Shown here: piece after piece, positions 1 through 64,000 of the stretch | Layout: the number at the start of each line of letters is the position of its first letter | Numbering within the stretch: the stretch's first letter is position 1 | Assembly: GCA_009839835.1 (NCBI GenBank) | Contig: VXOY01000010.1 | Coordinates: 4,025-68,024, forward strand | Direction: 5' to 3' | Source of the DNA: Candidatus Spechtbacteria bacterium SB0662_bin_43 | GTDB taxonomy: Bacteria > Patescibacteriota > Minisyncoccia > Spechtbacterales > 2-12-FULL-38-22 | DNA length: 64,000 nucleotides | Notes under the pieces: generated by a model | Seen by the model: only the letters and a program-made list of their open reading frames with translations | What the model was told of the DNA's origin: nothing | The model's database searches: none | Position numbers and translations under genes: made by a program

Positions 1-2411
1 CTATCAATATGTTTTGCTTCTGCGTTGAGCAGTGCCATCATAAACTCTGTTGGGTAGTGCGCCTTGAGGTACGCTGTTTGGTACGCTATTTCAGCGTACG
101 ACACTGCGTGGCTTCTGTTAAATCCATACCGTGCGAATCCAGGGAACAGAGACCATACTTTTTGTGCAGATTTTTTATCAATGCCGTTTTTTTTCATTCC
201 TGAAATAATTTTTGTCTCTTGTTCGTCCAGCAGTTCTTTGATTTTTTTACCGATTGCTTTGCGCAACGTGTCTGCTTCTGCAAGCGTAAATCCTGCAAGG
301 TCGCGCGCGATTTGCATCATTTGTTCTTGGTACACGCCAACGCCGTACGTATTTTTGAGGATAGGCTCTAATCTGGGGTGGTCGTATGTTGTCTCTTCTT
401 GACCGTGTTTCCTCCTAATATACGTTGGGATTAGTTCCATAGGACCTGGGCGATAGAGCGATATCATAACGACAATGTCTTCAAACTCGGTTGGTTTCAA
501 GTCTTTGAGGTAGCGACGCATCCCGCCTGACTCCAATTGGAACACGCCTGTTGTGTCTCCTTTTTGGAGTAGTTCGTATACCTTTGCGTCTTTGTGGTCT
601 ACAGTTTCAATATTTATTTCTACTCCGTGTGTTTTGTGTACCTCTTGCAGGGTATTTTCAATGATGGTGAGGTTTTTAAGACCCAGAAAGTCCATTTTAA
701 GAAGTCCTAAGTCTTCTATAGCGTGCATCTCGTATTGTGTGATAATTGTTTCTGTGTCTTTTGTTGCGTGCTGGAGGGGAATGAGTTCGGTGAGCGGTTC
801 TTTGGTAATCACGACACCGCACGCGTGTGTAGATGCGTGGCGCGTTACTCCCTCTAATCTCCGCGCGTTATCAATGAGCATTTTTGCCTGTTCGTCTGTT
901 GCGTAAATTGTTTTCAATTCCTCTACATTTTGCAGCGCATTATCCAGAGACGACATAAACGGAATCATCTTTGATATTCTGTCGCAGTACTGGTATTCGT
1001 AGTCCAGTGCGCGTCCAACGTCACGGATAGCAGCACGGGCTGCCATCGTTCCAAAGGTGATGATTTGAGCAACGTTTTCTTTTCCATATTTATCCGATAC
1101 ATACTTGAGAACCTCATCTCTTCGGGTGTCTGCAAAGTCAAGGTCAATATCTGGCATTGAGATACGGTCAGGGTTCAAGAAACGTTCAAAAATCAGCCCA
1201 TATTTTATTGGGTCAATGTTCGTAATGTTGAGAAGGTACGATACTAGTGATCCTGCAGCACTCCCTCGTCCAGGACCCACAACAATTTTGTTGTCCTTTG
1301 CCCAGATTACAAAATCTGCAACAATAAGCATATACGCCTCGTACCCCATTCTAATGATGATATTCAACTCGTAATCTAACCGTTCCAGAATCTCATTTTT
1401 TTCCTTTGATTGCGGAGCAATATCTTTGTCGTAGTCGGTGAGTGAGGATGTATCAAGACCATAGCGTTCGTGTAGCCCCAGGACGCACTGCTTTCGCAGG
1501 TACGATGCAGCAGTGTACCCTTTTGGCACTTCGTAGTGGGGGAGTTGATAATCACCCAATGGTATTTCTACATTGCACCTATCTGCTATTTTTTGTGCGT
1601 TGCTCACAGCATCAGGGTGGTCTGGGAACGCTTGGTTCATCTCTTCAGGGGAAACGATCGACAGGTCAAGGTGGGTGAGTTTCATTCTCCTTTCTTCCTT
1701 GATTGTGTTTCCTGTCTGGATTGCGAGTAGTATGTCGTGTGCGTTTTGGTCGTCTTTGTTGAGGTAGTGCGAGTCTGCTGTTGCAACCATTGGCGTATCA
1801 GTCTCTTTGCTCAGCGCAAAGATTGCTTCGTTCACTTTCTTTTGTTCAGGGTCGTTGATATTGTGCTGCACTTCTAAGTAGTAATTTTCTTTTCCAAAAA
1901 TGGCTTTGTGCTCTTCGATGATTTTTTTTGTGTCTCGCATCCTGCCCTCCAAGATAGCAGAGCCAAGTTCTCCTCCTAAACAGCCCGAGAGCGCGATAAT
2001 ACCCTCTGCGTATTTTGCGAGCGTTTCTTTATCAAGGCGAGGTTTGTAGTAGAAACCCTCCAAGTGGGAGAGGGTTGAGAGCTTGATCAGGTTCTTATAC
2101 CCTGTATTGTCTTTTGCAAGCAGGATAATGTGCCACCTTTTTTCGTTTATGTTGGGGTTTTTGTCCTGCATTGTATGACTGGTAACATACCCCTCCATTC
2201 CAATAATTGGTTTAATCCCTTGTTTTTTTGCCTCTTTGTAGAGCTCAATCGCACCATACATATTGCCGTGGTCTGTTACCGCAACTGCGTTCATTCCTAA
2301 GTCTTTTGCTCTCTGCACCAAGGCAGGTATTTTTGAGAGCCCATCCAAGAGCGAATAGTCAGAATGCGTATGGAGGTGAACAAATTGTGGTTTTGTTTTC
2401 ATTGCTTTCAT
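1..2411 (-). CDS. dnaE: DNA polymerase III alpha subunit, N-terminal ~800 codons (PHP domain); gene continues past window start
   Basis: Manual minus-strand translation from ATG at 2411 gives MKAMKTKPQFVHLHTHSDYSLLDG...AVTDHGNMYG (PHP domain); near position 1 the same frame reads FNRSHAVSYAEIAYQTAYLKAHYPTEF (DnaE finger/thumb region). No stop before the window edge, hence absent from the ORF track. Confidence 0.9.
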   Translation of the reverse strand, partial: MKAMKTKPQFVHLHTHSDYSLLDGLSKIPALVQRAKDLGMNAVAVTDHGNMYGAIELYKEAKKQGIKPIIGMEGYVTSHTMQDKNPNINEKRWHIILLAKDNTGYKNLIKLSTLSHLEGFYYKPRLDKETLAKYAEGIIALSGCLGGELGSAILEGRMRDTKKIIEEHKAIFGKENYYLEVQHNINDPEQKKVNEAIFALSKETDTPMVATADSHYLNKDDQNAHDILLAIQTGNTIKEERRMKLTHLDLSIVSPEEMNQAFPDHPDAVSNAQKIADRCNVEIPLGDYQLPHYEVPKGYTAASYLRKQCVLGLHERYGLDTSSLTDYDKDIAPQSKEKNEILERLDYELNIIIRMGYEAYMLIVADFVIWAKDNKIVVGPGRGSAAGSLVSYLLNITNIDPIKYGLIFERFLNPDRISMPDIDLDFADTRRDEVLKYVSDKYGKENVAQIITFGTMAARAAIRDVGRALDYEYQYCDRISKMIPFMSSLDNALQNVEELKTIYATDEQAKMLIDNARRLEGVTRHASTHACGVVITKEPLTELIPLQHATKDTETIITQYEMHAIEDLGLLKMDFLGLKNLTIIENTLQEVHKTHGVEINIETVDHKDAKVYELLQKGDTTGVFQLESGGMRRYLKDLKPTEFEDIVVMISLYRPGPMELIPTYIRRKHGQEETTYDHPRLEPILKNTYGVGVYQEQMMQIARDLAGFTLAEADTLRKAIGKKIKELLDEQETKIISGMKKNGIDKKSAQKVWSLFPGFARYGFNRSHAVSYAEIAYQTAYLKAHYPTEFMMALLNAEAKHID

Positions 2412-2503
2412 TCTACCATAGAATGGATTTGTAAAAGGAGTGCAGCGAGTGTAAGCCATTGGTTGATTGTTTGTGGATAATGATGTTGTGGGGTGGTGGG
2501 TAG

Positions 2504-3175
2504 GTGTTCATCCTCTCCCTTCTGCTGTTTTTGTGGTATCGTAAAAACATTGGCATGAACTTTCAGTACGAGAAAAAGGTAGCCAAGAAGTTTGGCTACC
2601 AGTACATAGCAGGTATTGACGAGGTGGGAAGAGGACCGTTGGCAGGTCCTGTTGTTGCGTGTGCGTTTATGTTTTTGAGCCATCGCGTTCCTCGTTCTGT
2701 TGTGCGACAGGTGCGGGATTCGAAAGTAGTGTCGCACAAGAAACGATGCGAGTTGTTTCGTATTTTTTGCGAGTGGAAGAACGAAGGGATTGTTGATTTT
2801 GAAACCGCCTCTGTTCGCCCCGCAACAATAGATGCGCTCAACATCCAGAAGGCAACTATTATTGCGATGAGACGAGCGTTCTCAAAACTCAAAACAAGAC
2901 CACAGTATGTTATTGTGGATAAAATATCGCATCAAGGAACACTGCTATCGTGTGATTACGAGGTTCGTGTCAAGGCAGATAGAGATGTGTTGTCGTGTGC
3001 TGCTGCGTCAATTGTGGGAAAGGTGAGGCGAGATAGCGGTATGGTACGATACCATACCCGTTACCCTGAGTATGGTTTTGCGCGCCACAAAGGGTATCCT
3101 ACTGCTGCACACTACGCAGCGTTGAGGAGGTATGGCACAACAGATATTCATCGGAAAAGTTTTCGTTTGGTGTAA
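2504..3175 (+). CDS. rnhB: Ribonuclease HII (real start probably the internal Met at 2555)
   Basis: GIDEVGRGPLAGPVV active-site motif, ~200-aa size. Confidence 0.9.
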   Translation: MFILSLLLFLWYRKNIGMNFQYEKKVAKKFGYQYIAGIDEVGRGPLAGPVVACAFMFLSHRVPRSVVRQVRDSKVVSHKKRCELFRIFCEWKNEGIVDFETASVRPATIDALNIQKATIIAMRRAFSKLKTRPQYVIVDKISHQGTLLSCDYEVRVKADRDVLSCAAASIVGKVRRDSGMVRYHTRYPEYGFARHKGYPTAAHYAALRRYGTTDIHRKSFRLV

Positions 3176-3272
3176 TCGGGGTATAGCGTTGTGTTGCATT
3201 TTTTGACAAGTTTCGTTATTGTAAGGATGTGTATTGCTCAAGCGATATTATCAGTAACTTACCTATACACGT

Positions 3273-3494
3273 ATGGCAGTCCCAAAAAATAGGCACACAA
3301 AATCACGACGTAACAAGAGGCGTTCTCATATAAAATTGTCTCCTGCACCCCACGGAATATGCGAAAAGTGCGGAGTTCGTACGCCCCCTCATTTTCTCTG
3401 CGAGAACTGCGGTTCGTACAAAGGGAGAGAAATGGTTGATGTTCTCAAGAAACGAACTAAGAAGGAAAGAAGGGAAGTAGCGACCAATGGGTAG
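3273..3494 (+). CDS. rpmF: 50S ribosomal protein L32
   Basis: MAVPKNRHTKSRRNKRRSH N-terminus typical of L32; Cys pairs CEKC...CENC zinc ribbon. Confidence 0.85.
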   Translation: MAVPKNRHTKSRRNKRRSHIKLSPAPHGICEKCGVRTPPHFLCENCGSYKGREMVDVLKKRTKKERREVATNG

Positions 3495-3551
3495 ATAAGG
3501 CAGGCAAGTTTTTCACAACGTAGTTATAGTTAGTTTGATTTTGTTCTTTTT

Positions 3552-4046
3552 ATGGCATCACGACACCTTGCTCGTTCAGTAGCACTCCAAGTTCTTTATG
3601 AATTGGATTTTTGGTGTGCGGACAATGACCTTACGCTGCAAGAATCTGATAGATACCAAAAGAAGAGTGACGTTATCACAAAGAATGTTGCTGAATTTGC
3701 TCCTGGCACCAGCGAGTTAGGGTTTATCACCTCGTTGATAGAAGGAGTTATCAAGTACCAAAAGAAGATAGACGCTATTATTGAAAAGTCGGCTCCTGAG
3801 TGGCCTCTGAGCCACATCACCACAGTTGATAGAAATGTTCTGCGAATAGGAATTTTTGAGTTATTGTGGGGTAATAGAAAAGAGGTGCCACCAAAGGTTG
3901 CGATCAACGAAGCAATAGAGTTGGCAAAGAATTTTGGCGGCGAATCATCGGGCAAGTTCGTCAACGGTGTATTGGGAGCAATTTATCGTGAAATAGGCGA
4001 GCCACAAAAAGATGAAAGGACAAGGGTGCGTTTGAATAAAGGTTAA
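3552..4046 (+). CDS. nusB: Transcription antitermination factor NusB
   Basis: [17 protein letters not shown] NusB signature, ~160 aa. Confidence 0.8.
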
Positions 4047-4057
4047 CTCTAATAATA

Positions 4058-4756
4058 ATGGATATTAAACACGATTTTTCAGCTCTTGAGAAGAAAGTTT
4101 CTGTATCGTTCAAAGATAAAGATTTATTGAAAAAAGCATTTGTTCATCGTTCGTATATTAATGAACACCCTGAGTTTGAGATGGGTCATAACGAGCGGTT
4201 GGAATTTTTAGGGGATGCTGTCTTGGAATTAGTTGTTACCGAGTATCTCTTCCGTCATCACCACAACGCAGAGGGTGACCTCACCGCGTATCGCGCTTCA
4301 CTGGTTAATAGTAAAATGTTGGCGCGCGTGGGGAGTGATCTTGATTTTAATAATTATTTGTTGCTGTCCAAAGGTGAAGCAAAGGACATAGATGGCAGGG
4401 CGCGTAGTTTTATTATCGCAGACGCAGTAGAAGCGTTTATTGGAGCAATGCATTTAGACCAGGGTTTTGATGTTGCAAAGCGGTTTATCACCGATCACGT
4501 CATCATCCACTTGGACGAAGTTTTAGAGAAAAAATTATACCAAGATCCAAAGAGTGCACTCCAAGAAAAAGCGCAAGAAAGGAAGAGCGTTACCCCAAGA
4601 TACGAAGTATTGCGCGAGACCGGCCCTGACCACGAAAAGACGTTTTGTGTGGGCGTGTATTTTGAGAGCATCCTGGTCGCTGAAGGACAAGGTTCTAACA
4701 AACAAGAGGCAGAAGAAGACGCTGCGAAAAAGGCGCTGCAAAAAAATAATTGGTAG
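4058..4756 (+). CDS. rnc: Ribonuclease III
   Basis: ERLEFLGDAVLELVV catalytic signature plus C-terminal dsRBD (KSALQEKAQE...). Confidence 0.9.
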   Translation: MDIKHDFSALEKKVSVSFKDKDLLKKAFVHRSYINEHPEFEMGHNERLEFLGDAVLELVVTEYLFRHHHNAEGDLTAYRASLVNSKMLARVGSDLDFNNYLLLSKGEAKDIDGRARSFIIADAVEAFIGAMHLDQGFDVAKRFITDHVIIHLDEVLEKKLYQDPKSALQEKAQERKSVTPRYEVLRETGPDHEKTFCVGVYFESILVAEGQGSNKQEAEEDAAKKALQKNNW

Positions 4757-4823
4757 AATTCGCTCCACAAAGAACCTACGGTACAGCGCTGGATGCAGGA
4801 CGATAGTTCTGTACTTTACTATA

Positions 4824-6065
4824 ATGCAAAAAAATATCTCTCAACAAAACCGCAGGTTGTTTCTTTTAGGAACTATTCTATCCTGTGTTTTTGTGCTAGT
4901 GGTTTGGAGTATGGTTCTTGGTGCGCGGTCTGCGTCTGCGCAGAGTGCTGTTATTGAGGATATTCACACCATCAAAGATGGAGATTTGATACAGCAAGAA
5001 AACGACCCTGATGTCTATATCGTCAAAATTGTCGGCAACAAAGCGTTCAAAAGGCTGATACTCAATCCTGATATATTTAATTCATACGGTCACTTGTCGT
5101 GGGATGCTATTCTAACAGTACCTCCTTCTATTGTGGATGTGTATCAAACATCACGTTTGGTGATGGAGGTGTATCCTGATGGCACTCCTGTAACAGGTAG
5201 AGTGTATGTTCTTGAGCCAGATGGTGATGTTGGAGTAAAGCGATACCTCAACCTTTCACCAGAGCAATTTGAGAGCGCAGGATACGATAGAGATAGTATT
5301 TACTTTATCAACCGCCTTGAGGCAGGTCCTACCTTTTATAAAGAGGGAGAACCTATTACTCACGACACATCCACACAGCAACCTGGCACTTCTCAGTCCT
5401 CCCCAGAGAACACCCCTTCTCCTGAGCTTAATAAAGAGGAGAAAGAAGGGAGAGAAAATTGTACACAAGAGTGGCTTGAGCTTACAAAGCATGTGCTTGG
5501 AACCATAGAAGTGCTGGATGGGTTATGTATTGAGTTGATACCAAAAGACAGCGCTGTTGGAAAATTTATTCTATCAAAAAAGGTGAGTGGATTTTATGTT
5601 GTCAACGATAATAAAATAGCGGTCATTGAGGATAGGGGGTTCCAAACGTTATATTCTGAGTTGCATGAGGTGTGTCACGCACAACAGAATTGGTATTTTA
5701 CCTCGTTTTACGAAGATGGGAATATATTGACGGAGTGGATACGTACAAAAGCAGGTAGTGAATTTCTTGATATTGCTGGGTTTGAGCGAGTACGGACACA
5801 GCATGATACAATCGTATGGAGTGTTTCTTCTCGTAGTCCGTTTTTTGGAATATATGGTTACAATGATCCTATTGAGCTGGCGGCAGAGCTATGTACGTTA
5901 TCGTTCTTGTGGAAGTACGATGTGCGTGACGCTAAATACCAGTATACAAGAGATGAAATAGCAGATTTGCTACGAATAGGAAAGAGGAGCGGAGTATATG
6001 CGTGGATGCACAAATGGGTGATAGACCAGAACGAAGAAACGCTTGGTGAGCGAGAGAGAGGATGA
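4824..6065 (+). CDS. Hypothetical membrane-anchored/secreted protein with an HExxH motif (start moved to in-frame ATG 4824 to avoid overlapping rnc)
   Basis: ORF 4554..6065 overlaps rnc. In-frame Met at 4824 precedes a hydrophobic anchor LFLLGTILSCVFVLVVWSMVLGA. HEVCH motif near the C-terminus. No family recognised. Confidence 0.55.
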   Translation: MQKNISQQNRRLFLLGTILSCVFVLVVWSMVLGARSASAQSAVIEDIHTIKDGDLIQQENDPDVYIVKIVGNKAFKRLILNPDIFNSYGHLSWDAILTVPPSIVDVYQTSRLVMEVYPDGTPVTGRVYVLEPDGDVGVKRYLNLSPEQFESAGYDRDSIYFINRLEAGPTFYKEGEPITHDTSTQQPGTSQSSPENTPSPELNKEEKEGRENCTQEWLELTKHVLGTIEVLDGLCIELIPKDSAVGKFILSKKVSGFYVVNDNKIAVIEDRGFQTLYSELHEVCHAQQNWYFTSFYEDGNILTEWIRTKAGSEFLDIAGFERVRTQHDTIVWSVSSRSPFFGIYGYNDPIELAAELCTLSFLWKYDVRDAKYQYTRDEIADLLRIGKRSGVYAWMHKWVIDQNEETLGERERG

Positions 6066-6176
6066 AAACGTAATCAGTAATGTTCAATGATTGAGAATAT
6101 TGGCATATTGTCATCCCTCCATTTTTTTGTTATGATATTTTTGCTGTTATTCATAGTATGAAATAAATTATAGAGT

Positions 6177-6668
6177 ATGTTGAGACTTCGATTAAGAAGA
6201 GTAGGCAGGAAGCACGATCCGAGTTTTCGTATTGTTGTTACTGAAAATACCGCACCATTGAAGGGTAAATATTTAGAATCCATTGGTTTTTATAATGCAG
6301 TTTTAAAAAAACGAGAAGTGAACCACGAGCGAGCAAAGTACTGGTTGAGCAAAGGGGTGCAGCCCACAGATGTTGTCCATAACATCTTGGTGACCGAAGG
6401 AGTTATTGATGCCCCCAAAATCGCAGTTCATAAAAGGTCTCAAAAACAAGATCAGGGTCAAGAACAAGAGGAAAGTGAGGATGAAAAAGCAAAAGTGAAC
6501 AGCGAAGAAGGTGGTGGAGGTGAACCCAGTGAAGAGAAGAGTGCCAAAGAAGAGGAGAATAAAGAAGCAGAGGAAGTAAAGGAAGCAAAAGAAGAGAATA
6601 AGAAAGCAGGGAAGCAGGACAAGCAAGATGAAAGCGCAGAAGATGAAAAAAGTGAGACCAAAGAATAG
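6177..6668 (+). CDS. rpsP: 30S ribosomal protein S16 with ~80-aa C-terminal K/E-rich low-complexity extension
   Basis: MLRLRLRRVGRKHDPSFRIVV S16 N-terminus; tail EEESEDEKAKVNSEEGGGGEPSEEKSAKEEENKEAEEVKEAKEENKK. Confidence 0.85.
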   Translation: MLRLRLRRVGRKHDPSFRIVVTENTAPLKGKYLESIGFYNAVLKKREVNHERAKYWLSKGVQPTDVVHNILVTEGVIDAPKIAVHKRSQKQDQGQEQEESEDEKAKVNSEEGGGGEPSEEKSAKEEENKEAEEVKEAKEENKKAGKQDKQDESAEDEKSETKE

Positions 6669-6852
6669 AGGACATCTATAGGTGCCTGTGTTTTGATATG
6701 AGCACCTTTTCATCACCCATAGATTGATTGTGGTATGTGCTGTGTGTGAGTAATAGTATATTGACTTTTGCACCAGATACTATATTATAGAAGTGAGAAA
6801 TGGTCATTCTCAATTCTTAATACCATATAATTAATGTGCAGAAAATACAGAT

Positions 6853-7224
6853 ATGACTGACGACAAAGAGTTTCTTGAATATATTATAAAGGGCATTGTA
6901 AATAACCCAGACGACGTGATGGTTGAGAGAAAGGTTGATGAACTGGGTGTCCTCCTTACCTTGAAGGTGAATCCTGAAGATATGGGTCAGGTTATTGGCA
7001 AGGGTGGAGCTACTGCCCGTGCGGTCCGTACTCTACTCCGTATTGTTGGAATGAAGAGTAACGCGCGAGTCAATTTAAAAATTGAGGAGCCAGAAGGAAG
7101 CGCTCGTCGCACTTCTCAAGATGCAATGCAAGACAACGCATCAAACGAATCTCCTGAAGCCTCACAACCACAGGAGCAAGACTCAAAGGTTGACATTAAC
7201 GAGGCAATTGGTGACCTTGACTAA
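6853..7224 (+). CDS. KH-domain RNA-binding protein (YlqC/UPF0109 family) with acidic C-terminal tail
   Basis: VIGKGGATARAVRTLL KH GXXG loop; position between rpsP and trmD is the canonical one. Confidence 0.8.
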   Translation: MTDDKEFLEYIIKGIVNNPDDVMVERKVDELGVLLTLKVNPEDMGQVIGKGGATARAVRTLLRIVGMKSNARVNLKIEEPEGSARRTSQDAMQDNASNESPEASQPQEQDSKVDINEAIGDLD

Positions 7225-7236
7225 ATTTTATGTAGC

Positions 7237-7270
7237 AAAAAACCCTGCATCATACACTGCAGGGTTTTTT
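7237..7270. terminator. Rho-independent terminator hairpin (bidirectional type, A-tract / stem / T-tract)
   Basis: aaaaaaccctgca-tcatacac-tgcagggtttttt. Confidence 0.6.
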
Positions 7271-7283
7271 GTTGGCATAACCT

Positions 7284-7973
7284 ATGCAGTTTGATATTTT
7301 TACATTATTCCCCGATATCATTGATTCGTATAAGGGTGAGTCCATCATACGGCGAGCCATAGATGCTGGTGTTTTGCGCGTCCATAGCCATAACATCCGT
7401 GACTGGGCGCACGACAAGCACAGCACGGTTGACAATGTTCCGTACGGAGGTGGAGCAGGCATGGTGATGAAGGTAGAACCAATTTATAGGGCGATATGCG
7501 ATTGCTCGCTGTTTGAAATCAAGACAACAGAGCGTGGACTTGTACATAGCGATAAGCAACGGATTATTTTGTTGTCTGCAAAAGGGGAGCGGTTCACACA
7601 ACAAAAGGCACAAGAATTAGCGCAATACGAACACATTATGTTGATATGTGGGAGGTACGAAGGCGTTGATGAACGAGTTACGACCTATATTGCGGATGAA
7701 GAGATTTCTATTGGTGAGTACGTTTTGACAGGAGGAGAGATCCCCGCGCTCGTTCTTTTGGACGCTGTTGCGCGTCTCCACAAGGGCGTATTGGGGAATG
7801 TTGAGTCGCTCAAAGAGGAGTCGTTTACCACAGGTCACCCAAAGGAGTATCCGCACTACACCAGGCCTGCGGTTTTTTCTCCAAAACCAGGCGTGGAATG
7901 GAAAACACCCGATATTCTTTTGTCGGGGAATCATCAGGAAATTCAAAAGTGGAGGCAACAAGATTCTCGGTAA
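7284..7973 (+). CDS. trmD: tRNA (guanine37-N1)-methyltransferase
   Basis: MQFDIFTLFPDI...VPYGGGAGMVMKVEP TrmD signature. Confidence 0.9.
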   Translation: MQFDIFTLFPDIIDSYKGESIIRRAIDAGVLRVHSHNIRDWAHDKHSTVDNVPYGGGAGMVMKVEPIYRAICDCSLFEIKTTERGLVHSDKQRIILLSAKGERFTQQKAQELAQYEHIMLICGRYEGVDERVTTYIADEEISIGEYVLTGGEIPALVLLDAVARLHKGVLGNVESLKEESFTTGHPKEYPHYTRPAVFSPKPGVEWKTPDILLSGNHQEIQKWRQQDSR

Positions 7974-8508
7974 GAGTGAAGAAGAAAGCGGTATGTTAAT
8001 GGAGGGTACGTATGAAAATCCCACACTTTAATTCAGTGTGGGATTGATAGGAGGTGTGTCTTGGAAGTGAAAGTACGCAGTAGAGGAATCGTTGAGTTTT
8101 TGTACTTGTAGCGTGCCACAGATGATGCACTCCAAGATGAGTTTTGCAATGTCGTAAAACGTAAAGGTGCGACATGTGCACCGTATGCAGGACGTTATTC
8201 CTTCTACTCCTCTGAACATCACTTCTCCTTTCTGGTATCAGTACACTGTATTTATACACTATATTCGATGTAGTATCAATTGTATTGATGGTATGTAGGC
8301 GAAGGGGCGAGTACTGTTTTCAACAATCACATCAATCAATAGTACAAGAGTAGATTGTTCGTATGCAAGACATCAAGGATGTGCAGTGCTGTGTGTGGCA
8401 GGGTTCTTGACTTTATATATTAGTGTGTTATTCTATAGATAGTTCTTGAACACAAGACCTCTGCATGTGTTGTGAATACAGGGGTTTTCAAAAGAAAGGA
8501 AGTTTCTG

Positions 8509-9300
8509 ATGGCTACGAAGGACTATCCTGCATTGAGCAGGGAGCCTTTGCGGGTTCATCACAGGGCTGTCGTGGGATTGAGCGATAAGAACCTACGCGG
8601 ACAGGAGATGATGGACGAGTTCCTCATAGGATCGTTCTGGAGGAGAATCTTTGATGGAGTCAAGGAACCATTGTTTGAGTGCTATGATGAGTACATGACG
8701 TTGGATCTTGTTGTGCTCACGCCACAAGAGGTTGGATTGCACACAGACAATAGGATTTCTTTGTCATCTTTCTTCTCGCACGTTGTGCGCACTTTTCCTG
8801 AATTAGAGCTCGTAAAGCCAGAAGTTGCTTTTCGGGTACAAAGAGACTACGATCTGGAGATTGGGGAGGCACACTATTTTGCGATTCCTCAACCAGGCGT
8901 CATCATGCGTGACTACGATCTTGGTACGCGGGAAATAGGGTTTGGTCTTTCGCACGGAGGCCTACGACTGATGGGTGTGCCGCACTTGCAAAAAGAGAAC
9001 GCCGTGTATCGGATTCTACAACCTGTTCCTCGTTACGACATCCATTGGACTAGACACGATGTCAGGTGGGTGTTTGCGTTGAAGGCGCAGGTTGATATGG
9101 GTGCGACGCCCACTGATGAGAATATTCGCGAGTCCTCTCACCAGAGCAGTGGCAATACTGGTGTTTCGTATGACGCACGGAGTCATTACCAAACAGCGCA
9201 GAATGGTGATGGGTTAATCTTTGATGACAAGTCAACGGAAGAACAGATGGACAGGGATCTTGACGACGCACTGTCATTTCTGAAGAGAGTCCACCGATGA
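8509..9300 (+). CDS. Hypothetical protein, GC-rich (~55%) gene with GAAAGGAAG SD-like leader
   Basis: Clean 263-aa ORF. Composition clearly higher GC than flanks. No recognisable motifs. Confidence 0.55.
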   Translation: MATKDYPALSREPLRVHHRAVVGLSDKNLRGQEMMDEFLIGSFWRRIFDGVKEPLFECYDEYMTLDLVVLTPQEVGLHTDNRISLSSFFSHVVRTFPELELVKPEVAFRVQRDYDLEIGEAHYFAIPQPGVIMRDYDLGTREIGFGLSHGGLRLMGVPHLQKENAVYRILQPVPRYDIHWTRHDVRWVFALKAQVDMGATPTDENIRESSHQSSGNTGVSYDARSHYQTAQNGDGLIFDDKSTEEQMDRDLDDALSFLKRVHR

Positions 9301-9468
9301 CTCCCTGATACGGCAGAATACACATTCTGCCGTTTTTCTTTTTTAATATGCGAATGTAAGTCTGGTTGCAAGGATACAGGTGTTGACAAAATCATATATA
9401 TATATAATCATAGTGGTTCCAGTCATACGATTGGGATAGAGACTGTGCTCAAGAAAGGAGCGTAGGAA

Positions 9469-10590
9469 ATGACAGGTTCGAGCGTGATACGGAGCCAGGG
9501 ACCCAAGCGCTACAATCACTTCACGGGCAGGAGCGTTTTCATCTCCACTGTGCGTGGCGGCCGACCCGACAAGAAAAAGACCAGTGTACAACATCCTGTG
9601 GTGCAACGCGATCCATTCGTTGACCCCCAGGCGTTCGGGAACGAAGATCCAGTGTTTCAGTACACCGATCCTGAAACCCAGGACTGGCTGGTGCAGATCA
9701 TTCCAAACCTGTGGCCCATTCTTTCTCTTGAACGAAAGGAACGATTCGACAGAGATGCGATTATTGGAGAAGGATTTCACGAGGTGGTGATCACAAAAGA
9801 TCCCACCTACTCCTTCGCGGACTTCTCGCAGCAATACACAGAGCTTGTGTTGAAGGCTCTTGCTATGCGGTCAAACGCGATCCTTCGTGAGTGCCCGAGC
9901 ATTAAGGAGATTTCTATCTTCCAGTGCTATGGGTTACAGGCAGGAGGCTCTCAACCCCACCCTCATCTACAGATCTTCGCTCACAACGATGTTTCACCAG
10001 AGGTGAAACATCGCGAGGAGATGATGCTTCTCTTCTGGAAGAAGCACAACATCAATGTGATTGATGCTGTGATACAGGATGCAGAAGAGGATCCAAGTCT
10101 GGTTGTCTACCGCAACAGCAGTTACGTGGTCGTTTGTTCGCACGCACCCTCAGCCGAATACGAGGTTCAGATTCTGCCAACCTACACAGAAAAGACCGCC
10201 TACACGAACCGAGGCTTGAACGCGGAAATGTTGGACGATCAGAGGAGAAGGGATCTTGCTGAGGCACTGAATGTCGCGACTCGCGCACTCAAAATCGCCC
10301 TGAATGATCCTCCGTACAACATCTTGGTTCGTTCCCTTACGAAGGGTATGGCGAACATGATTATTCCTACGGACCAGCATTTTCTCGGATGGTACATTGA
10401 CATTCGTCCCACCTACGGCTACCAGCCGTTTGGGCTCCAGCCGTTACGGGGAGACGATACAGTGACCGTCGAGCCCGAGTACGCAGCAAACGATTTGCGC
10501 CTTGCCTTAAAGCATCCTGATTTCCCAAACAGGGAACAGATGTCGTGGCAAGACCAGTACGCCAACACGATCGCGATGCTGGTTCAGTAG
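9469..10590 (+). CDS. HIT-superfamily GalT-branch nucleotidyltransferase/phosphorylase-like protein (GalT/Apa2-like)
   Basis: GGSQPHPHLQIFA matches the GalT H-x-H-x-Q active-site block (cf. SNPHPHGQIWA). Upstream VQIIPNLWP resembles the (V/I)PNK(F/Y)P block. GC-rich, GAAAGGAG leader. Confidence 0.65.
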   Translation: MTGSSVIRSQGPKRYNHFTGRSVFISTVRGGRPDKKKTSVQHPVVQRDPFVDPQAFGNEDPVFQYTDPETQDWLVQIIPNLWPILSLERKERFDRDAIIGEGFHEVVITKDPTYSFADFSQQYTELVLKALAMRSNAILRECPSIKEISIFQCYGLQAGGSQPHPHLQIFAHNDVSPEVKHREEMMLLFWKKHNINVIDAVIQDAEEDPSLVVYRNSSYVVVCSHAPSAEYEVQILPTYTEKTAYTNRGLNAEMLDDQRRRDLAEALNVATRALKIALNDPPYNILVRSLTKGMANMIIPTDQHFLGWYIDIRPTYGYQPFGLQPLRGDDTVTVEPEYAANDLRLALKHPDFPNREQMSWQDQYANTIAMLVQ

Positions 10591-10657
10591 AGATCCGAAC
10601 CATCCGCTGTTCAAACCTCTTGTTCGTTCGCGCCAATGATCCAGCGCGAAGATGCAC

Positions 10658-10697
10658 AGACCCCGTAGCACGCAACCAGCGTGATACGGGGTCTTAT
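10658..10697. terminator. Terminator-like hairpin after GalT-like gene
   Basis: agaccccgta...tacggggtct stem followed by a T-rich tail. Confidence 0.45.
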
Positions 10698-10721
10698 TGA
10701 ATTACGGGTTTTTCTGTGTCT

Positions 10722-11114
10722 CTACTTTTGTTCTTTGATGTATCGCTTCTTTTGGTAGATGTACCTGAACGACAAGAATAGTAGTGGAGATCCTACTACG
10801 ATGTCTGCCACTGCTTGTGAGATAGCTCCTTGGACTCGCTTCCTATCGTTTTTCTTACAGTTTTCGTATCGTTCCTTTTGCGCTTTTTCATCCTCTTTGT
10901 CGTACGAGTCGTATACTCTGATGTACTCGTTTTCCAAGCATCGCGAATCTGCTGAAAAAACGTATGTATACATCACATTGCGCACCAAAGATATGACTCC
11001 GTATGATGTGTAAAAAAAAGATGATAAAAAGACAATAGCAAGCGCTATTGAAAAAATGGTCTTTGAGAAACTCGCCAACGTAATAGACGTTACTTTATGA
11101 TTTGAGTGCTCCAT
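10722..11114 (-). CDS. Hypothetical small membrane protein
   Basis: 130-aa ORF with two hydrophobic helices; no family recognised. Confidence 0.45.
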   Translation of the reverse strand: MEHSNHKVTSITLASFSKTIFSIALAIVFLSSFFYTSYGVISLVRNVMYTYVFSADSRCLENEYIRVYDSYDKEDEKAQKERYENCKKNDRKRVQGAISQAVADIVVGSPLLFLSFRYIYQKKRYIKEQK

Positions 11115-11231
11115 AGGACAATGAATAAATAATATCTTATTCTATGGTATCACAATCGAATATATATATATATATGATTTTTGTGGATAAAGACGAACGC
11201 TCGCTGTGTCAGGTGCAGACAGTGTTCCAGT

Positions 11232-12116
11232 TTATTCCGTATCAGGTATAGGTAGCATTCCTGTGAACGAGAGTTGTGCTGGACCACTCATATACACTGG
11301 TTCACTTTTGTTGTTGGTGCCATCCCATTGCATTTTTAAGTCACCACCTGGCAGCGAAACTGTTGCTTGTTTATCTGAAAGTCCACGAAGTCGCGCAGCT
11401 ACTAATACAGCGCACGCGCCAGACCCGCAGGCGAGCGTGACACCCACTCCGCGCTCCCATACCCGCATTTTGATGTGATGTGGCGATACTATGTTTGCGA
11501 CTTCAAAGTTCGTTTTGTTTGGAAAGTCAGGGTGTGTTTCTACGATTGGACCAATGTCAGTCAGCGGGAAATCGTCTATTGGCATGTCAATGAACAGTAC
11601 TGCGTGCGGGTTTCCCATTCCTATACACGCTAAGTCGTAGGTTGTATTGTTGATTTGTAGTGTATGGTGTATGTCTGGTGATGATTGAGCATTGAGAACA
11701 GGGATGGTCTCTGGGTCTAACACAACAGGCTCCATAGCAACACGTACGCTATCTACAATTGACCCAGACATATGTATCTCTACTTGCACTATACCTGAAC
11801 CAGTTTCAACCGTTATATTTCTGTTTTTTGGTTTGAAATCGGCACGCTCAATGAGATATTTAACAAAACAACGAATTCCATTACCACACATATCGCTATA
11901 TGATCCATCTGCATTTACGATAACCATATGAGCATCAGCATTATTACTATCTGCTGCAATAAGAATTCCATCTGCGCCAATACCAAAGTGACGATCGCAA
12001 ATTTTTGGTGTTATCATCGTCCAGTCTCTATTTAGAAAATGACTGTTGGAGCCCAATGCATCAATCAGTATAAAATCATTACCAATACCCTGAACTTTTG
12101 TGAATGGAATAGACAT
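11232..12116 (-). CDS. dapF: Diaminopimelate epimerase
   Basis: FTKVQGIGNDFILID and MCGNGIRCF catalytic Cys blocks. Confidence 0.9.
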   Translation of the reverse strand: MSIPFTKVQGIGNDFILIDALGSNSHFLNRDWTMITPKICDRHFGIGADGILIAADSNNADAHMVIVNADGSYSDMCGNGIRCFVKYLIERADFKPKNRNITVETGSGIVQVEIHMSGSIVDSVRVAMEPVVLDPETIPVLNAQSSPDIHHTLQINNTTYDLACIGMGNPHAVLFIDMPIDDFPLTDIGPIVETHPDFPNKTNFEVANIVSPHHIKMRVWERGVGVTLACGSGACAVLVAARLRGLSDKQATVSLPGGDLKMQWDGTNNKSEPVYMSGPAQLSFTGMLPIPDTE

Positions 12117-12330
12117 ACATTTATTATATCATTGAAACAGCAAAGAATGCGGAGCCATGTGTATTGGCACACCATACCAACGGAGAAGTGCTGTATTGAT
12201 TTACAAAATGCAGAAAATGTTTTATGCTGGTTGATACTGACACAAAATAGAACCAATCAGGAGATTCTTTTTGTGTCACAACAACCCATAACCAGGATGG
12301 CACGCAGCGCACATCCAAAGAGAGGATTGA

Positions 12331-12633
12331 ATGATGGGTAACTCTACATCAAAAAGGCGAGACGGTTTTGAAGCCGCCAGTCAAGAATTCAAAGATGGTG
12401 AATACCAGAAGGGTCGAGAAGCCGCTCTCAATGGTGAGGACCTGTCTGTAGATGCGAACGAATATCAGCAACAGGGCTATAAAGAAGGCGAATGGATCAA
12501 TGGTTATAAAGCCGCACGGAATGGTAAAGATTTGCCTCCAGATGCCAGCGATGCCTTTCAAAGAGGATATGAGGAGGTTGAATTTGAGTTCAATGGCGGA
12601 CATCCTCCTTCATGGCGCCCACCATCCTTTTAA
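12331..12633 (+). CDS. Small hypothetical protein with internal ~20-aa repeats
   Basis: Repeats EYQKGREAALNGEDLSVDANEYQQ / GYKEGEWINGYKAARNGKDLPPDASDAFQ; followed by a hairpin terminator at ~12655-12690. Confidence 0.4.
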   Translation: MMGNSTSKRRDGFEAASQEFKDGEYQKGREAALNGEDLSVDANEYQQQGYKEGEWINGYKAARNGKDLPPDASDAFQRGYEEVEFEFNGGHPPSWRPPSF

Positions 12634-12870
12634 TCTCCACAGTGCTGTCCATAAAATGAGTGAGGTAATCTTCTGGATTGCCTCACTCACCCAAATTCTT
12701 TTGTCTTTATACGAGACTTTTTTGTTTTTAAGAAGAGCATTGTACATTTTCTTTCAAAGGTACTATTTGATTGGTATCTTGGTGGTTGCTATAATATGAG
12801 GTGTTGGTTCTTCTATTTATAATAAGGTAGACAGTGGCGATTATTCAGGGCGTATTGACATAGAAGTCAT

Positions 12871-15408
12871 ATGGCAAATTCCAAAGAAGCACAATCACGG
12901 ATAAAGATTAACAAGTTTTTAGAAGACGCAGGGTGGCGGTTTTTTGATACAGAAAAAGGTGAGGCAAACATTCGGCTTGAAGCCAGTGTAAAAATAACCC
13001 AACAAGATATTGATGAAATGGGAGAGGATTTTGAGAATACCCAAAGAGGATTTGTAGATTATTTATTGTTGGATGATAAGGGATTTCCTTTTGTTGTCTT
13101 GGAAGCAAAGAGAGAAGGTAAAAATCCATTAGATGGTAAAGAACAAGCACGTAGGTACGCCCAGTCGCAGAATGCCAGGTTTGTTTTACTATCAAATGGC
13201 AATACGCATTACTTTTGGGATTTGGAAAGCGGTAACCCAGAAGTTATTATAGAGTTTCCAAAACAAGAATCATTGTTGCATCGTTCAGGGTTTCAGCCAG
13301 ATAACCAACGGCTATCCAGTGAAAGCGTTAAAGAGGATTATATTGCTTTGACGCAAAATCCAAACTATAAAGAGGATCCTCGTTATCGGGACAAAAGCAC
13401 AAGGGAAGAATATCTCTCTCAGGAGGACTTACGAATTTTACGTCCCTATCAACTCAGAGCAATTCATGCATTACAAAAGAGTGCTGGTGAAGGTAGTACC
13501 AGGTTTCTCTTTGAGATGGCAACAGGTACAGGGAAAACTCTTGTGGCAGGTGCGGTTATAAAACTTTTTTTGAGAACAGGCAACGCGAAACGAATTTTGT
13601 TTTTGGTTGATAGAGTAGAATTAAAAAATCAGGCGTATGATAATTTTAATACTTACTTAAAGAACGATTGCACATCTGTTATTTATAAAAACAACAGAGA
13701 CGACTGGCAGAAGGCAGAGATAGTCATCTCAACTGTTCAGAGTCTTGCTTCTCAAGATAAGTATAAGAAGTTTTCGCCAACTGACTTTGGCTTGGTGATT
13801 TCTGATGAGGCACACCGCTCAATTGGAGGGAGTAATGGGAATTATAGGGCAGTGTTTGAGTATTTTGTCGGATATAAGTTGGGACTCACCGCAACACCAA
13901 AAGATTACTTGAAAAATGTTGATTCACAAAAATTACCTCAAAAAGACCCTCGTGCGTGGGAACGTAGGCAGCTTTTGGATACCTATACGACTTTCGGTTG
14001 TCCAAGCGGTGAACCAACATTTCGTTACACACTAATCAGTGGTGTGAAAGATGAATATCTTATCAATCCTATTGCTGTTGATGCACGAACAGAAATAACC
14101 ACTCAGTTACTTTCAGAAAAGGGCTATGCTATTATTGCTGAGAATGATGAAGGAGAAAAAGAGGAAGGAGTGTTTTTTCATAAAGATTTTGAGAAAAAGT
14201 TTTTCTCAGATAATACTAATAAAGCATTCTGTGGGACGATTATTAAAAATGCTCTGCGAGATCCTATCAGCAGAGAAATTGGCAAGACCATTGTGTTTTG
14301 TGTTAGACAGAGCCACGCTTCTAAGATTACACAGATATTGAATCAAATGGCGGACAAAGTGTGGCCTGGCAAATACAACTCTGACTTTGCGGTACAGGTC
14401 ACATCAAATGTTCCTGATGCTCAACAAATGACGATGAATTTCGCAAACAATAATCTTACAGGACGCACCAATTTTCTCCCTGGTTATAAGTCAAGCAAGA
14501 CAAGAGTATGTGTAACAGTCGGGATGATGACAACAGGATATGACTGCAAGGATATTTTAAATCTTGCGTTGCTTCGTCCTATTTTTTCTCCAACAGACTT
14601 TGTGCAGATTAAGGGACGAGGTACCCGTAAGTTTACCTTCGGGTACAAAAATGAAGATGGGGAAGAGATAAAGAAAGAAAAAGATACATTCAAGATGTTT
14701 GATTTCTTTGCGAACTGTGAGTATTTTGAGGAAAAGTTTGATTATGATGAGGCACTCCAATTGTCAGTTGCACAGAGGAATGGCAGTAGTTTTTCTGCGG
14801 ATGATTTCAGCATCCAAAGTACGATGGACGAGGCAACTACTTATGCTCCTGATACTGTTACTCGGTACAAAGAAAAGCAGATTAGCAGTGCAGGGATGAA
14901 AGTAGATCGTAAATTATTTGAAAAAGCCAAAGAAGAAATTGGAAAGGATAAAGATATTCAAGATGCTGTTATGCAAGAACAGTGGGACAAGGCAATCAAT
15001 ATCACTGTGCATAAGTATCAAGATAAGCCTGAGCTCTATATCAATCTTGATAAACTTCGTCGTAGCGAGAGCTTAGATAGACGATTGACGTGGCGTGAGG
15101 TATTAGAGCGAGTATTTGGATTTGTTGATACCTTTCCATCAAAAGATGAAAAATTAGAGGAAGAATGCGAGAAGTTTATCTCTATTGATAAGCCCAAGAG
15201 TAAGTATGTACCATATATTAAGAATTTTATTAAGGCATACCTTACAGATGAAAGGTTTCATGCAATTATTGAAAACAGAAACTATGGAGAGCTCAATAAC
15301 TACGCGGGTTTTCCAATGTCAGATTTTAAGGCATTAGGAGAAGATTTACGCAAGAAATTACCCGAATACATAAAAGATTATATACCCATCAATCAATATA
15401 AGGAATAA
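12871..15408 (+). CDS. hsdR: Type I restriction enzyme R subunit (compact, 845 aa)
   Basis: N-terminal HsdR_N nuclease MANSKEAQSRIKINKFLEDAGWRF...DYLLLDDKGFPFVVLEAKREG. SF2 motifs EMATGTGKT (I), DEAHRS (II), LGLTATP (III), TTGYDCKD / QIKGRGTRK (V/VI). Confidence 0.85.
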   Translation: MANSKEAQSRIKINKFLEDAGWRFFDTEKGEANIRLEASVKITQQDIDEMGEDFENTQRGFVDYLLLDDKGFPFVVLEAKREGKNPLDGKEQARRYAQSQNARFVLLSNGNTHYFWDLESGNPEVIIEFPKQESLLHRSGFQPDNQRLSSESVKEDYIALTQNPNYKEDPRYRDKSTREEYLSQEDLRILRPYQLRAIHALQKSAGEGSTRFLFEMATGTGKTLVAGAVIKLFLRTGNAKRILFLVDRVELKNQAYDNFNTYLKNDCTSVIYKNNRDDWQKAEIVISTVQSLASQDKYKKFSPTDFGLVISDEAHRSIGGSNGNYRAVFEYFVGYKLGLTATPKDYLKNVDSQKLPQKDPRAWERRQLLDTYTTFGCPSGEPTFRYTLISGVKDEYLINPIAVDARTEITTQLLSEKGYAIIAENDEGEKEEGVFFHKDFEKKFFSDNTNKAFCGTIIKNALRDPISREIGKTIVFCVRQSHASKITQILNQMADKVWPGKYNSDFAVQVTSNVPDAQQMTMNFANNNLTGRTNFLPGYKSSKTRVCVTVGMMTTGYDCKDILNLALLRPIFSPTDFVQIKGRGTRKFTFGYKNEDGEEIKKEKDTFKMFDFFANCEYFEEKFDYDEALQLSVAQRNGSSFSADDFSIQSTMDEATTYAPDTVTRYKEKQISSAGMKVDRKLFEKAKEEIGKDKDIQDAVMQEQWDKAINITVHKYQDKPELYINLDKLRRSESLDRRLTWREVLERVFGFVDTFPSKDEKLEEECEKFISIDKPKSKYVPYIKNFIKAYLTDERFHAIIENRNYGELNNYAGFPMSDFKALGEDLRKKLPEYIKDYIPINQYKE

Positions 15409-15415
15409 TAAAGTT

Positions 15416-15485
15416 AGTTTACATCTCTTGACGAGATATAAACTAAATCGCATTTTAGTTTATATCTATAGGTAAGATGTAAACT
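15416..15485. promoter_or_regulatory. Nested perfect palindrome (A-B-loop-B'-A') in the hsdR / AlbA_2-gene spacer; candidate operator or RNA hairpin
   Basis: agtttacatct(15416-26) ... gatataaactaaa(15435-47) tcgca tttagtttatatc(15454-66) ... agatgtaaact(15475-85). A further gatataaacta copy at ~15558. Confidence 0.4.
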
Positions 15486-15597
15486 AAAATAAAAGATAGT
15501 TTTTGTTGACTGATGAAATCTGAGTTAGGTCGCGATTTAATGTATAGTGATAGGCGTGATATAAACTATTGTCCAAAAATATGCCATAATAAATAGC

Positions 15598-17031
15598 ATG
15601 GATGATATCGTGAATACAATTCTGAATATCCCAGAAGAGACACAAACCATTGAGTTTAAACGTTTAGCTGGCGATAAAGTTGTTCGTAAGATTTTGCAGA
15701 CTATCGTTGCTATGGCAAATACTGATGGCGGAACGATTATCTTAGGCGTTGATGACCCAGAGAAGACAGCATTGAAGGGATGTGATAGGATTTTCGGAGT
15801 TGAAGAGGATAAGGTTTTGCTTGATGAGATTTTGAAAGAGCAGTCAAAAATTAATCCACAACTTCAAGGTATTCAGTTTCGCCATATCAAGGCACAAGGT
15901 GATAAAACAATTGTTTTGATAACAGTTGAAAAATCTAAAGAATCATTAGTCTCATTGAGTAATGATGTTTTTACTCGTCTCAATAAAAGTAATAAAAAAT
16001 TAAACCCACAAGAAATTGTAAAGTGGAGTTATACCAAAGGATTTATAAAGGCGGATAAAGAATTGGTGGATGTGGATTTTGAACTTTTACAGACAAAATA
16101 TTTTGATGTCTGGTGCGGTGCAATGGGTATCTCTGGAGGAACCATCCAAAGCATTTTATCTCAGGCTGGTTTGGCAAAAAAAGGTCAGGAAGAAATCTTG
16201 CGACCAACAAGAGCAGCCGTTCTACTTTTCGCCGAACATCCTACTTACCTAATGGAAATACATTGTACTGTGCGAGTTATACAACTCCGAGGCACATTAG
16301 AACGATTTGAGACTGTTCCTAATTATGTTAGTAAGCCAAAAACTATTGGTGGTCCAATCATAGAAGTAATTCGTAATTCTCACGAGTATGTTTTGAGTTT
16401 ATTGGGGGCAGGTATAGAAATTCATTCTGGTTTTGTTAATACTTTTAAGATTCCCGAACGAGCAGTGAAAGAGGCTATTACGAATGCTGTCATACATCGT
16501 GATTACCGTATTCAAAGAGATGTTGAGATTCGTGTTTTTGAAGATAGAGTTGAGGTATTAAGTCCTGGGCTATTTACTTATAATATAACTGCGAATAATA
16601 TAGGGTTCGTGCGTGCAGATGGTGAGAGGAATGATTTGCTGGTCAAACATCTGCGAGAATTTCCTAATCCACCGAATTTAAACTTCAATGAAGGCGTTCG
16701 TGCAATGAGGGCGGAAATGGATAAGCAAAATTTATACCCTCCGATTTTTATGACATACCCTACATACCCTGACTCTGTGAACGTTATTCTCCTGAACGAA
16801 GAAAGACCGACAGAGTGGGAAAAGGTAAGACTATACCTATCAAGAAATAGGTATATTGATAATAAAACAGCAAGAAACATAACAGGGGTTGTACAAATGC
16901 ATGATATGTCACGTATGCTCAAGAGATGGACAGAGCAAGGATTTTTGGTAAAAATTGATGCCGAGTCTAAGTATTTTAAGGGTACAAAATATAAATTAGC
17001 AAATATTGATGAGATGGGTATAGAGCAGTGA
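15598..17031 (+). CDS. AlbA_2 (Schlafen-like, divergent AAA) + HATPase_c_4-like + wHTH protein embedded in the hsd operon
   Basis: N-terminal ETQTIEFKRLAGDKV...MANTDGGTIILGVDD (AlbA_2/pfam04326-like). C-terminal EAITNAVIHRDY block typical of the RecG-C-terminal-like HATPase_c_4 domain. Stop 17031 sits 10 nt before the hsdM start. Confidence 0.7.
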   Translation: MDDIVNTILNIPEETQTIEFKRLAGDKVVRKILQTIVAMANTDGGTIILGVDDPEKTALKGCDRIFGVEEDKVLLDEILKEQSKINPQLQGIQFRHIKAQGDKTIVLITVEKSKESLVSLSNDVFTRLNKSNKKLNPQEIVKWSYTKGFIKADKELVDVDFELLQTKYFDVWCGAMGISGGTIQSILSQAGLAKKGQEEILRPTRAAVLLFAEHPTYLMEIHCTVRVIQLRGTLERFETVPNYVSKPKTIGGPIIEVIRNSHEYVLSLLGAGIEIHSGFVNTFKIPERAVKEAITNAVIHRDYRIQRDVEIRVFEDRVEVLSPGLFTYNITANNIGFVRADGERNDLLVKHLREFPNPPNLNFNEGVRAMRAEMDKQNLYPPIFMTYPTYPDSVNVILLNEERPTEWEKVRLYLSRNRYIDNKTARNITGVVQMHDMSRMLKRWTEQGFLVKIDAESKYFKGTKYKLANIDEMGIEQ

Positions 17032-17040
17032 GAGTTTTAC

Positions 17041-19512
17041 TTGCAAACCCAAATGCAAGTAAAACTTAAAACCCCATTAAATAGGCAAAAAACAGCATCT
17101 TTACTTGCAAATCACTCAAAATTCACTATGTTAGATGCAGAAACAAAACGACACATTGATGCAGCAAGGCAAGTTCTTGTTGGTAAGGTGCCAGACCCAA
17201 AGGCGCAAGTAGACCAAATTACCACAGCCTTGATTTACAAGTTTATGGACGATATGGACAAAGAGTCGCAGGAGCTTGGTGGTAAGGCACAATTTTTCTC
17301 TGGGGATTTTAGTCAATATTCGTGGACGAAGATTTTAGATAGTAAATTATCTGGACAAGAGCGATTCAATTTGTATAATGAAGCAATTAAGAAGATGCCT
17401 CGCAATGAAAATATACCCCAACTTTTCAGAGATATTTTCAAAGATGCACTTCTACCATATCGCGATTCTGCAACTCTTTCACTGTTCTTGAAAGAGATTG
17501 ATAATTTTACATACGATCATAGCGAGAATCTGGGCGATGCATTTGAATATCTACTCTCTATACTTGGCTCGCAAGGGGACGCAGGTCAATTCCGCACACC
17601 TCGTCATATTATTGATTTTATTGTTGATGTTGTAGATCCAAAAAAGAATGAGACTATTTTGGATCCTGCGTGTGGAACAGCAGGCTTTCTTATATCCGCG
17701 TACAAGCATATTGTTGAAAATAATGATGGCAAGGATAATAAAACAGGAGAATTAACAGATAAAGAAACAACCTTAACACCAGACGAAAAACAGCGACTGG
17801 TCAAGAACGTTGTAGGGTATGATATTTCGCCCGATATGGTGAAGCTATCGTTGGTGAATATGTATCTTCATAAGTTTACCAGTCCGCAGATCTTTGAGTA
17901 CGATACTCTTACCAGCGAATCAAGATGGGATGATCAATTTGATGTAATCCTGGCTAATCCACCATTTATGACACCAAAAGGTGGTATTCGTCCACACAAG
18001 CGATTTTCCGTTCAAGCGAGTCGTTCCGAAGTACTTTTCGTGGATTACATTTTGGAGCATCTTAACTTAAAAGGACGTGCAGGTATTATTGTGCCTGAAG
18101 GGATTATATTCAAAGCAGATAAAGCATATAAATCACTCCGTAAGAAATTGATAGATGATGGATTGGTTGCTGTCGTGAGTTTACCTGCAGGCGTGTTTAA
18201 ACCATACTCAGGCGTAAAAACATCAGTTTTATTTTTTGATAATCAGGTTGCAAAAACAACAGATGAATTATTGTTTATAAAAATAGAAAATGATGGGTAT
18301 GAACTTGGAGACCAGAGGAGAAAAATCAAGGAGAATGATTTACCCGAAGCACTGGAAGTATTACAGCAATGGAAGCAGGGTAAGAAGAAAGAAAGCGAAC
18401 TTGCTTTATGGGTGAAGAAAGAAAAAATCGCAAAAAGCGAGGATTATAGCTTGGTAGGCGATAGATATGGAGAAGTAAAAGAAAACAAAAAGCAAAAATA
18501 TCCAATGGTGGAACTGGGAGAGGTTTGTGGTTTTCAGCGTGGCACAATGATTACGAAGAATATGACAGAAGAAGGCGATGTTCCTGTAATTGCGAGCTCT
18601 AAACGACCTTCGTACTACCACAATCAATCTAATAGACAGCCGCCTACGATTACAATATCATCATCTGGTGATGCTGGTTTTGTCAATTTTTTTGAGATTC
18701 CTATATTTGCATCTGACTGTTTTACGGTAGAACCCTTAGATAAAGATCAAATCAATATCTATTTTCTTTACTCTATACTAAAATCAAAACAAGAGTGTAT
18801 CTATAAACTGCAGAAAGGGGTAGCGCAGAAACATGTGTATCCAAAGGATATATCAACAATCAAGATTCCTCTTCCGCCACTTAAAATTCAACAACAAATC
18901 GTGGAAGAGATTGAAGTAAAGCAAAATGCCATCAATCATGCTCAAGAAATCATCAAAAATCTAGAGAGAGAGAGATTGTATTTTGGTAACGAAATTAGAA
19001 AACTAAAAAATGTAAAATGGGTTGAATTGGGTGAGGTGGTACAGACGATTGTTCCACCAAAAAAGATTAAAAAGAGAGATTTTGCACAAGTGGGAGATTA
19101 TCCAATTATAGATCAGTCACAGAGTCAGATTGCTGGGTGGAGTAGTGATGAATCTGCGGTTGTTAAAATTCAAAATCCTGTGGTAATATTTGGCGATCAC
19201 ACGTGCGCTATAAAATACGCTGATAGGCCGTTTATTCAAGGTGCTGATGGTTGTAAAATACTAGAGGTGTGTAGTAATTTGATGCCTAAATTTTTATTTT
19301 TCTATTTAAAAAATCACCCTATTCAAAAAGAAGGGTATAAGCGCAATTTCACTAGACTCAGGTTACTCAAAGTTCCTCTCCTGTCACATGAAATTCAAAA
19401 ACAACTCGTCGCAGAAGCAGAAAAAGAAGAAGCAATAATCAAAGCAAACCAAACCCTTATTAAAATAATGGAAGATAAGATTGATAAGGTTTTGCGGGAG
19501 GTAGGCAAGTAG
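17041..19512 (+). CDS. Type I R-M methyltransferase-specificity fusion (HsdM N-terminal ~480 aa + full two-TRD HsdS)
   Basis: HsdM motifs DPACGTAGFL (motif I) and ILANPPF (motif IV). S part: two TRDs, each opened by VELGEV, separated by the conserved IPLPPLKIQQQIVEEIE central repeat. Confidence 0.85.
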   Translation: MQTQMQVKLKTPLNRQKTASLLANHSKFTMLDAETKRHIDAARQVLVGKVPDPKAQVDQITTALIYKFMDDMDKESQELGGKAQFFSGDFSQYSWTKILDSKLSGQERFNLYNEAIKKMPRNENIPQLFRDIFKDALLPYRDSATLSLFLKEIDNFTYDHSENLGDAFEYLLSILGSQGDAGQFRTPRHIIDFIVDVVDPKKNETILDPACGTAGFLISAYKHIVENNDGKDNKTGELTDKETTLTPDEKQRLVKNVVGYDISPDMVKLSLVNMYLHKFTSPQIFEYDTLTSESRWDDQFDVILANPPFMTPKGGIRPHKRFSVQASRSEVLFVDYILEHLNLKGRAGIIVPEGIIFKADKAYKSLRKKLIDDGLVAVVSLPAGVFKPYSGVKTSVLFFDNQVAKTTDELLFIKIENDGYELGDQRRKIKENDLPEALEVLQQWKQGKKKESELALWVKKEKIAKSEDYSLVGDRYGEVKENKKQKYPMVELGEVCGFQRGTMITKNMTEEGDVPVIASSKRPSYYHNQSNRQPPTITISSSGDAGFVNFFEIPIFASDCFTVEPLDKDQINIYFLYSILKSKQECIYKLQKGVAQKHVYPKDISTIKIPLPPLKIQQQIVEEIEVKQNAINHAQEIIKNLERERLYFGNEIRKLKNVKWVELGEVVQTIVPPKKIKKRDFAQVGDYPIIDQSQSQIAGWSSDESAVVKIQNPVVIFGDHTCAIKYADRPFIQGADGCKILEVCSNLMPKFLFFYLKNHPIQKEGYKRNFTRLRLLKVPLLSHEIQKQLVAEAEKEEAIIKANQTLIKIMEDKIDKVLREVGK

Positions 19513-19529
19513 TGGCAGGATGATTATTT

Positions 19530-20234
19530 ATGGATTCTGTATATCAAATTTTTGATTATTTACCGATTAGATATCAGATAGACAGCGATTTTGATTATTT
19601 TGAATTTCTCAAAAACTCAGTAGAACAAAATTATCACATAGAGAATTATCATTTTGCAAGCATTGCACTCCACATGGTGTTTATGGGGATTGTATACCAT
19701 CACCTTTATATCTTGACTTGTGAGAGTGGTGGAAGACGAGATGCTCTGTTAAGAGATTCTAAGAAGATTCGTAATCAATACAATAAAAGAGGGAAAGTAT
19801 TGTCTTGGCAAAATTTTTCATCAGAAAATGAGCGTAGTGTTTTTAAATTCTTGAAGACTGTTGGAGCAAAAAATGATATGATTGATCAGTTGAAGCAGTT
19901 AGTTGATCAACGCAATGACTTAGTCCATACCAACGGATCGCTTTTGCAAGATCAGGTGCTTTTCGATGAGAAGGCAAATGACTATTTGCAAGGTATTAAA
20001 AATATCCACTATGTTTGTAGAGAGGAATATAAAAATTTATTTTTGAAGTTCTTGAATGAACTTCAATTTGATATTGAGGATATTCAGGATGCCGAGATGT
20101 ATCTTGAAAATTTCATTCGTAAATATGCTGTTAGCAGAAATTTACTTTCACATCTCGGAGATATAGTGCCAAAGAGTAGATATCTCCAAGGAACCCAATT
20201 ACTGTATAGTATTATTCAGGACAGGGGTTTGTGA
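19530..20234 (+). CDS. Hypothetical 234-aa protein, possible HEPN-like (R-x4-H) Abi-type component; 18 nt after hsdMS stop
   Basis: Soluble, helical-looking sequence. Single R-x4-H motif QRNDLVHT. Operonic spacing with hsdMS. No firm family call. Confidence 0.55.
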   Translation: MDSVYQIFDYLPIRYQIDSDFDYFEFLKNSVEQNYHIENYHFASIALHMVFMGIVYHHLYILTCESGGRRDALLRDSKKIRNQYNKRGKVLSWQNFSSENERSVFKFLKTVGAKNDMIDQLKQLVDQRNDLVHTNGSLLQDQVLFDEKANDYLQGIKNIHYVCREEYKNLFLKFLNELQFDIEDIQDAEMYLENFIRKYAVSRNLLSHLGDIVPKSRYLQGTQLLYSIIQDRGL

Positions 20235-20362
20235 TATAATAAGTGCCAGTCATCTTATCATTAATTTAATACGTTCTTTAAAAGCGATAAATTTATTTTG
20301 CGATATAATAAGAAGATGGTGTGTTATCTAGAGACGACGAGAGATACTAAATTAGAGTCATT

Positions 20363-22081
20363 ATGAGGTATACAAAATTTACAATTCAGAACTATAAGGG
20401 AATAGTTGGTCCGCTTATTGTTGATACTCATAAAATATCCCTCATGCCAATTATTGGAGTCAATGAGTGTGGTAAAACTACAATTTTGCAGGCAATTTTC
20501 GGTTTTGATTATTCTAATGATGTTTTCAATAAGACTGTTCAGCATTTGGAGGATATACATAATTTATATGAAACTAGTGATCAAACTCCCATCATCAGTG
20601 CGGAGATTGAGATAACAAATGATGAAATAAAAGATATTTTGGAAGAATTAGTTAATGATAATCAATGGTCTGATAAGGCACAGGCATATTTAGGATACTG
20701 TAAAGATATAAGTTTTACGTTTGCTATTGATAGAAATATGAGGACACGCAAGTATAATATTAAGTATAGGAAATTTACAGACAAAAATTTTAATCATGTA
20801 TTTGCTAAATCCATTATAGAAAAACTACCTTTCATTCTTTTCTTTGATGATTTTCGTGATAATATAGAAGAAAAAATTGAGATTAAAAAAGATTCTGACG
20901 GTAATCTCAGTGGATGGCTTGCGATAGTAGATCGCCTCTTTCGGGTTGCAGATGAAAATTTTGATATCCTACAGCTACCTAGCCTGGAGGAACGTAAGCA
21001 AAAAACAATTTTGGCCGCAGTAAATAAATTACTTAATGACACTCTAACACAAGAATGGCAGAATTTTAGACTTGATGACAAAGAGGCCCTGGAAATACAA
21101 GTGGACTATAAGCAGGAATCGGAGATGGTGGCGAATGGACAACCCGTACATAGGCACTTTGTGAGGTTTGATGTCGTAGAGAAAGATAAGGATGGCTATA
21201 AACATTTCTTTTTCGTTAGAAATCGTAGCAAGGGATTTTTCTGGTTTTTTAACTTTGTGATGAAATTGGAGTTCAATCCTAAATTAGTAGATAGTGCAGA
21301 AGGTGCAATTTATTTATTGGATGAACCAGGATCGTATCTGCATGCATCCGCACAAACAAAGCTATGCGAGAAATTGAAGTCATTGTCTGGTACCAATATA
21401 GTTTTGTACTGCACCCATTCTCATTATCTTCTTGATCCTAACGTAATACCATTCAACAACATCAAGGTGGCAGAGAAGAATCCCAGAAATTTTGCAATAA
21501 GGTTATTTCCCATTCATCAAGCTAGTGTATCTAGGAAAAATTCCAGATCAGCATTTCAGCCAATCATGGATGCACTCAAGATTAACCCCTTCGCACTAGA
21601 TATTAATCCTAATGAATGTGTGCTGATTGTTGAAGGTATAGATGATCATTATGCTTTTGAGATGTTGAAGGGCGATAGAAACGTTAAAATCCTGCCAGGA
21701 GTAGGAGCAGATTCTATACGGTATTTCATTTCACTAATGATTGCGTGGGGAGTTGATTATAGAGCATTGTGGGATAATGATCCAGTTGGGGCAAAAGCGA
21801 AAAAATCGGCAGGAGAGTTTTTCGGCGAAGTTGAATATAAAGATAAATTTTATTTGCTCCCACACGAAAATACCAAAAAGAAAAAGACCATTCTCCAAGA
21901 TTTATTTGATGGAGATGACATTTCCATCATTAAAAAAGAGCTGAGTTTACCCAAAAATACATCATTTAGTAGAGTTATCCAATCTTTATTTCATTCTGAC
22001 AAAAGACAACATGTTTTAAAGAAAGTATCTAAAAAAACAAAAGATAATTTTAAAAGAGTATTTATGATACTGAGTCTTTAA
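20363..22081 (+). CDS. OLD-family ATP-dependent endonuclease (ABC-type ATPase + Toprim)
   Basis: Walker A GVNECGKTT, Walker B/D-loop AIYLLDEPGSYLHASAQ, H-loop YCTHSHY. C-terminal Toprim VLIVEGIDDHYAFE ... ALWDNDPVG. 572 aa, like P2 Old / GajA. Confidence 0.8.
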   Translation: MRYTKFTIQNYKGIVGPLIVDTHKISLMPIIGVNECGKTTILQAIFGFDYSNDVFNKTVQHLEDIHNLYETSDQTPIISAEIEITNDEIKDILEELVNDNQWSDKAQAYLGYCKDISFTFAIDRNMRTRKYNIKYRKFTDKNFNHVFAKSIIEKLPFILFFDDFRDNIEEKIEIKKDSDGNLSGWLAIVDRLFRVADENFDILQLPSLEERKQKTILAAVNKLLNDTLTQEWQNFRLDDKEALEIQVDYKQESEMVANGQPVHRHFVRFDVVEKDKDGYKHFFFVRNRSKGFFWFFNFVMKLEFNPKLVDSAEGAIYLLDEPGSYLHASAQTKLCEKLKSLSGTNIVLYCTHSHYLLDPNVIPFNNIKVAEKNPRNFAIRLFPIHQASVSRKNSRSAFQPIMDALKINPFALDINPNECVLIVEGIDDHYAFEMLKGDRNVKILPGVGADSIRYFISLMIAWGVDYRALWDNDPVGAKAKKSAGEFFGEVEYKDKFYLLPHENTKKKKTILQDLFDGDDISIIKKELSLPKNTSFSRVIQSLFHSDKRQHVLKKVSKKTKDNFKRVFMILSL

Positions 22082-22249
22082 TGTTTGTCTTGTGGAATAC
22101 GTGTGGAAGGATTGGGTATTGTATATTTTGGTGGTGTGATGTATAATGATTGAACCGAAATGTACAAGGTATATTTTGGTGTTCTTTGAAAATTGAATAC
22201 GAGTAAATAGTTATACAACAACCATTTATAGTTGTTTCGAATATTTTTT

Positions 22250-23707
<1,458 letters not shown>

Positions 23708-24031
23708 ACATTTTTTTGTAGTTTTTTTCTTTTCTCTATCTTTTTTGAAAAGAGGAAAATGAAGTTGTCGACCAGATAGTATGTTTTGTGTAGTAGTGAT
23801 TTTCCATTGTTCTTTGATGATGGAATTTGATCTACGAACACAACACGTACAACAGCGATGAGGCAGGAATGGTACTTTCATATTCGTATGAAAGTACCAT
23901 TCCTTGCCTTGTCTCTGTATGCTGAAATGAGGGAAAGCATTTTCTTTCTCTGCTTGTAGGCAAGCTACACAGGAGTATGAACCTGTATTTCATATAATAT
24001 TCGGAACAACTATGAGTGGTTGTGTAACCTC

Positions 24032-24061
24032 AAAAAACCCTGATTTTATCAGGGTTTTTTG
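24032..24061. terminator. Bidirectional Rho-independent terminator
   Basis: caaaaaaccctga-tttta-tcagggtttttt. Confidence 0.6.
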
Positions 24062-24144
24062 AGAACAGAGATTTATTTGATAGAGTGCAATATGCCCAAA
24101 TTATATTTTGGTGTTTTCAGAAAGGTAGTATATGATAAATGTGA

Positions 24145-24846
24145 TTGAACGCCACGCGACAGAAAGGATCTCTGATGAAGTTCGCGGTTGTTGTTTTTCC
24201 GGGAACGTGGAGTGACTGGGATTGCGTTTACGCCTTACAAGATTTAGGTCAGACAGCAGAGCGGGTCTGGCATCAAGAGTCAGCGCTTGACGACTATGAT
24301 GGAGTCATTTTACCGGGTGGCTTCTCGTACGGCGATCACCTTCGTTGTGGCGCAATAGCAAAGTTCTCGCCAGTGATGTCCGCTGTTGAACGATTTGCCA
24401 TGACTGGCAGACCGATTCTCGGTATCTGTAATGGCTTCCAGATTCTGTGCGAGGCAGGCTTGTTGCCTGGAGCATTGCTTCGTAACGCGTCGTTGCAATT
24501 CCGCTGTCAGCCGCAGAAATTGACGGTTGAGCGATTGGATACTGGATTCACTAACCTTTGTCAGCCAAGGCAGATCGTCCAAGTTCCAATCTCGCACGGT
24601 GAAGGGCAGTATTTCGCTCCAGAATCTGTACTGGATGAGCTTGAGGAAGACGACCGTGTTCTGTTCCGCTATACAGATGGTAACCCTAATGGATCGCTCC
24701 GTGACATTGCTGGAATCATGAATTCAATGGGCAATGTACTCGGCATGATGCCGCACCCCGAACGCGCGTCTGACGAATTACTTGGCGGAACCGATGGCAA
24801 CTGCATCTGGCGATCAATAATTCAGGAGTGGGGCAGCGATGGCTGA
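24145..24846 (+). CDS. purQ: Phosphoribosylformylglycinamidine synthase I (glutaminase subunit); likely start at Met 24175
   Basis: MKFAVVVFPGT...GVILPGGFSYGD...GICNGFQIL (catalytic Cys)...HGEG...MMPHPER. GC-rich, GAAAGGAT leader. Confidence 0.85.
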   Translation: MNATRQKGSLMKFAVVVFPGTWSDWDCVYALQDLGQTAERVWHQESALDDYDGVILPGGFSYGDHLRCGAIAKFSPVMSAVERFAMTGRPILGICNGFQILCEAGLLPGALLRNASLQFRCQPQKLTVERLDTGFTNLCQPRQIVQVPISHGEGQYFAPESVLDELEEDDRVLFRYTDGNPNGSLRDIAGIMNSMGNVLGMMPHPERASDELLGGTDGNCIWRSIIQEWGSDG

Positions 24847-24872
24847 TAAGGCATCTCTGCTTCAGCTTAAAA

Positions 24873-24920
24873 ATCCCCCGTCAAAGCAAAAATCTTTGCT
24901 GGAGCGGGGGCGTTATTTTT
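24873..24920. terminator. Terminator hairpin after purQ
   Basis: cccccg...cggggg stem with inner gcaaa/tttgc, followed by cgttattttt. Confidence 0.45.
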
Positions 24921-25024
24921 GACGGGAATACTATAAGTCTACTAACTATGAGTGATTATTTTTGGGGTATTGACAGGTTATATATATATTATAATGTGGA
25001 TATATCATTAAACAGATACTAATC

Positions 25025-25585
25025 ATGAAAAATAAAAACCTACTTTTTGCATTGGCTGGACTTATTCTTGTTGCTGTTATTGTGAGTGTTGTTATGGCTG
25101 TGATGGGTGAGGATGATGAAGATACTAATGAAAATGTTGCTGCTACACAAGATACGGTTGGCTCGGATACTAAGAACCTGAGTGACATTTATGCAAAGTT
25201 TCCTGATTTTGATATAGTGTTGAATAAATCGGGTATCACGGAGGAACAACGAGAGAATGCTATACGAAACACACGAACGTTTATTGCTTTGTGTGATGAG
25301 ATATATGGATCTATAGAGAGGGCAAGTGGCTTGGAGGCGAGTCAATTGTATAGCATAGGTAGACTTCTTCACAACGATAACTATACGCACCCACAAGCAT
25401 TATTCTGTGCTCGAATCACTGCCCCTCCTTCGTACTTCGGTACGTACAAATACGATAATCAACTGGTATCTCTTGAGTATAATGAGCAAGGTGAAACAAG
25501 TATATACGATGTTTGGGAAGAGATAGAGGCATTTCCAGAATACGGCTATGATACCAGTCGGTACATACAGTATATAGGATTTTAG
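25025..25585 (+). CDS. Hypothetical membrane-anchored protein
   Basis: MKNKNLLFALAGLILVAVIVSVVMAVMG anchor, then acidic stretch; no family. Confidence 0.55.
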   Translation: MKNKNLLFALAGLILVAVIVSVVMAVMGEDDEDTNENVAATQDTVGSDTKNLSDIYAKFPDFDIVLNKSGITEEQRENAIRNTRTFIALCDEIYGSIERASGLEASQLYSIGRLLHNDNYTHPQALFCARITAPPSYFGTYKYDNQLVSLEYNEQGETSIYDVWEEIEAFPEYGYDTSRYIQYIGF

Positions 25586-25602
25586 CGTATGCAAATATAT
25601 CC

Positions 25603-25631
25603 TAAAAACCCTGATTTTATAAGGGTTTTTA
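25603..25631. terminator. Bidirectional Rho-independent terminator (same aaaaccctg...cagggtttt family as 7237 and 24032)
   Basis: aaaaaccct-gattttata-agggttttt. Confidence 0.6.
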
Positions 25632-25974
25632 GATAATTGCGGGCTTTGTGTTTTAAAAACGTCAAACCCCTACCGCTTCGGGTAGGGGTTGGTTGCTGCG
25701 CTGTTGCCTGCGGGTGTTGCCGACTGTTGCGAATCCTTTTGGGAAGGCAACTGGTTTGCGTTCGCAGACGCGCGTTCTTGCTGCCTGCGACGCTTCCGCC
25801 GTTGTCGGCGTCGCATTCCTTCGCCTCCTGCTGCCATTGTGATACCTCCTTGGTTGCGAGCAGTGGTTATTCACATTATAGCATATAAATATATTTTGTC
25901 AAGTACAGGCATTGACAACGTACAGATATAGTGTGAAAATATTACTATACAATATACGATTAAGTACTTATAGT

Positions 25975-26058
25975 ATGAAAAACATGAATCGCAGGAATAT
26001 CATCCTTGGTCTTATTGGGTTCGCTGTGCTTGTTAGTATAGCGATGATGATATTTTAA
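25975..26058 (+). CDS. Putative 27-aa hydrophobic peptide, paralogous to the N-terminus of the 25025 protein
   Basis: MKNMNRRNIILGLIGFAVLVSIAMMIF vs MKNKNLLFALAGLILVAVIVSVVMAVM. Preceded by TTGACA ~55 nt upstream, as for the 25025 gene. Confidence 0.3.
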   Translation: MKNMNRRNIILGLIGFAVLVSIAMMIF

Positions 26059-26083
26059 GGCTGATAATTTTTTCTCTTTTAGA

Positions 26084-26118
26084 TAAATAAAAGCGACCCG
26101 TTGCAGTGTGGGTCGCCT
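26084..26118 (-). terminator. Rho-independent terminator for the minus-strand atp / carbonic-anhydrase-like transcription unit
   Basis: On minus strand: gcgacccacactgcaacgggtcgc followed by ttttatttat. Confidence 0.55.
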
Positions 26119-26160
26119 ATGGTTGAGGTGCTGATACCTTTTAATAAGTGCGAGTTACGC

Positions 26161-26721
26161 CTATGGTTTGGACGAGACGATTTTTCTCATAACAACGCTG
26201 TCTGGATGCTGCATACTGTGTCCATCTGCGATGTAGAGGTGGGGTGTTACTGCGTCCAGATATGGAGTCATTGCTTCTTGCAGGAAGTCCTTGACACTTA
26301 GCAGGTCTCTCTTCTGTTGCTGCATTTCGCAGTACCGCTTTGGAATACGGTAGCCTCCGCAGTTGGTGTGGCAGAAGAGGTATAGGTGCTGGATGTTGTG
26401 CAGTGTGCTTGCTACTTCAAGGGCATCTATTGTGGTAACCAACGCCCTTGTTGCACGGGAAATCTTTACTGCGTCTACTGTTTGCGAGTCGCGCGGATTG
26501 ATGAGGTTGGTCGTAGCGTACGCAAGAATGCCTGCTCCTCCTGGAATGCTCAGGAATGAGTCAAACGAGCCTGGGTGCTTTGCTTGGATGAACTGATGGA
26601 TCGCTGCATGGAATCGCGGGTCAATGCACGACACAACAAATGCGTCTGAACTGTGCGAGTTCATTCGTTCTCGCGCAACAGGAAGTACTGCTTCGCTCAC
26701 TATCACGTTGCGTCCTTTCAC
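26161..26721 (-). CDS. Beta-class carbonic anhydrase-like protein
   Basis: VVSCIDPRF (C-x-D-x-R) and FCHTNCGGY (H-x-x-C-G) zinc-ligand blocks. 4-nt overlap with the atpC stop. Confidence 0.6.
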   Translation of the reverse strand: MKGRNVIVSEAVLPVARERMNSHSSDAFVVSCIDPRFHAAIHQFIQAKHPGSFDSFLSIPGGAGILAYATTNLINPRDSQTVDAVKISRATRALVTTIDALEVASTLHNIQHLYLFCHTNCGGYRIPKRYCEMQQQKRDLLSVKDFLQEAMTPYLDAVTPHLYIADGHSMQHPDSVVMRKIVSSKP

Positions 26722-26960
26722 GCAAGGAGGATGGTTGCTTGTCCGTCTGCAAGCTCAAAGATGCCTCGGTCTGGCACCTCTATGAACTGAGGTTCGTGCT
26801 CCTTGCTTTTGAGGACTATAACTCCTTTTTGTATGTTTGTCAAAAGAGGGAGGTGGTGGGGAAGGATAGTGAATTGTCCCTCTGTTCCTGGTGCGGTAAT
26901 GCTCTGTACCTCTCCTTTGTAGAGCGTTTTTTGCAGAGTAAGGATGTGGGTAGGGATCAT
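26718..26960 (-). CDS. atpC: F-type ATP synthase epsilon subunit (short, beta-sandwich domain only)
   Basis: LQKTLYKGEVQSITAPGTEGQFTILPHHLPLLT matches the epsilon N-domain; last gene of the atp operon. Confidence 0.8.
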   Translation of the reverse strand: MIPTHILTLQKTLYKGEVQSITAPGTEGQFTILPHHLPLLTNIQKGVIVLKSKEHEPQFIEVPDRGIFELADGQATILLA

Positions 26961-26965
26961 ACTAT

Positions 26966-29301
<2,336 letters not shown>

Positions 29302-29304
29302 AGA

Positions 29305-30861
29305 TTAGTGAGCGTTTTGCAAGAATGTTTGGTTGAATTCTTGGATGAGTGTTTTGATTTTCGCCTCCAAATTCTGGTCTATAGCACCTTTTTGTTGTAG
29401 TTCGTTCTGGACAGGTTTGCCAACACCAGACGCGTACTCAATGAATTGTTTCTCCCATTGCTGGATTGTATTGGTTGGAATGTCATCGATCAAGCCGTTG
29501 ATACCTGCGTAGAGAACGAGCACTTGCGCGTACCACGGCAAGGGTTTGTTCAAGGGTTGCTTGAGGAGTTCTGATAGTTGCTCTCCTCGTTTCAGGCGGT
29601 CTTGTGTCTCTTGGTCTAAGTCAGACCCGAACTGAGCAAACGAGGCAAGTTCGCGGTACTGCGCCAGTTCCAATCGGAGCGTTCCAGCAACCGATTTCAT
29701 TGCTTTTGTTTGTGCAGACGATCCAACACGAGACACCGATAGCCCTACGTTTAGGGCAGGACGCAGCCCTTTGTAAAAAAGGTCTGGTTCTAAATATATC
29801 TGCCCATCGGTTATTGATATGACGTTGGTTGGGATGTAGCTGGAAACATCTCCTGCTTGGGTTTCTATCACAGGGATTGCAGTGAGGGAACCGCCTCCTT
29901 TTTCATCGCTGAGTTTTGCTGCGCGTTCCAGTAGGCGAGAGTGGAGGTAAAAGACGTCTCCAGGGTATGCTTCTCGTCCTGGTGGTCGACGGAGGAGTAA
30001 TGAGAGTTCGCGGTACGCCCAGGCGTGTTTTGTGAGGTCGTCATAAAACACAACTGCGTGGCGACCATTGTCCCTGAAATACTCTCCAAGCGTGGCTCCT
30101 GTGTAGGGTGCGATATATTGTACGGCAGGGCTCACAGACGCTGGCGCTGAGACAATAATGGTGTACGCCATTGCGTTGCGCGAACGGAGTGTCTCTGCTA
30201 TGCGCGCAACCCGCGATGCTTTTTGACCAATCGCAACATAGATACAGATAGGGCGAGATTCTTGAGGTTCGTTCAGTTGGCTCAAAATTGTGTCAATAAT
30301 GAGGGTTGTCTTCCCAATCTGCTTATCTCCGATAATGAGTTCCCGCTGCCCTCGTCCGATAGGGATCATCGCGTCTATTGCTTTGATACCTGTTTGGAGT
30401 GGTTCGTGCACACTTTTTCTTTCAAGAACGCTCGGAGCATCTTTTTCTATAGGAGAGGTTTGCGATGCACCAATGGATTTCCCTTCAAGAGAGATACCGA
30501 GTGGATCTATGATGTGTCCTACAAGTTCGTCTCCAACAGGTACTTCCAGCACTCGTTCTGTTGTTTTTGCCGTGTCTCCAACGCGGAGCTGGTGTGCGTC
30601 CCCAAGAATAACAACATCTACCTGTTGCTCCTTCAAGTTGAGCGCCATACCAAAGAGAACGTTATCGTTCGGTATATTTTCTGGTGCTGTACCTGCGGTT
30701 TCTGGGTAGAGTGCGACCATCTCGTTGGCGCGTACATTATCCAATCCGCTAATCGTTGCTATTCCATCTGTTATTCGTTCAATTGTTCCAATAGATTCGG
30801 TTGCGATTCCTGTAATTCCTGAAAGTTCTTTTTTGAGTTGTTCAATAATAAAGTCTGACAT
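29305..30861 (-). CDS. atpA: F-type ATP synthase alpha subunit
   Basis: [10 protein letters not shown]-loop variant; 518 aa. Confidence 0.95.
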
Positions 30862-30866
30862 ACCTT

Positions 30867-31250
30867 TTAACGTGTTAAGGCGTATTCAAGCTGTTTTGTT
30901 GCCCGCGACAGAGTGGCATAAAAAACAAGGTTATTTTTCTGTACCACAACGCCTGCAATACAGTGTGGATTTTCTGTGAACGAGTACGTTCCTCTTCCAA
31001 AGTGCTGCCGTATTGTGTTTTTTTCCTGCTCTGTTAATCCGTGTGCTGTGGTAACACGGATGGTTTGTTGTTTTTTGCGTTGCTCCTTGAGTCGTGCGAG
31101 TTCTTTGATGATGTGCGGTAGGAGTGCTGTGGTGCGTTCTTTTTTGAGTAACGCAACAACATTTTTTAATGTCGTTTGTTGCTGTTGCTCGTTTTGTTGT
31201 TGCGACAGTTCGTCAAGAGCGATCGCGTATTGTTGTGCTGAGTAGGGCAT
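30867..31250 (-). CDS. atpH: F-type ATP synthase delta (OSCP) subunit, short form
   Basis: 127 aa. Position between b and alpha. Weak sequence signal, call by synteny. Confidence 0.65.
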
Positions 31251-31256
31251 ACAATG

Positions 31257-31766
31257 TTATGTGTTGTATAGTTGTGCCACCCTTTTTACTGACCGTTCGT
31301 AAATCTGTTGGCGTACATCGTCGTCAACAGATTCTTGTAAGATCTTTTCAAGGGCAGGGATGAGGAATTTTGCGGTCTGTTTTTCTACATCTCGCGTCAT
31401 CTCTTGTTTTTCTGCGGCAATTTCTGTTCTGGCTCTTGCGAAGAGTGCGTCAATCTCTTCCTGCGTTTTTATGAGTTGCTTTTCTCTATCTTGGTTCGCG
31501 GTTGTCTTTGCTTGAGCGATAATTTTTCGCGCTTCGTCTCGCGCTTTAATCAGTTGTTCCTCGTGGTACGTTCGTAGGTTTTCCATCTGTTCGTCAATTT
31601 CCTCTGCTTTTTGGAGCGAGGTTTCTATGGTGTCTCTTCTTTCGTTGAGAACCCGAAACAGCGGTTTATACGTAAAGTGTGTCAGGATAAGCAAAAGAAT
31701 CAAATAGTTTATCGTTTGTGCGAGGAACAACATCTCATTAAGACGGAACTTGTCGAGGATTTCCAT
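31257..31766 (-). CDS. atpF: F-type ATP synthase subunit b
   Basis: N-terminal TM helix followed by long charged coiled coil (EEQLIKARDEARKIIAQAK). Confidence 0.8.
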   Translation of the reverse strand: MEILDKFRLNEMLFLAQTINYLILLLILTHFTYKPLFRVLNERRDTIETSLQKAEEIDEQMENLRTYHEEQLIKARDEARKIIAQAKTTANQDREKQLIKTQEEIDALFARARTEIAAEKQEMTRDVEKQTAKFLIPALEKILQESVDDDVRQQIYERSVKRVAQLYNT

Positions 31767-31771
31767 ACAAT

Positions 31772-31987
31772 TTAGCCGAATTTAATTATAAGTGCAACTA
31801 CTAATGCATAAATAGCGATAGCTTCTGCGAATGCGATCGCTAATATCATAGCAGTTTGAATTTTTGGAGCTGCTTCAGGGTTGCGTCCAATAGCGCTCAT
31901 TGCGTGAGCTGCCATATAACCGATTGCTAATGCGGGCCCTAATGCACCGATGCCAATAGCGAAAGCCATTGAGAAATTTGGATCCAT
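31772..31987 (-). CDS. atpE: F-type ATP synthase subunit c
   Basis: 71 aa, two TM helices, GRNPE loop and conserved acidic residue in AFAEAIAIYALVVALI. Confidence 0.9.
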   Translation of the reverse strand: MDPNFSMAFAIGIGALGPALAIGYMAAHAMSAIGRNPEAAPKIQTAMILAIAFAEAIAIYALVVALIIKFG

Positions 31988-32045
31988 AATGTGTTGTTAT
32001 ACAAGTATATATATATACTTGTATAGGGTAATTAGTTGATAATAA

Positions 32046-32103
32046 GCCTTCGCATTTGAAGGCTTCTCTATGGTGTTGAGACGCTCAACACCATAGAGAA
32101 GCC
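32046..32103 (-). promoter_or_regulatory. Two overlapping, mutually exclusive hairpins in the atpB-atpE spacer (candidate attenuator / processing / stability element)
   Basis: gccttc-gcattt-gaaggc (32046-63) overlaps the 20-bp stem ggcttctctatggtgttgag-acg-ctcaacaccatagagaagcc (32061-32103), which abuts the atpB stop. Further upstream (TA)n palindrome acaagtatatatatatacttgt at 32001-22. Confidence 0.45.
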
Positions 32104-32104
32104 C

Positions 32105-32989
32105 TTAATGTTCTGCTTCTGTTGTTGCAACTTGTATAAAGATAAGTGTGAGCATTGAGAATACCAACGCTTGGATAAATCCTACAAATATTTCTAATCC
32201 ATAAGACGGCAGTGGGGCAATATATGCTAATAGTCCCAATATACTGATAAGAAGAACTTCTCCTGCAAAGACATTCCCGAATAGACGAAAAGAGAACGAT
32301 ATAATTTTTGATAGTTCTCCAAAAAGCTCCAAGATGCCCACAAAAAAAAGGATAGGGCTTGCAAACGTGATGTATTTACTCAGGTGTGCCTTTTTCCCAA
32401 TAGCCCTAATAGCAAAGAAATGGGTTGCTACCACTGATATGGCTGCTAACGCAAGGGTCATATTGAGGTCAGCGTACGTAGAACGAAACAGATGAACAGC
32501 TTCTCCGTCTTGATTAACAACATCAATACTACCAACACCAGGAAGAAGCCCTAACCAGTTTGAAAGCAAGATAAAGAGAAAAAAAGTCGCGATAAGAGGG
32601 AATGCTTGCTCTGCTTTGCGGCGAGACCCTAAAATACCGGTCATAAAATTAAGACCGGACTCAACGATTGTTTCTCCAATGTTTTGCAACGTGTGGGGTA
32701 CAAAACGGATACGATAGGTAATCAGTATCCCTATAACAATAAGGAGAGCAATAGTTACCCAGCTCATTATGAGCGAGTTTGTTATTGGAAAAGACCCTAT
32801 AGTAGCAATTGTGTCTGCGTAAAGATGTGGCTTAGGCGTATCTGGTCGCGGGGGAAAAATAGCAAATGAAATCAGTAGTAAAAGACCAATAGCAAGAGGA
32901 ATCTTCGGTATGTCAGAAAAAGTTCTGGGTATGCTCATTTGTGCAAGGAAAATATAACGGATAATAAGCGAAAAATCGTGATTCAGCAA
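32105..32989 (-). CDS. atpB: F-type ATP synthase subunit a
   Basis: Polytopic membrane protein with conserved R in LSFRLFGNVFAGEVLL. Confidence 0.9.
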   Translation of the reverse strand: MLNHDFSLIIRYIFLAQMSIPRTFSDIPKIPLAIGLLLLISFAIFPPRPDTPKPHLYADTIATIGSFPITNSLIMSWVTIALLIVIGILITYRIRFVPHTLQNIGETIVESGLNFMTGILGSRRKAEQAFPLIATFFLFILLSNWLGLLPGVGSIDVVNQDGEAVHLFRSTYADLNMTLALAAISVVATHFFAIRAIGKKAHLSKYITFASPILFFVGILELFGELSKIISFSFRLFGNVFAGEVLLISILGLLAYIAPLPSYGLEIFVGFIQALVFSMLTLIFIQVATTEAEH

Positions 32990-33126
32990 TACCTATTTAT
33001 TTTACAGAGCAATAGTTTCATTTGTCAATACCTCTTTTTTCACATGGTTAGGGTTTTATTTCTATTCAAGCGTCTTTGAGAAATAAAAAAGTTGTGTATT
33101 TTTGTGTTGCATGGTATAGTGAAGGT

Positions 33127-33250
33127 ACTGATCGTTGTTCGCTCACGGTCAGTACCTCCTTCCAGCCGCCCCACTTCTTTCACTTCCTGCTGTGTGACAG
33201 GAGTGGGGTGGCGCATCTTTCTAATACACACCCTTTGATGGGTGTTTTTT
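33127..33250 (+). ncRNA. Candidate small structured RNA (promoter-to-terminator unit, ~124 nt)
   Basis: TTGTGT(33092)-17 nt with TGn-TATAGT(33115-20) extended -10. Two long hairpins: gaaggtactgatcg...ggtcagtacctcc; ccccacttctttcacttcctg-ctgtgtga-caggagtgggg. Terminator acaccc-tttgat-gggtgt-tttttt (33228-50). Could alternatively be the atp-operon leader read on the other strand. Confidence 0.3.
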
Positions 33251-33289
33251 GTTGAAGTTGAGAAAGTGAGCCAAAAAAGATTTTACTAC

Positions 33290-33408
33290 ACAGCGACCTC
33301 TAAAAGATTTTTTCTGTGCTAAACCGATTACCGCTAACCACCAGAAAAAACGTTTTTCGGTCGCTGATGGTGGTAGTTGAGGTATAAAAAGTAAAATCCT
33401 TTTTTTGG
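33290..33408. repeat. Family-A intergenic structured repeat, copy 1 (~88% identical to copy at 62466)
   Basis: acagcgacctctaaaagattttttctg...cagaaaaaacgtttttcggtcgctg with imperfect long stem, then conserved tataaaaagtaaaatccttttttt module. Confidence 0.6.
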
Positions 33409-33441
33409 TTTCTTTTCAGCTAACCATCTTATACGTAAAAA

Positions 33442-34053
33442 TTGTATTTTGTTTATTGGGGCAGAGATATAGTATATAATAAAACTATGAAAATGACGCA
33501 GCGAATGTACGATGCGGTAAACACTGTGGCAATTCTCCATAATGGTCAGTATCGCAAAGACAAGGTAACACCGTTTATAACCCATCCATTTTTTGTTGGT
33601 ATGGTGTTGTCTCGTTACACAGACGATGAAGACGTCGTGATAGCTGGTTTGTTTCACGATGTTTTAGAGGATGTCCCAGGGCAGACGCGAGACCATATTG
33701 CAAGCGGTTTTGGTGATAGGATTGCGGATATTGTTGTGGGCGTAACGCACAATACAGAGATTGATTGGAAAACAAGCCGTACAGATTATTTGGATATGCT
33801 TCGTTCTGGCAGTGAGGAATCGTTGATGGTTGCGTGTGCAGACAAAATACACAACATCACCTCACATATTGAGGGTGTTCGCAAAGGAGGAGAGCAATTT
33901 TGGAGTTATTTTTCAGCACCAAAACAAGAGTATAAGTGGTTCTACGAATCCACGCTTTCTATTGCTCAAGATCGGTTAAAGAACCCAATCGTTGATGAAC
34001 TGCGCGGCGTGGTCCAACGAGCAAATGAGGAAATTTTTGCGCCCAGCGAGTGA
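33442..34053 (+). CDS. HD-domain phosphohydrolase (RelA/SpoT-hydrolase-like); likely start Met 33487
   Basis: ITHPFFVGMVL...AGLFHDVLED (H...HD motif of (p)ppGpp-hydrolase-type HD domains). Confidence 0.7.
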   Translation: MYFVYWGRDIVYNKTMKMTQRMYDAVNTVAILHNGQYRKDKVTPFITHPFFVGMVLSRYTDDEDVVIAGLFHDVLEDVPGQTRDHIASGFGDRIADIVVGVTHNTEIDWKTSRTDYLDMLRSGSEESLMVACADKIHNITSHIEGVRKGGEQFWSYFSAPKQEYKWFYESTLSIAQDRLKNPIVDELRGVVQRANEEIFAPSE

Positions 34054-34056
34054 TGT

Positions 34057-34512
34057 ATGGGAAAAAGCGTCCGTTATGATACATCCTTTGGCGTTGTCCC
34101 TGTGTTGCAAGAGCAAGCAGAGTGGTATTTTCTTCTCATACAACACCAGACAAGCGACCCTTCCGAAAAAGGGCACTGGTCATTTCCAAAGGGACATAAG
34201 GAGAGTGGCGAAACAGACATTGAAACAGCAGTTCGGGAATTGAAAGAGGAAACAGGCATCGTTGATATGAGGCTGCACGATGAATGTGTTTTTGAGGAGC
34301 GTTACTCGTTTTGTGTTGATGGCATAGATGTGTATAAAACGGTAGTGTATTTTTTGTGCGTTGTAAAAAATCGCAACGTCGCTATTCAGATAGACGAAGT
34401 TGCAGACTATCAATGGGTTGCGTACGAAGACGCCTTACAAAAAGCGTCTTACGATAACACGCGAAACATTATTACGCAGGTGAATCGTGTTTTGCGCACA
34501 GGAAGTTTTTAA
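34057..34512 (+). CDS. NUDIX hydrolase
   Basis: Nudix box GHWSFPKGHKESGETDIETAVRELKEETGI. Confidence 0.85.
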   Translation: MGKSVRYDTSFGVVPVLQEQAEWYFLLIQHQTSDPSEKGHWSFPKGHKESGETDIETAVRELKEETGIVDMRLHDECVFEERYSFCVDGIDVYKTVVYFLCVVKNRNVAIQIDEVADYQWVAYEDALQKASYDNTRNIITQVNRVLRTGSF

Positions 34513-34550
34513 GAGTATGGTAAAATACTATAACAGTAGCAGCGTGAGTA

Positions 34551-35366
34551 ATGTGCAGTATGGTAAAGAAAAAAGAAACGAAAAAACAGAAGAAAACAAC
34601 ATCACATAGTTCTTCACAGAAACACAAACCTGTTCGCAAGAAAAAGACATTGTTCAAGCCATCTCTCCAGAAAGACATATCACAGCACGACCTTACCAGC
34701 ATTGAACAGATTACCAATATGATATTTGGGAGAGATTCGAGGATTGCTCGGTCGCTCCGTATTTTTTGGGAGACAAGGCGAGGGTTTCTTTTTTTGAGGC
34801 AATACAGGAAATCTGCAACATTTTTTGGGTCTGCGCGCGACCACCTTCCTCCAAGAATGTACACAGAAGCAACACAGTTGGCGCGCATGTTGGCTGATGA
34901 TAACTACGCTATTATCACTGGAGGAGGTGGAGGAATTATGGAGGCGGCAAATAAAGGGGCGTTTGAATCGGGTGGTAGGTCGGTTGGTCTGAATATAGAG
35001 TTGAAAAACGGACAGCGACAGAACGTGTACATCAATGAAGGTATGCCGTTTCACTACTTTTTTATCCGCAAATTAATGTTAGCGTTCTCATCAAAAATCT
35101 ACATCTTTTTTCCTGGTGGGTTTGGGACAATGGACGAGTTTTTTGAAATCGTGACGCTCATACAGACAGAAAAAATAGAAGATCCCATTCCCGTAGTAGT
35201 AGTAGGGAAAGAGTTCTGGAGCCCGCTGCTTGAATGGGTTGATAACCATCTGTACGAACGATTTGGAACAATTAGTAGAGACGACCAAAAAATATATACC
35301 CTGGTTGATAGTGCTGAAGAAGCGTACAAAGTTCTGCTTCAAAAGAAAAAATCAAAAAAGAAATAA
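34551..35366 (+). CDS. LOG-family protein (TIGR00730 Rossmann-fold nucleotide-binding / cytokinin-riboside-monophosphate phosphoribohydrolase-like); N-terminal basic extension, possible later start at 34719
   Basis: IITGGGGGIMEAANKGA and FPGGFGTMDEFFE LOG signature blocks. Confidence 0.75.
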   Translation: MCSMVKKKETKKQKKTTSHSSSQKHKPVRKKKTLFKPSLQKDISQHDLTSIEQITNMIFGRDSRIARSLRIFWETRRGFLFLRQYRKSATFFGSARDHLPPRMYTEATQLARMLADDNYAIITGGGGGIMEAANKGAFESGGRSVGLNIELKNGQRQNVYINEGMPFHYFFIRKLMLAFSSKIYIFFPGGFGTMDEFFEIVTLIQTEKIEDPIPVVVVGKEFWSPLLEWVDNHLYERFGTISRDDQKIYTLVDSAEEAYKVLLQKKKSKKK

Positions 35367-35375
35367 TAAAAATGT

Positions 35376-36398
35376 ATGTATGATACGCCCAAGATCATAG
35401 ATAAAAAAGTGTTGATAGCGCTTTGTTTCGTGCTTGTTGTTGGTGCAGGAGTTGCTATTAGTACGTTTGTGTTTTCTGAAGATACGAACGTATCTACCCG
35501 TGTCCCAGCAGGTGCTGTTCCCTCTGAAAATGTTGTTGGTAGCGATTCGCAAGAACAGGAAGCCAAACAACAACAAGGGGAAGATACCAATGACAATGGG
35601 AATAATACAGACCCACCAGAAAGCACTGAAGATGGAGACACGAATACGGTAGTGGATTCTGTCCGACCAACCACAACTGTACAAAATAATAACAATCCAT
35701 CTCCAATACCCGGGGATAGTTCTTCTGGTTTTGATGCTGCAAAGGTCATCAGCGCAACGAACGCGTATCGTGCGCAAAGAGGACTTGCTCCGTTGCGCTA
35801 TAACGAGGCGCTTGCACTATCTGCCAACAGAAAAGTTGATTTGATATTCCAAGAACAACACTTTGAACACAGATCCTTGAGCGGAAAAGAGGTAAGCGAT
35901 TTAATACAAGAAGCAGGGTACCAGTTTCTTGCTGTTGGAGAGAACTTGGCATTGGGCACCTACAGGAGCGAACAAGAAATTGTAGAATTGTGGATACAGT
36001 CTCCTGCGCACCATGCAATACTCGTAAGTCCTTATTTTGAAGACATAGCAATAGGCATCAAGCAAGGTGTGTTTGAGGGGCAACGTGTATGGGTAGCAGT
36101 GCAACATTTTGGTAGGCCAGCTGCGGCATGCGCTCCAGTTGCACCGCAACAAGCCCTCAAACAACGGATAGATAGTCAATCCGAACAGCTACGTGTCTGG
36201 GAGCAAGAGATACAGGAGAAACAAGCAGTGTTGAAGAAATACGCCCCATCGTATGGAGTAGAGTATAATCAGGTTGCTCGCGAATACGACTCATTGGTGC
36301 AACAGTATAACGCGTTATTGCAGGAGGCAAAACAGGCAATTAATACCTATAACAAACAAGCAAAAGCATATAACGACTGTATAAGCATGGGAGTATGA
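35376..36398 (+). CDS. Membrane-anchored CAP (SCP/PR-1-like) domain protein with C-terminal coiled coil
   Basis: N-terminal TM anchor. CAP blocks NAYRAQRGLAPLRYNEAL ... GENLALG ... WIQSPAHHAILVSPYFEDIAIG. Confidence 0.7.
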   Translation: MYDTPKIIDKKVLIALCFVLVVGAGVAISTFVFSEDTNVSTRVPAGAVPSENVVGSDSQEQEAKQQQGEDTNDNGNNTDPPESTEDGDTNTVVDSVRPTTTVQNNNNPSPIPGDSSSGFDAAKVISATNAYRAQRGLAPLRYNEALALSANRKVDLIFQEQHFEHRSLSGKEVSDLIQEAGYQFLAVGENLALGTYRSEQEIVELWIQSPAHHAILVSPYFEDIAIGIKQGVFEGQRVWVAVQHFGRPAAACAPVAPQQALKQRIDSQSEQLRVWEQEIQEKQAVLKKYAPSYGVEYNQVAREYDSLVQQYNALLQEAKQAINTYNKQAKAYNDCISMGV

Positions 36399-37219
36399 AC
36401 GCACAGGAACAACAATTTCACGCCTCTGTAATGGAATACTATCAGCAATACGGAAGGCACTCATTGCCCTGGCGAGTTGCACGCGGTACAGAAAGTATTA
36501 ATCCGTACTGTGTTGTGGTGTCAGAGTATATGCTCCAACAAACACAAGTTGCGCGGGTACTCACAAAATATCCGTTGTTTTTGTCCCGCTTCCCAACAGT
36601 AAATGCGTTGGCAGCAGCACCCCAGTCTGCAGTTGTGCGAGTGTGGCAGGGGTTAGGGTACAATAGGCGGGCAATAGCACTCCATAGAAGCGCATTACGA
36701 ATTGTTCAGGAGTATGGCGGTCGCATTCCTCGTGCGTATGAGGACTTGATTTCTTTGCCCGGTATTGGTCATGCAACTGCAGGAGCGATTCAAGCATTTG
36801 CTTTTAACAAGCCAGTTGTTTTCATTGAGACAAACATTCGGAGGGCATTCATTGACTTTTTCTTTACCTCCTCAGAAAACGTTGCAGACAAAGACATCAT
36901 GCCACTCGTAGAAAAAACACAAGGCAACGTGTCGTCACGGGAGTGGTACTACGCCTTGATGGATTACGGAGCCTTTCTATCAAAACAGAAAAACAACCCG
37001 AACCGCAAAAGCGCTCACTACTCTTTGCAATCACCATTTGAGGGGTCAAATCGGCAATTGCGCGCCGCAACCATTCGTATGCTCCTTGATAGGCCACGAT
37101 CGCGAGATGATATTGTAGAAACGCTGTCTGTTGCAGAAGATCGTATGGAAACTATCCTTTTTTCGCTCCAAAAAGACGGCTTTATTCGGCAAGACGCTAC
37201 GATGATTTTTCTGGTGTAG
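36395..37219 (+). CDS. MutY-family A/G-specific adenine glycosylase-like HhH-GPD protein (short, no NUDIX-like C-domain)
   Basis: LPWRVARGTESINPYCVVVSEYMLQQTQVARV and LPGIGHATAGAI (HhH) blocks. Confidence 0.7.
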   Translation: MNAQEQQFHASVMEYYQQYGRHSLPWRVARGTESINPYCVVVSEYMLQQTQVARVLTKYPLFLSRFPTVNALAAAPQSAVVRVWQGLGYNRRAIALHRSALRIVQEYGGRIPRAYEDLISLPGIGHATAGAIQAFAFNKPVVFIETNIRRAFIDFFFTSSENVADKDIMPLVEKTQGNVSSREWYYALMDYGAFLSKQKNNPNRKSAHYSLQSPFEGSNRQLRAATIRMLLDRPRSRDDIVETLSVAEDRMETILFSLQKDGFIRQDATMIFLV

Positions 37220-37337
37220 GTTATGTGATTAAACCAGCAATGAAAATAAGTGCAAGATTGTTTTTCTGGTGATATGGTGTATAGTAGGTAAGGTATCCGT
37301 TGTGTTCTCATGAGCACCACAAGAAAGGAGTTTTGCA

Positions 37338-37634
37338 ATGGATGTGCCCCTTCTGATGTACCTGGTCATGGTACCAGTCTCGGTGCTCGTCGTATCCTTT
37401 ATGGGATTCGCAGGGTTGTCGCTTCGGTACGAACAGCGGCACACCAAGGTCAAGGCAGCCGTGTCGTTCTTGTTGATCGGCTCGCTCACCTTTCTGGGCC
37501 CAGTTATCGGAGGAGTGGTGGACGTTGCATATCTTCCCATATTGTACATCCCCTGTATCGCAGGGTGGTGCACGATGTGTATCGCAGCATTCGCTCCTCA
37601 TCCGTACGACATCGTGCGCATGGTGTCGCGTTGA
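37338..37634 (+). CDS. Small GC-rich membrane protein (98 aa), GAAAGGAG leader
   Basis: Three hydrophobic segments; ORF ends 4 nt before a strong terminator; ~58% GC. Confidence 0.5.
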   Translation: MDVPLLMYLVMVPVSVLVVSFMGFAGLSLRYEQRHTKVKAAVSFLLIGSLTFLGPVIGGVVDVAYLPILYIPCIAGWCTMCIAAFAPHPYDIVRMVSR

Positions 37635-37638
37635 GGAC

Positions 37639-37681
37639 GGCTCCTATTGAGTACCCGCTGTACTCAATAGGAGCCTTTTTG
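37639..37681 (+). terminator. Rho-independent terminator
   Basis: ggctcctattgagtac-ccgctg-tactcaataggagcc-tttttg. Confidence 0.7.
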
Positions 37682-37784
37682 TATCATAATAATAGTGTGT
37701 GTATCACAGAAATTTCTCTCTTGCCCTCCCTCCAAGTGCTTTTTTGAGTGCGTATTATAGGAAGTAGTGGCGTGATTTTTACCT

Positions 37785-39116
37785 ATGCTGTGGGCAAATA
37801 TATGTTCTACGGGGTGTATTGGTGTGTTGCTTGGAGTTTTCCTTGCTTCATTTTTCAACATTCATAGCGTTGCTATTGCACTTCTTTTTTGTGCTGCATC
37901 GTTTGGATGCTTGCTCTTCTGGAACAATGAGAAAATACGGTATGGATCCATTGTGCTGGTCGCAAGTTGCGCAGGCATAGTTTTGTATTACCACGCAACA
38001 GTATCTATTTTGGAAGGAGATATTGCTGCACCACAAGACCCTGTATCGTTCTATGGACATATTGAAGATGTTGATCGCCGAAGCAATGGGAGGGTATTTT
38101 TGCGAGTCGAGCCCCAGGATACCCTACAGTACCCTGTACGAATCACAACGTACAACGATACCCGCGCTTTTGCTGTTGGCGACAAGGTGCAGGTTCAGGG
38201 GGTGCTCGAGGTTCCGCAGTCATTCAATGGTTTTGATTATCGCGGGTATTTGGCAAAAGAGGGTATTGCGTTTGTTGCGGCATCACCTACGATTGTTGAG
38301 GTAGGTGACAGGAAGAAGAATGTAGCAACTGTACTTTTTGATATACGAATGGAGATGGCGCGCGGATTAGAAAAGATGCTTCCGCCTGACAATGCCGCGT
38401 TATACAAGGCAATGCTATTGGGGCAGAGGGGTGATATATCGCGCACAAAACAGGATGCAATACGAGGCGCTGGGTTGAGCCACATTGTTGCTATATCAGG
38501 TCTCCATATCGCTCTGCTTTTTGGTATTGTGTTTATCGTGCTGTCGCTTGTACCTGTACACCGTACTGTTGTAGGAGCGGTTGCAGTCCTTTGTATTGCG
38601 TTCTACATTATGATGATTGGTGCGCCTGCAAGCGCTGTACGCGCAGGCTTGATGATAGGCGCTCTGCTCCTTGCTTCAACGGTTGGTCGTCCCAATGTGC
38701 CGTACCGAGTACTGCTCCTTGTTGCCACAATTATGGTGTGTTTCAATCCTCTTATTGTGCGGTACGACATCGGGTTTCAGCTCTCGTTTGCCGCAGTTGC
38801 CGCGATTTTGTTTGTCGTGGGTAGTCGCACCTTGTCTTCTGCCTTAAGAACGTATGACCTCTTCAACATCCGTTCGTTTCTCCTTGTAACAGTTGCTGCG
38901 TACCTTGCGACATTTCCTCTCGTACTCTTACATTTTGACGATGTTGCAGAGTGGGGGATTATCGCGAACATACTTGTTGTTCCTCTCATTCCTGCTCTCT
39001 TGGTTGCGGGCATTATTGTCGCATTGCTTGGAGTCATTGGTGCTCCTGCGCTCCTTGCAGCACCTGCATTTTCACTATCGTGGTACGTTTTAGAAATTGC
39101 ACAATGGCTTTCGTAA
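37785..39116 (+). CDS. comEC: ComEC/Rec2 competence channel protein, membrane part (DUF4131 + competence domain)
   Basis: Polytopic. LLGQRGDISRTKQDAIRGAGLSHIVAISGLHIALLFGIV competence-domain block. Confidence 0.8.
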   Translation: MLWANICSTGCIGVLLGVFLASFFNIHSVAIALLFCAASFGCLLFWNNEKIRYGSIVLVASCAGIVLYYHATVSILEGDIAAPQDPVSFYGHIEDVDRRSNGRVFLRVEPQDTLQYPVRITTYNDTRAFAVGDKVQVQGVLEVPQSFNGFDYRGYLAKEGIAFVAASPTIVEVGDRKKNVATVLFDIRMEMARGLEKMLPPDNAALYKAMLLGQRGDISRTKQDAIRGAGLSHIVAISGLHIALLFGIVFIVLSLVPVHRTVVGAVAVLCIAFYIMMIGAPASAVRAGLMIGALLLASTVGRPNVPYRVLLLVATIMVCFNPLIVRYDIGFQLSFAAVAAILFVVGSRTLSSALRTYDLFNIRSFLLVTVAAYLATFPLVLLHFDDVAEWGIIANILVVPLIPALLVAGIIVALLGVIGAPALLAAPAFSLSWYVLEIAQWLS

Positions 39117-39937
39117 AGAACCATCTTTTGTTTTTCATAGCACTGCTTGCATTTGTTGCCGTGAGTCTGTTTGCGTTTGTCGTAAATACCCGTGACCCTG
39201 AGTTAGTGGTTCATTTTTTGAACGTTGGTCAGGGTGATGCTATTTTTGTGGAGATGCCAACAGGGCACACCCTCCTTATAGATGGAGGGTTGTCAGGCAG
39301 CGAAACAGCATATATCATTGGTTCACTACTGCCATTTTATGAACGAGATATAGATGTGGTGATAGCAACGCATCTGGACAGCGACCATATTGGAGGTTTA
39401 ATTTCTGTGCTTTCGTATTTTGATATTGGGACAATTGTTGTTCCGCAGCGAAGAGGGGATACCACAGTGTTGTCTTCATTTTGGTATATGGTTGATAAGG
39501 AGCAGAGCAATGTTGTTACAGGAGAGCAAGGGATGAAAATAGCGTTTGGAGACGATATTGTTTTAGAAATTCTCTCACCTGCGAGCGATGGATTGTATTT
39601 TTCAGAAAATCAGAGTTCAATTGTTGCAAAACTATCGTACAAGAACGACTCATTCCTTTTTACAGGCGACATAGACCAGCGTATTGAGAGAAGTCTACTT
39701 GCGCGCACCATTGATGTATCTGCCGATGTTTTGAAAGTTGCCCATCACGGTAGCGCCTCATCCAGCCTCCCTGCGTTCATTGAAGCTGTCTCGCCAACAA
39801 TAGCCGTCATACAAGTAGGCAAAAACTCGTATGGACACCCACACAAAGACGTTATCTACACCCTCAAAGACACAACCATCCTCCGCAACGACATCCACGG
39901 ACATATTTCTATAAAAAGTAATGGCAATTCGCTGTGA
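39104..39937 (+). CDS. ComEC C-terminal-type metallo-beta-lactamase-fold protein encoded as a separate gene (own TM anchor)
   Basis: MAFVKNHLLFFIALLAFVAVSLF anchor. MBL blocks VHFLNVGQGDAIFVE ... ATHLDSDHIGGL ... KVAHHGSASS. 13-nt overlap with upstream ORF, different frame. Confidence 0.75.
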   Translation: MAFVKNHLLFFIALLAFVAVSLFAFVVNTRDPELVVHFLNVGQGDAIFVEMPTGHTLLIDGGLSGSETAYIIGSLLPFYERDIDVVIATHLDSDHIGGLISVLSYFDIGTIVVPQRRGDTTVLSSFWYMVDKEQSNVVTGEQGMKIAFGDDIVLEILSPASDGLYFSENQSSIVAKLSYKNDSFLFTGDIDQRIERSLLARTIDVSADVLKVAHHGSASSSLPAFIEAVSPTIAVIQVGKNSYGHPHKDVIYTLKDTTILRNDIHGHISIKSNGNSL

Positions 39938-40046
39938 GAGAAAATGCGTTTGCTGGGTTAGTTCTTATGCAGCTGTGGTGTAGTGCGTAATCACACCGTG
40001 TTTCGTCTTTCTTTTGAGTCTCAAAATAGGATGAATGAGTAGGGGC

Positions 40047-40075
40047 TTGCAATTCGCAACCAAGTTGCGTATAAT
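40047..40075 (+). promoter_or_regulatory. Sigma70-type promoter (TTGCAA-17-TATAAT) giving a leaderless transcript, with embedded palindrome (candidate Fur-family operator)
   Basis: -35 40047-52, -10 40070-75, ATG at 40082 (TSS about +7 after -10). Spacer contains cgcaac-caa-gttgcg (40055-69). Confidence 0.5.
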
Positions 40076-40081
40076 ACTAAT

Positions 40082-40513
40082 ATGCTTACAATGATAGACA
40101 ATACGTTCCAAGAAATAAGAGCCCAAGGTAAAAAACTTACCAAAACACGTAGGGCTGTTATCAAGATGCTCTGTCGTTCACATCGCTTACTCACCGCCCC
40201 TGAGATACAGGAAAAGCTGAATCAGCAAGGTATTTCTGTCAATAAAACTTCTGTATATAGAGAACTGGAATTCTTAACGAGTCAAAAAGTTATACAGCAA
40301 GTGAGTATCAGCCCAGGGGTAACTCATTATGAGTCAGCCCTTCGTTCTCACCACCATCATCTCGTATGTACTGGCTGCGGAGATGCTACAGACATTGACA
40401 CGAAAGAGCTTGAAAAACACGTACAGAATATACAGACCAAGGCACAACAGCAAGGGTTCAGAGTACGAGACCATTCATTAGAATTTTATGGTCTGTGCGC
40501 CAATTGTAAATAA
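40082..40513 (+). CDS. Fur-family metalloregulator (Fur/Zur/PerR)
   Basis: wHTH region TAPEIQEKLNQQGISVNKTSVYRELEFL. Metal site HHHHLVCTGCG ... CANC. Confidence 0.8.
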   Translation: MLTMIDNTFQEIRAQGKKLTKTRRAVIKMLCRSHRLLTAPEIQEKLNQQGISVNKTSVYRELEFLTSQKVIQQVSISPGVTHYESALRSHHHHLVCTGCGDATDIDTKELEKHVQNIQTKAQQQGFRVRDHSLEFYGLCANCK

Positions 40514-40538
40514 TAATAATAATTAAATAATCATTACT

Positions 40539-41486
40539 ATGAGAATAGCATTTGTCGGCAAAGGTGGATCGGGTAAAAGTACCTTTTCAGCTTTGTTTTT
40601 CTTACACCTCATTAAAAATAATCACAACGTCATGTGTTTTGACGCTGATTTAAATATTCATGTACCTCAATTATTAGGAATGGATTTTCCAGAAAAAAAG
40701 TCTCTCTCATCAAATGAAAACACCAAGAGAGTTAAGGAGTACCTCATTGGAGAAAGCAAAAAAATCGCCTCCCCAGATTACTTCCAAAAAACCACCCCTC
40801 CCTCGCGTGGTGTTAACCTCTTTGAGCTCACGCCTGAAAATGAGATTATTGCATCATTTACAGAACCTTACAGCACTGGTTATGTAGCTATTGTTGGCAC
40901 GTACGAAGAAGATGAAATCGGGAGAAGTTGTTATCACACTAATTTGTCAATCTTAGAAAACATTTTGACCTTTGCCAAATTACAAGACGAAGACTGGATA
41001 ATAACTGATATGGTTGCTGGTATTGACGCCTTTTCCAATACCTTACACAAACAGTACGACGCACTCTTTTTGATCGTTGAGCCTACACAAGAGAGTATCG
41101 CTGTGTACGATCAATACAAAAAATTGGCGCAGCACGCTGGAATCAACGACCGCTTGTATGTTGTAGGAAACAAAATTGAAGACGAAGACGACGAGCAGTT
41201 TATCGCTGAGAATATTGATGACGGACACTACGTTGGCTCTCTCAAAAAAAGCAGCGCGCTCAAAAAATTGCGACAAAAAGGAGACCCGCTGACACCTGAT
41301 ATCTTTTCATATCTGGATGAATCCCTGTTTGAAAAACTCACAGAAATAAGCAAGAGAATGAAAAAGGATCCAAATACCAGATTAGAGGAGTTGTATCAAT
41401 TACACCTTAAGTATATTGACCAAGATTATATTAGGAACACAGTGGGTGATTTGTCCACTCAAATAGATGAGGAATTTGAGTTTTGA
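40539..41486 (+). CDS. MinD/ParA-superfamily P-loop ATPase (CooC/metallochaperone-like)
   Basis: Deviant Walker A IAFVGKGGSGKST followed by CFDADLN. Confidence 0.65.
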   Translation: MRIAFVGKGGSGKSTFSALFFLHLIKNNHNVMCFDADLNIHVPQLLGMDFPEKKSLSSNENTKRVKEYLIGESKKIASPDYFQKTTPPSRGVNLFELTPENEIIASFTEPYSTGYVAIVGTYEEDEIGRSCYHTNLSILENILTFAKLQDEDWIITDMVAGIDAFSNTLHKQYDALFLIVEPTQESIAVYDQYKKLAQHAGINDRLYVVGNKIEDEDDEQFIAENIDDGHYVGSLKKSSALKKLRQKGDPLTPDIFSYLDESLFEKLTEISKRMKKDPNTRLEELYQLHLKYIDQDYIRNTVGDLSTQIDEEFEF

Positions 41487-41489
41487 TAT

Positions 41490-42923
41490 ATGTATACACT
41501 CACCCCCATTATTCATCCCCAGATACATAAAACGTTGACCGATAAGGAGAAGATGAGAGAACTTCAAAACGCCTTTGGATCCCCTCTGAATCTGATATAC
41601 CCTCAAATCGTTACTGAAAATCTGAAACAGTTTTATGAAGTTTTTGCGTCTCATAAGATCAAGGGCGAAATTCTCTACGCCTATAAAGCCAATAAGTCAA
41701 CTGCTATTCTCAAAGAATTGAGTGTGACGAATTGCAAAATAGATGTTGCTTCAGAAAAAGAGTTGCAACAAGCGTTGTCAGCAGGTTTTGTTGGCGCTCG
41801 CATAGAAGCGACTGGTCCGAAAAACCGTGCCTTTATGAGGTTAGCACTACAGCATAGTGCAATCATCAATCTCAATAGCCCAAGCGAGCTGGAAACAATG
41901 TTGGAGCTACGCGAAGAATTGAATATTTTGATTCCTACCCCAGTCTTTATGAGGCTCAAAGAGTTCAAGTCAAAACAAACAAACGTTATTCAAAAAGACG
42001 TGAAGTTTGGTTTCAGTATCAACGAAGCAAAGAACGCACTCAAAACTATACATACTCATAAAGACAACCTTGATTTTATAGGTTTCTCGTTCCACCTCAC
42101 GAGCACCAGTGAAAAAGAACGGCTCGTTGCTATTGAACAGTCCTTATATTTAACTCTTGAGGCTATCAAACTGGGCTTAGACCCCAAGGGGATTAATATC
42201 GGTGGTGGCTTTAGTATAAATTACTTGGAGAGTAGTACTGAGTGGAACAACTACGTGTCTGCTATAAAAGCCTCTCTGCTTGACCCAACAAAACCCTCAA
42301 TGAGTTGGAATCAGTCAGGATTAGGACTGTGGGCTGAAAATGGAAAAATAAGAGGCGTAGCTACATTTTCAGACTTTTACAGACCGTACAATCAATTTGA
42401 AGAGCTCAATAAAGTGCTCAGCGCGGAACTGCCCACGTTTGGAACGATAAGTCAATTCTTGCAAGAAAATATGCTACACGTGTTTATTGAACCAGGCAGA
42501 TCAATGCTGGATCAATCTGGTGTCACGTTGGCTAAGGTAGGGTCAATCAACACATCTCTCAAGGATGAAACAGTTATTTTTTTGGATATGAATAGGTCTC
42601 ATATTAGCTCAATTGAACTTGAGTTTATGTCAGACCCACTGATTATTCCCAGTAACGCTAATAAAAAAACAAAAGCAAAAGACGGAGTCTTCTTGAGCGG
42701 AAATCTATGTTTGCCGCATGATTTTATCTGTCGGAGAAAAGTATTCTTTCCTTATTCTCCTCAACCAGGTGACATTTTGGCTTTCATCAATACCGCTGGC
42801 TATTTTATGGACTTTACTGAAAGTGAAACCATCCAACACCCGCACGCGTCAAAACTTGCTATTCATTCATCTGGTTGGTCGCTTGATGAAAAATATGAAC
42901 CATCCTTAATCACTAAAAATTAA
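41490..42923 (+). CDS. PLP-dependent decarboxylase, Orn/DAP/Arg decarboxylase family (alanine-racemase fold)
   Basis: YAYKANKS (PLP-lysine block, cf. YAVKAN) and NIGGGFSI glycine-rich block. Confidence 0.7.
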   Translation: MYTLTPIIHPQIHKTLTDKEKMRELQNAFGSPLNLIYPQIVTENLKQFYEVFASHKIKGEILYAYKANKSTAILKELSVTNCKIDVASEKELQQALSAGFVGARIEATGPKNRAFMRLALQHSAIINLNSPSELETMLELREELNILIPTPVFMRLKEFKSKQTNVIQKDVKFGFSINEAKNALKTIHTHKDNLDFIGFSFHLTSTSEKERLVAIEQSLYLTLEAIKLGLDPKGINIGGGFSINYLESSTEWNNYVSAIKASLLDPTKPSMSWNQSGLGLWAENGKIRGVATFSDFYRPYNQFEELNKVLSAELPTFGTISQFLQENMLHVFIEPGRSMLDQSGVTLAKVGSINTSLKDETVIFLDMNRSHISSIELEFMSDPLIIPSNANKKTKAKDGVFLSGNLCLPHDFICRRKVFFPYSPQPGDILAFINTAGYFMDFTESETIQHPHASKLAIHSSGWSLDEKYEPSLITKN

Positions 42924-42928
42924 GAATT

Positions 42929-44227
42929 ATGGTAGCTCAATCAATAACCGATTTAATTGGAAATACACCACTACTAAAAATATCTAAGAACGTTCATGGA
43001 TTACAAAACATTGAACTATACGCCAAGCTGGAATTGTTTAATCCGTGGGGATCAGTCAAAGACAGAACCGCTTGGGGAATTTTGCAACCCCATTTAGATG
43101 AGCTTGGGACAAAAGATGTTATTGAGCGATCGAGCGGCAATACAGCGAAGGCATTGCAGATGATTGCCTCTATCCATGGGAGTAATTTAAAAACAATAAC
43201 CAACAGGATACGAGTTCAAGAAGCAAAGGATGTTCTCACACTCATAGGAACTCAAATCCAGGAACTCCCAGGCAAGAGTGATTGTTACGACCCTCATGAC
43301 CCGAATGATCCTGTAGCCTACATACAGCAGGAGATTGCTCAAAATAAGGATACGTATCTGTATAGCGACCAATACTTCAATGATTTAAACAGGAAGATAC
43401 ATTACGATACCACTGGAAAAGAGATAGTAGATGACATAGGAGATGTTGACTTCTTTATCGGAGGTCTCGGCACAACTGGCTCAACCCTTGGTACTGCCGA
43501 ACGTATCAAAGAACATAGCCCCGACGTAACAGTTATAGGGATTGTTGCTGAGAAGGATGATTATATCCCTGGTATCAGAAACTACGATGAAATCCTTGAA
43601 GTAGGTTTGTTTAATCCTGATTTTTATAAAGACATTGTTTCCGTTAACTCATCAGATTCTTTAGAAAGCATGATGAAGTTAATAAGGTCTGATGGTCTCT
43701 TGGCAGGCCCAACAACAGGAGCATCTTTGAAAGGATCTATAGATTATTTGCAAGAAATAGACACGACCTTAGATACACCCAAAAAAGCAGTGATTATCGC
43801 CTGCGACAGAGTAGAGTGGTATATCTCTTACATAAAGGACAGAAAACCAGAGTGGTTTGGAGAAGCGCGTGAGGAGCGCTGGGATGACAACGTCAAACAA
43901 TCCGCGTCAGTTGATCTTGATGTTGCGACAATCTCAGACTGGATTAAGAAAAACTCACCCTTAATTGTTGACCTGCGCCAGCCAATTTCTTTCAAGACCG
44001 TTCACATCCCTCATTCACTGAACCTACCATATGATAATTTGGATTTAGTGTTGAATACCACAAATCCTTTTCGCACCAACCAAAAAATTCTTTTTGTCTG
44101 TCCTATTGGAGAAAAATCATCGCGAGTAGCAAATTACCTAAAAACAAAAGATGTTGAGGCGTACAGTTTGCAAGGAGGAATCAACGCCTGGAGAGATCAG
44201 AACTTACCATTAGAACGAGATGTATAG
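42929..44227 (+). CDS. Cysteine-synthase-fold (CysK/CysM/SbnA-like) PLP enzyme fused to a C-terminal rhodanese domain
   Basis: IGNTPLLKI...NPWGSVKDRTAWGIL (PLP-Lys block) ... GIVAE ...; C-terminal rhodanese with catalytic Cys loop FVCPIGEKSSRVA. Confidence 0.7.
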   Translation: MVAQSITDLIGNTPLLKISKNVHGLQNIELYAKLELFNPWGSVKDRTAWGILQPHLDELGTKDVIERSSGNTAKALQMIASIHGSNLKTITNRIRVQEAKDVLTLIGTQIQELPGKSDCYDPHDPNDPVAYIQQEIAQNKDTYLYSDQYFNDLNRKIHYDTTGKEIVDDIGDVDFFIGGLGTTGSTLGTAERIKEHSPDVTVIGIVAEKDDYIPGIRNYDEILEVGLFNPDFYKDIVSVNSSDSLESMMKLIRSDGLLAGPTTGASLKGSIDYLQEIDTTLDTPKKAVIIACDRVEWYISYIKDRKPEWFGEAREERWDDNVKQSASVDLDVATISDWIKKNSPLIVDLRQPISFKTVHIPHSLNLPYDNLDLVLNTTNPFRTNQKILFVCPIGEKSSRVANYLKTKDVEAYSLQGGINAWRDQNLPLERDV

Positions 44228-45443
44228 AGTTATGTTAGACATCAAATCGCAATTCCCATTTTTCACAAACCATCCAGATGTGGTGTACTTGGATAGTGCT
44301 GCTACTACTCAAAAACCAAAAGTTGTTATAGATGCTTTGGCTGATTTTTACACGAACGACAATGCAAATGCCGGTAGGTCATCTTATTCATTAGCAAGCA
44401 AACTCGCAACACAGATTGAACACATCAGGGCAGACGTACAGCGCTTTATCGGCGCTCATGACGCCCAAGAAATACTGTTTACTGCGGGTGCGACTGATTC
44501 ATTGAATAAAGTAGCCTACTCTCTTGGCATGAACTATTTACAAGACAACGATGAAATACTGTATTGTCCGTATGACCACAAATCATTCGTACTCCCTTGG
44601 TTGAATGTACAAAAACTTTTAAAGGATAAAGGCATACATATCAGAATGGTTCCTTTTGAAATGACGAAAATGGGAAGCATTGATCGCGAGGACTTATTTT
44701 CTAAGATTACGGCTAAAACCAAAGTAATCAACGCTACCCATATACACAACATTTACGGGGCTGACAGCGATATTAATCAAATCAAAAAACACATTGGCGA
44801 TAAAGATATAATAATCAATGTGGATGCCTCTCAAAGCGTTGGTCATATACCTGTCAATGTTCAGGAGCTCGGAGCTGATACACTCTCTTTTTCAGGACAC
44901 AAAATGTTCGCTGGGCAAGGGATTGGCGTTTTATACATTAGTCAGCGTCTCCAACAGTTTATTCCTCCTGTATTTGTTGGTGGTGGCAATGGCATAACAA
45001 TAAAAGACAGGAATAAAGAAATCAGCAGCTTTACTCAATCGTACGAAGCCGGCACTCAAAACTACGCGGGAATTATAACATTAGGCAAAGCGATTGAATT
45101 CATAGAAAAGGTAGGTATTGAAAAAATTCACACACACCTTGCTGAATTGACCCAGTATTTAGTTAGTAAACTAAGGAGCATAAAAGGTATAGAGTTTGCG
45201 TATGGTCCATATTATTGGAGATGTAGCGACGGTATGGGTATAGTGTCATTTAAAATTGATAAAATCTCCCCTGAAGAATTAGGGTTTATCCTCGCCGAAA
45301 AAGGTATTTTGGTACGTACTGGCGACCACTGTATTAGCACACACGACGAATTCAACGACACCATTCGCGTAAGTATGCATATTTACAACACAAAAGAAGA
45401 CATTGATAAACTTCAAGATGTGTTAGAAAAAATTGTTGGTTAG
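44220..45443 (+). CDS. Class-V aminotransferase / cysteine desulfurase (SufS/CsdA-like)
   Basis: VYLDSAATTQKP N-terminal block, SFSGHKMFAGQGIGVLY (PLP-Lys), HHC-like TGDHCIS. Confidence 0.75.
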   Translation: MYRVMLDIKSQFPFFTNHPDVVYLDSAATTQKPKVVIDALADFYTNDNANAGRSSYSLASKLATQIEHIRADVQRFIGAHDAQEILFTAGATDSLNKVAYSLGMNYLQDNDEILYCPYDHKSFVLPWLNVQKLLKDKGIHIRMVPFEMTKMGSIDREDLFSKITAKTKVINATHIHNIYGADSDINQIKKHIGDKDIIINVDASQSVGHIPVNVQELGADTLSFSGHKMFAGQGIGVLYISQRLQQFIPPVFVGGGNGITIKDRNKEISSFTQSYEAGTQNYAGIITLGKAIEFIEKVGIEKIHTHLAELTQYLVSKLRSIKGIEFAYGPYYWRCSDGMGIVSFKIDKISPEELGFILAEKGILVRTGDHCISTHDEFNDTIRVSMHIYNTKEDIDKLQDVLEKIVG

Positions 45444-45512
45444 GTATGGACAGATTGTATAGACGTTGTATCAATGTACGAGTGTAAGGTATTGGCTGCA
45501 ATGCTACAAGTA

Positions 45513-45541
45513 TTGACTTTTTGACAAAAGTATGCTATAAT
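45513..45541 (+). promoter_or_regulatory. Near-consensus sigma70 promoter TTGACT-17-TATAAT
   Basis: -35 45513-18, spacer 17 nt, -10 45536-41; ~95-nt leader to GTG start with GGGGAGGG SD-like. Confidence 0.55.
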
Positions 45542-45639
45542 ACACATACAGACGATGAGAGATGGGCAAGATGGTGGATGATTCTTACTCTCTCTCTCTG
45601 TATTAGTCACACTGACTGCATCACGGGGAGGGAAAAACC

Positions 45640-46359
45640 GTGAACTTCATCAAAACAGGCTTTGGGCGAGCCTTGATCGCTCTTTCCGTGGGTCTAACAG
45701 CTCTTGTCGGCGTTGTCGCCATTGCCTCGGCAGATGGCGGACAACACCACCCTTCTGGACCGCCAGACTCGTCCCAGTTCGTCTGGTTGACGCAGGACGA
45801 GTTCGAAGAGGCGTGCGACATGGAAGTTCTCGTCACCGTGCACCAGGACGATGTCTATTGGGCGCAACAGGACTACTTTGTGGGTCCTACTACCCATGTG
45901 GCAGGACGCTGGGAACCTGTGTTCTTCGCAGAAGTCGCTCCTGGGGATGATCTGTGTGCCACCGTCAGCGTTTTCGTGAATATGGAAATCAGCCTCTTGT
46001 CCGACGAGGTTCCTGGAGCACTACTGACTGGCAACGAGACCGACTGGTATAGGGCATGCTCACGTCACAGCGAGTTGTCTATCGGCTTGTCTGTTGGCAT
46101 CGCCTGCTGGGGGTACGAACTTATCTTCTTGGGTCTGTATCACGGAAATTTCCTGCATGCAGCCTACCAGGTTCGTCCGCCTGCATGGCATCGCGATCGC
46201 TCGATTACCACGTACTACGGATTCGAGTACCAAGTGGAGAGCTTCACGTTGAGCTACTTCACTGAATTCGCCCTCAGGCAGAGCGTCATCTCAGGTGTTT
46301 CGGTTCTCATCGTTGACGCACGAGACGCCATCAACGAGAGCAGCGTCACGACAAATTGA
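45640..46359 (+). CDS. GC-rich secreted hypothetical protein (GTG start)
   Basis: Signal-peptide-like LIALSVGLTALVGVVAIASA; ~56% GC; no family. Confidence 0.55.
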   Translation: MNFIKTGFGRALIALSVGLTALVGVVAIASADGGQHHPSGPPDSSQFVWLTQDEFEEACDMEVLVTVHQDDVYWAQQDYFVGPTTHVAGRWEPVFFAEVAPGDDLCATVSVFVNMEISLLSDEVPGALLTGNETDWYRACSRHSELSIGLSVGIACWGYELIFLGLYHGNFLHAAYQVRPPAWHRDRSITTYYGFEYQVESFTLSYFTEFALRQSVISGVSVLIVDARDAINESSVTTN

Positions 46360-46410
46360 TGACTGCCCTCAATCCAGATTCCGTCTGCGACTTCATCCAC
46401 CGCAGATGCA

Positions 46411-46452
46411 AACCCTCTTACTTGCGTTCAGCGAGCAAGAGGGTTTATTGAT
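46411..46452 (+). terminator. Terminator hairpin
   Basis: aaccctctt-acttgcgttcagcgagc-aagagggtt-tattgatttt. Confidence 0.5.
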
Positions 46453-46553
46453 TTTAATGAAGGAGTAGAGATTATTTCTGGTATGGGTCTGCTTGCGGGT
46501 AAAAACTTGTGTTTCCTCACCTGTGCTATTTTAATCAAGAAAATACAGTAGTG

Positions 46554-46625
46554 CTCCCCGGGTAGGATTCGAACCTACAACCCGCTCCTTAACAGGGAGA
46601 CGCTCTACCATTGAGCTACCGGGGA
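46554..46625 (-). tRNA. tRNA-Asn (anticodon GTT)
   Basis: Minus-strand read tccccgg-tagctcaatggtagagc-...cctGTTaagg...-ggttcgaatcctac-ccgggga. Anticodon loop CUGUUAA. No encoded CCA. Confidence 0.85.
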
Positions 46626-46737
46626 ATAGTTGTGTTTTGTATATTTTACGACTTTCTTATTATACCTTCTTTTATCTTTCTGACAATAGATATTCTTTTC
46701 CGGTGCGCATTAAAAGAGTATAGGTTGTGGTGTTTTT

Positions 46738-47259
46738 TTGATAGAGTATGGTACAAACAAGTATATGATAGCGTTATTGGAAAACATACGGAGTATGCAT
46801 AATGTTGGTTCTGTTTTTAGAACCTGTGATGGGGTAGGGGTGAAGAAGGTGTACCTCTGTGGCTATACTCCTGCTCCTGTGCACGAGATATTAGGACACA
46901 AAAGACCTCAAATTGAGAAGGTTGCTTTGGGGAGTACCGATACTGTTGCGTGGGAAAAAGTTTCTGTTGCGTGGCGATTGGTGGAGCGATTGAAGAAGGA
47001 GAAGTACACGATTATGGCTCTGGAACAAAGCAGTGCAGCGGTTTCTCTGGACACAGTGTCTTTGTCCAAGGGTGAGTGGGATACGACCGTGCTTGTTGTT
47101 GGAAATGAGATTGAGGGCGTGAGTAAGCCTGTATTAAAAAGAGCAGATACTATCGTGGATATTCCTATGTTGGGAGCAAAGCGTTCCTTGAATGTTTCTG
47201 TTGCGTTTGGTGTTGCAGTGTACACGTTACTATTTTCAATAAAGAGAGAGGAGGGGTGA
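46738..47259 (+). CDS. SpoU/TrmH-family RNA 2'-O-methyltransferase
   Basis: HNVGSVFRTCDGVGV ... VVGNEIEGVS ... NVSVAFGVAVY SPOUT blocks. Confidence 0.75.
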   Translation: MIEYGTNKYMIALLENIRSMHNVGSVFRTCDGVGVKKVYLCGYTPAPVHEILGHKRPQIEKVALGSTDTVAWEKVSVAWRLVERLKKEKYTIMALEQSSAAVSLDTVSLSKGEWDTTVLVVGNEIEGVSKPVLKRADTIVDIPMLGAKRSLNVSVAFGVAVYTLLFSIKREEG

Positions 47260-47359
47260 TATACGGAGGAGGGGAAGAGGTATCCCTTGATTATAGCGCC
47301 TATTTTGTTATATAATGGGCGTGATGCGCTATGCATCAAGAGACTGAAGGGACAGAACA

Positions 47360-48019
47360 ATGAGCCAGTCTCGTAGTGCTCGTGAGACCAGGTTGCAGCA
47401 CGAGCAGCAACAAGAAGGCATCCAAGGGGAAGATGTGGAGGCGTTAAATCCACTTTCTGTCCTCGGGAGTGTGAAGATCCTTCTGGCTGGTGCTGACACC
47501 ACAATCCAGAAGGATCTGCAGAAGTTTGAGGATTTTGTACACAGAACGCAGGAAACAATCAACGAGAGTCCGTTCGCAAACAACAATCTTGTACGGTTGA
47601 TTGCGTACAAGGTGATTCTGGTCGTGTTGCACAAATACCTTGTCAACCGTTCTTTCATCAAGCCCTACAAAGGGTTTGTGGACTCGGTGTTTCGGGGTAT
47701 TTACACTTTCACGACCGTGTCGCTGGTCTCAAAAGCAACTCCGTCACTGGTTGATAGGCGTGTCCGAGAGTCGTACTACGACATTACCTACAACATCGTT
47801 CGTGTCTTCTTGAAGAAAGAGTACGACCACGACGCTGTTGTCAGTATCGTTGAGGACATTGTTCGTGAATACGAGGCACAGTGCAGCGCGCTTGAGAACG
47901 GCGAAGCGCACGAGCACGATTCCCAGCACCGTTCCACAATCCTTGCCCAGTGTATTGTGAACCGTCTGTTCACAGAATATTGGGAAACACAATTTGATGT
48001 CCGTGTTTTTCCAGGCTGA
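47360..48019 (+). CDS. GC-rich hypothetical protein
   Basis: 219-aa ORF, ~52% GC, GAAGGGA leader; no family. Confidence 0.5.
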   Translation: MSQSRSARETRLQHEQQQEGIQGEDVEALNPLSVLGSVKILLAGADTTIQKDLQKFEDFVHRTQETINESPFANNNLVRLIAYKVILVVLHKYLVNRSFIKPYKGFVDSVFRGIYTFTTVSLVSKATPSLVDRRVRESYYDITYNIVRVFLKKEYDHDAVVSIVEDIVREYEAQCSALENGEAHEHDSQHRSTILAQCIVNRLFTEYWETQFDVRVFPG

Positions 48020-48142
48020 GGTGCGTTGTTGCATTAAGGTACTTTACTTTCAATCACAAGACAGTACGCGTCATCACCTCGAACCCTATGTATAGGACTG
48101 CTCTCAGCACTCGTGGCTGGAGGAGGCATTATGCATCATCCA

Positions 48143-48171
48143 CACCCTATGTATAGGGTGTTTCTTTTTTT
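48143..48171 (+). terminator. Rho-independent terminator
   Basis: caccctat-gt-atagggtg-tttcttttttt. Confidence 0.6.
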
Positions 48172-48221
48172 GCAACATTACAGCCAGTTCTGTACACTTT
48201 TTCTGTTTTTCAATATATGAA

Positions 48222-48323
48222 AGAGAATACGATTTTACTTTTTTATGCCCAGCTTATGTATAAAGACAATTTCATATACAGTGGTGGTAGTTTATGCATA
48301 AAAAAGTAAAATCGTATTCTCTC
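48222..48323. repeat. Family-B long-hairpin intergenic element, copy 1 (27-bp perfect stem)
   Basis: agagaatacgattttacttttttatgc ... cccagcttatgtataaagacaatttcatatacagtggtggtagttta ... gcataaaaaagtaaaatcgtattctct. Confidence 0.65.
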
Positions 48324-48418
48324 TAAAGTGTCGTGTGTTTTATTACAATACTACGTTTTTGGTATAATAGTATGATATACATAGGAAAAGGGGAGAGAAA
48401 TAAGGATAATATTATGAT

Positions 48419-49162
48419 ATGGATCGCGAACGGATAAAAAAACAGGGTATCATTTTTTTGCTTACTATCTGTATTGTGTGCGGTGTTAGTGCGATAGGCA
48501 TTGTGCTCGTACAAACGTTGCAGGTCAGCGAACAGGTTTTGATCGTCCGATACGAAGACACGGAAAGCATACAAGAAGCAGAAAAGCTGGGCGTTGATTT
48601 TCTGGAGGTAGGGGAGTTGATGACTGTACCACTGGGAGATGATCGGTATCGTGTTGGGGCGTTTGTTACAAATCCGAATAAAAATTGGATTGCTCAGTCG
48701 TTTGAATACAATGTTATAGCAGACACTGTTCCTCAACGTCATATTGCAGCAGGGGTGAGTAGTGTTGGTATGGCGCAGGATGTGTTGTTGGTTGCCGATG
48801 TGTTTGTTGATGAGTTTGCTCTTTACGATGTAGCGTTTGTAATACACCAGGTTGATTGGGAACCGCGAGACAATAGTCGTGCTATAGTACGGGTTCGGAA
48901 TCCTATATTTGAGTACGGTAGTCGCAACGGAACGTTTTTCGTTGAGGTTTCAGGCACTCTTGTGAACGACTCTGATTCGTTCGTACACGAAGGCTCTCTC
49001 GGTATCATTGGAACTGATACGAGTGGAGATACAACGTTACTTGGAGAAACGAAGTTTTACTCGTTGCATCCTTCGTCTCAACAACATTTTACGTTGCAAT
49101 ACGAGGCTGATGAGGATGTCGTGGTACACGATATCCGTTTTGTTATCTCTTCATTAGAGTAG
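48419..49162 (+). CDS. Hypothetical membrane-anchored protein
   Basis: N-terminal TM helix IIFLLTICIVCGVSAIGIVLV; no family. Confidence 0.5.
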   Translation: MDRERIKKQGIIFLLTICIVCGVSAIGIVLVQTLQVSEQVLIVRYEDTESIQEAEKLGVDFLEVGELMTVPLGDDRYRVGAFVTNPNKNWIAQSFEYNVIADTVPQRHIAAGVSSVGMAQDVLLVADVFVDEFALYDVAFVIHQVDWEPRDNSRAIVRVRNPIFEYGSRNGTFFVEVSGTLVNDSDSFVHEGSLGIIGTDTSGDTTLLGETKFYSLHPSSQQHFTLQYEADEDVVVHDIRFVISSLE

Positions 49163-50286
49163 TGTGTATGGTTTGGTCGTGGATACTATCTTTGAAAAAT
49201 CACGATTGGGTACTGAATGGCGCGTCTTGTGTTGTGATATGTATTGGGTTGCTGTCGCTTTTTAGTGCTGGGACTGACCAGTTCTATAAACAGATTATTT
49301 GGATTTTTTTGGGAGGCATCTTGTTTCTTATAGTGAGTTCGCTTGATTACCGCATTTTTTCTGCTCATTTCTTTCCTGCACTTGCGTTGTATCTCGTGAG
49401 TGTTTTGGGGATTGTTGCTGTTGATCTTGTTGGCATTACTGTTCGCGGGAGCGAACGGTGGATTGATACAGGACTATTTCTGATAGAACCTGTTGAACCT
49501 CTGAAAATAGCGTTGATTTTGATATTGGCAAAGTATTTCTCGGTGCGGAACAGAGAGGTGCATAAGGCAAGAAACGTCATTGTGCCCGTGATTTACTTCT
49601 TTATCCCTGCGTTTCTGGTTTTTCTACAGCCCGACCTTGGTTCGCTCATCGTTCTATTCGGTATTTGGCTTGGGATGGTTATTGTTGCAGGGACAAAAAT
49701 AAGACACTCTTTCGTCATTGTATTGGGTGGAATATCTTTGTCTGTGATAGCGTGGTTATTTTTTCTGTACGATTACCAAAAAGAGAGAATTATATCGTTT
49801 TTGAATCCCTCGCTTGATCCTCTGGGTTCAAGCTACAATGCGATTCAGTCTGTTATTACTGTTTCGTCTGGTGGTTTATGGGGCAAGGGATTAGGGCAGG
49901 GAACTCAATCTCAGTTAGGTTTTTTGCCTGAAGCAACAACCGATTTTATTTACGCAGCAATCGTGGAAGAAATGGGCATTATTGTTGGGTGTCTTATCAT
50001 TGTTCTGTTCTGTGTTATCGTGTGGAGGCTGTGTCGCATAGCGTTGCGGGCGAGGAGTAATTTTGCGCGCATTGCGGTTTTTGGAGTTGCGCTTCTGATA
50101 GCGATACAGGCTGGTTTCAATATCGGTATGGTTGTCGGAATCCTGCCTATTACTGGACTCACGCTTCCGTTGATGAGCTATGGCGGGAGTAGCATGGTAA
50201 CGATATGCGTTGCGTTGGGAATCGCACAAAGCGTGCATAGAAATTCGTACGTAGAGTACGAAAAAACTGTTATTGCGTTGGAGTAG
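49162..50286 (+). CDS. SEDS-family peptidoglycan glycosyltransferase (FtsW/RodA)
   Basis: 10-TM profile with conserved GLTLPLMSYGGSSMV C-terminal block. Confidence 0.85.
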   Translation: MCMVWSWILSLKNHDWVLNGASCVVICIGLLSLFSAGTDQFYKQIIWIFLGGILFLIVSSLDYRIFSAHFFPALALYLVSVLGIVAVDLVGITVRGSERWIDTGLFLIEPVEPLKIALILILAKYFSVRNREVHKARNVIVPVIYFFIPAFLVFLQPDLGSLIVLFGIWLGMVIVAGTKIRHSFVIVLGGISLSVIAWLFFLYDYQKERIISFLNPSLDPLGSSYNAIQSVITVSSGGLWGKGLGQGTQSQLGFLPEATTDFIYAAIVEEMGIIVGCLIIVLFCVIVWRLCRIALRARSNFARIAVFGVALLIAIQAGFNIGMVVGILPITGLTLPLMSYGGSSMVTICVALGIAQSVHRNSYVEYEKTVIALE

Positions 50287-50436
50287 GTGGTTGCCGCGTC
50301 ATTGAAGCACAGAATCAGATAACAGGGGTATTGACAAAATAGTAAAAGTATATTATAGGAAAGGTGCAGATGCGTCACTGCATTATAAAAGCGCGCAAGA
50401 AACCAGTGAGTCGGGTCAGCAAGAAAGGATACAGCA

Positions 50437-52188
50437 ATGTCCGACCAACACACTGTGAGTGGGGGGTCGCAACGACGTCGGTCGGCGTTGTTGTCTCTCC
50501 TTATGCTCTTCACTATCGCAGCACTTGGGCTCGGCGCTTTCGCCGCGTACATGGTGTTGCGGAGCGAGGAGACGCAAGAGGGTCTGCCGCCGTTGACCGT
50601 GATGGTGCAAGACCACGAAGGAGAGCCGGTCAAGCTCGCAACCGTCGCAATTGAGCCTCTGGGCTCAACCGACCGGATGGAGCTTGTTTCCAGGCAGACC
50701 GACCATCGCGGAATGGTCTTTCTGCGCCCCAACGGGTCGTGGGACCAGGACACCGTGTCGTCAATCGAGATGATCGTGGATGTCAACGACGATGGGATGT
50801 CTGAGTACTCCGCAGTTCTCACGCTTCTGGGCGAAGTGTGGGTAGCCAATAAGTCGCATCCCTGGCTGGCTATCACGACCGAGGGTCTGGTGGCTACGCT
50901 GGAGGAAGGTCTCGTGATGAGCGAGGCTGAGGGTGACGATTCAAGTGCTACCAACGACCAGCTCATTGTGGCAGAGGAAGTCACAACAGAAGAGACCGTA
51001 GCCGTTGCAACAACGCAGCGGTCAGGCTCGCGACAACCTCAGTCACAGCAGCCCGCACAACCAGAGACTGTTGCAGCGCAGCAAGAGCGGCAATTCACAT
51101 TCCCAGTGGTTCAGACACTGAGTGGCGTGACCGTGTCGTTCAACTGTGGTGACACTGGGGTGTCGGCAACGCTCGAGTCGTTCGAAGTCCGGCTCAGTGT
51201 CGCGGAGGATGGTCGCATCGTTGCGATTATCACCGTTATTGAGAGCGAGGTCAATCCAGACCTCGTAGGTGAGTCGTTCGTCTTTGATCTCGAGGAGAAC
51301 GGGTTTGAAAGCTCGATTCGAGTTGACGACTACTCACTCTCCGATCTTCGTTCCCACACCTCGTCAATGATCCGAGAGGTCGGCAAAGCCGAACTCGAGA
51401 ATCGGCGAACAGCGATTCTCGAAGCGAACGATTTCCGGTGTTTCTATGGCAGAGCGACTGTGGAGCGCGCAGTTGAGCACTCATGCCCGGGTGAGCTTGG
51501 TGGAACGATTTCCACCACTCCCGTGGTTGTTACTATCAACCGCGACACCATCGAAAACACTCCGGTGATTACCGATGGTGGTACGGCTGGTACGTACCCC
51601 TTGAGTGCCATCACGGTTTTGGGCGATCGCGCTACGGGCCAACAGGACGCAGACAACTTTGCCTCTGCTATCGCGGATCAGGTGGCGCAACATCGCTACA
51701 ACATCGCGCTTGCGAGAGTGAAGGCGCAGTGTCTCACTGACCAGGGCAGCGAAGATGTCGTTGGGCAGGGTGACGACACCCTGCAGGAGGACGACATGCT
51801 TGAGGAGGCCGAAGACGACCTCTTAGAGGCCGACGAGGACACCTCTTCTTCAAGCCCAGGGTCTGGCGCTGGAGAGCCGTTGCCTATCATGGCATCAATT
51901 CAGCGAGTCCAGATGTACGTCACTCTGTCTGATGGCACCAGGGTAGATATGGAACCGTTCGAGGCGGTGGTCGTGATCGACCCCGACCTCATTGTGACGG
52001 CAGCCATTGACAACGCACTGGTCCTGGACATCGTGAGTTACGGGCTTCCTGAGTCGGTGAACGCAAGCCAGGCAACGCAGCGGTTCGCGTTCCTGATGCT
52101 CAACACCTTGATTGCTGTTGAGCGACAACAGCGAGCCGAGGCGTACGCCAGTCTGCATGGCATTACGGACTACACAGTGCCTAAGTAG
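50437..52188 (+). CDS. GC-rich (~58%) membrane-anchored acidic hypothetical protein
   Basis: LLSLLMLFTIAALGLGAFAAYMVL anchor; D/E-rich stretches; AGAAAGGAT leader. Confidence 0.55.
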   Translation: MSDQHTVSGGSQRRRSALLSLLMLFTIAALGLGAFAAYMVLRSEETQEGLPPLTVMVQDHEGEPVKLATVAIEPLGSTDRMELVSRQTDHRGMVFLRPNGSWDQDTVSSIEMIVDVNDDGMSEYSAVLTLLGEVWVANKSHPWLAITTEGLVATLEEGLVMSEAEGDDSSATNDQLIVAEEVTTEETVAVATTQRSGSRQPQSQQPAQPETVAAQQERQFTFPVVQTLSGVTVSFNCGDTGVSATLESFEVRLSVAEDGRIVAIITVIESEVNPDLVGESFVFDLEENGFESSIRVDDYSLSDLRSHTSSMIREVGKAELENRRTAILEANDFRCFYGRATVERAVEHSCPGELGGTISTTPVVVTINRDTIENTPVITDGGTAGTYPLSAITVLGDRATGQQDADNFASAIADQVAQHRYNIALARVKAQCLTDQGSEDVVGQGDDTLQEDDMLEEAEDDLLEADEDTSSSSPGSGAGEPLPIMASIQRVQMYVTLSDGTRVDMEPFEAVVVIDPDLIVTAAIDNALVLDIVSYGLPESVNASQATQRFAFLMLNTLIAVERQQRAEAYASLHGITDYTVPK

Positions 52189-52281
52189 TTCGCGCCTCTA
52201 CGGGCGGAGCATTCATTTGCTCCGCCCGTTCCATTTTTAATCTCATTCTTTTTTTTAGTGCAGAGATTTTCTCATAGAGAG

Positions 52282-52384
52282 TATAGACGATGGTATTTAC
52301 TTTTTTATGCCAAGGTCATCTATGAAACAATTGTATCTATATAGGTAGTATTTATGCATAAAAAAGCAAATACCATCGTCTATA
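52282..52384. repeat. Family-B long-hairpin intergenic element, copy 2 (29-bp stem, one mismatch)
   Basis: tatagacgatggtatttacttttttatgc-caagg...gtagtattta-tgcataaaaaagcaaataccatcgtctata. Confidence 0.6.
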
Positions 52385-52497
52385 ATGTATAACTTGTAGC
52401 GAACAATAAGAGAGTTTTATAGATATAAACGAATTTTTACAATGGGGATTTATCCAGTATCGTAAACGAGCAAGATGGTGTATACTTATAAGAGTAT

Positions 52498-53196
52498 ATG
52501 ATGAAAAGCATTAAAACTATTTTACGGGGACACGTGAAAGACGCTGTGTACGCTGCGAACGATGGAGCTGTAACAACCTTTGCAGTTGTTGCAGGAGTTG
52601 TTGGAGCCTCATTGGGTAAGCCTGAACTTTTGATTCTTGGGTTTGCAAGCCTGTTTGCCGATGGTTTTTCTATGGCAACAGGTAATTTTTTAGGAACGCG
52701 ATCTGAAAGCGATCAATACGTGCACGAAAAGGAAGCAATGAAGAAAGAATTCAGCGGAGATGGGCGCCTGGCGAAAGAAGATGCGGGCAAGTTTCTGAAA
52801 GAAAGGGGTTTTTCAGACCAAGACGCAGAACAATTGTCTGCGGTGATGGTCAGGAACAAGCCATTTTTCCTTGACATTATGATATCGCATCGCTTGGGTA
52901 TCAGCGACAGCAACACAAAAGACGCGTTGCGTAGTGCTGTGATAACGTTTCTTTCATTTTTATTCGCAGGTATTATTCCACTTCTGCCCTATATCTTTTT
53001 GAGTAGCCAAGATACTTCGCATAATTTTGTGTGGGCGTGTGTTTTCACCGGTGTCGCGCTTTTTGGTATTGGCGCGCTTCGGACGTTGTACTCGGATAAG
53101 AAGTGGTGGAGTGGAGGGTTTGAGATGTTGCTTGTTGGAGGCGTTGCAGCAATTATCGCGTATGCAGCAGGGTATGCGATTCAAGGAATCGTTTAG
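52498..53196 (+). CDS. VIT1/CCC1-family (putative Fe/Mn transporter) membrane protein
   Basis: ANDGAVTTFAVVAGVVGA N-terminal VIT block and C-terminal hydrophobic half. Confidence 0.7.
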   Translation: MMKSIKTILRGHVKDAVYAANDGAVTTFAVVAGVVGASLGKPELLILGFASLFADGFSMATGNFLGTRSESDQYVHEKEAMKKEFSGDGRLAKEDAGKFLKERGFSDQDAEQLSAVMVRNKPFFLDIMISHRLGISDSNTKDALRSAVITFLSFLFAGIIPLLPYIFLSSQDTSHNFVWACVFTGVALFGIGALRTLYSDKKWWSGGFEMLLVGGVAAIIAYAAGYAIQGIV

Positions 53197-53226
53197 CAGC
53201 ATCTCTATTACGAAACTATCAACGTA

Positions 53227-53308
53227 GAATTTTCTTTTTTATGCCCAGCTCACTACAAAGACAATCTTGTGTACGGTAGTGGCATTGTATGCATAAAAAA
53301 GAAAATCC
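53227..53308. repeat. Family-B long-hairpin intergenic element, copy 3 (shorter stem)
   Basis: gaattttcttttttatgc-ccagctcactacaaagacaatcttgtgtacggtagtggcattgta-tgcataaaaaagaaaatcc. Confidence 0.6.
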
Positions 53309-53376
53309 TCCCGCTGATACTCATTAATATATACACAAACAGCGCAGTGTTCGTTATCATTTAATTCGTTATTTTT

Positions 53377-54411
53377 ATGGCACGTACCATAGCTATCAAT
53401 GGGTTTGGAAGGATAGGAAGAGCGGTTTTCAAACAAGCAATAGAACGTTCTCGTGATTTCAATGTTGTTGCTGTCAATGATTTGGCAACACCAGAAAACT
53501 TAGCATATCTCTTGCAGTACGACTCGGCAAATGGAAAATATGATAAAAGCGTCCGCGTCAAGAAAAAGGGAGAGATGCACTACCTCATCGTAGACGATAA
53601 GCGGTACGTGTTGTACGCAATGCAGGACCCTACGCAGTTGCCGTGGGGTGATTTGGGTGTAGATGTTGTTATTGAATCAACGGGTATTTTTACAACAAAA
53701 GAGAAGGCGCAGCAGCATATTGCAGCAGGCGCAAAGCGGGTTGTTATTTCCGCACCTGCAAAAGACGAAAACACACCGCATATTTTGATGGGTTCTAATC
53801 ACAAAACCTTATGCAAAGAGGGGCTGGATACCGTGACTTCAAACGCCTCTTGTACAACCAATGCAGTAACGCCCCTTATGGCTATTTTGTCAGAGAGCCT
53901 GGGGGTTGTAAAAAGTTTGATGACAACAGTCCACGGATACACTGCGAGTCAATCGTTGGTTGATTCCACAGTAAAAGGGGATGATTTTTTGCGAGGTCGG
54001 GCAGCAGCAATGAATATCGTTCCTTCGAACACAGGTGCCGCAAAAGCGACCGCAAAAGCCCTACCTCATTTGAATGATAGGTTTGACGCAGTTGCAGTTC
54101 GCGTTCCTGTTATTGTAGGGTCTCTGGTAGATTTAACCGTGCTCGTTGAAAAGAAGACGAGTGTAGAAGCAGTGAACGCACTGTTCCGCGAAGCCCAAGA
54201 CAGTGATAGGTGGAAGGGGATTCTGGAGGTGAGTGATACACCGCTCGTCTCATCAGACATTGTCGGCAACACGAGCGCGTCTATCGTTGATACAACGTAC
54301 ACCCGTGTTGTTGATGGCGATTTTATTAAAATTCTCGCGTGGTACGACAACGAATGGGGATATACGCACACTCTTCTTGAACACGCACAGCAGGTTGGTA
54401 ATCTTGTATAG
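53377..54411 (+). CDS. gap: Glyceraldehyde-3-phosphate dehydrogenase
   Basis: INGFGRIGR NAD fold and ASCTTNAVTPL active-site Cys block. Confidence 0.95.
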   Translation: MARTIAINGFGRIGRAVFKQAIERSRDFNVVAVNDLATPENLAYLLQYDSANGKYDKSVRVKKKGEMHYLIVDDKRYVLYAMQDPTQLPWGDLGVDVVIESTGIFTTKEKAQQHIAAGAKRVVISAPAKDENTPHILMGSNHKTLCKEGLDTVTSNASCTTNAVTPLMAILSESLGVVKSLMTTVHGYTASQSLVDSTVKGDDFLRGRAAAMNIVPSNTGAAKATAKALPHLNDRFDAVAVRVPVIVGSLVDLTVLVEKKTSVEAVNALFREAQDSDRWKGILEVSDTPLVSSDIVGNTSASIVDTTYTRVVDGDFIKILAWYDNEWGYTHTLLEHAQQVGNLV

Positions 54412-54417
54412 TCAATA

Positions 54418-56061
54418 ATGAAAATAGGCGAACAATTAGAATCTATTCTTGAGGGTGATGTTTCAATGGACTCAAAGGTTCTTGCAGAGCACTCAAGAGA
54501 CGCGAGCTTATTTCGGGTAGCGCCACGTGTCGTTGTGTTTCCTCGGTCGTCTTCTGATGTGCAGCAGGTCGTCCGCTTTGTTAATAGGAACAAGAAGGCG
54601 CACTCCAGACTTTCTATCACAGCGCGGAGCGCAGGCACTGATATGAGCGGAGGCCCATTGAACGACTCCATTATTTTGTCGTTCACAAAGTATATGAATA
54701 AATTGAAGATGCATAAAAAGACCGCAACTGTGGAGCCAGGGTTGTACCATCGCGATTTTGAAAAACAGGTGTATCCACGAAACCTCTTTATGCCAAGCTA
54801 CCCTGCGTCAAAAGATTTAGCAGCGTTTGGTGGGCTGATTAACAATAACTCTGGAGGAGAATTGACGTTGCGATACGGAAAAACGAATAGATACGTGAAG
54901 AAACTCAAGGTGGTGTGTGCAGATGGCAACGAGTATGTGTTTGCTCCGCTCCATAAAAAGGAAAGGGAAGCAAAGTGCAGGAAGAACGATTTTGAAGGAG
55001 CGTTGTACCGTAAAACATACGGCTTAATCCAGAAGCACTACGACGCTATCTGCGCTGCGCGTCCCAATGTGTCAAAAAACTCAGCAGGATATGCGTTGTG
55101 GGATGTGTACGACAAAAAGAAAGATATTTTTGATCTAACACAGTTAATCGTTGGGGCTCAGGGTACGCTCGGGATGGTTGTTGAGGCAGATATAAAATTG
55201 GTGCCAATACCAAAGCACAGGCGACTCGCTGTTCTTTTTTTGAAAGAATGGGACAGGATCCCTGAGATAGTCAATGCTCTTCTGCCCCAGGATCCCGAGA
55301 GTATGGAGGTGTTTGACGATGAAACTTTGAAACTCGCGCTCCGTTTTTTTCCTGAAATCGCGAGCCGTACCGAGAACCAAAACATAGTGAAGATGGCGTT
55401 TCAATTCATGCCAGAGTTCTTGATAGGAGTACGGATGATGCGGTTACCCAAATTGGTGATTTTGGTAGAAATAGCAGAACATACAAAAAAAGAGGCAGAG
55501 AAAAAATTGAGCGCACTGGAGGAGGAGATGACGGCAATGAAGGTGATACATCGTTCTTTTCGAACAGAAGAGGAGGCAGAAAAATACTGGACTATTCGCA
55601 GAGAGAGCTTTGCGTTGTTGCGAAAGCATGTCGGCAACAAACGAACCGCACCATTTATTGATGATATTATCGTGCGACCCGATGTACTGCCAGTCGTATT
55701 GCCAAAGGTTTTGAGTGTGTTGAAACAATACTCTATCAAGGCAACGCTTGCAGGGCACGCAGGAGACGGCAATTTTCACATTATCCCTTTGATGAACCTT
55801 GAGGATCCGCGCGAACGTGCAAAAATTCCCATCGTTTCTGAAAAAGTGTACGATATTGTATTACAATACGGAGGCTCTATAACCGCAGAGCACAACGATG
55901 GGTTAATCCGTTCACCCTACCTGCAAAAGATGTATGGCAAGGATATGTACAAGATATTTCAAGAGGTAAAGCACATCTTTGACCCAAAGGGTATTTTTAA
56001 TCCACGGAAAAAAATGAGCGCTGGTATGGAGTACGCAAAAACCCACATTGACCATATATAG
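54418..56061 (+). CDS. FAD-linked oxidase (GlcD / D-lactate dehydrogenase-like)
   Basis: PCMH-type FAD-binding N-domain (VVFPRSSSDVQQVV...ARSAGTDMSGG) and C-terminal FAD-oxidase domain. Confidence 0.7.
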   Translation: MKIGEQLESILEGDVSMDSKVLAEHSRDASLFRVAPRVVVFPRSSSDVQQVVRFVNRNKKAHSRLSITARSAGTDMSGGPLNDSIILSFTKYMNKLKMHKKTATVEPGLYHRDFEKQVYPRNLFMPSYPASKDLAAFGGLINNNSGGELTLRYGKTNRYVKKLKVVCADGNEYVFAPLHKKEREAKCRKNDFEGALYRKTYGLIQKHYDAICAARPNVSKNSAGYALWDVYDKKKDIFDLTQLIVGAQGTLGMVVEADIKLVPIPKHRRLAVLFLKEWDRIPEIVNALLPQDPESMEVFDDETLKLALRFFPEIASRTENQNIVKMAFQFMPEFLIGVRMMRLPKLVILVEIAEHTKKEAEKKLSALEEEMTAMKVIHRSFRTEEEAEKYWTIRRESFALLRKHVGNKRTAPFIDDIIVRPDVLPVVLPKVLSVLKQYSIKATLAGHAGDGNFHIIPLMNLEDPRERAKIPIVSEKVYDIVLQYGGSITAEHNDGLIRSPYLQKMYGKDMYKIFQEVKHIFDPKGIFNPRKKMSAGMEYAKTHIDHI

Positions 56062-56064
56062 TGT

Positions 56065-56514
56065 ATGAAAGTATATCTTGGAACAGACCACGCAGGGCAC
56101 GAACTCAAGGAGCACGTCAAAGATTGGCTTGCGTCTCGTTCTTTTGCAGTTGAGGATTGTGGTGCGTTTTCTTTAGATATTGGTGATGACTATAACGAAT
56201 TTGTGTTTCGTGTAGCAGAACATATTGCACAGAGCAATGTTGATAGAGGAATTATTTTTGGTGGCAGTGGTCAAGGAGAGGCAATGCAAGCGAATCGAGT
56301 ACAAGGTGTTCGTGCTGCAGTGTTCTACGGTGGCGATACAGAGATTGTGCGGCTGAGCAGAGAACACAATAACGCGAATATTTTATCAATTGGCGCGCGG
56401 TTCGTATCTCAAGAAGAGGCGTTACGGGTGATACAGATATGGTTGGGTGAGCCATTTTCAGGGCACGAACGACACAAGAGAAGGAATAAAAAGTTAGATG
56501 AACTCCTCACTTGA
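56065..56514 (+). CDS. rpiB: Ribose-5-phosphate isomerase B
   Basis: VYLGTDHAGHELK ... GIIFGGSGQGEAMQANR RpiB/LacAB blocks. Confidence 0.85.
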   Translation: MKVYLGTDHAGHELKEHVKDWLASRSFAVEDCGAFSLDIGDDYNEFVFRVAEHIAQSNVDRGIIFGGSGQGEAMQANRVQGVRAAVFYGGDTEIVRLSREHNNANILSIGARFVSQEEALRVIQIWLGEPFSGHERHKRRNKKLDELLT

Positions 56515-57148
56515 AATTATCCCTGCGATTCTTACAACGAGCGCTGAGGATGCACGAAAGAAAGCAGACGCAGTGTCTCCGTTTGTGCGATGGGTACAGC
56601 TGGATGTATGCGATGGCTTTTTTGCACCATCTGCTACCTGGGGCGATCCTCGCGCAATACGAACGCACCTCAGGAACGTTTTTGTGGAGGTTCATTTGAT
56701 GGTACAAAACCCAGAACAGAGCATAGACGAATGGTTGGATTCGGGCGTCAAGAGAATATATGTCCACTACGAATCAACCCAGCATCTGCCTTTGGTGCTG
56801 CAAAAGATACAAGACGCAAGCATAAAGGCAGGGGTCGCGTTACTACCCCAAACACCTGTTGATGTTGTTGAAGCCGTTGCTCATACCATAGACGCAGTCT
56901 TGTTATTTAGCGGCAATTTAGGCGCGTATGGAGGTGAGTTCTTGGAGGAACCAACATTGGCGAACATAGCAGCATTGCGAAAACAGTACACAGATATTAT
57001 GATAGAGGTAGATGGAGGTATGAATCCACACACAGCACAGAAGGTATATCGCAGCGGGGCACGGGCAATTGTGTCAGGAGGGTTTATTTTTCAAAGCAAT
57101 TCAGTGCGTGATGCTGTGGAACAATTGAAGAGTGTGGCGTATAATTAA
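56498..57148 (+). CDS. rpe: Ribulose-phosphate 3-epimerase-like protein
   Basis: IIPAILT...LDVCDGFFAP ... HLMV TIM-barrel epimerase blocks; pathway context. Confidence 0.65.
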   Translation: MNSSLEIIPAILTTSAEDARKKADAVSPFVRWVQLDVCDGFFAPSATWGDPRAIRTHLRNVFVEVHLMVQNPEQSIDEWLDSGVKRIYVHYESTQHLPLVLQKIQDASIKAGVALLPQTPVDVVEAVAHTIDAVLLFSGNLGAYGGEFLEEPTLANIAALRKQYTDIMIEVDGGMNPHTAQKVYRSGARAIVSGGFIFQSNSVRDAVEQLKSVAYN

Positions 57149-57156
57149 ACTATACA

Positions 57157-58026
57157 ATGCCAATACCACCTATTCATAACGACAAAGTCAAAGTACTTGA
57201 AAAAAAAGCGATTGAGATTCGCGAGGATATTTTACAGTCATTGTACGAGGCGGGCAGCGGTCACTCTGCTGGCCCATTGGGGATGGCAGATGTTTTCACT
57301 GCGTTGTATTTTCATATTCTGAATCATAAACCCCAGAATCCGTATTGGGAGGACAGGGATAGGATGGTTTTATCAAATGGCCATATTGTTCCTGGGCAGT
57401 ACGTTACGCTTGCGCACGCAGGGTATCTTCCCATAGAAGAGTTGAAGTCGTTGCGAAAACTGGGGACACGGCTCCAAGGACACCCTCACCGCCCTGCTTT
57501 GCCTGGCATTGAGACAACGAGTGGACCCTTAGGAAGCGGACTGGGGCAAGCATCTGGGATGGCGTGGAGCGCATTGCTTGATGGGAAAAAATGGCGCGTG
57601 TATTGTGTGATGAGCGATGGAGAGCAAGACGCAGGCAATACATGGGAGGCTGCTATGTGGGCAGGCAAGCATAGGTTGCATAACCTTACTGCAGTAATGG
57701 ATAGAAACAATATTCAAATAGATGGATACACTGAGGACGTGATGCCGCTTGAGCCCCTGAAAGAAAAGTACGAAGCGTTCAATTGGAAGGTACTTGAAAT
57801 AGATGGGCACAACATAGGAGAGATTGTCCGCGCATACAAGGAGGCTGAAGCAATTTTTGAAAAACCTGTCCTGATAATCGCAAATACTATTCCGGGATGG
57901 GGCGTTGAGTTTATGGAAAATAAGTACGAGTGGCACGGTAAGCCTCCGAGCTCATTGAAAGAATTAAAGGAGGCTCTGGACGATCTCCGCACCCTTGAAG
58001 GCAGGATTGAGAGCGAGCATAGATAA
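57157..58026 (+). CDS. Transketolase, N-terminal (TPP-binding) subunit of a split enzyme
   Basis: GSGHSAGPLGMADVF ... SDGEQDAGNTWEA blocks. Confidence 0.85.
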   Translation: MPIPPIHNDKVKVLEKKAIEIREDILQSLYEAGSGHSAGPLGMADVFTALYFHILNHKPQNPYWEDRDRMVLSNGHIVPGQYVTLAHAGYLPIEELKSLRKLGTRLQGHPHRPALPGIETTSGPLGSGLGQASGMAWSALLDGKKWRVYCVMSDGEQDAGNTWEAAMWAGKHRLHNLTAVMDRNNIQIDGYTEDVMPLEPLKEKYEAFNWKVLEIDGHNIGEIVRAYKEAEAIFEKPVLIIANTIPGWGVEFMENKYEWHGKPPSSLKELKEALDDLRTLEGRIESEHR

Positions 58027-58035
58027 TATGTTGCT

Positions 58036-59172
58036 ATGACAGCGAAATCCAAAAAACGACAATTAGAAAAAGCAAAACAACGCAACAATAAGGCGAGTCG
58101 CGAGGCGTTTTTTGATAAATTGAAAACAACAGGACACGAACCATTGCCTGACCCTACAAAGTTTAGAATAGGCAACGTCTTGAAACCCTTGTTTCTCCTC
58201 GGGGTTCTTGCCCTTGTACTCTTTTTCGGATATCAATCTCTCGTTGATTCCGATAGTGGGAGTATTGGATCGCAGGACAATAGTGGCAATACCAACACTG
58301 CTGTTGTACCTGATGATACGCAGACCCAAGATGACAAAGATAACACATCCAACAATGATAACATTAGCAGCGATACAGGTGATTTCTCGGTTGCTATCAG
58401 GAGTAGTATTGCTATTTCCGAGCCTACAACCATATCGTATGGCTTACCTTCGTCTCTATCAGCCGCAGAGGTTGCATTATTGGATAGCGAACTCCACCTT
58501 GTTGATAAAGATGGCGCGTACATTGGCTATATTACAGATTTGCCCTTGAGTGACACGAGTTTTGAGTGGAATCCTCAAGTTGTGTATCAAGAAAAAGGGA
58601 GCGAGGTTATTCAGGCACCACAGCAAGGACTCTATCACTTGATGATAGCGTTACGCCCCAATGACCAAGCAGAAACCCCACTGTCTGAATTGGAGCAGAC
58701 CACAATAAGCAATACGTTCGATATTGAGTACGATGAATCAGTAGAGGAGTCTCCATTTCGATGCTTTAGCCTTCGAGAATACAATCAGATACGAGGGTAC
58801 TCGTCGATAGTGAACCTCTTAGAGGAACGAGGTTTTACAGTGAGCGGGCAGGAAACGGCGTGTTATTCACCAGATCAATCGCCAGGAGAGTCGTCGCCAG
58901 ACCAAGCAGTAATGATAGTTCTTATGAACGAGCGTTCAGAACGTGGGTATCCTTTGATATTCCGCTTCGTCATAAAGAAATACTCAGAGGACGATAGAAC
59001 AGAGGTAGGTGCAGCTCAGGCAGTATATGCTATTCCGCGCGACCAAGAGCTAACGATTAACTCACTGAGCGTAGGGCGCAGACAGGGCGCTATTGTACCC
59101 CTTGTTGTGAATGGTTGGTCGCTGTTCAATTACAATTTTGTTACTAATGTTATTACCGCCGTTGCTGGATAG
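58036..59172 (+). CDS. Hypothetical membrane-anchored/secreted protein inserted between the two transketolase genes
   Basis: Basic N-terminus, TM helix PLFLLGVLALVLFFGY, S/T/D-rich linker; no family. Confidence 0.5.
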   Translation: MTAKSKKRQLEKAKQRNNKASREAFFDKLKTTGHEPLPDPTKFRIGNVLKPLFLLGVLALVLFFGYQSLVDSDSGSIGSQDNSGNTNTAVVPDDTQTQDDKDNTSNNDNISSDTGDFSVAIRSSIAISEPTTISYGLPSSLSAAEVALLDSELHLVDKDGAYIGYITDLPLSDTSFEWNPQVVYQEKGSEVIQAPQQGLYHLMIALRPNDQAETPLSELEQTTISNTFDIEYDESVEESPFRCFSLREYNQIRGYSSIVNLLEERGFTVSGQETACYSPDQSPGESSPDQAVMIVLMNERSERGYPLIFRFVIKKYSEDDRTEVGAAQAVYAIPRDQELTINSLSVGRRQGAIVPLVVNGWSLFNYNFVTNVITAVAG

Positions 59173-59189
59173 CAACTCCTTTACTACGT

Positions 59190-60209
59190 ATGAAGTATAA
59201 TTCTCGTCTTTCTCTTTCACAACCTCAGTTCACCCTTCAGTCAAAAGTAGAGTACGCAAAGACGCGGGATGGGTATGGGCGTGGTCTTGTTGAGGCAGGG
59301 GTTGCGAATAAAAATGTCATTGTTTTGTGTGCTGACCTGTCTGAGAGTACGCGGTCAGAATGGTTTGCAAAAGAGTTTCCCGACCGATTCGTTCAAATGG
59401 GGGTTGCAGAGCAGAATATGGCTACTGTTGCCGCAGGTATTGCAGCAACAGGAAAGATAGTTTTTATCTCCTCGTACGCAGCGTTTTCTCCGGGCCGCAA
59501 CAACGAACAGATTCGTACAACGATTAGTTATAATTCGTGGGGTGCGGACGAAGACAAGAAAATAACCGTTATTATTGCAGGAGCGCACGCAGGTATCTCT
59601 GTTGGACCAGACGGAGCAACGCACCAAGCGCTGGAAGACGTTGCATTGATGCGCGTACAACCAGGTATGGTCGTGGTTGTCCCAACTGATTTGCACGAAG
59701 CACAGAAAGCAACTGTTGCTTTGGCGCAGCGAAAAGGTCCCGCGTATATTCGTTTTGGAAGGGCAGAGTACCCAATTATAACAACAGAAAAAACGCCTTT
59801 TGAAATCGGCAAAGCATTTGTATATACTGAAGGGAAAGATGCAACTATTGTCGCGAATGGACCTTTGGTACACAAGGCGTTGTGTGCGGCATCCGCGCTG
59901 GCGGAGCAGGGTGTTGTGTGTGAGGTTATCAATTGCCCAACAGTCAAGCCGCTTGACGGAGAGACAATAGAGCGCTCTGTTCGCAAGACAAATGCGCTGG
60001 TAAGTGCCGAAGAACACCAGATAACCGGAGGTCTGGGGTCTGTGCTGGCTGAGTATCTCAGTACTCACTACCCCGTACCGCAAGAGTTTATCGGTGTCAA
60101 AGATCGGTTTGGTGAGTCTGGTACTCCTGATGAATTATTCCAGCGATTTGAGATGGATGTTGTACACATCCAAGAAGCAGTACAAAGAGTTATTCAACGA
60201 AAATCATAG
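59190..60209 (+). CDS. Transketolase, C-terminal (pyrimidine-binding + C-domain) subunit
   Basis: FVQMGVAEQNMATVAAGIA ... GPDGATHQALEDVALMR blocks. Confidence 0.85.
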   Translation: MKYNSRLSLSQPQFTLQSKVEYAKTRDGYGRGLVEAGVANKNVIVLCADLSESTRSEWFAKEFPDRFVQMGVAEQNMATVAAGIAATGKIVFISSYAAFSPGRNNEQIRTTISYNSWGADEDKKITVIIAGAHAGISVGPDGATHQALEDVALMRVQPGMVVVVPTDLHEAQKATVALAQRKGPAYIRFGRAEYPIITTEKTPFEIGKAFVYTEGKDATIVANGPLVHKALCAASALAEQGVVCEVINCPTVKPLDGETIERSVRKTNALVSAEEHQITGGLGSVLAEYLSTHYPVPQEFIGVKDRFGESGTPDELFQRFEMDVVHIQEAVQRVIQRKS

Positions 60210-60211
60210 GT

Positions 60212-61225
60212 ATGTTTTTGAGTAGAAAAAAATACGATATTGTCTCAGTTGGTTCAGCAGTATATGACGTCTATTTAGAGAGCAAGCATTTTCGCGCCAT
60301 TGAAGATGAATCGTTTGTAACAGGTACAGGGTTGTGTCTTGATTTGGGTGCAAAGTTATCCGTAGACAAGTTTCATCTCACAACAGGAGGAGGGGCGTTG
60401 AACACCGCGATAACATTTGCGAACCAAGGGTTGAGCGTTGCGCTTGCAACAAAGATAGGGAACGACACAAATGGTACTATTATACAGCACGTTATGCGCG
60501 AGCACGGTATTGCAACCGATTTTCTTACCGTTGATACAGATCGTCCAACAACGATGTCTATTTTGTTGCACGCAACGAAAAATGGGGAACGGAGCGTTAT
60601 CTCGTGCAAAGGTGCGTCAGCCTACCTCAATGCTCAAGAGCTGCCCATTGCAAAAGTATTGTCGCACACAAATTGGCTCTACATTACGCACATCCCTGAA
60701 GGGGGCAGTGGTTTATTTGAAGAATTGGTTATGTCAGCACGAAGAAAAGGGGTTGCTATTGCATTAAATCCAGGAAAGACACAGTTGAAAATGAGGCATG
60801 ATTTAGTGCCATTGCTTGCGAACGTGTCAGTGTTTTTTGTCAATCAAGAGGAGGCGTCGCTCCTGACTGGTGTAGAGTACGAAAAAGAAGACGAGGTGTT
60901 TTCTCGATTGGATGAATGGGTGGATGGCTTAGTGGTTATGACAAAAGGAAAACAGGGTGTGTCTGTTTCTGATGGTAAGACACAGTGGAGTGCGCCATGT
61001 TTGCCCGATGCAGGGTTTGTTGACAGGACAGGAGCAGGGGATGCATTTGGATCTGGCTTCACGTCTGTTCTCTTGCGCCACGGTAGCGTAGAAGAGGCAA
61101 TACAAGTTGGGAGTGCGAACGCAACTGCTGTCCTGCGAGAATGGGGAGCAAACAGGGGGCTTTTACAGCACGATGATTCGCCTGATAGGTTTGGAACAGT
61201 AGATATAGTAAAGACAAAACTATGA
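60212..61225 (+). CDS. PfkB-family carbohydrate/nucleoside kinase
   Basis: GGGALNTA N-terminal and DRTGAGDAFGSGF C-terminal PfkB signatures. Confidence 0.8.
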   Translation: MFLSRKKYDIVSVGSAVYDVYLESKHFRAIEDESFVTGTGLCLDLGAKLSVDKFHLTTGGGALNTAITFANQGLSVALATKIGNDTNGTIIQHVMREHGIATDFLTVDTDRPTTMSILLHATKNGERSVISCKGASAYLNAQELPIAKVLSHTNWLYITHIPEGGSGLFEELVMSARRKGVAIALNPGKTQLKMRHDLVPLLANVSVFFVNQEEASLLTGVEYEKEDEVFSRLDEWVDGLVVMTKGKQGVSVSDGKTQWSAPCLPDAGFVDRTGAGDAFGSGFTSVLLRHGSVEEAIQVGSANATAVLREWGANRGLLQHDDSPDRFGTVDIVKTKL

Positions 61226-62454
61226 TTCGTCTTCACGATATAGTGCGTATTAAGGAGAAAAAGATGAAAGAACTGGATGTCCATATGCAGGCAAAGGTTG
61301 GAATCTCTGGTGTGCGCGAACGGCTTGAGAACACAATACAACAAGGCATAAATTCAAAGTTAGGCATACTGGGACTATCAGAGGATTCGTCGTATGACGA
61401 GGTGCACAAGGGGATTTTTCGCGCTGTGCAACACGATGAGGCACAGTTGTATAAGTATGTTGGAATAGAGCCTTCCAATGTTGATTTTCAAAAGATTACT
61501 CAGCGCGCACGGGAAATGGGTGGTGAGCAGAACGGATTTTTTCTCAAAAAAGAGTGCGCCCGTAAAATATTAGAGAAACGTCCTCCTGAGACAACGATGA
61601 AGCAGTTGGGGTACTCGTCTGTTGAAGAGATGCTCTCGCGCGAGGATATTATGGATGTTTTCTCTGCCCTTCGTTTTACAGAGAGTACAGAGTGGATGCA
61701 CAAGACATTTGATGACGCGTACTCTCGTTTTACAGCGAACGACTTTGAGAAGCGCGCGATAGAGATTCGCGTCTTGGGCGACCAATGGAAAGAAGTTGCA
61801 GAAAAGTTTGTCGCAAAAAAACATCACAACGTGAGCCACCTGAAAGAGTTTGGCGTTATTTTTGTGAACCCTATTGCAGAGTCCGCACCAGGGAAATTCC
61901 TGCGCGACTTTGCGTTATTGCTCCACTACACGCACGAGATTGTATTTTATAGCAAGCTGTTTGAGCGATACATTGAGAGAGAAGATTTTAATGAGAGATT
62001 TTTGTCGCTGCTGCGTGGCGATGTTCCGCGACAGCCGCTTTTTCGGAGGAAGGGAGAGTGGTTGATTATTCAGCGATACCTCTGGAAAGAGAACCCGAAT
62101 GATAAACGGCTATTTGCGCCACGGGTGAATCCTGAATCGTTGCACTGGCGTAAGGCACAACAGGATATTGTCGCCTTGTCGCAAAAAGAGCAGATTGATG
62201 GATTTTCCCTCTGGGACGATTCCGACTACTTGGCAGCCTTCTTCCCGCACGCAAACGAGCTTGGAATGGTGAGCTTTGATATGGAAGACAGCGCGATGAG
62301 CTTTGTTGCGCACAACGAACAGCAAGACACTCGTTTTATCTATCACCAACAAGAGGCGCTCTGGAATAAAATATTCGCGTCATACGTTGGTGGGTACGAT
62401 AGATTGGAAGAGTACATTCTTGATTTTATGGACAGAGGGCGAATTACACTATAG
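61222..62454 (+). CDS. Hypothetical protein (410 aa)
   Basis: Clean ORF overlapping upstream stop by 4 nt (operonic); no recognisable motifs. Confidence 0.5.
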   Translation: MIRLHDIVRIKEKKMKELDVHMQAKVGISGVRERLENTIQQGINSKLGILGLSEDSSYDEVHKGIFRAVQHDEAQLYKYVGIEPSNVDFQKITQRAREMGGEQNGFFLKKECARKILEKRPPETTMKQLGYSSVEEMLSREDIMDVFSALRFTESTEWMHKTFDDAYSRFTANDFEKRAIEIRVLGDQWKEVAEKFVAKKHHNVSHLKEFGVIFVNPIAESAPGKFLRDFALLLHYTHEIVFYSKLFERYIEREDFNERFLSLLRGDVPRQPLFRRKGEWLIIQRYLWKENPNDKRLFAPRVNPESLHWRKAQQDIVALSQKEQIDGFSLWDDSDYLAAFFPHANELGMVSFDMEDSAMSFVAHNEQQDTRFIYHQQEALWNKIFASYVGGYDRLEEYILDFMDRGRITL

Positions 62455-62465
62455 GGTGCAGTATT

Positions 62466-62573
62466 ACAGCGACCTCCAAAAGATTTTTTCTGGACTAAAC
62501 TGATTACAGCAACCGCCAGAAAAAACTTTTTTCGGTCGCTATGTGATATGTATAGAAAGTAAATTCTTTTTTA
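62466..62573. repeat. Family-A intergenic structured repeat, copy 2
   Basis: acagcgacctccaaaagattttttctg...cagaaaaaactttttcggtcgcta + tatagaaagtaaattctttttt module; 20 nt upstream of fba start. Confidence 0.6.
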
Positions 62574-62592
62574 TAATATAAGATATTGTTGT

Positions 62593-63468
62593 ATGAAAAC
62601 ATTGCGCGAATTGCACAAGCAGGCAAGGGAAGAAAAGTGGGCAATGCCGCACTTTAATTTTTCTACCATTGACCAATTGCACAGTTTGATAGAGACAGCG
62701 CATAGTATGCGTTCTCCGTTTGTCGTTGGCTTGTCTGAAGGGGAGAGAAAAGCCGTTGGTCTTCGTCAGGCAGTTGCTTTGATACGGAGTTTTCGGGAGC
62801 AAGGAAAATGTGTTTTTTTGAACGCTGACCATTCGCACAGTAAAGAGAGCGCGTTTGAAGCAATAGACGCTGGGTTTGATTCTATCCATATTGATCTATC
62901 CAAAGAAGAGTACGAGAAGAATAAGCAAGACACTCAGGAAGTTGTTGAGTACGCACGGGCACGGAACAGCGACATTGAGGTTGAGGGAGAGTTAGGGTAT
63001 CTGGTTACGGATTCGTCAAAAGTGTACACCGATACAATAGAGATACCCGAAGATTCGTACACGCAGCCTGAGCAAGCAAAAGAGTACGTTGAATATACGC
63101 AGGTTGATAGGTTCTCTCCTGTATTTGGCAACTTGCACGGTATTGCGGCAAACACTCCACAGATACGGTTTGATATTATCGAGAGCATACGGAAGGTGGT
63201 TCCTGAACATGTCACCCTCGTTGTCCACGGAGGCTCTGGTATCACTGATGTTGATTTTCAACACATTGTGCGGTCTGGATTTAGTAACGCGCACATTAGT
63301 ACTGAGATACGACTTGCGTACGCGCAGGGATTGCGAAAAGCACTGAACGAGGATCCAGATGAGATCGCCCCATATCGTTTTGTAAAGCAGGCGCAAAAAG
63401 CACTCCAAGATGTTGCGCGAAAGAAGATACTACTCTTTGGTTCAGACAATACGATTGCACAAGAGTAA
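62593..63468 (+). CDS. fba: Class II fructose-1,6-bisphosphate aldolase
   Basis: FLNADHSH and VVHGGSGI zinc-ligand blocks of class II FBA/TBP aldolases. Confidence 0.8.
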   Translation: MKTLRELHKQAREEKWAMPHFNFSTIDQLHSLIETAHSMRSPFVVGLSEGERKAVGLRQAVALIRSFREQGKCVFLNADHSHSKESAFEAIDAGFDSIHIDLSKEEYEKNKQDTQEVVEYARARNSDIEVEGELGYLVTDSSKVYTDTIEIPEDSYTQPEQAKEYVEYTQVDRFSPVFGNLHGIAANTPQIRFDIIESIRKVVPEHVTLVVHGGSGITDVDFQHIVRSGFSNAHISTEIRLAYAQGLRKALNEDPDEIAPYRFVKQAQKALQDVARKKILLFGSDNTIAQE

Positions 63469-63491
63469 GAGATGCTGTATAATGATGTATT

Positions 63492-63797
63492 ATGAAAAAA
63501 ACAGAATTTGAATACAAGTACGTGAAGAAGTGCGCTGACTGTAAAACAATGTTCTCTTCTCGGTCTATTCATCTTGTGGATCGGTTCAAAAACGTTTCGC
63601 AAGTGTATGTTGAGTGTAAAAAATGCAAAAAATCTGTGTTGGTATATATTGTCAAAAGCGAAGGTCTCTTTGTGACGCAGATTGACGTGCCAACCGATAT
63701 GAAAAAAGAAGACATCATTCGTTTTCAAAATATGTCGCCAGTCAGCGAAGACGAAGTACTGGCGTTCCGCAAATGGATCAAAAAGAGTGCTGTCTAA
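63492..63797 (+). CDS. Small zinc-ribbon hypothetical protein
   Basis: CADCK ... CKKCKK Cys pairs; 101 aa. Confidence 0.45.
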   Translation: MKKTEFEYKYVKKCADCKTMFSSRSIHLVDRFKNVSQVYVECKKCKKSVLVYIVKSEGLFVTQIDVPTDMKKEDIIRFQNMSPVSEDEVLAFRKWIKKSAV

Positions 63798-63832
63798 ATC
63801 ATATCTAACAAGTGCTTATATACCTCATTCGT

Positions 63833-63864
63833 AAAAATCTCTCTATGTAATAGAGAGATTTTTT
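63833..63864 (+). terminator. Rho-independent terminator
   Basis: aaaaatctctcta-tgtaa-tagagagatttttt. Confidence 0.6.
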
Positions 63865-63888
63865 GATGGTGTGGTATAATACAATGTT

Positions 63889-64000
63889 ATGGATAAAGAA
63901 CAGAAACTTCAAAAATTAAACAACTTTGTTTTCTTTGACACAGAACAAGGCAAGGTGAATATAGATGTTTTCTTTGCAGATGACACTATATGGCTGACAC
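63889..64000 (+). CDS. RhuM/DinD-family (Fic-associated N-terminal-type) protein, 5' fragment running off the window
   Basis: MDKEQKLQKLNNFVFFDTEQGKVNIDVFFADDTIWLT matches the xxYxTEDGxxxIxVxxxxETVWLT N-terminal block of RhuM/DinD proteins. Extended -10 TGgTATAAT at 63866-74. Confidence 0.5.
   Translation, partial: MDKEQKLQKLNNFVFFDTEQGKVNIDVFFADDTIWLT

Follow-up and report, generated by a model that had tools for sequence, protein, structure and literature searches.

How are genes that carry well-formed SD boxes started in a genome whose 16S rRNA lacks the anti-SD sequence? This question is raised by a window of 64 kb (the whole stretch of DNA analysed) from the MAG Candidatus Spechtbacteria SB0662_bin_43, a sponge-associated member of the candidate phyla radiation (CPR), which we studied together with 8 kb more of the same genome, using inferred start codons. 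A first-pass annotation of the window had described GC-rich genes with SD-like leaders, SD-less core genes and a 16S rRNA with no anti-SD, and this core observation is confirmed. The explanation we tentatively prefer, at a little under an even chance, is that two start architectures exist side by side and that the box of the second one is the lineage's own SD, which has lost its partner.

Two classes of translation starts

Ten SD genes were found in the window, namely the seven of the first-pass annotation and those at 8219(-), 25837(-) and 26706(-). These class II genes are about 17% of all genes, or about one in six, and at least one other member is located just beyond the window (L177:17718-17906, AGAAAGGGGG, GC3 0.63), where the ten adjoining genes have no SD box and a GC3 of 0.27-0.44. 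The units in the window are:

8028..8233, - strand: 63-aa CxxC...CxxC protein (8219-8028); box AGAAAGGAG 8233-8225, 5 nt before ATG; GC3 0.51; hairpin just past the stop codon; no match in a Pfam search
8407..9333, + strand: 263-aa orphan (8509-9300); box AGAAAGGAAG 8493-8502; GC3 0.53; promoter-like site 8407-8434; terminator 9310-9333; no match in a Pfam search
9383..10590, + strand: 373-aa distantly GalT/HIT-like protein (9469-10590); box AGAAAGGAG 9452-9460; GC3 0.61; promoter-like site 9383-9411
24161..24846, + strand: purQ (24175-24846); box AGAAAGGA 24161-24168; GC3 0.52
25665..25902, - strand: 55-aa Arg-rich peptide (25837-25670); box AAGGAGG 25851-25845; GC3 0.60; promoter TTGACA-16-TATAAT (12/12 matches) 25902-25875; terminator 25690-25665
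26161..26719, - strand: gene with a weak Pro_CA_2-like match (26706-26161), directly after atpC; box GAAAGGA 26719-26713, 6 nt before GTG; GC3 0.54
37322..37675, + strand: 98-aa membrane protein (37338-37634); box AGAAAGGAG 37322-37330; GC3 0.69; terminator 37639-37675
45513..46359, + strand: 239-aa protein with a signal-peptide-like N-terminus and GTG start (45640-46359); box GGGGAGGG 45625-45632; GC3 0.63; promoter TTGACT-17-TATAAT 45513-45541
47287..48161, + strand: 219-aa orphan (47360-48019); box GAAGGGA 47346-47352; GC3 0.59; promoter-like site 47287-47316; terminator-like site 48142-48161
50311..52229, + strand: 583-aa acidic protein with an N-terminal membrane anchor (50437-52188); box AGAAAGGA 50422-50429; GC3 0.66; conserved promoter TTGACAAAATAGTAAAAGTATATTATAG from about 50311; terminator 52200-52229

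At 37338 a 145-aa ORF proposed by gene finders was rejected, the real gene being the 98-aa membrane ORF. The gene at 26706(-) has only 36 homologues in 1.8 billion cluster representatives. As a group the class II genes are mostly orphan, accessory and GC-rich, and none is ribosomal; the earlier description of their products as acidic holds for most, that as secreted or membrane proteins for only three or four (by eye).

The box, AGAAAGGA(G) or GGAGG, lies 4-8 nt ahead of the start, and is exactly AGAAAGGA in six of the ten genes and of the GGAGG or GGGA type in the other four. Duplex energies against the canonical tail are bimodal across the genes of the window: the seven genes for which an SD-like box had been claimed all fall between -9 and -14 kcal/mol, and almost all non-SD genes lie at or under the background level. 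The lone exception is an uncertain GTG start at 2504 (-11.3 kcal/mol), which owes its value to G.U pairing of the G-run ggggtggtggg. For the gene at 2504, Pfam suggests a true start further downstream. The per-gene GC3 check that had been proposed likewise separates the classes (0.51-0.69 in the ten SD genes against 0.30-0.52 in the other 47; Mann-Whitney p = 7.6e-6 with SD genes of 0.52-0.69). The 47 non-SD genes have no SD box; the total of GAAAGGA in the 64-kb window is not enriched (13 observed against 10.3 expected), and at 7 of these 13 sites an ORF of 63 aa or more starts 5-8 nt further on.

The starts of the 47 class I genes are unstructured, and the genes are leaderless or tightly coupled. 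The median start-region folding energy is -5.9 kcal/mol in class I against -11.5 kcal/mol in class II (p = 2e-4), and T occupies position -1 in 34 of the 47 class I genes (72%) against none of the eight class II genes scored (Fisher p = 1.2e-4), with 26.5% for all ATGs of the window. A peak of -10 boxes (at least 5/6 matches) 5-8 nt before the ATG comprises 10 genes, none of class II. The class II genes are leadered cassettes; in most of them a sigma-70-like promoter stands 35-85 nt ahead of the start and an intrinsic terminator closes the unit. Two loci exemplify the native class:

40047..40084, + strand: fur start, where TTGCAA-17-TATAAT ends 6 nt before the ATG (40082), with T at -1
26718..32938, - strand: atp operon, with T at -1 and no SD box

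The fur start is, from this arrangement, predicted to be leaderless, and most atp genes lie 2-6 nt apart (atpE-atpF through atpD-atpC). Among 326 ORFs of other CPR loci, 66% have T at -1, and SD boxes are few (8% against a background of 3.8%) even where the tail is canonical, which argues that SD independence predates the loss of the anti-SD.

The 16S rRNA gene and its tail

22246..23718, + strand: 16S rRNA gene (Rfam RF00177, 1424 bits, model positions 1-1533)
23705..23718, + strand: 16S 3′ tail AGAACAUUUUUUUG, in place of GGAUCACCUCCUUU (cmscan alignment)
23725..23764, + strand: trailer hairpin, in which the pyrimidine tract UUUCUUUUCUCU pairs with AGAGGAAAAUGAA

The 16S gene is full length with a high Rfam score and an intact helix 45, has no 23S gene linked to it, and does not exceed 77.5% identity to any of 120 other CPR 16S genes with the same helix-45 25-mer. 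Its 3′ end reads ...GGAU-AGAACAUUUUUUUG, with UUUUU where CCUCC is expected; cmscan aligns the model GGAUcACCUCCUUu onto AGAACAUUUUUUUG, so that the tail holds no CCUCC, as had been claimed, and a search downstream of the gene found no GATCACCTCCTT-like sequence. Misassembly of this end had been named as a possible objection; the same tail is present in two short-read assemblies and recurs in a distinct strain (the sister strain), assembled with long reads from a different sample. Of the 120 CPR genomes with identical helix 45, about 100 have the tail GGATCACCTCCTTT and the rest mostly near-variants or cut tails, and a metagenome scan gave graded variants (UUUCCUUUU, CUCCUUUU) as well as complete losses. 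What removed the anti-SD from the 16S seen here was either C-to-U decay or a single small deletion.

In CPR genomes the rRNA gene set is normally single. This speaks against a second 16S copy that still ends in CCUCCUUUCU and whose ribosomes would read class II while a second kind of ribosome serves the rest, as does the fact that the gene seen is full length and well scored, with a tail identical in two strains. The boxes do fit a canonical tail, and 72 kb of the genome were seen, yet we hold this to be the least probable of the readings considered, and highly unlikely.

Origin of the boxes

The AGAAAGGA box is fully complementary to ...CUCCUUUCU-3′, in which nearly all other CPR 16S genes end, and we read it as an SD element of the lineage's own, ancestral type. 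The first-pass annotation had instead proposed that class II is a foreign cohort with its native signals. In such a model the genes would have come horizontally from donors that are GC-rich and use SD, sponge Chloroflexi for instance, and their boxes would be fading, functionless relics. That class II is made up mostly of orphans of atypical composition agrees with this, and so does purQ in part. Its protein is 80-83% identical to Chloroflexi PurQ from contigs of 2-6 Mb, and neither purL nor purS lies near it; several of the Chloroflexi proteins have accession numbers in one series with those of the SB0662_bin_43 MAG, which we take to reflect the same sponge MAG submission. The GC3 of purQ is 0.52 here against 0.75-0.76 in the donor clade, a drop expected for drift towards host composition. 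By these comparisons purQ clearly came from Chloroflexi, and to this extent the foreign origin stands. The retention of donor signals does not: the purQ leader is homologous to the Chloroflexi leader, in which the box site of four donor-clade relatives reads AGATAGCA, CGATACCA or AGATAGGC, so that AGAAAGGA in the window differs from all four at precisely the two box-creating positions. The box was apparently created in purQ and not derived from the donor.

The gene at 50437 also speaks against a recent arrival. Its orthologue (L170), at dS 1.28 and dN/dS 0.25, has the same upstream neighbour gene and matches it in 27/28 promoter bases and in GAAAGG (6/6, at equal spacing), while identity over the remaining leader falls to 45%; GC3 is 0.64-0.66 in both lineages. 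Judged from this alignment, the family is no recent arrival and would have been inherited vertically for a long time with stable composition. The conservation of the box in L170 is uninformative on function without an anti-SD. A foreign source is also not favoured by 9469, which has only three database matches and a single distant homologue in another CPR genome, of native composition; for 9469 the sister strain has AGAAGGGAG. Two low-GC defence islands, one of them missing from the sister strain, show the native start context and no SD box. In addition, the boxes centre on AGAAAGGA rather than on the GGAGG core of SD-using CPR genes, and the -35 context (gta)TTGACA of class II promoters recurs in promoter-like sites before class I genes (25025, 12871, atpB). 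Relics of foreign genes are therefore a decidedly unlikely account of class II. From purQ and 50437, and by extension for the other class II genes, the box seems to be the lineage's own SD and not an import.

Possible readers of the boxes

With the box as an ancestral SD that has lost its partner, the two architectures may be described as follows. The housekeeping majority (class I) would use the SD-independent initiation typical of CPR, with U right before the AUG in an AU-rich, weakly folded start region, and either leaderless transcripts, from a -10 box 5-8 nt upstream, or coupling to the preceding gene, whose stop lies 2-10 nt before the start. Class II would consist of accessory GC-rich genes as self-contained units, each with a leader and a purine box. 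Loss of the anti-SD was tolerable because class I never needed it; our best guess is that the boxes were orphaned recently, that class II mRNAs now initiate without full SD pairing, and that the unpaired purine tract may aid this, with at most weak A-U/G.U pairing to the U-run of the tail. Further points count against this explanation. Four or five separate C-to-U changes would make the loss old; to keep ten boxes this sharp, with AGAAAGGA exact in six, selection would then have to be still at work, which calls for some reader. Moreover, the stable GC3 of about 0.65 does not follow from this account.

A reader would exist if the box still worked as a ribosome-binding signal with a non-canonical partner, i.e. 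a displaced or degenerate anti-SD serving only the leadered accessory genes. One candidate is the U7 run of the 16S tail, by A-U and G.U pairs, which gives only -1.3 to -2.5 kcal/mol with the boxes. A second candidate, if the mature 16S tail is longer, is the pyrimidine tract UCUUUUCUCU, some 24 nt past helix 45: its stretch UCUUUUCU (23728-23735) gives predicted duplexes of -6.2 to -8.9 kcal/mol with every form of the box, the presence of the tract in mature rRNA being hypothetical. In CPR bacteria the set of ribosome biogenesis factors is about half as large as usual (PMC12641178), which could alter trimming of the 16S 3′ end. The tract lies in a pyrimidine/purine hairpin that resembles the anti-SD/trailer hairpin covarying in 159 other CPR tails, but its fold energy of -15.6 kcal/mol (z-score -0.99) is no greater in stability than that of shuffled sequence. 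The sharpness of the boxes, their retention in L170 and their apparent creation in purQ favour such a partner, whereas the conserved GG suggests a CC partner and neither tract has one. On balance we regard it as rather unlikely.

The same retention and gain of AGAAAGGA would also be expected of a protein or small-RNA site in an accessory, surface-related regulon (e.g. for a CsrA-like GGA binder or ribosomal protein S1), whose likeness to an SD is incidental or secondary. Six genes share one 8-mer at a constant spacing to the start, and the members are functionally alike in being orphan, acidic, membrane or small zinc-ribbon-like proteins. Against this, four members have GGAGG- or GGGA-type boxes, a degeneracy that fits base pairing better than a protein site, the position and spacing are exactly SD-like, the window holds no candidate binder, and the second GGA site usually needed by CsrA is lacking; a regulon is accordingly very improbable.

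Comparison with known systems

The class II units resemble phage 'morons' and other autonomous cassettes in having promoter, ORF and terminator, a deviant composition and an insertion between core genes; they differ in that no phage or mobile-element context is present here and at least one cassette (50437) appears long vertically inherited with stable composition. Mycobacterium, Deinococcus and haloarchaea are rich in leaderless genes and keep the anti-SD, with SD boxes on internal or leadered genes. The -10 box 5-8 nt before the ATG and the SD-less first gene of a transcription unit are shared with them, whereas here operon-internal genes also have no SD and carry U at -1 instead. Extended codon-anticodon pairing at initiation places U(-1) opposite A37 of the initiator tRNA, and the frequency of U at -1, 72% among native starts (those inside operons included) and 66% in other CPR loci, is in line with this; in leaderless genes T(-1) may come from the pyrimidine preference just before the transcription start rather than from such pairing.

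In Bacteroidia, initiation is SD-independent, CCUCC is retained but sequestered by ribosomal proteins, and rpsU keeps a strong SD box for autoregulation. Common to both are a majority of genes without SD, unstructured A/U-rich starts and a restricted set of true SD genes, very small in Bacteroidia; here it is CCUCC that has disappeared, and the genes with an SD, about 17% of the total, are all accessory, with no ribosomal gene among them. Loss of the anti-SD in Parcubacteria is already published: a CCUCCU motif is present in only 48%, and SD helices are not expected to form (2022, RNA 28:1041; PMC9297842). The likeness to that account is a CPR 16S 3′ end without CCUCCU. Its passages considered here give no list of SD-retaining genes, two-class start architecture or T(-1) context, and unlike what they describe, this genome combines the loss of the anti-SD with a discrete, conserved class of SD-bearing genes.

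Shine-Dalgarno boxes and the division of the genes

The region from -20 to -4 before each start was scored by its duplex energy with CACCUCCUUUCU. Values of -9 to -14 kcal/mol were found for exactly the seven genes to which the first-pass annotation had assigned Shine-Dalgarno (SD)-like leaders, all of which are thereby upheld, and nearly all other genes do not exceed the window background. The exception is a GTG start at 2504, an uncertain start where a run of G pairs through G.U and for which Pfam suggests a true start further downstream. On reading the sequence, three further SD genes were found:

26706, complementary strand: GTG start after atpC; GAAAGGA followed by 6 nt
8219, complementary strand: 63-aa CxxC protein; AGAAAGGAG followed by 5 nt
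25837, complementary strand: 55-aa Arg-rich peptide; AAGGAGG followed by 7 nt, with a 12/12 TTGACA-16-TATAAT promoter

The ten genes (class II) carry a box complementary to the canonical 16S rRNA tail of Candidate Phyla Radiation (CPR) bacteria (-9 to -14 kcal/mol, spacing 4-8 nt), as against only -1.3 to -2.5 kcal/mol with the genome's own tail, obtained from A-U and G.U pairs with U7. It may be noted that gene finders misplace starts in this locus (37338, 9469 and atpC are examples), and that the real gene at 37338 is a 98-aa membrane ORF with a GC3 of 0.69, not the publicly annotated 145-aa ORF. The exact sequence AGAAAGGA occurs 8 times in 128 kb (both strands), 6 of them 5-8 nt before a class II start. 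GAAAGGA as such is not enriched overall (13 in the window vs 10.3 expected). A chance origin of the box was rejected, its placement before start codons being far beyond chance.

GC3 divides the genes in the same way, with 0.51-0.69 in the SD class vs 0.30-0.52 in the other 47 genes (class I; p = 7.6e-6), and the two gene classes of the first-pass annotation are thus borne out by SD energy and composition together. In class I, T is present at -1 in 34 of 47 genes (72%; 18 of 25 operon-internal and 16 of 21 others) vs 26.5% for all ATGs of the window; in class II it is present in none of the 8 genes scored (p = 1.2e-4). G is frequent at -2 of class I and CPR starts. The median folding energy of the start region is -5.9 kcal/mol in class I vs -11.5 in class II. 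For 10 class I genes, a -10 box with 5/6 matches or better has its end 5-8 nt 5' of the ATG, as compared to about 0.9 per offset elsewhere, which suggests that these ten may have leaderless mRNAs. Operonic class I starts lie 2-10 nt past the preceding stop codon. Most class II members (26706, after atpC, excepted) have a sigma-70-like promoter 35-85 nt 5' and a leader, and most end in intrinsic terminators (9310, 25690, 37639, 48142, 52200). Only purQ among them has a solid Pfam domain; the products are acidic orphans, membrane or signal-bearing proteins and small zinc-ribbon-like peptides. No known RNA element was found in their leaders, the Rfam matches at gathering threshold in the window being the 16S gene and one tRNA.

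As an out-of-sample stretch we took the 8.4 kb that adjoin the window on its right. One more member is present there, a 62-aa CxxC protein with AGAAAGGGGG followed by 7 nt and a GC3 of 0.63, and the ten genes adjoining it have no SD box, a GC3 of 0.27-0.44 and, in 8 of 10, T at -1.

High strain divergence was considered as a further class II trait and rejected, as it is only local: in the 3' part of 9469 beside an island breakpoint, and in the centre of 50437. The C-terminal two-thirds of 9469 (9701-10500) are 63-72% identical to the sister strain, a distinct strain known from a long-read assembly of another sample, with flanks at 96-99%; the centre of 50437 (51000-51900) is 75-93% identical to locus L171, with flanks at 96-100%. 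Also, a hairpin of about 100 nt is present in three copies (48222-48322, 52275-52391, 53226-53309) with arms ...TTTACTTTTTTATGC / GCATAAAAAAGTAAA... and a loop of 45-47 nt. These are the family B hairpins that had been noticed 3' of 47360, 50437 and VIT1, as we also find; the one that follows 50437 recurs in another sample (L171), and the family has no Rfam match at gathering threshold.

Gene content of the window

The window is part of a CPR (Patescibacteria) genome, a metagenome-assembled genome (MAG) entered at NCBI as Candidatus Spechtbacteria bacterium SB0662_bin_43, and exact protein matches to it were found in the sponge metagenome assemblies ENA ERZ23491722 (scaffold_473) and Logan SRR9841444. 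GC varies from 33 to 57% in 1-kb steps. Pfam agrees with the core genes named earlier, namely the atp operon, bS16, NusB, RNase III, TrmD, GAPDH, RpiB, Rpe, a split transketolase, class II FBA, Fur, FtsW and VIT1. Spechtbacteria belong to the Parcubacteria group. ARAGORN called a 93-nt tRNA-Ile(GAT) at 34285-34377 within a NUDIX gene; it is absent from the Rfam matches and is therefore probably a false positive. Two low-GC defence islands are present, one of them in L177, the locus that extends the window:

12871-22081: hsd/RM genes and AAA ATPases; not in the sister strain, where a Fic gene occupies the site
L177:11297-17585: RhuM, ThsB-TIR and AAA ATPase; just right of the window

Both islands have a GC3 of 0.27-0.39 and native starts with T at -1, and neither has SD boxes. 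On comparing 22087-34846 with locus L173, about 14 differences/kb were seen in purQ and the atp operon, and 0-2 differences/kb in the 16S gene, the 25025 gene and the segment 25586-26706. This mosaic suggests recombination between strains.

The 16S rRNA tail

Rfam places the 16S gene at 22246-23718 (1424 bits), and its helix 45 is intact. Its tail, AGAACAUUUUUUUG, was aligned by cmscan to the consensus GGAUcACCUCCUUu, and all four C of CCUCC are replaced by U, so the element required for canonical SD/anti-SD pairing is absent from this 16S; in having no CCTCCT motif at its 3' end, this CPR 16S gene agrees with the anti-SD-less Parcubacteria (Tsurumaki et al. 2022). The gene of ribosomal protein uL1, whose loss is a trait associated with those Parcubacteria, is present neither in the window nor in the flanks covered. 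Mis-assembly, which the first-pass annotation had itself named as a way in which its claim of a missing anti-SD could fail, was rejected: the ENA short-read scaffold, the Logan contig and a long-read contig have the same junction, and the last of these comes from a different strain in another sample. The claim therefore holds, on the alignment and on three agreeing assemblies. An intron or insertion shifting a canonical anti-SD downstream was also rejected, there being no GATCACCTCCTT-like sequence (up to 2 mismatches) near the 16S gene, and no CCUCC-type sequence was found in the 16S trailer. That a second 16S gene in the genome accounts for the boxes we regard as highly improbable.

To place this tail among its relatives, a 25-mer from helix 45 was used to scan one genome per species, giving 120 CPR loci. 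In about 100 of them GGATCACCTCCTT follows the 25-mer, and most of the remainder have near-variants (AACAACTCCTTTCT, AACATTTCCTTTT, CACCTCATTT) or break off where the contig ends. A metagenome scan with GGAT(A/G)GAACA gave 44 further loci, whose tails form a graded series (UCUCCUUUU, UUUCCUUUU, AUAUCCUAC) along with outright losses in L131, L145 and L146. The window 16S is at most about 77.5% identical over its length to the 120 genome loci, and partial metagenome matches reach no more than about 80%; it therefore sits on a long branch. No close relative above about 80% over long alignments was found among the 120 genome and 44 metagenome loci, and at such distances they do not date the loss of the tail.

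In 159 CPR 16S tails (L003-L166) the anti-SD has its pairing partner in the opening bases of the trailer (CUCCUU/AGGGAG), and where the anti-SD is altered the trailer partner covaries (UUUCC/GGGAA, CCUC..GAGG, AUCC/GGGAU). This change in step indicates a conserved hairpin that would sequester the anti-SD.

Probable SD-independent initiation in other CPR

In 81 canonical-tail CPR loci, T is at -1 in 66% of 326 ORFs (21-27% for all ATGs) and SD boxes are scarce, at 8% vs a background of 3.8%; both features also hold in locus L176. T at -1 is a strong trait, and one shared widely among CPR. Since CPR with a canonical tail have both features too, SD-independent initiation seems to be the rule in these CPR and to predate the tail loss, and this earlier independence would explain how the tail could be lost at all. 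A link between SD box and high GC3 was not significant in the other CPR loci, taken on crude ORF calls (p = 0.09). Start-codon prediction across CPR may improve with a T(-1) rule.

The SD boxes found in canonical-tail CPR are centred on GGAGG. The window box has AGAAAGGA as its centre and shows no bias toward a GG after it. AGAAAGGAG is complementary to CUCCUUUCU at the extreme 3' end of the CPR tail, and it would also suit intermediates such as AACAACUCCUUUCU, which other CPR have. On these grounds we read the box as an SD type of the lineage's own. In a CPR locus with the tail AACAACUCCUUUCU (L165:1597-3805, complementary strand), the single gene with an SD box (AAGAAAGGGAGGG) has a GC3 of 0.69 and its neighbours 0.38-0.54.

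Origin of the class II genes

The first-pass annotation had proposed a foreign cohort that kept its native translation signals. Closest homologues were checked for purQ, 50437, 9469 and the 26161 gene (26706-26161, complementary strand). The PurQ protein is 80-83% identical to PurQ on 2-6 Mb contigs named Chloroflexi by NCBI; as several of these share an accession series with the proteins of this MAG, we infer that both come from one sponge MAG submission. The homologous stretch begins about 20 nt 5' of the ATG and runs as far as what is left of the purL start codon; saturation has been reached at synonymous sites (pS 0.86), and GC3 has dropped from 0.76 to 0.52. By this homology purQ is foreign, and from this transfer sponge Chloroflexi would be close partners of the bacterium. 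Within 24175-24870 purQ is solitary: neither purL nor purS occurs in its vicinity, and the purL remnant is 3' of its stop. Purifying selection continues to act on the gene between strains (dN/dS 0.12), and it may therefore have taken on a new role as a glutaminase.

The box of purQ is another matter. The donor-clade leaders (n = 4) read GACAGATAGCATC (twice), GACCGATACCATC and CTCAGATAGGCTG, and the window leader GACAGAAAGGATC; the two differences are exactly those that create AGAAAGGA. The box therefore seems to have been gained after arrival. That class II boxes are pure relics of foreign genes is accordingly at odds with donor leaders that lack a box, and we consider it quite unlikely. Also, the (gta)TTGACA -35 context of class II promoters is present 5' of the class I genes 25025, 12871 and atpB. 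The proposal is partly right, in that purQ is foreign, and wrong where it matters most, in assigning the signals to the donors.

For the other genes checked, no closest homologue in another phylum was found, and no donor was identified for 50437, 9469 or 26161, whose families are too small. Among 5.8 billion proteins the 50437 family numbers just three, all close relatives; 9469 has three database matches, its lone distant homologue belonging to a different CPR genome, where it has native composition and T at -1; the 26161 gene has 36 weak matches. The 50437 orthologue in locus L170 shares the upstream neighbour gene and is 56% identical in protein by BLASTP (60% in our own alignment; dS 1.28, dN/dS 0.25). 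In its leader the promoter matches at 27/28 and GAAAGG has the same spacing, with the remaining leader 45% identical. GC3 is 0.66 in 50437 vs 0.64 in the orthologue. A foreign gene drifting toward the host value of about 0.42 would not be expected to hold about 0.65 in two lineages over this dS, so the idea of drift to host composition suits purQ and fails for 50437.

Possible function of the box

It is plausible, and we hold it tentatively, that the leadered accessory genes carry native SD boxes, orphaned, probably recently, by the loss of their partner. A small single deletion could have fused AGAACA to a U-rich spacer and removed the anti-SD in one step; such a loss may be recent, and the boxes would then simply lag behind.

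A displaced or degenerate partner could still read the box. The tract UCUUUUCU, 24 nt past helix 45, pairs with the boxes at -6.2 to -8.9 kcal/mol and lies within a pyrimidine/purine hairpin, comparable to the anti-SD/trailer pairing in the 159 other CPR tails; yet the trailer hairpin of the window is no better than shuffled sequence (z-score -0.99), and we think this partner unlikely. A search for a leader-trailer processing helix defining the mature 16S 3' end gave no clean helix. More broadly, it is possible, if somewhat doubtful, that the box is still selected on leadered GC-rich accessory genes and read by a non-canonical reader despite the lack of CCUCC. Candidate readers would be an extended 16S tail with the displaced tract UCUUUUCUCU, the U-run in pairing with purines, or a protein. 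There would then be two separate channels of initiation, one for core genes and one for accessory genes. A protein-controlled regulon marked by the box appears very unlikely.

Comparison with known anti-SD loss

The original observation is confirmed and extended. Orphaned native boxes, the reading we prefer, do not account for the stable high GC3 of class II. Loss of the anti-SD is itself not new, as the motif is present in only 48% of Parcubacteria (Tsurumaki et al. 2022, PMC9297842). Unlike the loss, the fate of SD-dependent genes after it is not known to be on record. This locus is a natural experiment on that fate, with a sharply defined SD-led set, a visible 16S unable to pair with the box and one datable import, purQ. 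If the boxes are still selected, they are read in an as yet unrecognised manner; if they have been orphaned, the locus is a snapshot from just after the loss, and shows that it was accessory, leadered, GC-rich genes that depended on SD pairing.

What the first reader, a model, noticed from the sequence alone, without database searches (positions are those of the whole stretch)
12871..22081. AT-rich defence island abutting the 16S rRNA gene: type I R-M with an embedded AlbA_2 gene plus a HEPN-like/OLD-nuclease pair
Five same-strand genes at visibly lower GC (~35-38%) than the flanking core genes sit between dapF and the 16S gene:
- A compact (845 aa) HsdR with the full N-terminal PD-(D/E)xK nuclease and all SF2 motifs.
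- A 190-nt spacer carrying a nested palindrome.
- An AlbA_2 + HATPase_c_4 protein whose stop lies 10 nt before hsdM.
- An HsdM-HsdS fusion.
- A 234-aa protein 18 nt downstream.
- After a 128-nt gap, an OLD-family ABC-ATPase + Toprim nuclease.

The tight spacing says the AlbA_2 gene, hsdMS and the 234-aa gene are one transcript. Type I R-M loci are known hotspots for embedded abortive-infection genes (PrrC-type arrangement). The two non-R-M components here are not a described pairing with type I systems to my knowledge. A defence island ending directly on an rRNA promoter region is also unusual.
Basis: partly seen in the sequence, partly recalled or inferred. Interest (0 to 1): 0.8.

Follow-up and report, generated by a model that had tools for sequence, protein, structure and literature searches.

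The report
Type I restriction island with HEPN partner
This AT-rich stretch is a real anti-phage defence island, but it is three separate modules rather than one system, and its least-described part is a small predicted RNA-cutting (HEPN) protein that always travels with an unusual restriction enzyme whose methylase and DNA-recognition subunits are fused.

Summary
Five same-strand genes (12871-22081) lie between dapF and a solitary 16S gene. Their GC is 0.33-0.38, against 0.45 +/- 0.04 for the other genes. All domain calls were confirmed.

The 234-aa protein is a HEPN-fold protein with an invariant RNxxxH motif. It is not paired with the OLD nuclease. Every relative with enough upstream DNA (about 20 loci, several phyla, one Paracoccus plasmid) lies downstream of the same fused hsdM-hsdS gene. 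Where the contig reaches, the same EcoAI-like hsdR is there too, and none has an OLD gene. HEPN and HsdM identities co-vary (r = 0.70).

The OLD gene belongs to a large family of stand-alone, class-1-like genes. The AlbA_2+GHKL gene is interchangeable cargo: other loci carry KilA-N, Ymh-HEPN, a PrrC-like ATPase or nothing in that slot. Schlafen-GHKL genes in type I operons are already published.

Best reading: a natural "type IMS" restriction system with a dedicated PrrC-like suicide RNase, plus two independent add-ons. The RNase activity and its trigger are inferred, not shown. HEPN genes linked to R-M are a known theme, so I call this a new variant of a known kind, of moderate interest. Whether the island was acquired recently could not be tested, because no syntenic relative was found.

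The parts
12767..12795 (+). Promoter-like site upstream of hsdR (TTGATT-17-TATAAT with TG)
   Evidence: Consensus scan, 10 of 12 matches. Pattern match only; function not shown.
12871..15408 (+). hsdR: EcoAI/type IB-like restriction subunit (PD-(D/E)xK nuclease plus SF2 motor), 845 aa
   Evidence: Domain hits: ResIII 1.6e-38, HSDR_N 3.7e-8; NF046051 EcoAI family 252 bits, below its 550 cut-off; PADLOC REase_I 4e-60. Motifs confirmed. It is 51-66% identical to the hsdR in 10 HEPN-linked loci.
15409..15597 (.). 189-nt spacer with four alternating copies of TTAGTTTAYATCT (two 33-bp palindromes, 41 nt apart)
   Evidence: The motif is absent from all other fetched loci. Role unknown: it could be an operator array or an RNA hairpin.
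15598..17031 (+). Schlafen AlbA_2 + GHKL ATPase ('Schlatpase') gene, 477 aa: interchangeable cargo in the hsdR|hsdMS slot
   Evidence: PF04326 scores 65.5 bits and PF13749 scores 40.1 bits, both above cut-off. E14, E19 and D52/D53 align with the ExxxxE...GVDD stretch of the SLFN11 nuclease domain. A GHKL N-box EAITNAVIHRDY lies at 292-303. In other loci the same slot holds KilA-N, an unannotated 270-aa gene or nothing.
17041..19512 (+). hsdM-hsdS fusion (N6-adenine methyltransferase plus two target-recognition domains); true start possibly ATG 17128
   Evidence: N6_Mtase 2.5e-56; Methylase_S in 2 stretches, 1.7e-28; PADLOC MTase_I 4e-101 plus Specificity_I. Homologues are 43-57% identical and start at M30.
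19530..20234 (+). 234-aa HEPN-fold protein, conserved partner of hsdMS; predicted latent RNase
20363..22081 (+). Stand-alone OLD-family ABC-ATPase + Toprim nuclease (class-1-like), an independent module
   Evidence: AAA_15 1.2e-15 and AAA_21; OLD-like TOPRIM 22.1 bits; PADLOC Old 8e-17. There are more than 775 homologues. The homologues examined sit singly among unrelated neighbours.
22246..23718 (+). 16S rRNA gene forming the right border; not part of the island
   Evidence: Rfam SSU_rRNA_bacteria, 1424 bits, full length.

Best explanation
The region is a composite defence island made of three modules that occur independently elsewhere.

Module 1, the conserved core, has three genes: an EcoAI/type IB-like HsdR, a fused HsdM-HsdS polypeptide with two target-recognition domains, and a dedicated 234-aa HEPN protein. 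The fusion is a natural counterpart of the engineered 'type IMS' EcoKI. HsdMS methylates host sites. With HsdR it translocates and cuts unmodified DNA. I propose that the HEPN protein is a latent metal-independent RNase held in check by the R-M complex, most likely through HsdMS, with which it is translationally coupled. It would be released when a phage disables or overwhelms restriction, shutting down translation and aborting the infection (PrrC-type guard).

Module 2 is a Schlafen(AlbA_2)-GHKL ATPase gene dropped into the variable slot between hsdR and hsdMS. By analogy with characterised prokaryotic Schlafens it is an ATP-gated, oligomerising tRNA/RNA nuclease that works on its own.

Module 3 is a single-gene class-1-like OLD ATPase-Toprim nuclease with its own upstream region.

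Shown: gene content, motifs, fold, strict genomic linkage and co-variation. Inferred: RNase activity, the physical HEPN-HsdMS interaction, the trigger, and the activity of modules 2 and 3.
For: Linkage of the HEPN gene to the R-M genes:
- 20 of 22 non-window HEPN-relative loci with at least 1.3 kb of upstream DNA show tblastn-detectable hsdM/S directly upstream.
- The gap is 1-70 nt or a 4-nt overlap, or one inserted cargo gene lies between.
- L019 retains only the HsdS C-terminus ahead of an inserted AlbA_2 gene. L026 is filled by an AAA_13 gene up to the contig end.
- All loci that reach further upstream have the same hsdR family at 51-66% identity.
- Labelled hosts span Anaerolineaceae, Patescibacteria, Deltaproteobacteria/Desulfobacterales and a Paracoccus plasmid.
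- This holds even for distant family members found at E 1e-18 to 1e-12.

Co-variation: pairwise HEPN and HsdM identities correlate across 14 loci (r = 0.70, Mantel p about 2e-4). HEPN diverges faster, 24-84% against 54-89%.

HEPN assignment:
- R128, H133 and E101 are invariant and N129 is near-invariant in 70 sequences.
- 22 of 70 members hit PF18735; others hit the MAE_28990, AbiA_CTD and Swt1 HEPN models.
- Several members give weak hits to Csx1/Csm6 HEPN parts.
- One member is fused to a TIR domain.

Precedents:
- PrrC/EcoprrI and at least 16 R-M-linked HEPN clades (PMC3710099).
- 'RM guardian' systems (PMC12707154).
- An engineered HsdM-HsdS fusion that restricts in vivo with HsdR alone (PMC3510504).

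Independence of modules 2 and 3:
- OLD homologues sit alone between guaA and dnaE, next to a DpnII R-M, or in another island.
- Distant Schlatpase relatives on plasmids are not next to hsd genes.
- The slots carry varied cargo.
Against: - No biochemical or expression data exist for any member.
- The window protein itself is below Pfam's HEPN threshold (18.7 vs 28.4 bits).
- Unlike PrrC there is no NTPase regulatory domain, so how activity would be gated is unexplained.
- A physical HEPN-HsdMS contact was not modelled.
- An M-S fusion with two TRDs does not obviously satisfy M2S1 stoichiometry. The engineered fusion needed extra free HsdM in vitro.
- Sampling of loci was seeded by one peptide pattern and by HMM hits, so members in other contexts may have been missed.
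Confidence: 0.6

Rival explanations
1. The HEPN protein is an addiction toxin rather than a guard. It stabilises the R-M module, or the element carrying it, by killing cells that lose the operon, with HsdMS or methylation status acting as the antidote.
For: Linkage is tight and often translationally coupled to hsdMS. In L014 and L040 hsdR looks frameshifted while hsdMS and the HEPN gene stay intact. HEPN toxins of toxin-antitoxin pairs are among the structural matches (7ae2, 5yep). The module is patchily distributed and occurs on a plasmid.
Against: No small antitoxin gene (such as an MNT) is adjacent. R-M systems already behave as addiction modules without help. The frameshifts may be assembly errors in metagenomic contigs. 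This reading and the guard model are not mutually exclusive.
Confidence: 0.15
2. The HEPN-fold protein is a non-catalytic structural or assembly subunit of the fused-MS restriction complex. For example, it could compensate for the odd stoichiometry of an M-S fusion or bridge HsdMS to HsdR.
For: It co-occurs strictly and co-varies with HsdM. The M2S1 problem of a two-TRD fusion is real. Many HEPN domains are non-catalytic adaptors (PMC3710099).
Against: R, N and H of the catalytic Rx4H motif plus E101 are invariant or nearly so over 70 sequences that are only about 20% identical overall. That pattern is the signature of an active HEPN RNase. E. coli and Klebsiella plasmids carry the same HsdR and a related M-S protein without any HEPN gene. 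L028 has split hsdM and hsdS yet keeps the HEPN gene.
Confidence: 0.1
3. All five genes form one integrated system: a type I R-M with an embedded AlbA_2 gene and a functional HEPN/OLD effector pair.
For: All five genes are on the same strand with short spacers, and no convincing terminator lies between the AlbA_2 gene and the HEPN gene. They share low GC.
Against: No other HEPN-linked locus contains an OLD homologue, and no OLD context contains a HEPN gene or hsd genes of this family. The AlbA_2 slot is empty or differently filled in most relatives. The OLD gene follows a 128-nt gap that carries repeated TATAAT-containing motifs.
Confidence: 0.05
4. The block is not a recently acquired island but an old resident of this lineage whose low GC reflects gene-specific bias.
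For: There are no flanking direct repeats of 11 nt or more, and no integrase or tRNA at the borders. No close relative with an empty dapF-16S site could be found.
Against: All five genes are lower in GC and GC3 than essentially every other gene in 64 kb, and the tetranucleotide distance peaks there. The modules are patchily spread across unrelated phyla at 40-66% identity. The OLD and R-M modules occur separately elsewhere.
Confidence: 0.1

Closest known systems
PrrC anticodon nuclease embedded in the EcoprrI type IC R-M locus
   Same: A HEPN-motif RNase gene sits inside or next to a type I hsd operon. The proposed logic is the same: the R-M complex silences the RNase, and phage anti-restriction releases it.
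   Different: PrrC carries an N-terminal ABC-type NTPase regulatory domain and lies between hsdS and hsdR of a type IC system. Here the protein is HEPN only (234 aa). It lies downstream of a fused hsdMS in a type IB-like system. It shows no detectable sequence relation to PrrC beyond the motif.
Engineered 'type IMS' EcoKI (HsdM-HsdS fusion; Roberts et al. 2012, PMC3510504)
   Same: A single M-S polypeptide with two TRDs works with a separate HsdR. The authors placed such a form between the type IA/IC and type IB families.
   Different: That fusion was man-made from a type IA enzyme. Here the fusion is natural, widespread, associated with an EcoAI-like HsdR, and accompanied by a third conserved gene.
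R-M-linked HEPN clades of Anantharaman et al. 2013 (AbiD/F, AbiU2, AbiJ, Ymh, ApeA and others), and Pfam RiboL-PSP-HEPN (PF18735)
   Same: Small HEPN proteins with Rx4-6H encoded in conserved neighbourhoods with R-M genes. The nearest profile is PF18735, and the nearest structure is the AbiA C-terminal HEPN domain.
   Different: The family is not captured above threshold by PF18735. It has no NCBIfam or PADLOC model. RiboL-PSP-HEPN is described as linked to endoRNase L-PSP and ParB, not to type I R-M.
Prokaryotic Schlafen-GHKL 'Schlatpase' proteins (SLFN-pAgo RzAgo; stand-alone or HsdS-fused forms in Poribacteria type I operons)
   Same: The same two-domain core (PF04326 + PF13749) with the acidic nuclease residues and the GHKL N-box retained. 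Occurrence inside a type I R-M operon is already reported.
   Different: There is no Argonaute or other sensor domain. A C-terminal HTH was not detected by Pfam. The gene lies between hsdR and hsdMS rather than being fused to HsdS.
Class 1 OLD family nucleases (P2 Old, Vibrio cholerae class 1 OLD, E. coli YbjD)
   Same: A single polypeptide with an ABC ATPase and a C-terminal Toprim carrying the catalytic acidic motifs. It has no helicase, retron or separate Toprim partner.
   Different: It has no sequence-detectable relative among solved structures. Its Toprim score is just under Pfam's cut-off. It belongs to its own well-populated ~565-aa subfamily.
E. coli/Klebsiella IncF plasmid cluster: HsdR-like helicase + N-6 DNA methylase + 'TrlF family AAA-like ATPase'
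   Same: The HsdR is of the same family (57.5% identity) and the M-S fusion is related (49% over 585-640 residues). The gene order is also R, MS, then a third gene.
   Different: The M-S protein is shorter (677 aa), and the third gene is a 951-aa ABC-type ATPase rather than a HEPN protein. In L022 a large ATPase-like gene and the HEPN gene occur together.

Membership tests
Type I restriction-modification system | HsdR with a PD-(D/E)xK nuclease and an SF2 (DEAD/ResIII) motor | tested here: met
   HSDR_N plus ResIII. Motifs D63...E78xK80, GTGKT, DEAH, TATP and GRGTR are present.
Type I restriction-modification system | Gamma-class N6-adenine methyltransferase HsdM (SAM motif and NPPF) | tested here: met
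   N6_Mtase 191.7 bits. DPACGTAGF is at 208 and NPPF at 306.
Type I restriction-modification system | A separate HsdS subunit with two TRDs, assembling as R2M2S1 | tested here: not met
   Two Methylase_S stretches are present, but they are fused to HsdM in one ORF. Stoichiometry cannot be tested here. This is therefore a variant ('type IMS'-like), not the canonical architecture.
Type IB (EcoAI/FtnUII) HsdR equivalog NF046051 | Score above the curated cut-off (550 bits) | tested here: not met
   The score is 252.5 bits. It is the best NCBIfam hit but below cut-off. The protein is related to type IB without being an equivalog.
HEPN superfamily | A conserved Rx4-6H motif with a polar residue after R | tested here: met
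   R128-N129-x3-H133. R and H are invariant and N is at least 90% conserved in 70 sequences.
HEPN superfamily | The all-alpha HEPN fold | tested here: inconclusive
Pfam RiboL-PSP-HEPN (PF18735) | Score at or above the gathering threshold (28.4 bits) | tested here: not met
   The window protein scores 18.7 bits. 22 of 70 relatives match at E <= 0.01, best 4.4e-6.
PrrC/RloC anticodon nucleases | An N-terminal ABC/Rad50-like NTPase domain fused to the HEPN nuclease | tested here: not met
   The protein is 234 aa with no ATPase domain. An AAA_13 PrrC/RloC-like gene is a separate neighbour in L026 only.
PrrC/RloC anticodon nucleases | tRNA anticodon cleavage triggered by inhibition of the partner R-M | not testable with these tools
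   This needs biochemistry and phage assays.
Schlafen AlbA_2 + GHKL ('Schlatpase') | PF04326 and PF13749 in one polypeptide, above their thresholds | tested here: met
   65.5 bits (cut-off 25.3) and 40.1 bits (cut-off 26).
Schlafen AlbA_2 + GHKL ('Schlatpase') | Retained acidic nuclease residues and GHKL ATP-binding N-box | tested here: met
   E14, E19 and D52/D53 align with the ExxxxE...GVDD stretch of SLFN11. EAITNAVIHRDY is at 292-303. That these are the catalytic residues rests on published Schlafen work, which I recall rather than tested.
Schlafen AlbA_2 + GHKL ('Schlatpase') | A C-terminal helix-turn-helix (reported for over 90% of small members) | tested here: inconclusive
   Pfam finds nothing in the last 108 residues. 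No structure was predicted for this protein.
OLD family nuclease, class 1 | An ABC ATPase plus a C-terminal Toprim in one protein | tested here: met
   AAA_15 58.5 bits (cut-off 32.1). OLD-like TOPRIM scores 22.1 bits against 23.2, marginally below. PADLOC Old 8e-17. EGxxD and DxD motifs are present.
OLD family nuclease, class 1 | Stand-alone: no adjacent UvrD/GajB, retron or separate AriB | tested here: met
   The neighbours are the HEPN gene and the 16S gene. Homologues sit singly in three unrelated contexts.
Gabija / PARIS | A GajB helicase partner (Gabija), or a split AriA plus DUF4435 AriB (PARIS) | tested here: not met
   There is no helicase gene next to it, and no DUF4435 hit even at E <= 5.
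MADS (methylation-associated defence system) | MAD2/MAD5 equivalog scores and the multi-gene mad cluster | tested here: not met
   MAD2 scores 109 bits against 720, and MAD5 scores 26 against 400. The type I models score far higher.

The most novel reading that the evidence does not exclude
hsdR-hsdMS-HEPN is an obligate three-component restriction system: a distinct natural 'type IMS' subtype of type I R-M. In it, a minimal HEPN RNase lacking any NTPase domain is a physical subunit of the methyltransferase/restriction complex. It is switched on directly by the conformational state of HsdMS or HsdR. DNA restriction and RNA-level abortive infection would then be hard-wired in one machine found across several phyla. 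The slots around hsdMS would also serve as a dedicated landing pad for further RNA-targeting effectors (Schlafen, Ymh-HEPN, PrrC-like).
Probability: 0.3. Interest if true: 0.65.

Novelty: new variant of a known kind. Interest (0 to 1): 0.45.

Why it matters
Two ideas in restriction biology get a natural test case here.

First, an HsdM-HsdS fusion was built in the laboratory and proposed as an evolutionary bridge between type I families. This locus and its relatives show that such a fusion exists in nature and is widespread, including on E. coli and Klebsiella plasmids with a different third gene.

Second, PrrC has remained the only well-studied R-M-embedded anticodon nuclease (PARIS being the other known RM guardian). 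A 240-residue HEPN-only protein that is strictly linked to one R-M family would be a minimal model for how a restriction complex gates a suicide RNase.

The practical value is in annotation. The family is currently labelled 'hypothetical protein' and is missing from NCBIfam and PADLOC.

Tried and rejected
- **Word-indexed homology search for the 234-aa protein.** It found only one relative. The exhaustive HMM search was needed to reveal the family.
- **Locus search with the 70-sequence alignment.** It failed for lack of a conserved stretch. A 9-sequence alignment worked.
- **Viral contigs.** No relative of the HEPN protein was found.
- **Empty-site test.** The best DapF relatives (63-65% identity) lie in miaA-dapF-aminotransferase neighbourhoods with no 16S gene and no synteny. 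The test is inconclusive.
- **Mobility signatures.** No direct repeats of 11 nt or more flank the island, and there is no integrase or tRNA at the borders.
- **Solved structures.** None was found for the OLD protein by sequence. Foldseek of the HEPN model against the PDB was uninformative. The AFDB library was unavailable.
- **The 270-aa slot gene of L011.** It has an RNxxxH-like motif, but a profile comparison with the HEPN family is not significant. I do not call it HEPN.
- **Spacer motif.** It is not found in any other locus, so its role could not be tested comparatively. No plus-strand promoter was predicted in the spacer.
- **MADS, Gabija and PARIS assignments.** Considered and rejected; see the membership tests.
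- **'TrlF' literature search.** It returned only unrelated spectroscopy papers.
- **Cluster look-up for organism names.** It yielded only one name, Anaerolineaceae.

Full report
**What is there**

- hsdR at 12871-15408.
- An AlbA_2/HATPase_c_4 gene at 15598-17031.
- An hsdM-hsdS fusion at 17041-19512.
- A 234-aa gene at 19530-20234.
- An OLD-like gene at 20363-22081.

dapF lies upstream on the minus strand at 11232-12116, followed by a native-GC 100-aa ORF at 12331-12633. A full-length 16S gene begins at 22246.

The island genes have GC 0.33-0.38 and GC3 0.30-0.34. The 47 other ORFs taken as genes in the window have GC 0.451 +/- 0.039 and GC3 0.443 +/- 0.071. The tetranucleotide distance to the rest of the window peaks over 15-21 kb.

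Pfam, NCBIfam and PADLOC profile searches confirm every domain call, and the catalytic motifs are all present.
- Homologues of HsdMS start at the equivalent of M30 (ATG 17128). The gap after the AlbA_2 gene may be 96 nt rather than 9.
- An 845-aa HsdR is normal for the EcoAI/type IB family, which is its best match.
- The 'nested palindrome' is four exact, alternating copies of TTAGTTTAYATCT.

**The 234-aa protein is a HEPN protein and belongs to the R-M, not to OLD**

The word-indexed search found a single relative. The exhaustive profile search found 272 cluster representatives, mostly about 240 aa.

In a 70-sequence alignment with only about 20% mean identity, H48, M52, E101, R128 and H133 are invariant and N129 is nearly so. 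This gives the HEPN signature RNxxxH. Further support:
- 22 of 70 members hit Pfam HEPN_RiboL-PSP, and others hit three further HEPN models.
- Some members weakly hit the HEPN parts of Csx1/Csm6.
- With this alignment AlphaFold gives pLDDT 94.6.

The decisive result is genomic context. I fetched loci through exact look-ups, a genome scan, a metagenome scan and a plasmid search, then located relatives of the window's proteins by tblastn.
- 20 of 22 non-window loci with at least 1.3 kb upstream of the HEPN gene show hsdM/S directly upstream.
- L019 retains the HsdS C-terminus ahead of an inserted AlbA_2 gene. L026 has an AAA_13 gene filling the contig to its end.
- hsdMS is usually fused. It is split in L028.
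- The gap to the HEPN gene is 1-70 nt or a 4-nt overlap, or one inserted gene lies between.
- Every locus reaching further upstream has the same hsdR family at 51-66% identity.
- This holds for remote family members as well: P0163 in an Anaerolineaceae MAG, P0206, and the Paracoccus zhejiangensis plasmid pPZ02, where the gene is annotated 'hypothetical protein'.
- None of these loci contains an OLD homologue.

Across 14 loci, pairwise HEPN identity tracks HsdM identity (r = 0.70, Mantel p about 2e-4). HEPN diverges faster. One family member is fused to a TIR domain. The family has no NCBIfam or PADLOC model.

**The OLD gene stands alone**

It has more than 775 homologues at 46-66% identity, all about 565 aa. 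The three distinct contexts examined show a single gene:
- Next to a DpnII type II R-M, between tuf and nusA.
- Alone between guaA and dnaE in a Pyrinomonadaceae genome.
- In an unrelated SIR2/DUF87 island.

There is no UvrD-like, retron or separate Toprim partner and no DUF4435 signal. It therefore fits class 1 of the OLD family as reviewed in PMC10568477 and studied in PMC12392090. In the window it follows a 128-nt gap with a repeated TG(T/C)GATATAATAAG motif. The 'HEPN-like/OLD pair' is not supported.

**The AlbA_2 gene is cargo in a variable slot**

The slot between hsdR and hsdMS is filled differently across loci:
- Empty in L014, L016, L017 and L029.
- KilA-N in L004 and L015.
- An unannotated 270-aa gene in L011.

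The slot between hsdMS and the HEPN gene holds:
- AlbA_2 genes in L017 and L019.
- A Ymh-type HEPN in L014.
- A 981-aa ATPase-like gene in L022.
- Upstream of the HEPN gene in L026, with no hsdMS on that short contig, a PrrC/RloC-like AAA_13 gene.

The window protein keeps the acidic residues that align with the SLFN11 nuclease site, and it keeps the GHKL N-box. A 2026 preprint names this two-domain unit 'Schlatpase'. It reports tRNA cleavage by the Schlafen domain and ATP-driven tetramerisation by the GHKL domain. It also describes stand-alone or HsdS-fused copies in type I operons of Poribacteria. The pairing with type I is therefore already described. Distant plasmid relatives sit away from hsd genes, which fits an autonomous module.

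**How it most likely works**

The anatomy is shown. Module 1 is a type I enzyme with a fused M-S subunit and a dedicated HEPN protein. Modules 2 and 3 are independent add-ons.

The mechanism is inferred. By analogy with PrrC/EcoprrI and the R-M-linked HEPN clades of Anantharaman et al., and with 'RM guardians', the HEPN protein is probably a latent RNase. It would be silenced by the R-M complex and unleashed when restriction is blocked.

The fused M-S form has an experimental precedent. An engineered EcoKI M-S fusion restricts in vivo with HsdR alone, although it needed extra HsdM in vitro.

Three weak points remain:
- The protein has no NTPase domain to gate it.
- No interaction was modelled.
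- The stoichiometry of a two-TRD fusion is unresolved.

The rivals (addiction toxin, structural subunit, a single integrated five-gene system, ancestral block) are listed with their evidence in the rival-explanations section.

**Acquisition**

Composition and the patchy cross-phylum distribution argue for horizontal origin. However, no att-like repeats, integrase or tRNA mark the borders. The nearest DapF relatives share no synteny.

I found nothing that links the island functionally to the 16S gene. The OLD stop codon is 164 nt from the mature 16S 5' end.

**Verdict**

This is a real, well-described island with correct domain calls, but the proposed pairing is wrong and the novelty claim for AlbA_2 is overstated. 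The part worth attention is the conserved hsdR-hsdMS-HEPN triad. It is a new variant within the known theme of R-M systems with HEPN partners. Interest is moderate.

Noticed in passing
window 22246-23718: The 16S rRNA gene is solitary. No 23S or 5S gene is detected anywhere in the 64 kb, and purQ follows at 24145.
   Followed up: partly
whole window; dapF 11232-12116: NCBI labels the source MAG 'Candidatus Spechtbacteria bacterium SB0662_bin_43'. The window encodes dapF, purQ, a galT-like gene and an F1Fo ATPase. DapF's best relatives (65% identity) sit on contigs of about 3 Mb, and Chloroflexota-labelled ones are at 58-60%. The taxonomic label may be unreliable.
   Followed up: partly
L045 (E. 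coli plasmid NZ_CP116482.1), 4406-11954: 613 PLSDB plasmids, mostly Klebsiella and E. coli, match HsdMS. The one IncF example examined (NZ_CP116482.1) carries a same-family HsdR (57.5% identity), a 677-aa M-S fusion and a 951-aa 'TrlF family AAA-like ATPase' between finO and repA. This looks like a sister system with a different third gene.
   Followed up: partly
L014 2714-5205; L040 2042-4553: hsdR appears frameshifted or split in two loci, while hsdMS and the HEPN gene stay intact. This could be real decay of the restriction subunit or an assembly error.
   Followed up: no
P0212 (538 aa): One member of the HEPN family carries a C-terminal TIR domain (TIR_2, 1.5e-15). This is a second effector fused to the same HEPN module.
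   Followed up: no
window 20230-20243 and 20299-20312: A direct repeat TG(T/C)GATATAATAAG lies upstream of the OLD gene. The first copy overlaps the HEPN stop codon. Each copy contains TATAAT, so the OLD gene may have its own promoter or promoters.
   Followed up: no
window 40082-45443: A second lower-GC stretch (0.39-0.41) holds five plus-strand genes: Fur, a CbiA/ParA-like ATPase, a PLP-dependent decarboxylase, PALP+rhodanese and a class-V aminotransferase. These are metabolic genes, not defence genes.
   Followed up: partly
window 50437-52188 and 45640-46359: These are the two highest-GC ORFs in the window (0.576 and 0.551). Neither has a Pfam match.
   Followed up: no
window 12331-12633: A 100-aa ORF with internally repeated G-Y/E-x-x-G...NG-x-DL motifs, native GC (0.47) and no family match lies between dapF and the island. 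It is called as a gene in the public assembly.
   Followed up: no
L018 2475-3767; L022 2647-5592: Further unannotated cargo genes sit between hsdMS and the HEPN gene. One is a 431-aa protein with no Pfam hit. The other is a 981-aa protein that, from my reading of the sequence, has an N-terminal PHP-like motif and a Walker A motif; it also has no Pfam hit.
   Followed up: partly

What the first reader, a model, noticed from the sequence alone, without database searches (positions are those of the whole stretch)
15416..15485. 70-nt nested perfect palindrome (A-B-B'-A') plus extra half-sites between hsdR and the embedded gene
agtttacatct / gatataaactaaa / tttagtttatatc / agatgtaaact form two concentric perfect inverted repeats (11 and 13 bp). 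A third gatataaacta copy lies ~100 nt downstream.

This is far beyond chance in a 190-nt spacer. It looks like either a multi-site operator (for the wHTH of the downstream protein or a controller) or a stable RNA hairpin separating hsdR from the downstream transcript. A recombination/insertion scar marking where the embedded gene entered is another possibility.
Basis: seen in the sequence. Interest (0 to 1): 0.5.

Follow-up and report, generated by a model that had tools for sequence, protein, structure and literature searches.

The report
Inserted palindromic repeat cluster after hsdR
The "nested palindrome" is real, but it is four copies of a single 13-base motif, most likely an inserted hairpin-forming repeat cluster behind the restriction gene; the neighbouring Schlafen-type gene has its own, different, widely conserved DNA signal on its other side.

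Summary
The sequence is as described and far beyond chance. It is not two motifs (A-B-B'-A'). It is one 13-nt arm, TTAGTTTAYATCT, used four times in alternating orientation (15414-15487).

The whole 189-nt spacer consists of two tandem copies of an 82-nt unit, one intact and one decayed. The "third copy" is the best-preserved arm of the decayed one.

Five sister R-M/S operons have only 2-10 nt at this junction, so the spacer is an insertion. The same arms form a palindrome family that sits just after stop codons of unrelated genes in Chitinophagaceae-type contigs. That family is present or absent between close strains.

The embedded SLFN-GHKL-wHTH ("Schlatpase") gene carries its family's own conserved tripartite module on its 3' side (17035-17109), with a different half-site (TTTTACTTGCA).

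Best reading (about 0.4): a REP/BIME-like palindromic repeat cluster that acts as a stable hairpin behind the R cistron. Operator array: about 0.3. Recombination site: about 0.1.

The side finding is the more interesting result: an apparently undescribed module that covaries across phyla, next to Schlatpase genes.

The parts
12871..15408 (+). R subunit gene (HSDR_N + ResIII, 845 aa). Its double stop codon TAATAA ends 6 nt before the first arm.
   Evidence: It is 100% identical to P0121, which is named as from MAG Candidatus Spechtbacteria bacterium SB0662_bin_43.
15409..15490 (+). Intact copy of the 82-nt unit.
15414..15426 (+). Arm 1, TTAGTTTACATCT (C variant). It pairs perfectly with arm 4.
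15434..15446 (-). Arm 2. The + strand reads AGATATAAACTAA (T variant). It pairs perfectly with arm 3.
15455..15467 (+). Arm 3, TTAGTTTATATCT (T variant).
15475..15487 (-). Arm 4. The + strand reads AGATGTAAACTAA (C variant).
15491..15572 (+). Decayed second copy of the 82-nt unit. Its arms at 15496-15508, 15516-15528, 15537-15549 and 15557-15569 keep 7, 7, 8 and 10 of 13 bases.
   Evidence: There are 53/87 identities at offset 82.
15557..15569 (-). It has 2 mismatches to the 13-mer.
15583..15591 (+). TGCCATAAT, an extended -10-like sequence ending 6 nt before the ATG at 15598. It is inferred only: it was read by eye, and the simple promoter scan listed no + strand promoter in the spacer.
15598..17031 (+). 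Embedded gene: SLFN_AlbA_2 + HATPase_c_4 (GHKL) + C-terminal wHTH ('Schlatpase', pSlfn-HisKinase-HTH class), 477 aa.
   Evidence: papers 10.64898/2026.05.29.728809, PMC13056530, PMC12839542
17035..17109 (+). Canonical 3' module of the Schlatpase family, not part of the finding but decisive for it. It consists of TTTTACTTGCA (17035-45), N8, TGCAAGTAAAA (17054-64), the box CCCCATTAAATAGGC (17072-86), and a third TTTACTTGCA (17100-09).
17128..19512 (+). Fused M+S gene (N6_Mtase + Methylase_S). The likely true start is ATG 17128 (MLDAETKRHID...), not the TTG at 17041 given by the ORF list.

Best explanation
The palindrome is the intact copy of an ~82-nt unit that occurs twice in tandem and fills the whole R-to-Schlatpase spacer. 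Each unit holds two 33-nt palindromes (13-nt arm TTAGTTTAYATCT, 5-7-nt loop) in opposite orientation, an arrangement like a BIME built from REP units.

It is an insertion peculiar to this lineage of a widely exchanged R-[slot]-M/S operon. It belongs to, or derives from, a family of palindromic repeats that settle directly behind stop codons.

Mechanism (inferred): in the polycistronic transcript the intact copy folds into a ~31-bp interrupted hairpin that starts 6 nt after the R stop codon. This has three expected effects.
- It breaks the tight coupling (2-10 nt) seen between R and the next gene in sister operons.
- It can shield the R message from 3' exonucleases, or offer a double-strand processing site.
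- It leaves the next gene to start from the AT-rich decayed copy, where TGCCATAAT ends 6 nt before an ATG that has no Shine-Dalgarno sequence.

Shown: the repeat anatomy, the tandem duplication, the insertion status, the existence of the dispersed family and its presence/absence polymorphism, and the separate conserved module of the Schlatpase gene.
Inferred: descent from that family, and any effect at the RNA level.
For: 1. One motif is used four times, and the arms are perfect while the loops are unrelated.
2. The spacer is a tandem 82-nt duplication with one intact and one decayed copy. There are 53/87 identities, about 6.8 sd above control windows, and arm and non-arm positions are equally diverged.
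3. The only difference among the four intact arms is C-G against T-A, placed so that pairs 1:4 and 2:3 stay perfect while 1:2 and 3:4 each get a mismatch. The minimum-free-energy fold is the nested hairpin, -30.8 kcal/mol, z = -9.4, with 0 of 200 shuffles as stable.
4. Five sister operons (L186, L188, L189, L201, L203) have 2-10 nt between the R stop and the next ATG. None has a clustered copy of the motif or one next to the R stop; only scattered single 10-mer matches with up to 1 mismatch occur.
5. A metagenome scan for AGTTTAYATC-N7-11-GATRTAAACT found 102 loci.
   - None has a Schlatpase gene, and no neighbouring gene is conserved.
   - About 45 form one family, AGTTTACATCTTT..AAAGATGTAAACT.
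   - That family lies intergenic, 4-25 nt after stop codons, between tandem or convergent genes in 23 of 24 cases that had a flanking ORF on both sides.
6. That family lives in Chitinophagaceae/Ferruginibacter-like genomes. Behind infB it is present in L180 but replaced by an unrelated hairpin in a strain whose IF-2 is 97% identical.
7. The Schlatpase family's own conserved module has a different half-site and is present here at 17035-17109.
8. The island has 34-40% GC against about 45% in the host flanks.
Against: - No other copy exists in the 54 kb of host DNA in the window, so it is not a dispersed repeat of this genome as far as can be seen.
- Descent from the Chitinophagaceae family rests on a 10-11-nt arm that the search pattern itself imposed. 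I estimate (not computed) a chance hit on some palindromic family in a very large database at roughly 1-20%.
- Arms conserved with loops free, arm centres about 2 helical turns apart, and dyad centres 41 and 82 bp apart are equally what a protein-binding array would show.
- No U-tract follows the hairpin on the + strand, so there is no classical termination. The host's own terminators are classical.
- The promoter-proximal part resembles the proteobacterial-type Schlatpase modules. The distance from the right arm to the TAATAAA box is 30 against 31 nt, and the box plus ATG is 12/14 identical to L022/L059.
- No transposase or RAYT gene lies nearby.
Confidence: 0.4

Rival explanations
1. Operator array with an internal promoter. 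Three dyad-symmetric sites (centres 15430, 15471 and 15553, i.e. 41 and 82 bp apart) bind a dimeric or tetrameric sequence-specific protein that controls a promoter for the Schlatpase-M/S unit. The last site would cover -41 to -29 of a promoter whose extended -10 (TGCCATAAT) gives a leaderless mRNA starting at ATG 15598.
For: - The arms are identical while the spacers are unrelated, and arm centres are 20-21 bp apart.
- The motif is confined to this spacer.
- The next gene encodes a wHTH protein of a family reported to tetramerise through its GHKL domain (paper 10.64898/2026.05.29.728809).
- The geometry resembles the proteobacterial-type modules: half-site GTTTAY-ATC against GTTTATTATC, the right arm 41 against 42 nt from the ATG, and the box TAATAAATAGCATG against TAATAAACAATATG.
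- Those modules lie upstream of the Schlatpase gene in L025, L027, L029 and L032.
Against: - The wHTH clade to which this protein belongs is always accompanied by TTGCA-type sites, and that module is present here 3' of the gene.
- No relative has an IR array upstream. L186 has the same gene 10 nt after R.
- There is no other DNA-binding candidate in the island. The 234-aa protein carries an Rx4H HEPN-like motif.
- Two of the three dyads lie far upstream (-170 to -110) of the putative start.
- The second copy has decayed as fast in its arms as elsewhere.
- The promoter scan found no + strand promoter scoring 9/12 or better in the spacer.
Confidence: 0.3
2. Site-specific recombination site, or the end of a small mobile element. 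The palindromes would be core-type sites (11-13-nt arms around a 5-7-nt centre) for a tyrosine recombinase or transposase. They would mark the border of the exchangeable slot between R and M/S.
For: - The slot is variable: empty (L201), Schlatpase (window, L186), Ymh (L203), or unknown 241-262-aa genes (L188-L191).
- The arm AGATGTAAACT matches 9 of 11 positions of the B. subtilis dif XerD arm TTATGTAAACT (sequence confirmed in PMC3025954).
- The arm-spacer-arm geometry of 13-7-13 is like that of loxP or FRT.
- The unit is bounded by inverted TAGTTTAYATC ends and flanked by AATAAAG / AATAAAAG.
- In L027 a Schlatpase module is duplicated exactly on either side of an inserted vapBC pair.
Against: - None of five other occupied or empty slots has any such site at either border.
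- No recombinase is encoded in the island.
- Both arms are alike and the centre is 7 nt rather than 6, unlike dif.
- The flanking direct repeat is fully explained by the 82-nt tandem duplication.
- The dispersed relatives are single palindromes behind housekeeping genes, not cassette borders.
Confidence: 0.1
3. Orphan Schlatpase-type module. On this reading the array is the 3' module of a different (proteobacterial-type) Schlatpase that once filled the slot. It was left behind when the present gene, with its own module, replaced the earlier one.
For: - It has the same position rule as all modules: it starts a few nt after the stop codon of the upstream gene.
- The half-site is one indel away from GTTTATTATC.
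- Tandem modules are common in that clade (L022, L030, L037, L049, L061, L064).
- The similarity of the box and ATG is as described above.
Against: - The distance from the right arm of the IR to the end of the third site is 73 nt here, against a very tight 65 nt in that clade.
- The 'third site' matches only 8-9 of 13.
- No remnant of a second Schlatpase gene is present.
- The arm is identical, without any indel, to the Chitinophagaceae family.
Confidence: 0.1

Closest known systems
REP / BIME elements (repetitive extragenic palindromes and their clusters, e.g. in E. coli and Pseudomonas)
   Same: - Short palindromes with conserved stems and free loops.
- Placed after stop codons and inside operons.
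- Clustered in alternating orientation.
- Known to act as mRNA 3' stabilisers and to be present or absent between strains.
(The general properties come from my own knowledge. The local features come.)
   Different: - Each hairpin is made from two copies of a non-palindromic 13-mer.
- There are no other copies in the 64 kb of this genome.
- No RAYT gene is seen.
- There is no conserved GTAG-type 5' tetranucleotide.
- The dispersed relatives sit at the tip of longer, locus-specific hairpins.
Controller (C-protein) operators of restriction-modification systems
   Same: Inverted-repeat sites inside an RM operon that could time R against M expression.
   Different: - There is no C gene (a small HTH_3 protein) in the island.
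- The motif is unlike C-boxes (as I recall them).
- The sites lie after R, not before a C-R unit.
Defence-island regulators with palindromic operators (e.g. BrxR/WYL family, PMC9122601; CapW/CapH-type)
   Same: A DNA-binding protein encoded in a defence island with inverted repeats beside its gene. This is the closest analogue for the Schlatpase 3' module at 17035-17109.
   Different: - Those operators lie upstream of the regulator and the operon.
- The Schlatpase module lies 3' of, and often overlaps, the gene's last codons, and it has a third half-site 63-64 bp downstream.
- The finding's array has no identified binder.
dif / Xer recombination sites
   Same: 11-nt arms around a short centre, and 9/11 identity of the arm to the B. 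subtilis XerD arm.
   Different: - The arms are symmetric.
- The centre is 7 nt.
- Several copies are present.
- The site is not at a replication terminus.
- The relatives are dispersed.
Intrinsic (Rho-independent) terminators
   Same: A hairpin directly after a gene.
   Different: - The stem is AT-rich.
- No T-run follows on the + strand.
- The host's own terminators are classical A-tract / GC-stem / T-tract hairpins.

Membership tests
REP/BIME-like palindromic repeats | Short (20-40 nt) palindromic unit with a conserved stem and a variable loop | tested here: met
   There are two 33-nt units with 13-14-nt arms and loops of 5 and 7 nt that are unrelated in sequence.
REP/BIME-like palindromic repeats | Clusters of units in alternating orientation | tested here: met
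   Unit 1 has C-type then T-type arms, and unit 2 has T-type then C-type arms, so unit 2 is the inverse of unit 1.
REP/BIME-like palindromic repeats | Extragenic, typically just after stop codons or between genes of an operon | tested here: met
   The array starts 6 nt after the R stop codon. The dispersed relatives lie 4-25 nt after stop codons, and only 1 of the 24 that had a flanking ORF on both sides lies between divergent genes.
REP/BIME-like palindromic repeats | Many dispersed copies in the same genome | tested here: not met
   There is no copy outside the spacer in the 64-kb window. The rest of the genome could not be scanned. Dispersal is seen only in other, Chitinophagaceae-like genomes.
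REP/BIME-like palindromic repeats | A cognate RAYT (Y1 transposase) in the genome | not testable with these tools
   Only 64 kb of the genome is available, and none was seen in the island.
Schlatpase 3' module (defined here) | Inverted repeat starting within about 0-50 nt of the stop codon of the upstream gene | tested here: met
   It starts 6 nt after the R stop codon. For the module family.
Schlatpase 3' module (defined here) | Third copy of the left arm, in the same orientation, at a fixed distance (site 1 to site 3: 63-64 nt in the CPR-like clade, 75-76 nt in the proteobacterial clade) | tested here: not met
   The only candidates are 8-9/13 matches, at 82 nt from arm 3. The distance from the right arm to the end of the third site is 73 nt against 65 nt.
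Schlatpase 3' module (defined here) | Half-site of the type that accompanies the local Schlatpase clade | tested here: not met
   The clade-typical TTTTACTTGCA sites are at 17035-17109. The array's arm is AGTTTAYATCT.
RM controller (C-protein) operator | Adjacent small HTH controller gene with C-boxes upstream of it | tested here: not met
   No HTH_3-type ORF was found in 12.0-22.2 kb by Pfam or NCBIfam.
Intrinsic terminator | G+C-rich stem followed by a T-run on the transcribed strand | tested here: not met
   The scan finds a terminator-like site only on the - strand. The + strand hairpin is followed by AAAATAAAAG.
dif/Xer-type core site | 11-6-11 layout with distinct XerC and XerD arms; one site per replicon | tested here: not met
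   The layout is 11-7-11, both arms are alike, and the arm matches the B. subtilis XerD arm at 9/11. There are several copies here and many in other genomes.
MITE | Terminal inverted repeats plus a target-site duplication | tested here: inconclusive
   Inverted TAGTTTAYATC ends are present. The flanking AATAAAG / AATAAAAG repeat cannot be told apart from the 82-nt tandem duplication.
Known RNA families (Rfam 15) | Match to a covariance model | tested here: not met
   There is no hit at E <= 1 in 15000-16000. At gathering score, only 16S rRNA and one tRNA are found in the whole window.

The most novel reading that the evidence does not exclude
The Schlatpase gene is bracketed by two sets of protein-binding palindromes. 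One is the family-wide tripartite module at 17035-17109 and the other is this array. Both would be read by the GHKL-oligomerised wHTH, or the array by a second, unidentified factor.

On this reading the suicidal Schlafen RNase is anchored to, and controls transcription across, the junctions with R and M/S. That would form a controller circuit for a restriction system built from an abortive-infection effector.

The part of this that does not depend on the finding is that the 3' module is the cognate DNA target of the Schlatpase wHTH. I rate that at about 0.4-0.5. The probability given below is for the array being part of the same circuit.
Probability: 0.15. Interest if true: 0.7.

Novelty: new member of a known kind. 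Interest (0 to 1): 0.4.

Why it matters
The array itself is an ordinary kind of object, a clustered palindromic repeat. It still has consequences. In this lineage it undoes the tight R-to-next-gene coupling that every sister operon keeps, so it probably changes the R:M expression balance of a restriction system.

What emerged on the way matters more. SLFN-GHKL-wHTH proteins were recently recognised as widespread back-up RNase effectors in RM and BREX loci (PMC13056530, PMC12839542, PMC13462974, 10.64898/2026.05.29.728809). The papers I could read give no DNA target for their wHTH.

Here, about 40 loci from CPR bacteria, Proteobacteria, Planctomycetota and other phyla show a module at the gene's 3' end with three features:
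- an inverted repeat plus a third half-site at a fixed distance;
- all three sites changing together from locus to locus;
- the module travelling with the gene whatever lies downstream.

This gives a concrete, testable candidate for what the wHTH binds, and for how the effector is wired to its neighbouring restriction or modification gene.

Tried and rejected
- **Rfam.** No hit at E <= 1 on the region, and nothing relevant at gathering score on the window.
- **Classical terminator.** Rejected because there is no T-run on the + strand.
- **Integron attC and C-box.** Neither the R''/R' cores nor a C gene is present (sequence inspection).
- **First working idea: the array is the operator of the downstream wHTH.**
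  - I found GTTTATTATC-N10-GATAATAAAC modules next to homologues and built on that.
  - I then found that the protein's own clade uses TTGCA-type sites, and that this module is present at 17035-17109. The idea was downgraded.
- **Do the hypervariable residues Q-x-x-x before MSR in the wHTH track the half-site?** There is no clear relation:
  - QTHD, QRDK, QLHV and QMHD all go with TTACTTGCA;
  - QTYK, QSYK and QTHK go with TCTCTTTGCA.
- **Is the module a cassette flanked by direct repeats?** No partner copy lies upstream.
- **RNA against DNA for the module.**
  - Third-site differences are wobble-compatible on the sense strand as often as on the antisense strand (5 against 5, by eye).
  - G-U cells do not outnumber mismatches. 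The question is unresolved.
- **Conserved neighbour gene of the 102 metagenome palindromes.** None by BLAST clustering or Pfam.
- **Other collections.** Plasmid collection: no match to the spacer. Viral contigs: 5 unrelated hits.
- **234-aa protein.** It is unrelated to the slot genes of sister operons.
- **Tandem Repeats Finder.** It did not report the 82-nt duplication, which is too diverged. An ungapped comparison with controls did detect it.

Full report
**1. The observation**

The repeat finder gives two perfect inverted pairs:
- 15414-15426 with 15475-15487, 13 nt;
- 15434-15447 with 15454-15467, 14 nt.

The two "motifs" are one motif. TTAGTTTAYATCT occurs four times without mismatch, in the order + - + -. 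The arm centres lie at 15420, 15440, 15461 and 15481. The stretches between the arms (CTTGACG, AATCGCAT, ATAGGTA) are unrelated to one another.

With up to 1 mismatch, the 11-mer GATATAAACTA has 7 hits in 64 kb against 1.09 expected. No shuffle of 100 reaches 7, and five of the hits lie in this 189-nt spacer. Outside the spacer the motif is not enriched, even at 3 mismatches (28 observed against 42 expected).

As RNA, 15410-15492 folds into the nested hairpin at -30.8 kcal/mol (shuffles -9.4 +/- 2.3, z = -9.4). There is no Rfam match.

**2. Anatomy of the whole spacer**

The spacer is two tandem copies of an 82-nt unit. Positions 15409-15495 and 15491-15577 are identical at 53 of 87 sites. Copy 1 compared with 19,522 other windows of the island gives 24.7 +/- 4.2, with a maximum of 43.

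Copy 1 is intact. In copy 2 the four arms keep 7, 7, 8 and 10 of 13 bases.

Arm and non-arm positions are equally diverged between the copies (62% and 60% identity). Copy 2 has therefore simply decayed. Copy 1 has either been kept or is young.

The only difference among the four intact arms is C against T at position 9. It is distributed C, T, T, C, so the nested pairs (1 with 4, 2 with 3) stay perfect, while each local palindrome (1 with 2, 3 with 4) carries one mismatch. This is what pairing between the outer arms would preserve. It is also what makes unit 2 the inverse of unit 1.

**3. Context**

The island runs from about 12.1 to 22.2 kb and has 34-40% G+C, against about 45% around it. It lies between dapF and a 16S rRNA gene. 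Its genes, in order:
- an R subunit (HSDR_N + ResIII, 12871-15408);
- the SLFN_AlbA_2 + HATPase_c_4 protein with a C-terminal wHTH (15598-17031);
- a fused methylase-specificity gene;
- a 234-aa protein with an Rx4H HEPN-like motif;
- an OLD/AAA_15 ATPase.

The R protein is 100% identical to a protein named as from MAG Candidatus Spechtbacteria bacterium SB0662_bin_43. A second assembly (L081) is identical to the window from 15376 onward.

Recent papers describe the embedded protein class (pSlfn-HisKinase-HTH, "Schlatpase") as an RNase effector tied to RM and BREX loci. I found no DNA target for its HTH in those papers.

**4. Sister operons**

The same R-[slot]-M/S system occurs in many lineages at 68-75% R identity. 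The slot varies:

| Locus | Content of the slot |
|---|---|
| L201 | empty |
| window, L186/L187 | a Schlatpase |
| L203 | a Ymh protein |
| L188-L191 | unknown 241-262-aa proteins |

. In all five sister arrangements the R stop codon is 2-10 nt from the next ATG. None has a clustered copy of the 13-mer or one next to the R stop; only scattered single matches with up to 1 mismatch occur. The 189-nt spacer is therefore an insertion peculiar to the window's lineage. It is not needed for a Schlatpase to sit in the slot.

**5. What the Schlatpase family really carries**

I fetched 80 loci with homologues and found a conserved element next to the gene. It consists of:
- an inverted repeat that begins 0-50 nt after the stop codon and often overlaps it;
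- a gap of fixed length;
- a third copy of the left arm in the same orientation.

Thirty-seven such (+, -, gap, +) arrangements lie within -80 to +400 nt of the gene's end. The remaining 95% of the 750 kb holds 27. The three other possible orientations occur only 4-8 times each near the gene's end.

The half-sites differ from locus to locus, and all three sites change together. Examples are TTATTATC, TCATTATC, TTGTTATCC, GTTGTTTTCT, CCTTTATC, TTTATTTTCAAC, TTATTTAC, TTATTTGCA, TACTTGCA and ATTTCTCTTTGCAA.

In an alignment of 17 modules from the clade to which the window's protein belongs:
- sites 1:2 are 91.4% complementary, with 8 pairs changed on both sides;
- sites 2:3 are also 91.4% complementary, with 6 pairs changed on both sides;
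- 0 of 500 shuffles reach either covariation score.

The distance from site 1 to site 3 is 63-64 nt in 13 of 15 modules, about six helical turns. In the proteobacterial clade, the distance from GATAA to the end of the third TTATC is 65 nt almost without exception, with a TAAATCA-like box in between.

The module stays with the gene in several situations:
- when the neighbour is a housekeeping gene (guaA in L001, hslU in L052);
- when the gene stands alone (L082);
- whatever the downstream gene is (res, DUF1156, DprA-like, AAA_21 and others).

No partner copy lies upstream, so it is not a repeat-flanked cassette. In L027 the ~105-bp module is duplicated almost exactly on either side of an inserted vapBC pair.

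I cannot tell from sequence alone whether the module acts as DNA or as RNA. The fixed core spacing and the whole number of helical turns favour protein on DNA. Wobble statistics are neutral.

**6. Consequence for the finding**

The window has this module, but on the other side of the gene:
- TTTTACTTGCA (17035-45), N8, TGCAAGTAAAA (17054-64);
- a box at 17072-86;
- a third site TTTACTTGCA (17100-09);
- the likely true M/S start, ATG 17128.

The layout is the same as in L186. L193 has the same site-1 arm (TTTTACTTGCA) and loop (AACCCAAA); its site 2 (TGCATATAAAA) differs by two bases. Close relatives all have TTGCA-type sites, including those with the most similar recognition-helix residues (QTHD, QIHE, QTYE).

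So if the wHTH has a cognate site, it is that one, not AGTTTAYATCT. The array upstream is a different element.

**7. Where else the array's arms occur**

A scan of the metagenome collection for AGTTTAYATC-N7-11-GATRTAAACT returned 102 loci. None encodes a Schlatpase, and no neighbouring gene is shared.

About 45 of the loci form one family, AGTTTACATCTTT(N2-6)AAAGATGTAAACT. A smaller family has the centre CGCCGCGGCG. The properties below were counted on the first family; in the smaller one the upstream ORF, where one was found close by, ends 0-4 nt before the palindrome.
- They form the tip of longer hairpins whose outer stems are locus-specific.
- They lie 4-25 nt after stop codons.
- Among the 24 with a flanking ORF on both sides, only one lies between divergent genes.

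Their contigs are Chitinophagaceae-like. The IF-2 of L180 is 78-82% identical to that of Ferruginibacter MAGs. Behind infB the palindrome is present in L180. In a strain whose IF-2 is 97% identical, it is replaced by an unrelated hairpin.

So a palindrome with the window's arms is a dispersed, turnover-prone, terminator-position repeat in another phylum. That phylum also carries this RM operon family (the Saprospiraceae loci L201 and L203). In the window's own 54 kb of host DNA there is no copy, and the host's terminators are classical.

**8. Verdict on mechanism**

*Best supported (about 0.4).* A REP/BIME-like cluster of palindromic repeat units was inserted behind the R stop codon, later duplicated, and half decayed. 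Its intact copy acts through its hairpin. It ends the tight coupling of R to the next gene, and it gives the R message a structured 3' end or a double-strand processing site.

*Shown:* the anatomy, the duplication, the insertion status, the dispersed relatives, and the separate Schlatpase module.
*Inferred:* descent from the dispersed family (the shared arm is only 10-11 nt and was imposed by the search pattern), and every functional step.

*Main rival (about 0.3).* A protein-binding operator array with an internal promoter.
- For it: arms conserved against free spacers, spacing of two helical turns, a last site at -41 to -29 of a candidate leaderless promoter (TGCCATAAT, 15583-15591), and a resemblance to the proteobacterial-type modules.
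- Against it: there is no identified binder, and the second copy has decayed.

*Recombination-site and orphan-module readings.* I give each about 0.1. These two overlap with the main readings.

**9. Novelty and interest**

The array is a new member of a known kind and is of modest interest on its own. The conserved Schlatpase module is not described in the papers I could search. It gives a testable answer to what the wHTH of these defence RNases recognises. That raises the overall interest to about 0.4.

Noticed in passing
window 17035-17109 (and L001-L083, L186, L192-L195): A conserved tripartite cis-module lies at the 3' end of SLFN-GHKL-wHTH genes across phyla. It is an inverted repeat plus a third half-site at a fixed distance: site 1 to site 3 is 63-64 nt in the CPR-like clade and 75-76 nt in the proteobacterial clade. 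All three sites covary between loci. It does not appear in the papers I searched.
   Followed up: yes
window 17041-17130: The longest-ORF start (TTG 17041) and the start called in the ENA contig (equivalent to 17053) both fall inside the inverted repeat of the module. By homology with L186 (MLNSETKRKID), the start is ATG 17128 (MLDAETKRHID).
   Followed up: partly
window 48222-48322, 52275-52391, 53226-53309: There are three copies of a ~100-nt element. Its arms ..TTTACTTTTTTATGC / GCATAAAAAAGTAAA.. enclose a conserved 45-47-nt core (CCAGCTCAT.TATAAAGACAATTTTAT.TACAGTGGTGGTA). Pairwise identity is about 77%. It has no Rfam family and may be a small RNA gene or a host repeat.
   Followed up: partly
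L186-L191, L201-L203 and window 15409-17127: The position between R and M/S of this RM family is an exchangeable slot. It can be empty, or hold a Schlatpase, a Hypoth_Ymh protein, or unrelated 241-262-aa proteins. L201/L202 sit on an element with integrases and TrwB.
   Followed up: partly
L027 7394-7500 and 8484-8590: The ~105-bp Schlatpase module is duplicated almost exactly on both sides of a vapBC pair on the opposite strand. Identity ends sharply at the module's borders, which suggests that modules can serve as recombination or insertion points.
   Followed up: partly
Schlatpase homologues P0002-P0120, residues equivalent to window protein 432-435 (QMHD): Four residues just before the conserved MSR of the putative recognition helix are hypervariable among proteins that are otherwise 55-67% identical to the window's protein (QRDK, QVTK, QIDK, QTYK, QLHV, QTHD and others). 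They show no simple relation to the half-site sequence.
   Followed up: partly
L084-L185 (e.g. L096, L120, L150); L180 vs L204: In Chitinophagaceae-like contigs, a 30-nt palindrome AGTTTACATCTTTTTAAAAAGATGTAAACT forms the tip of long perfect hairpins whose outer stems (up to 16 nt in the programmatic count, about 25 nt by eye in L120) differ at every locus. They lie directly behind stop codons of housekeeping genes. The palindrome is present or absent between strains with 97%-identical IF-2.
   Followed up: partly
window 19530-20234: The 234-aa protein after M/S has no Pfam or PADLOC hit. It carries an Rx4H motif (RNDLVH) and a weak HepT/HEPN match (E = 0.018), so it may be a second RNase effector in the island.
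   Followed up: no
window 22246-23718 and 34285-34377: The 16S rRNA gene stands alone directly after the island, with no 23S rRNA gene detected anywhere in the 64-kb window. ARAGORN calls a 93-nt tRNA-Ile(GAT) 10.5 kb downstream that Rfam does not report at gathering score.
   Followed up: no
L081 (ENA ERZ23491722 scaffold_473) vs window 15376: An independent assembly of the same organism starts 38 nt before the palindrome array, inside the 3' end of R. This suggests that assemblers break at this junction.
   Followed up: no
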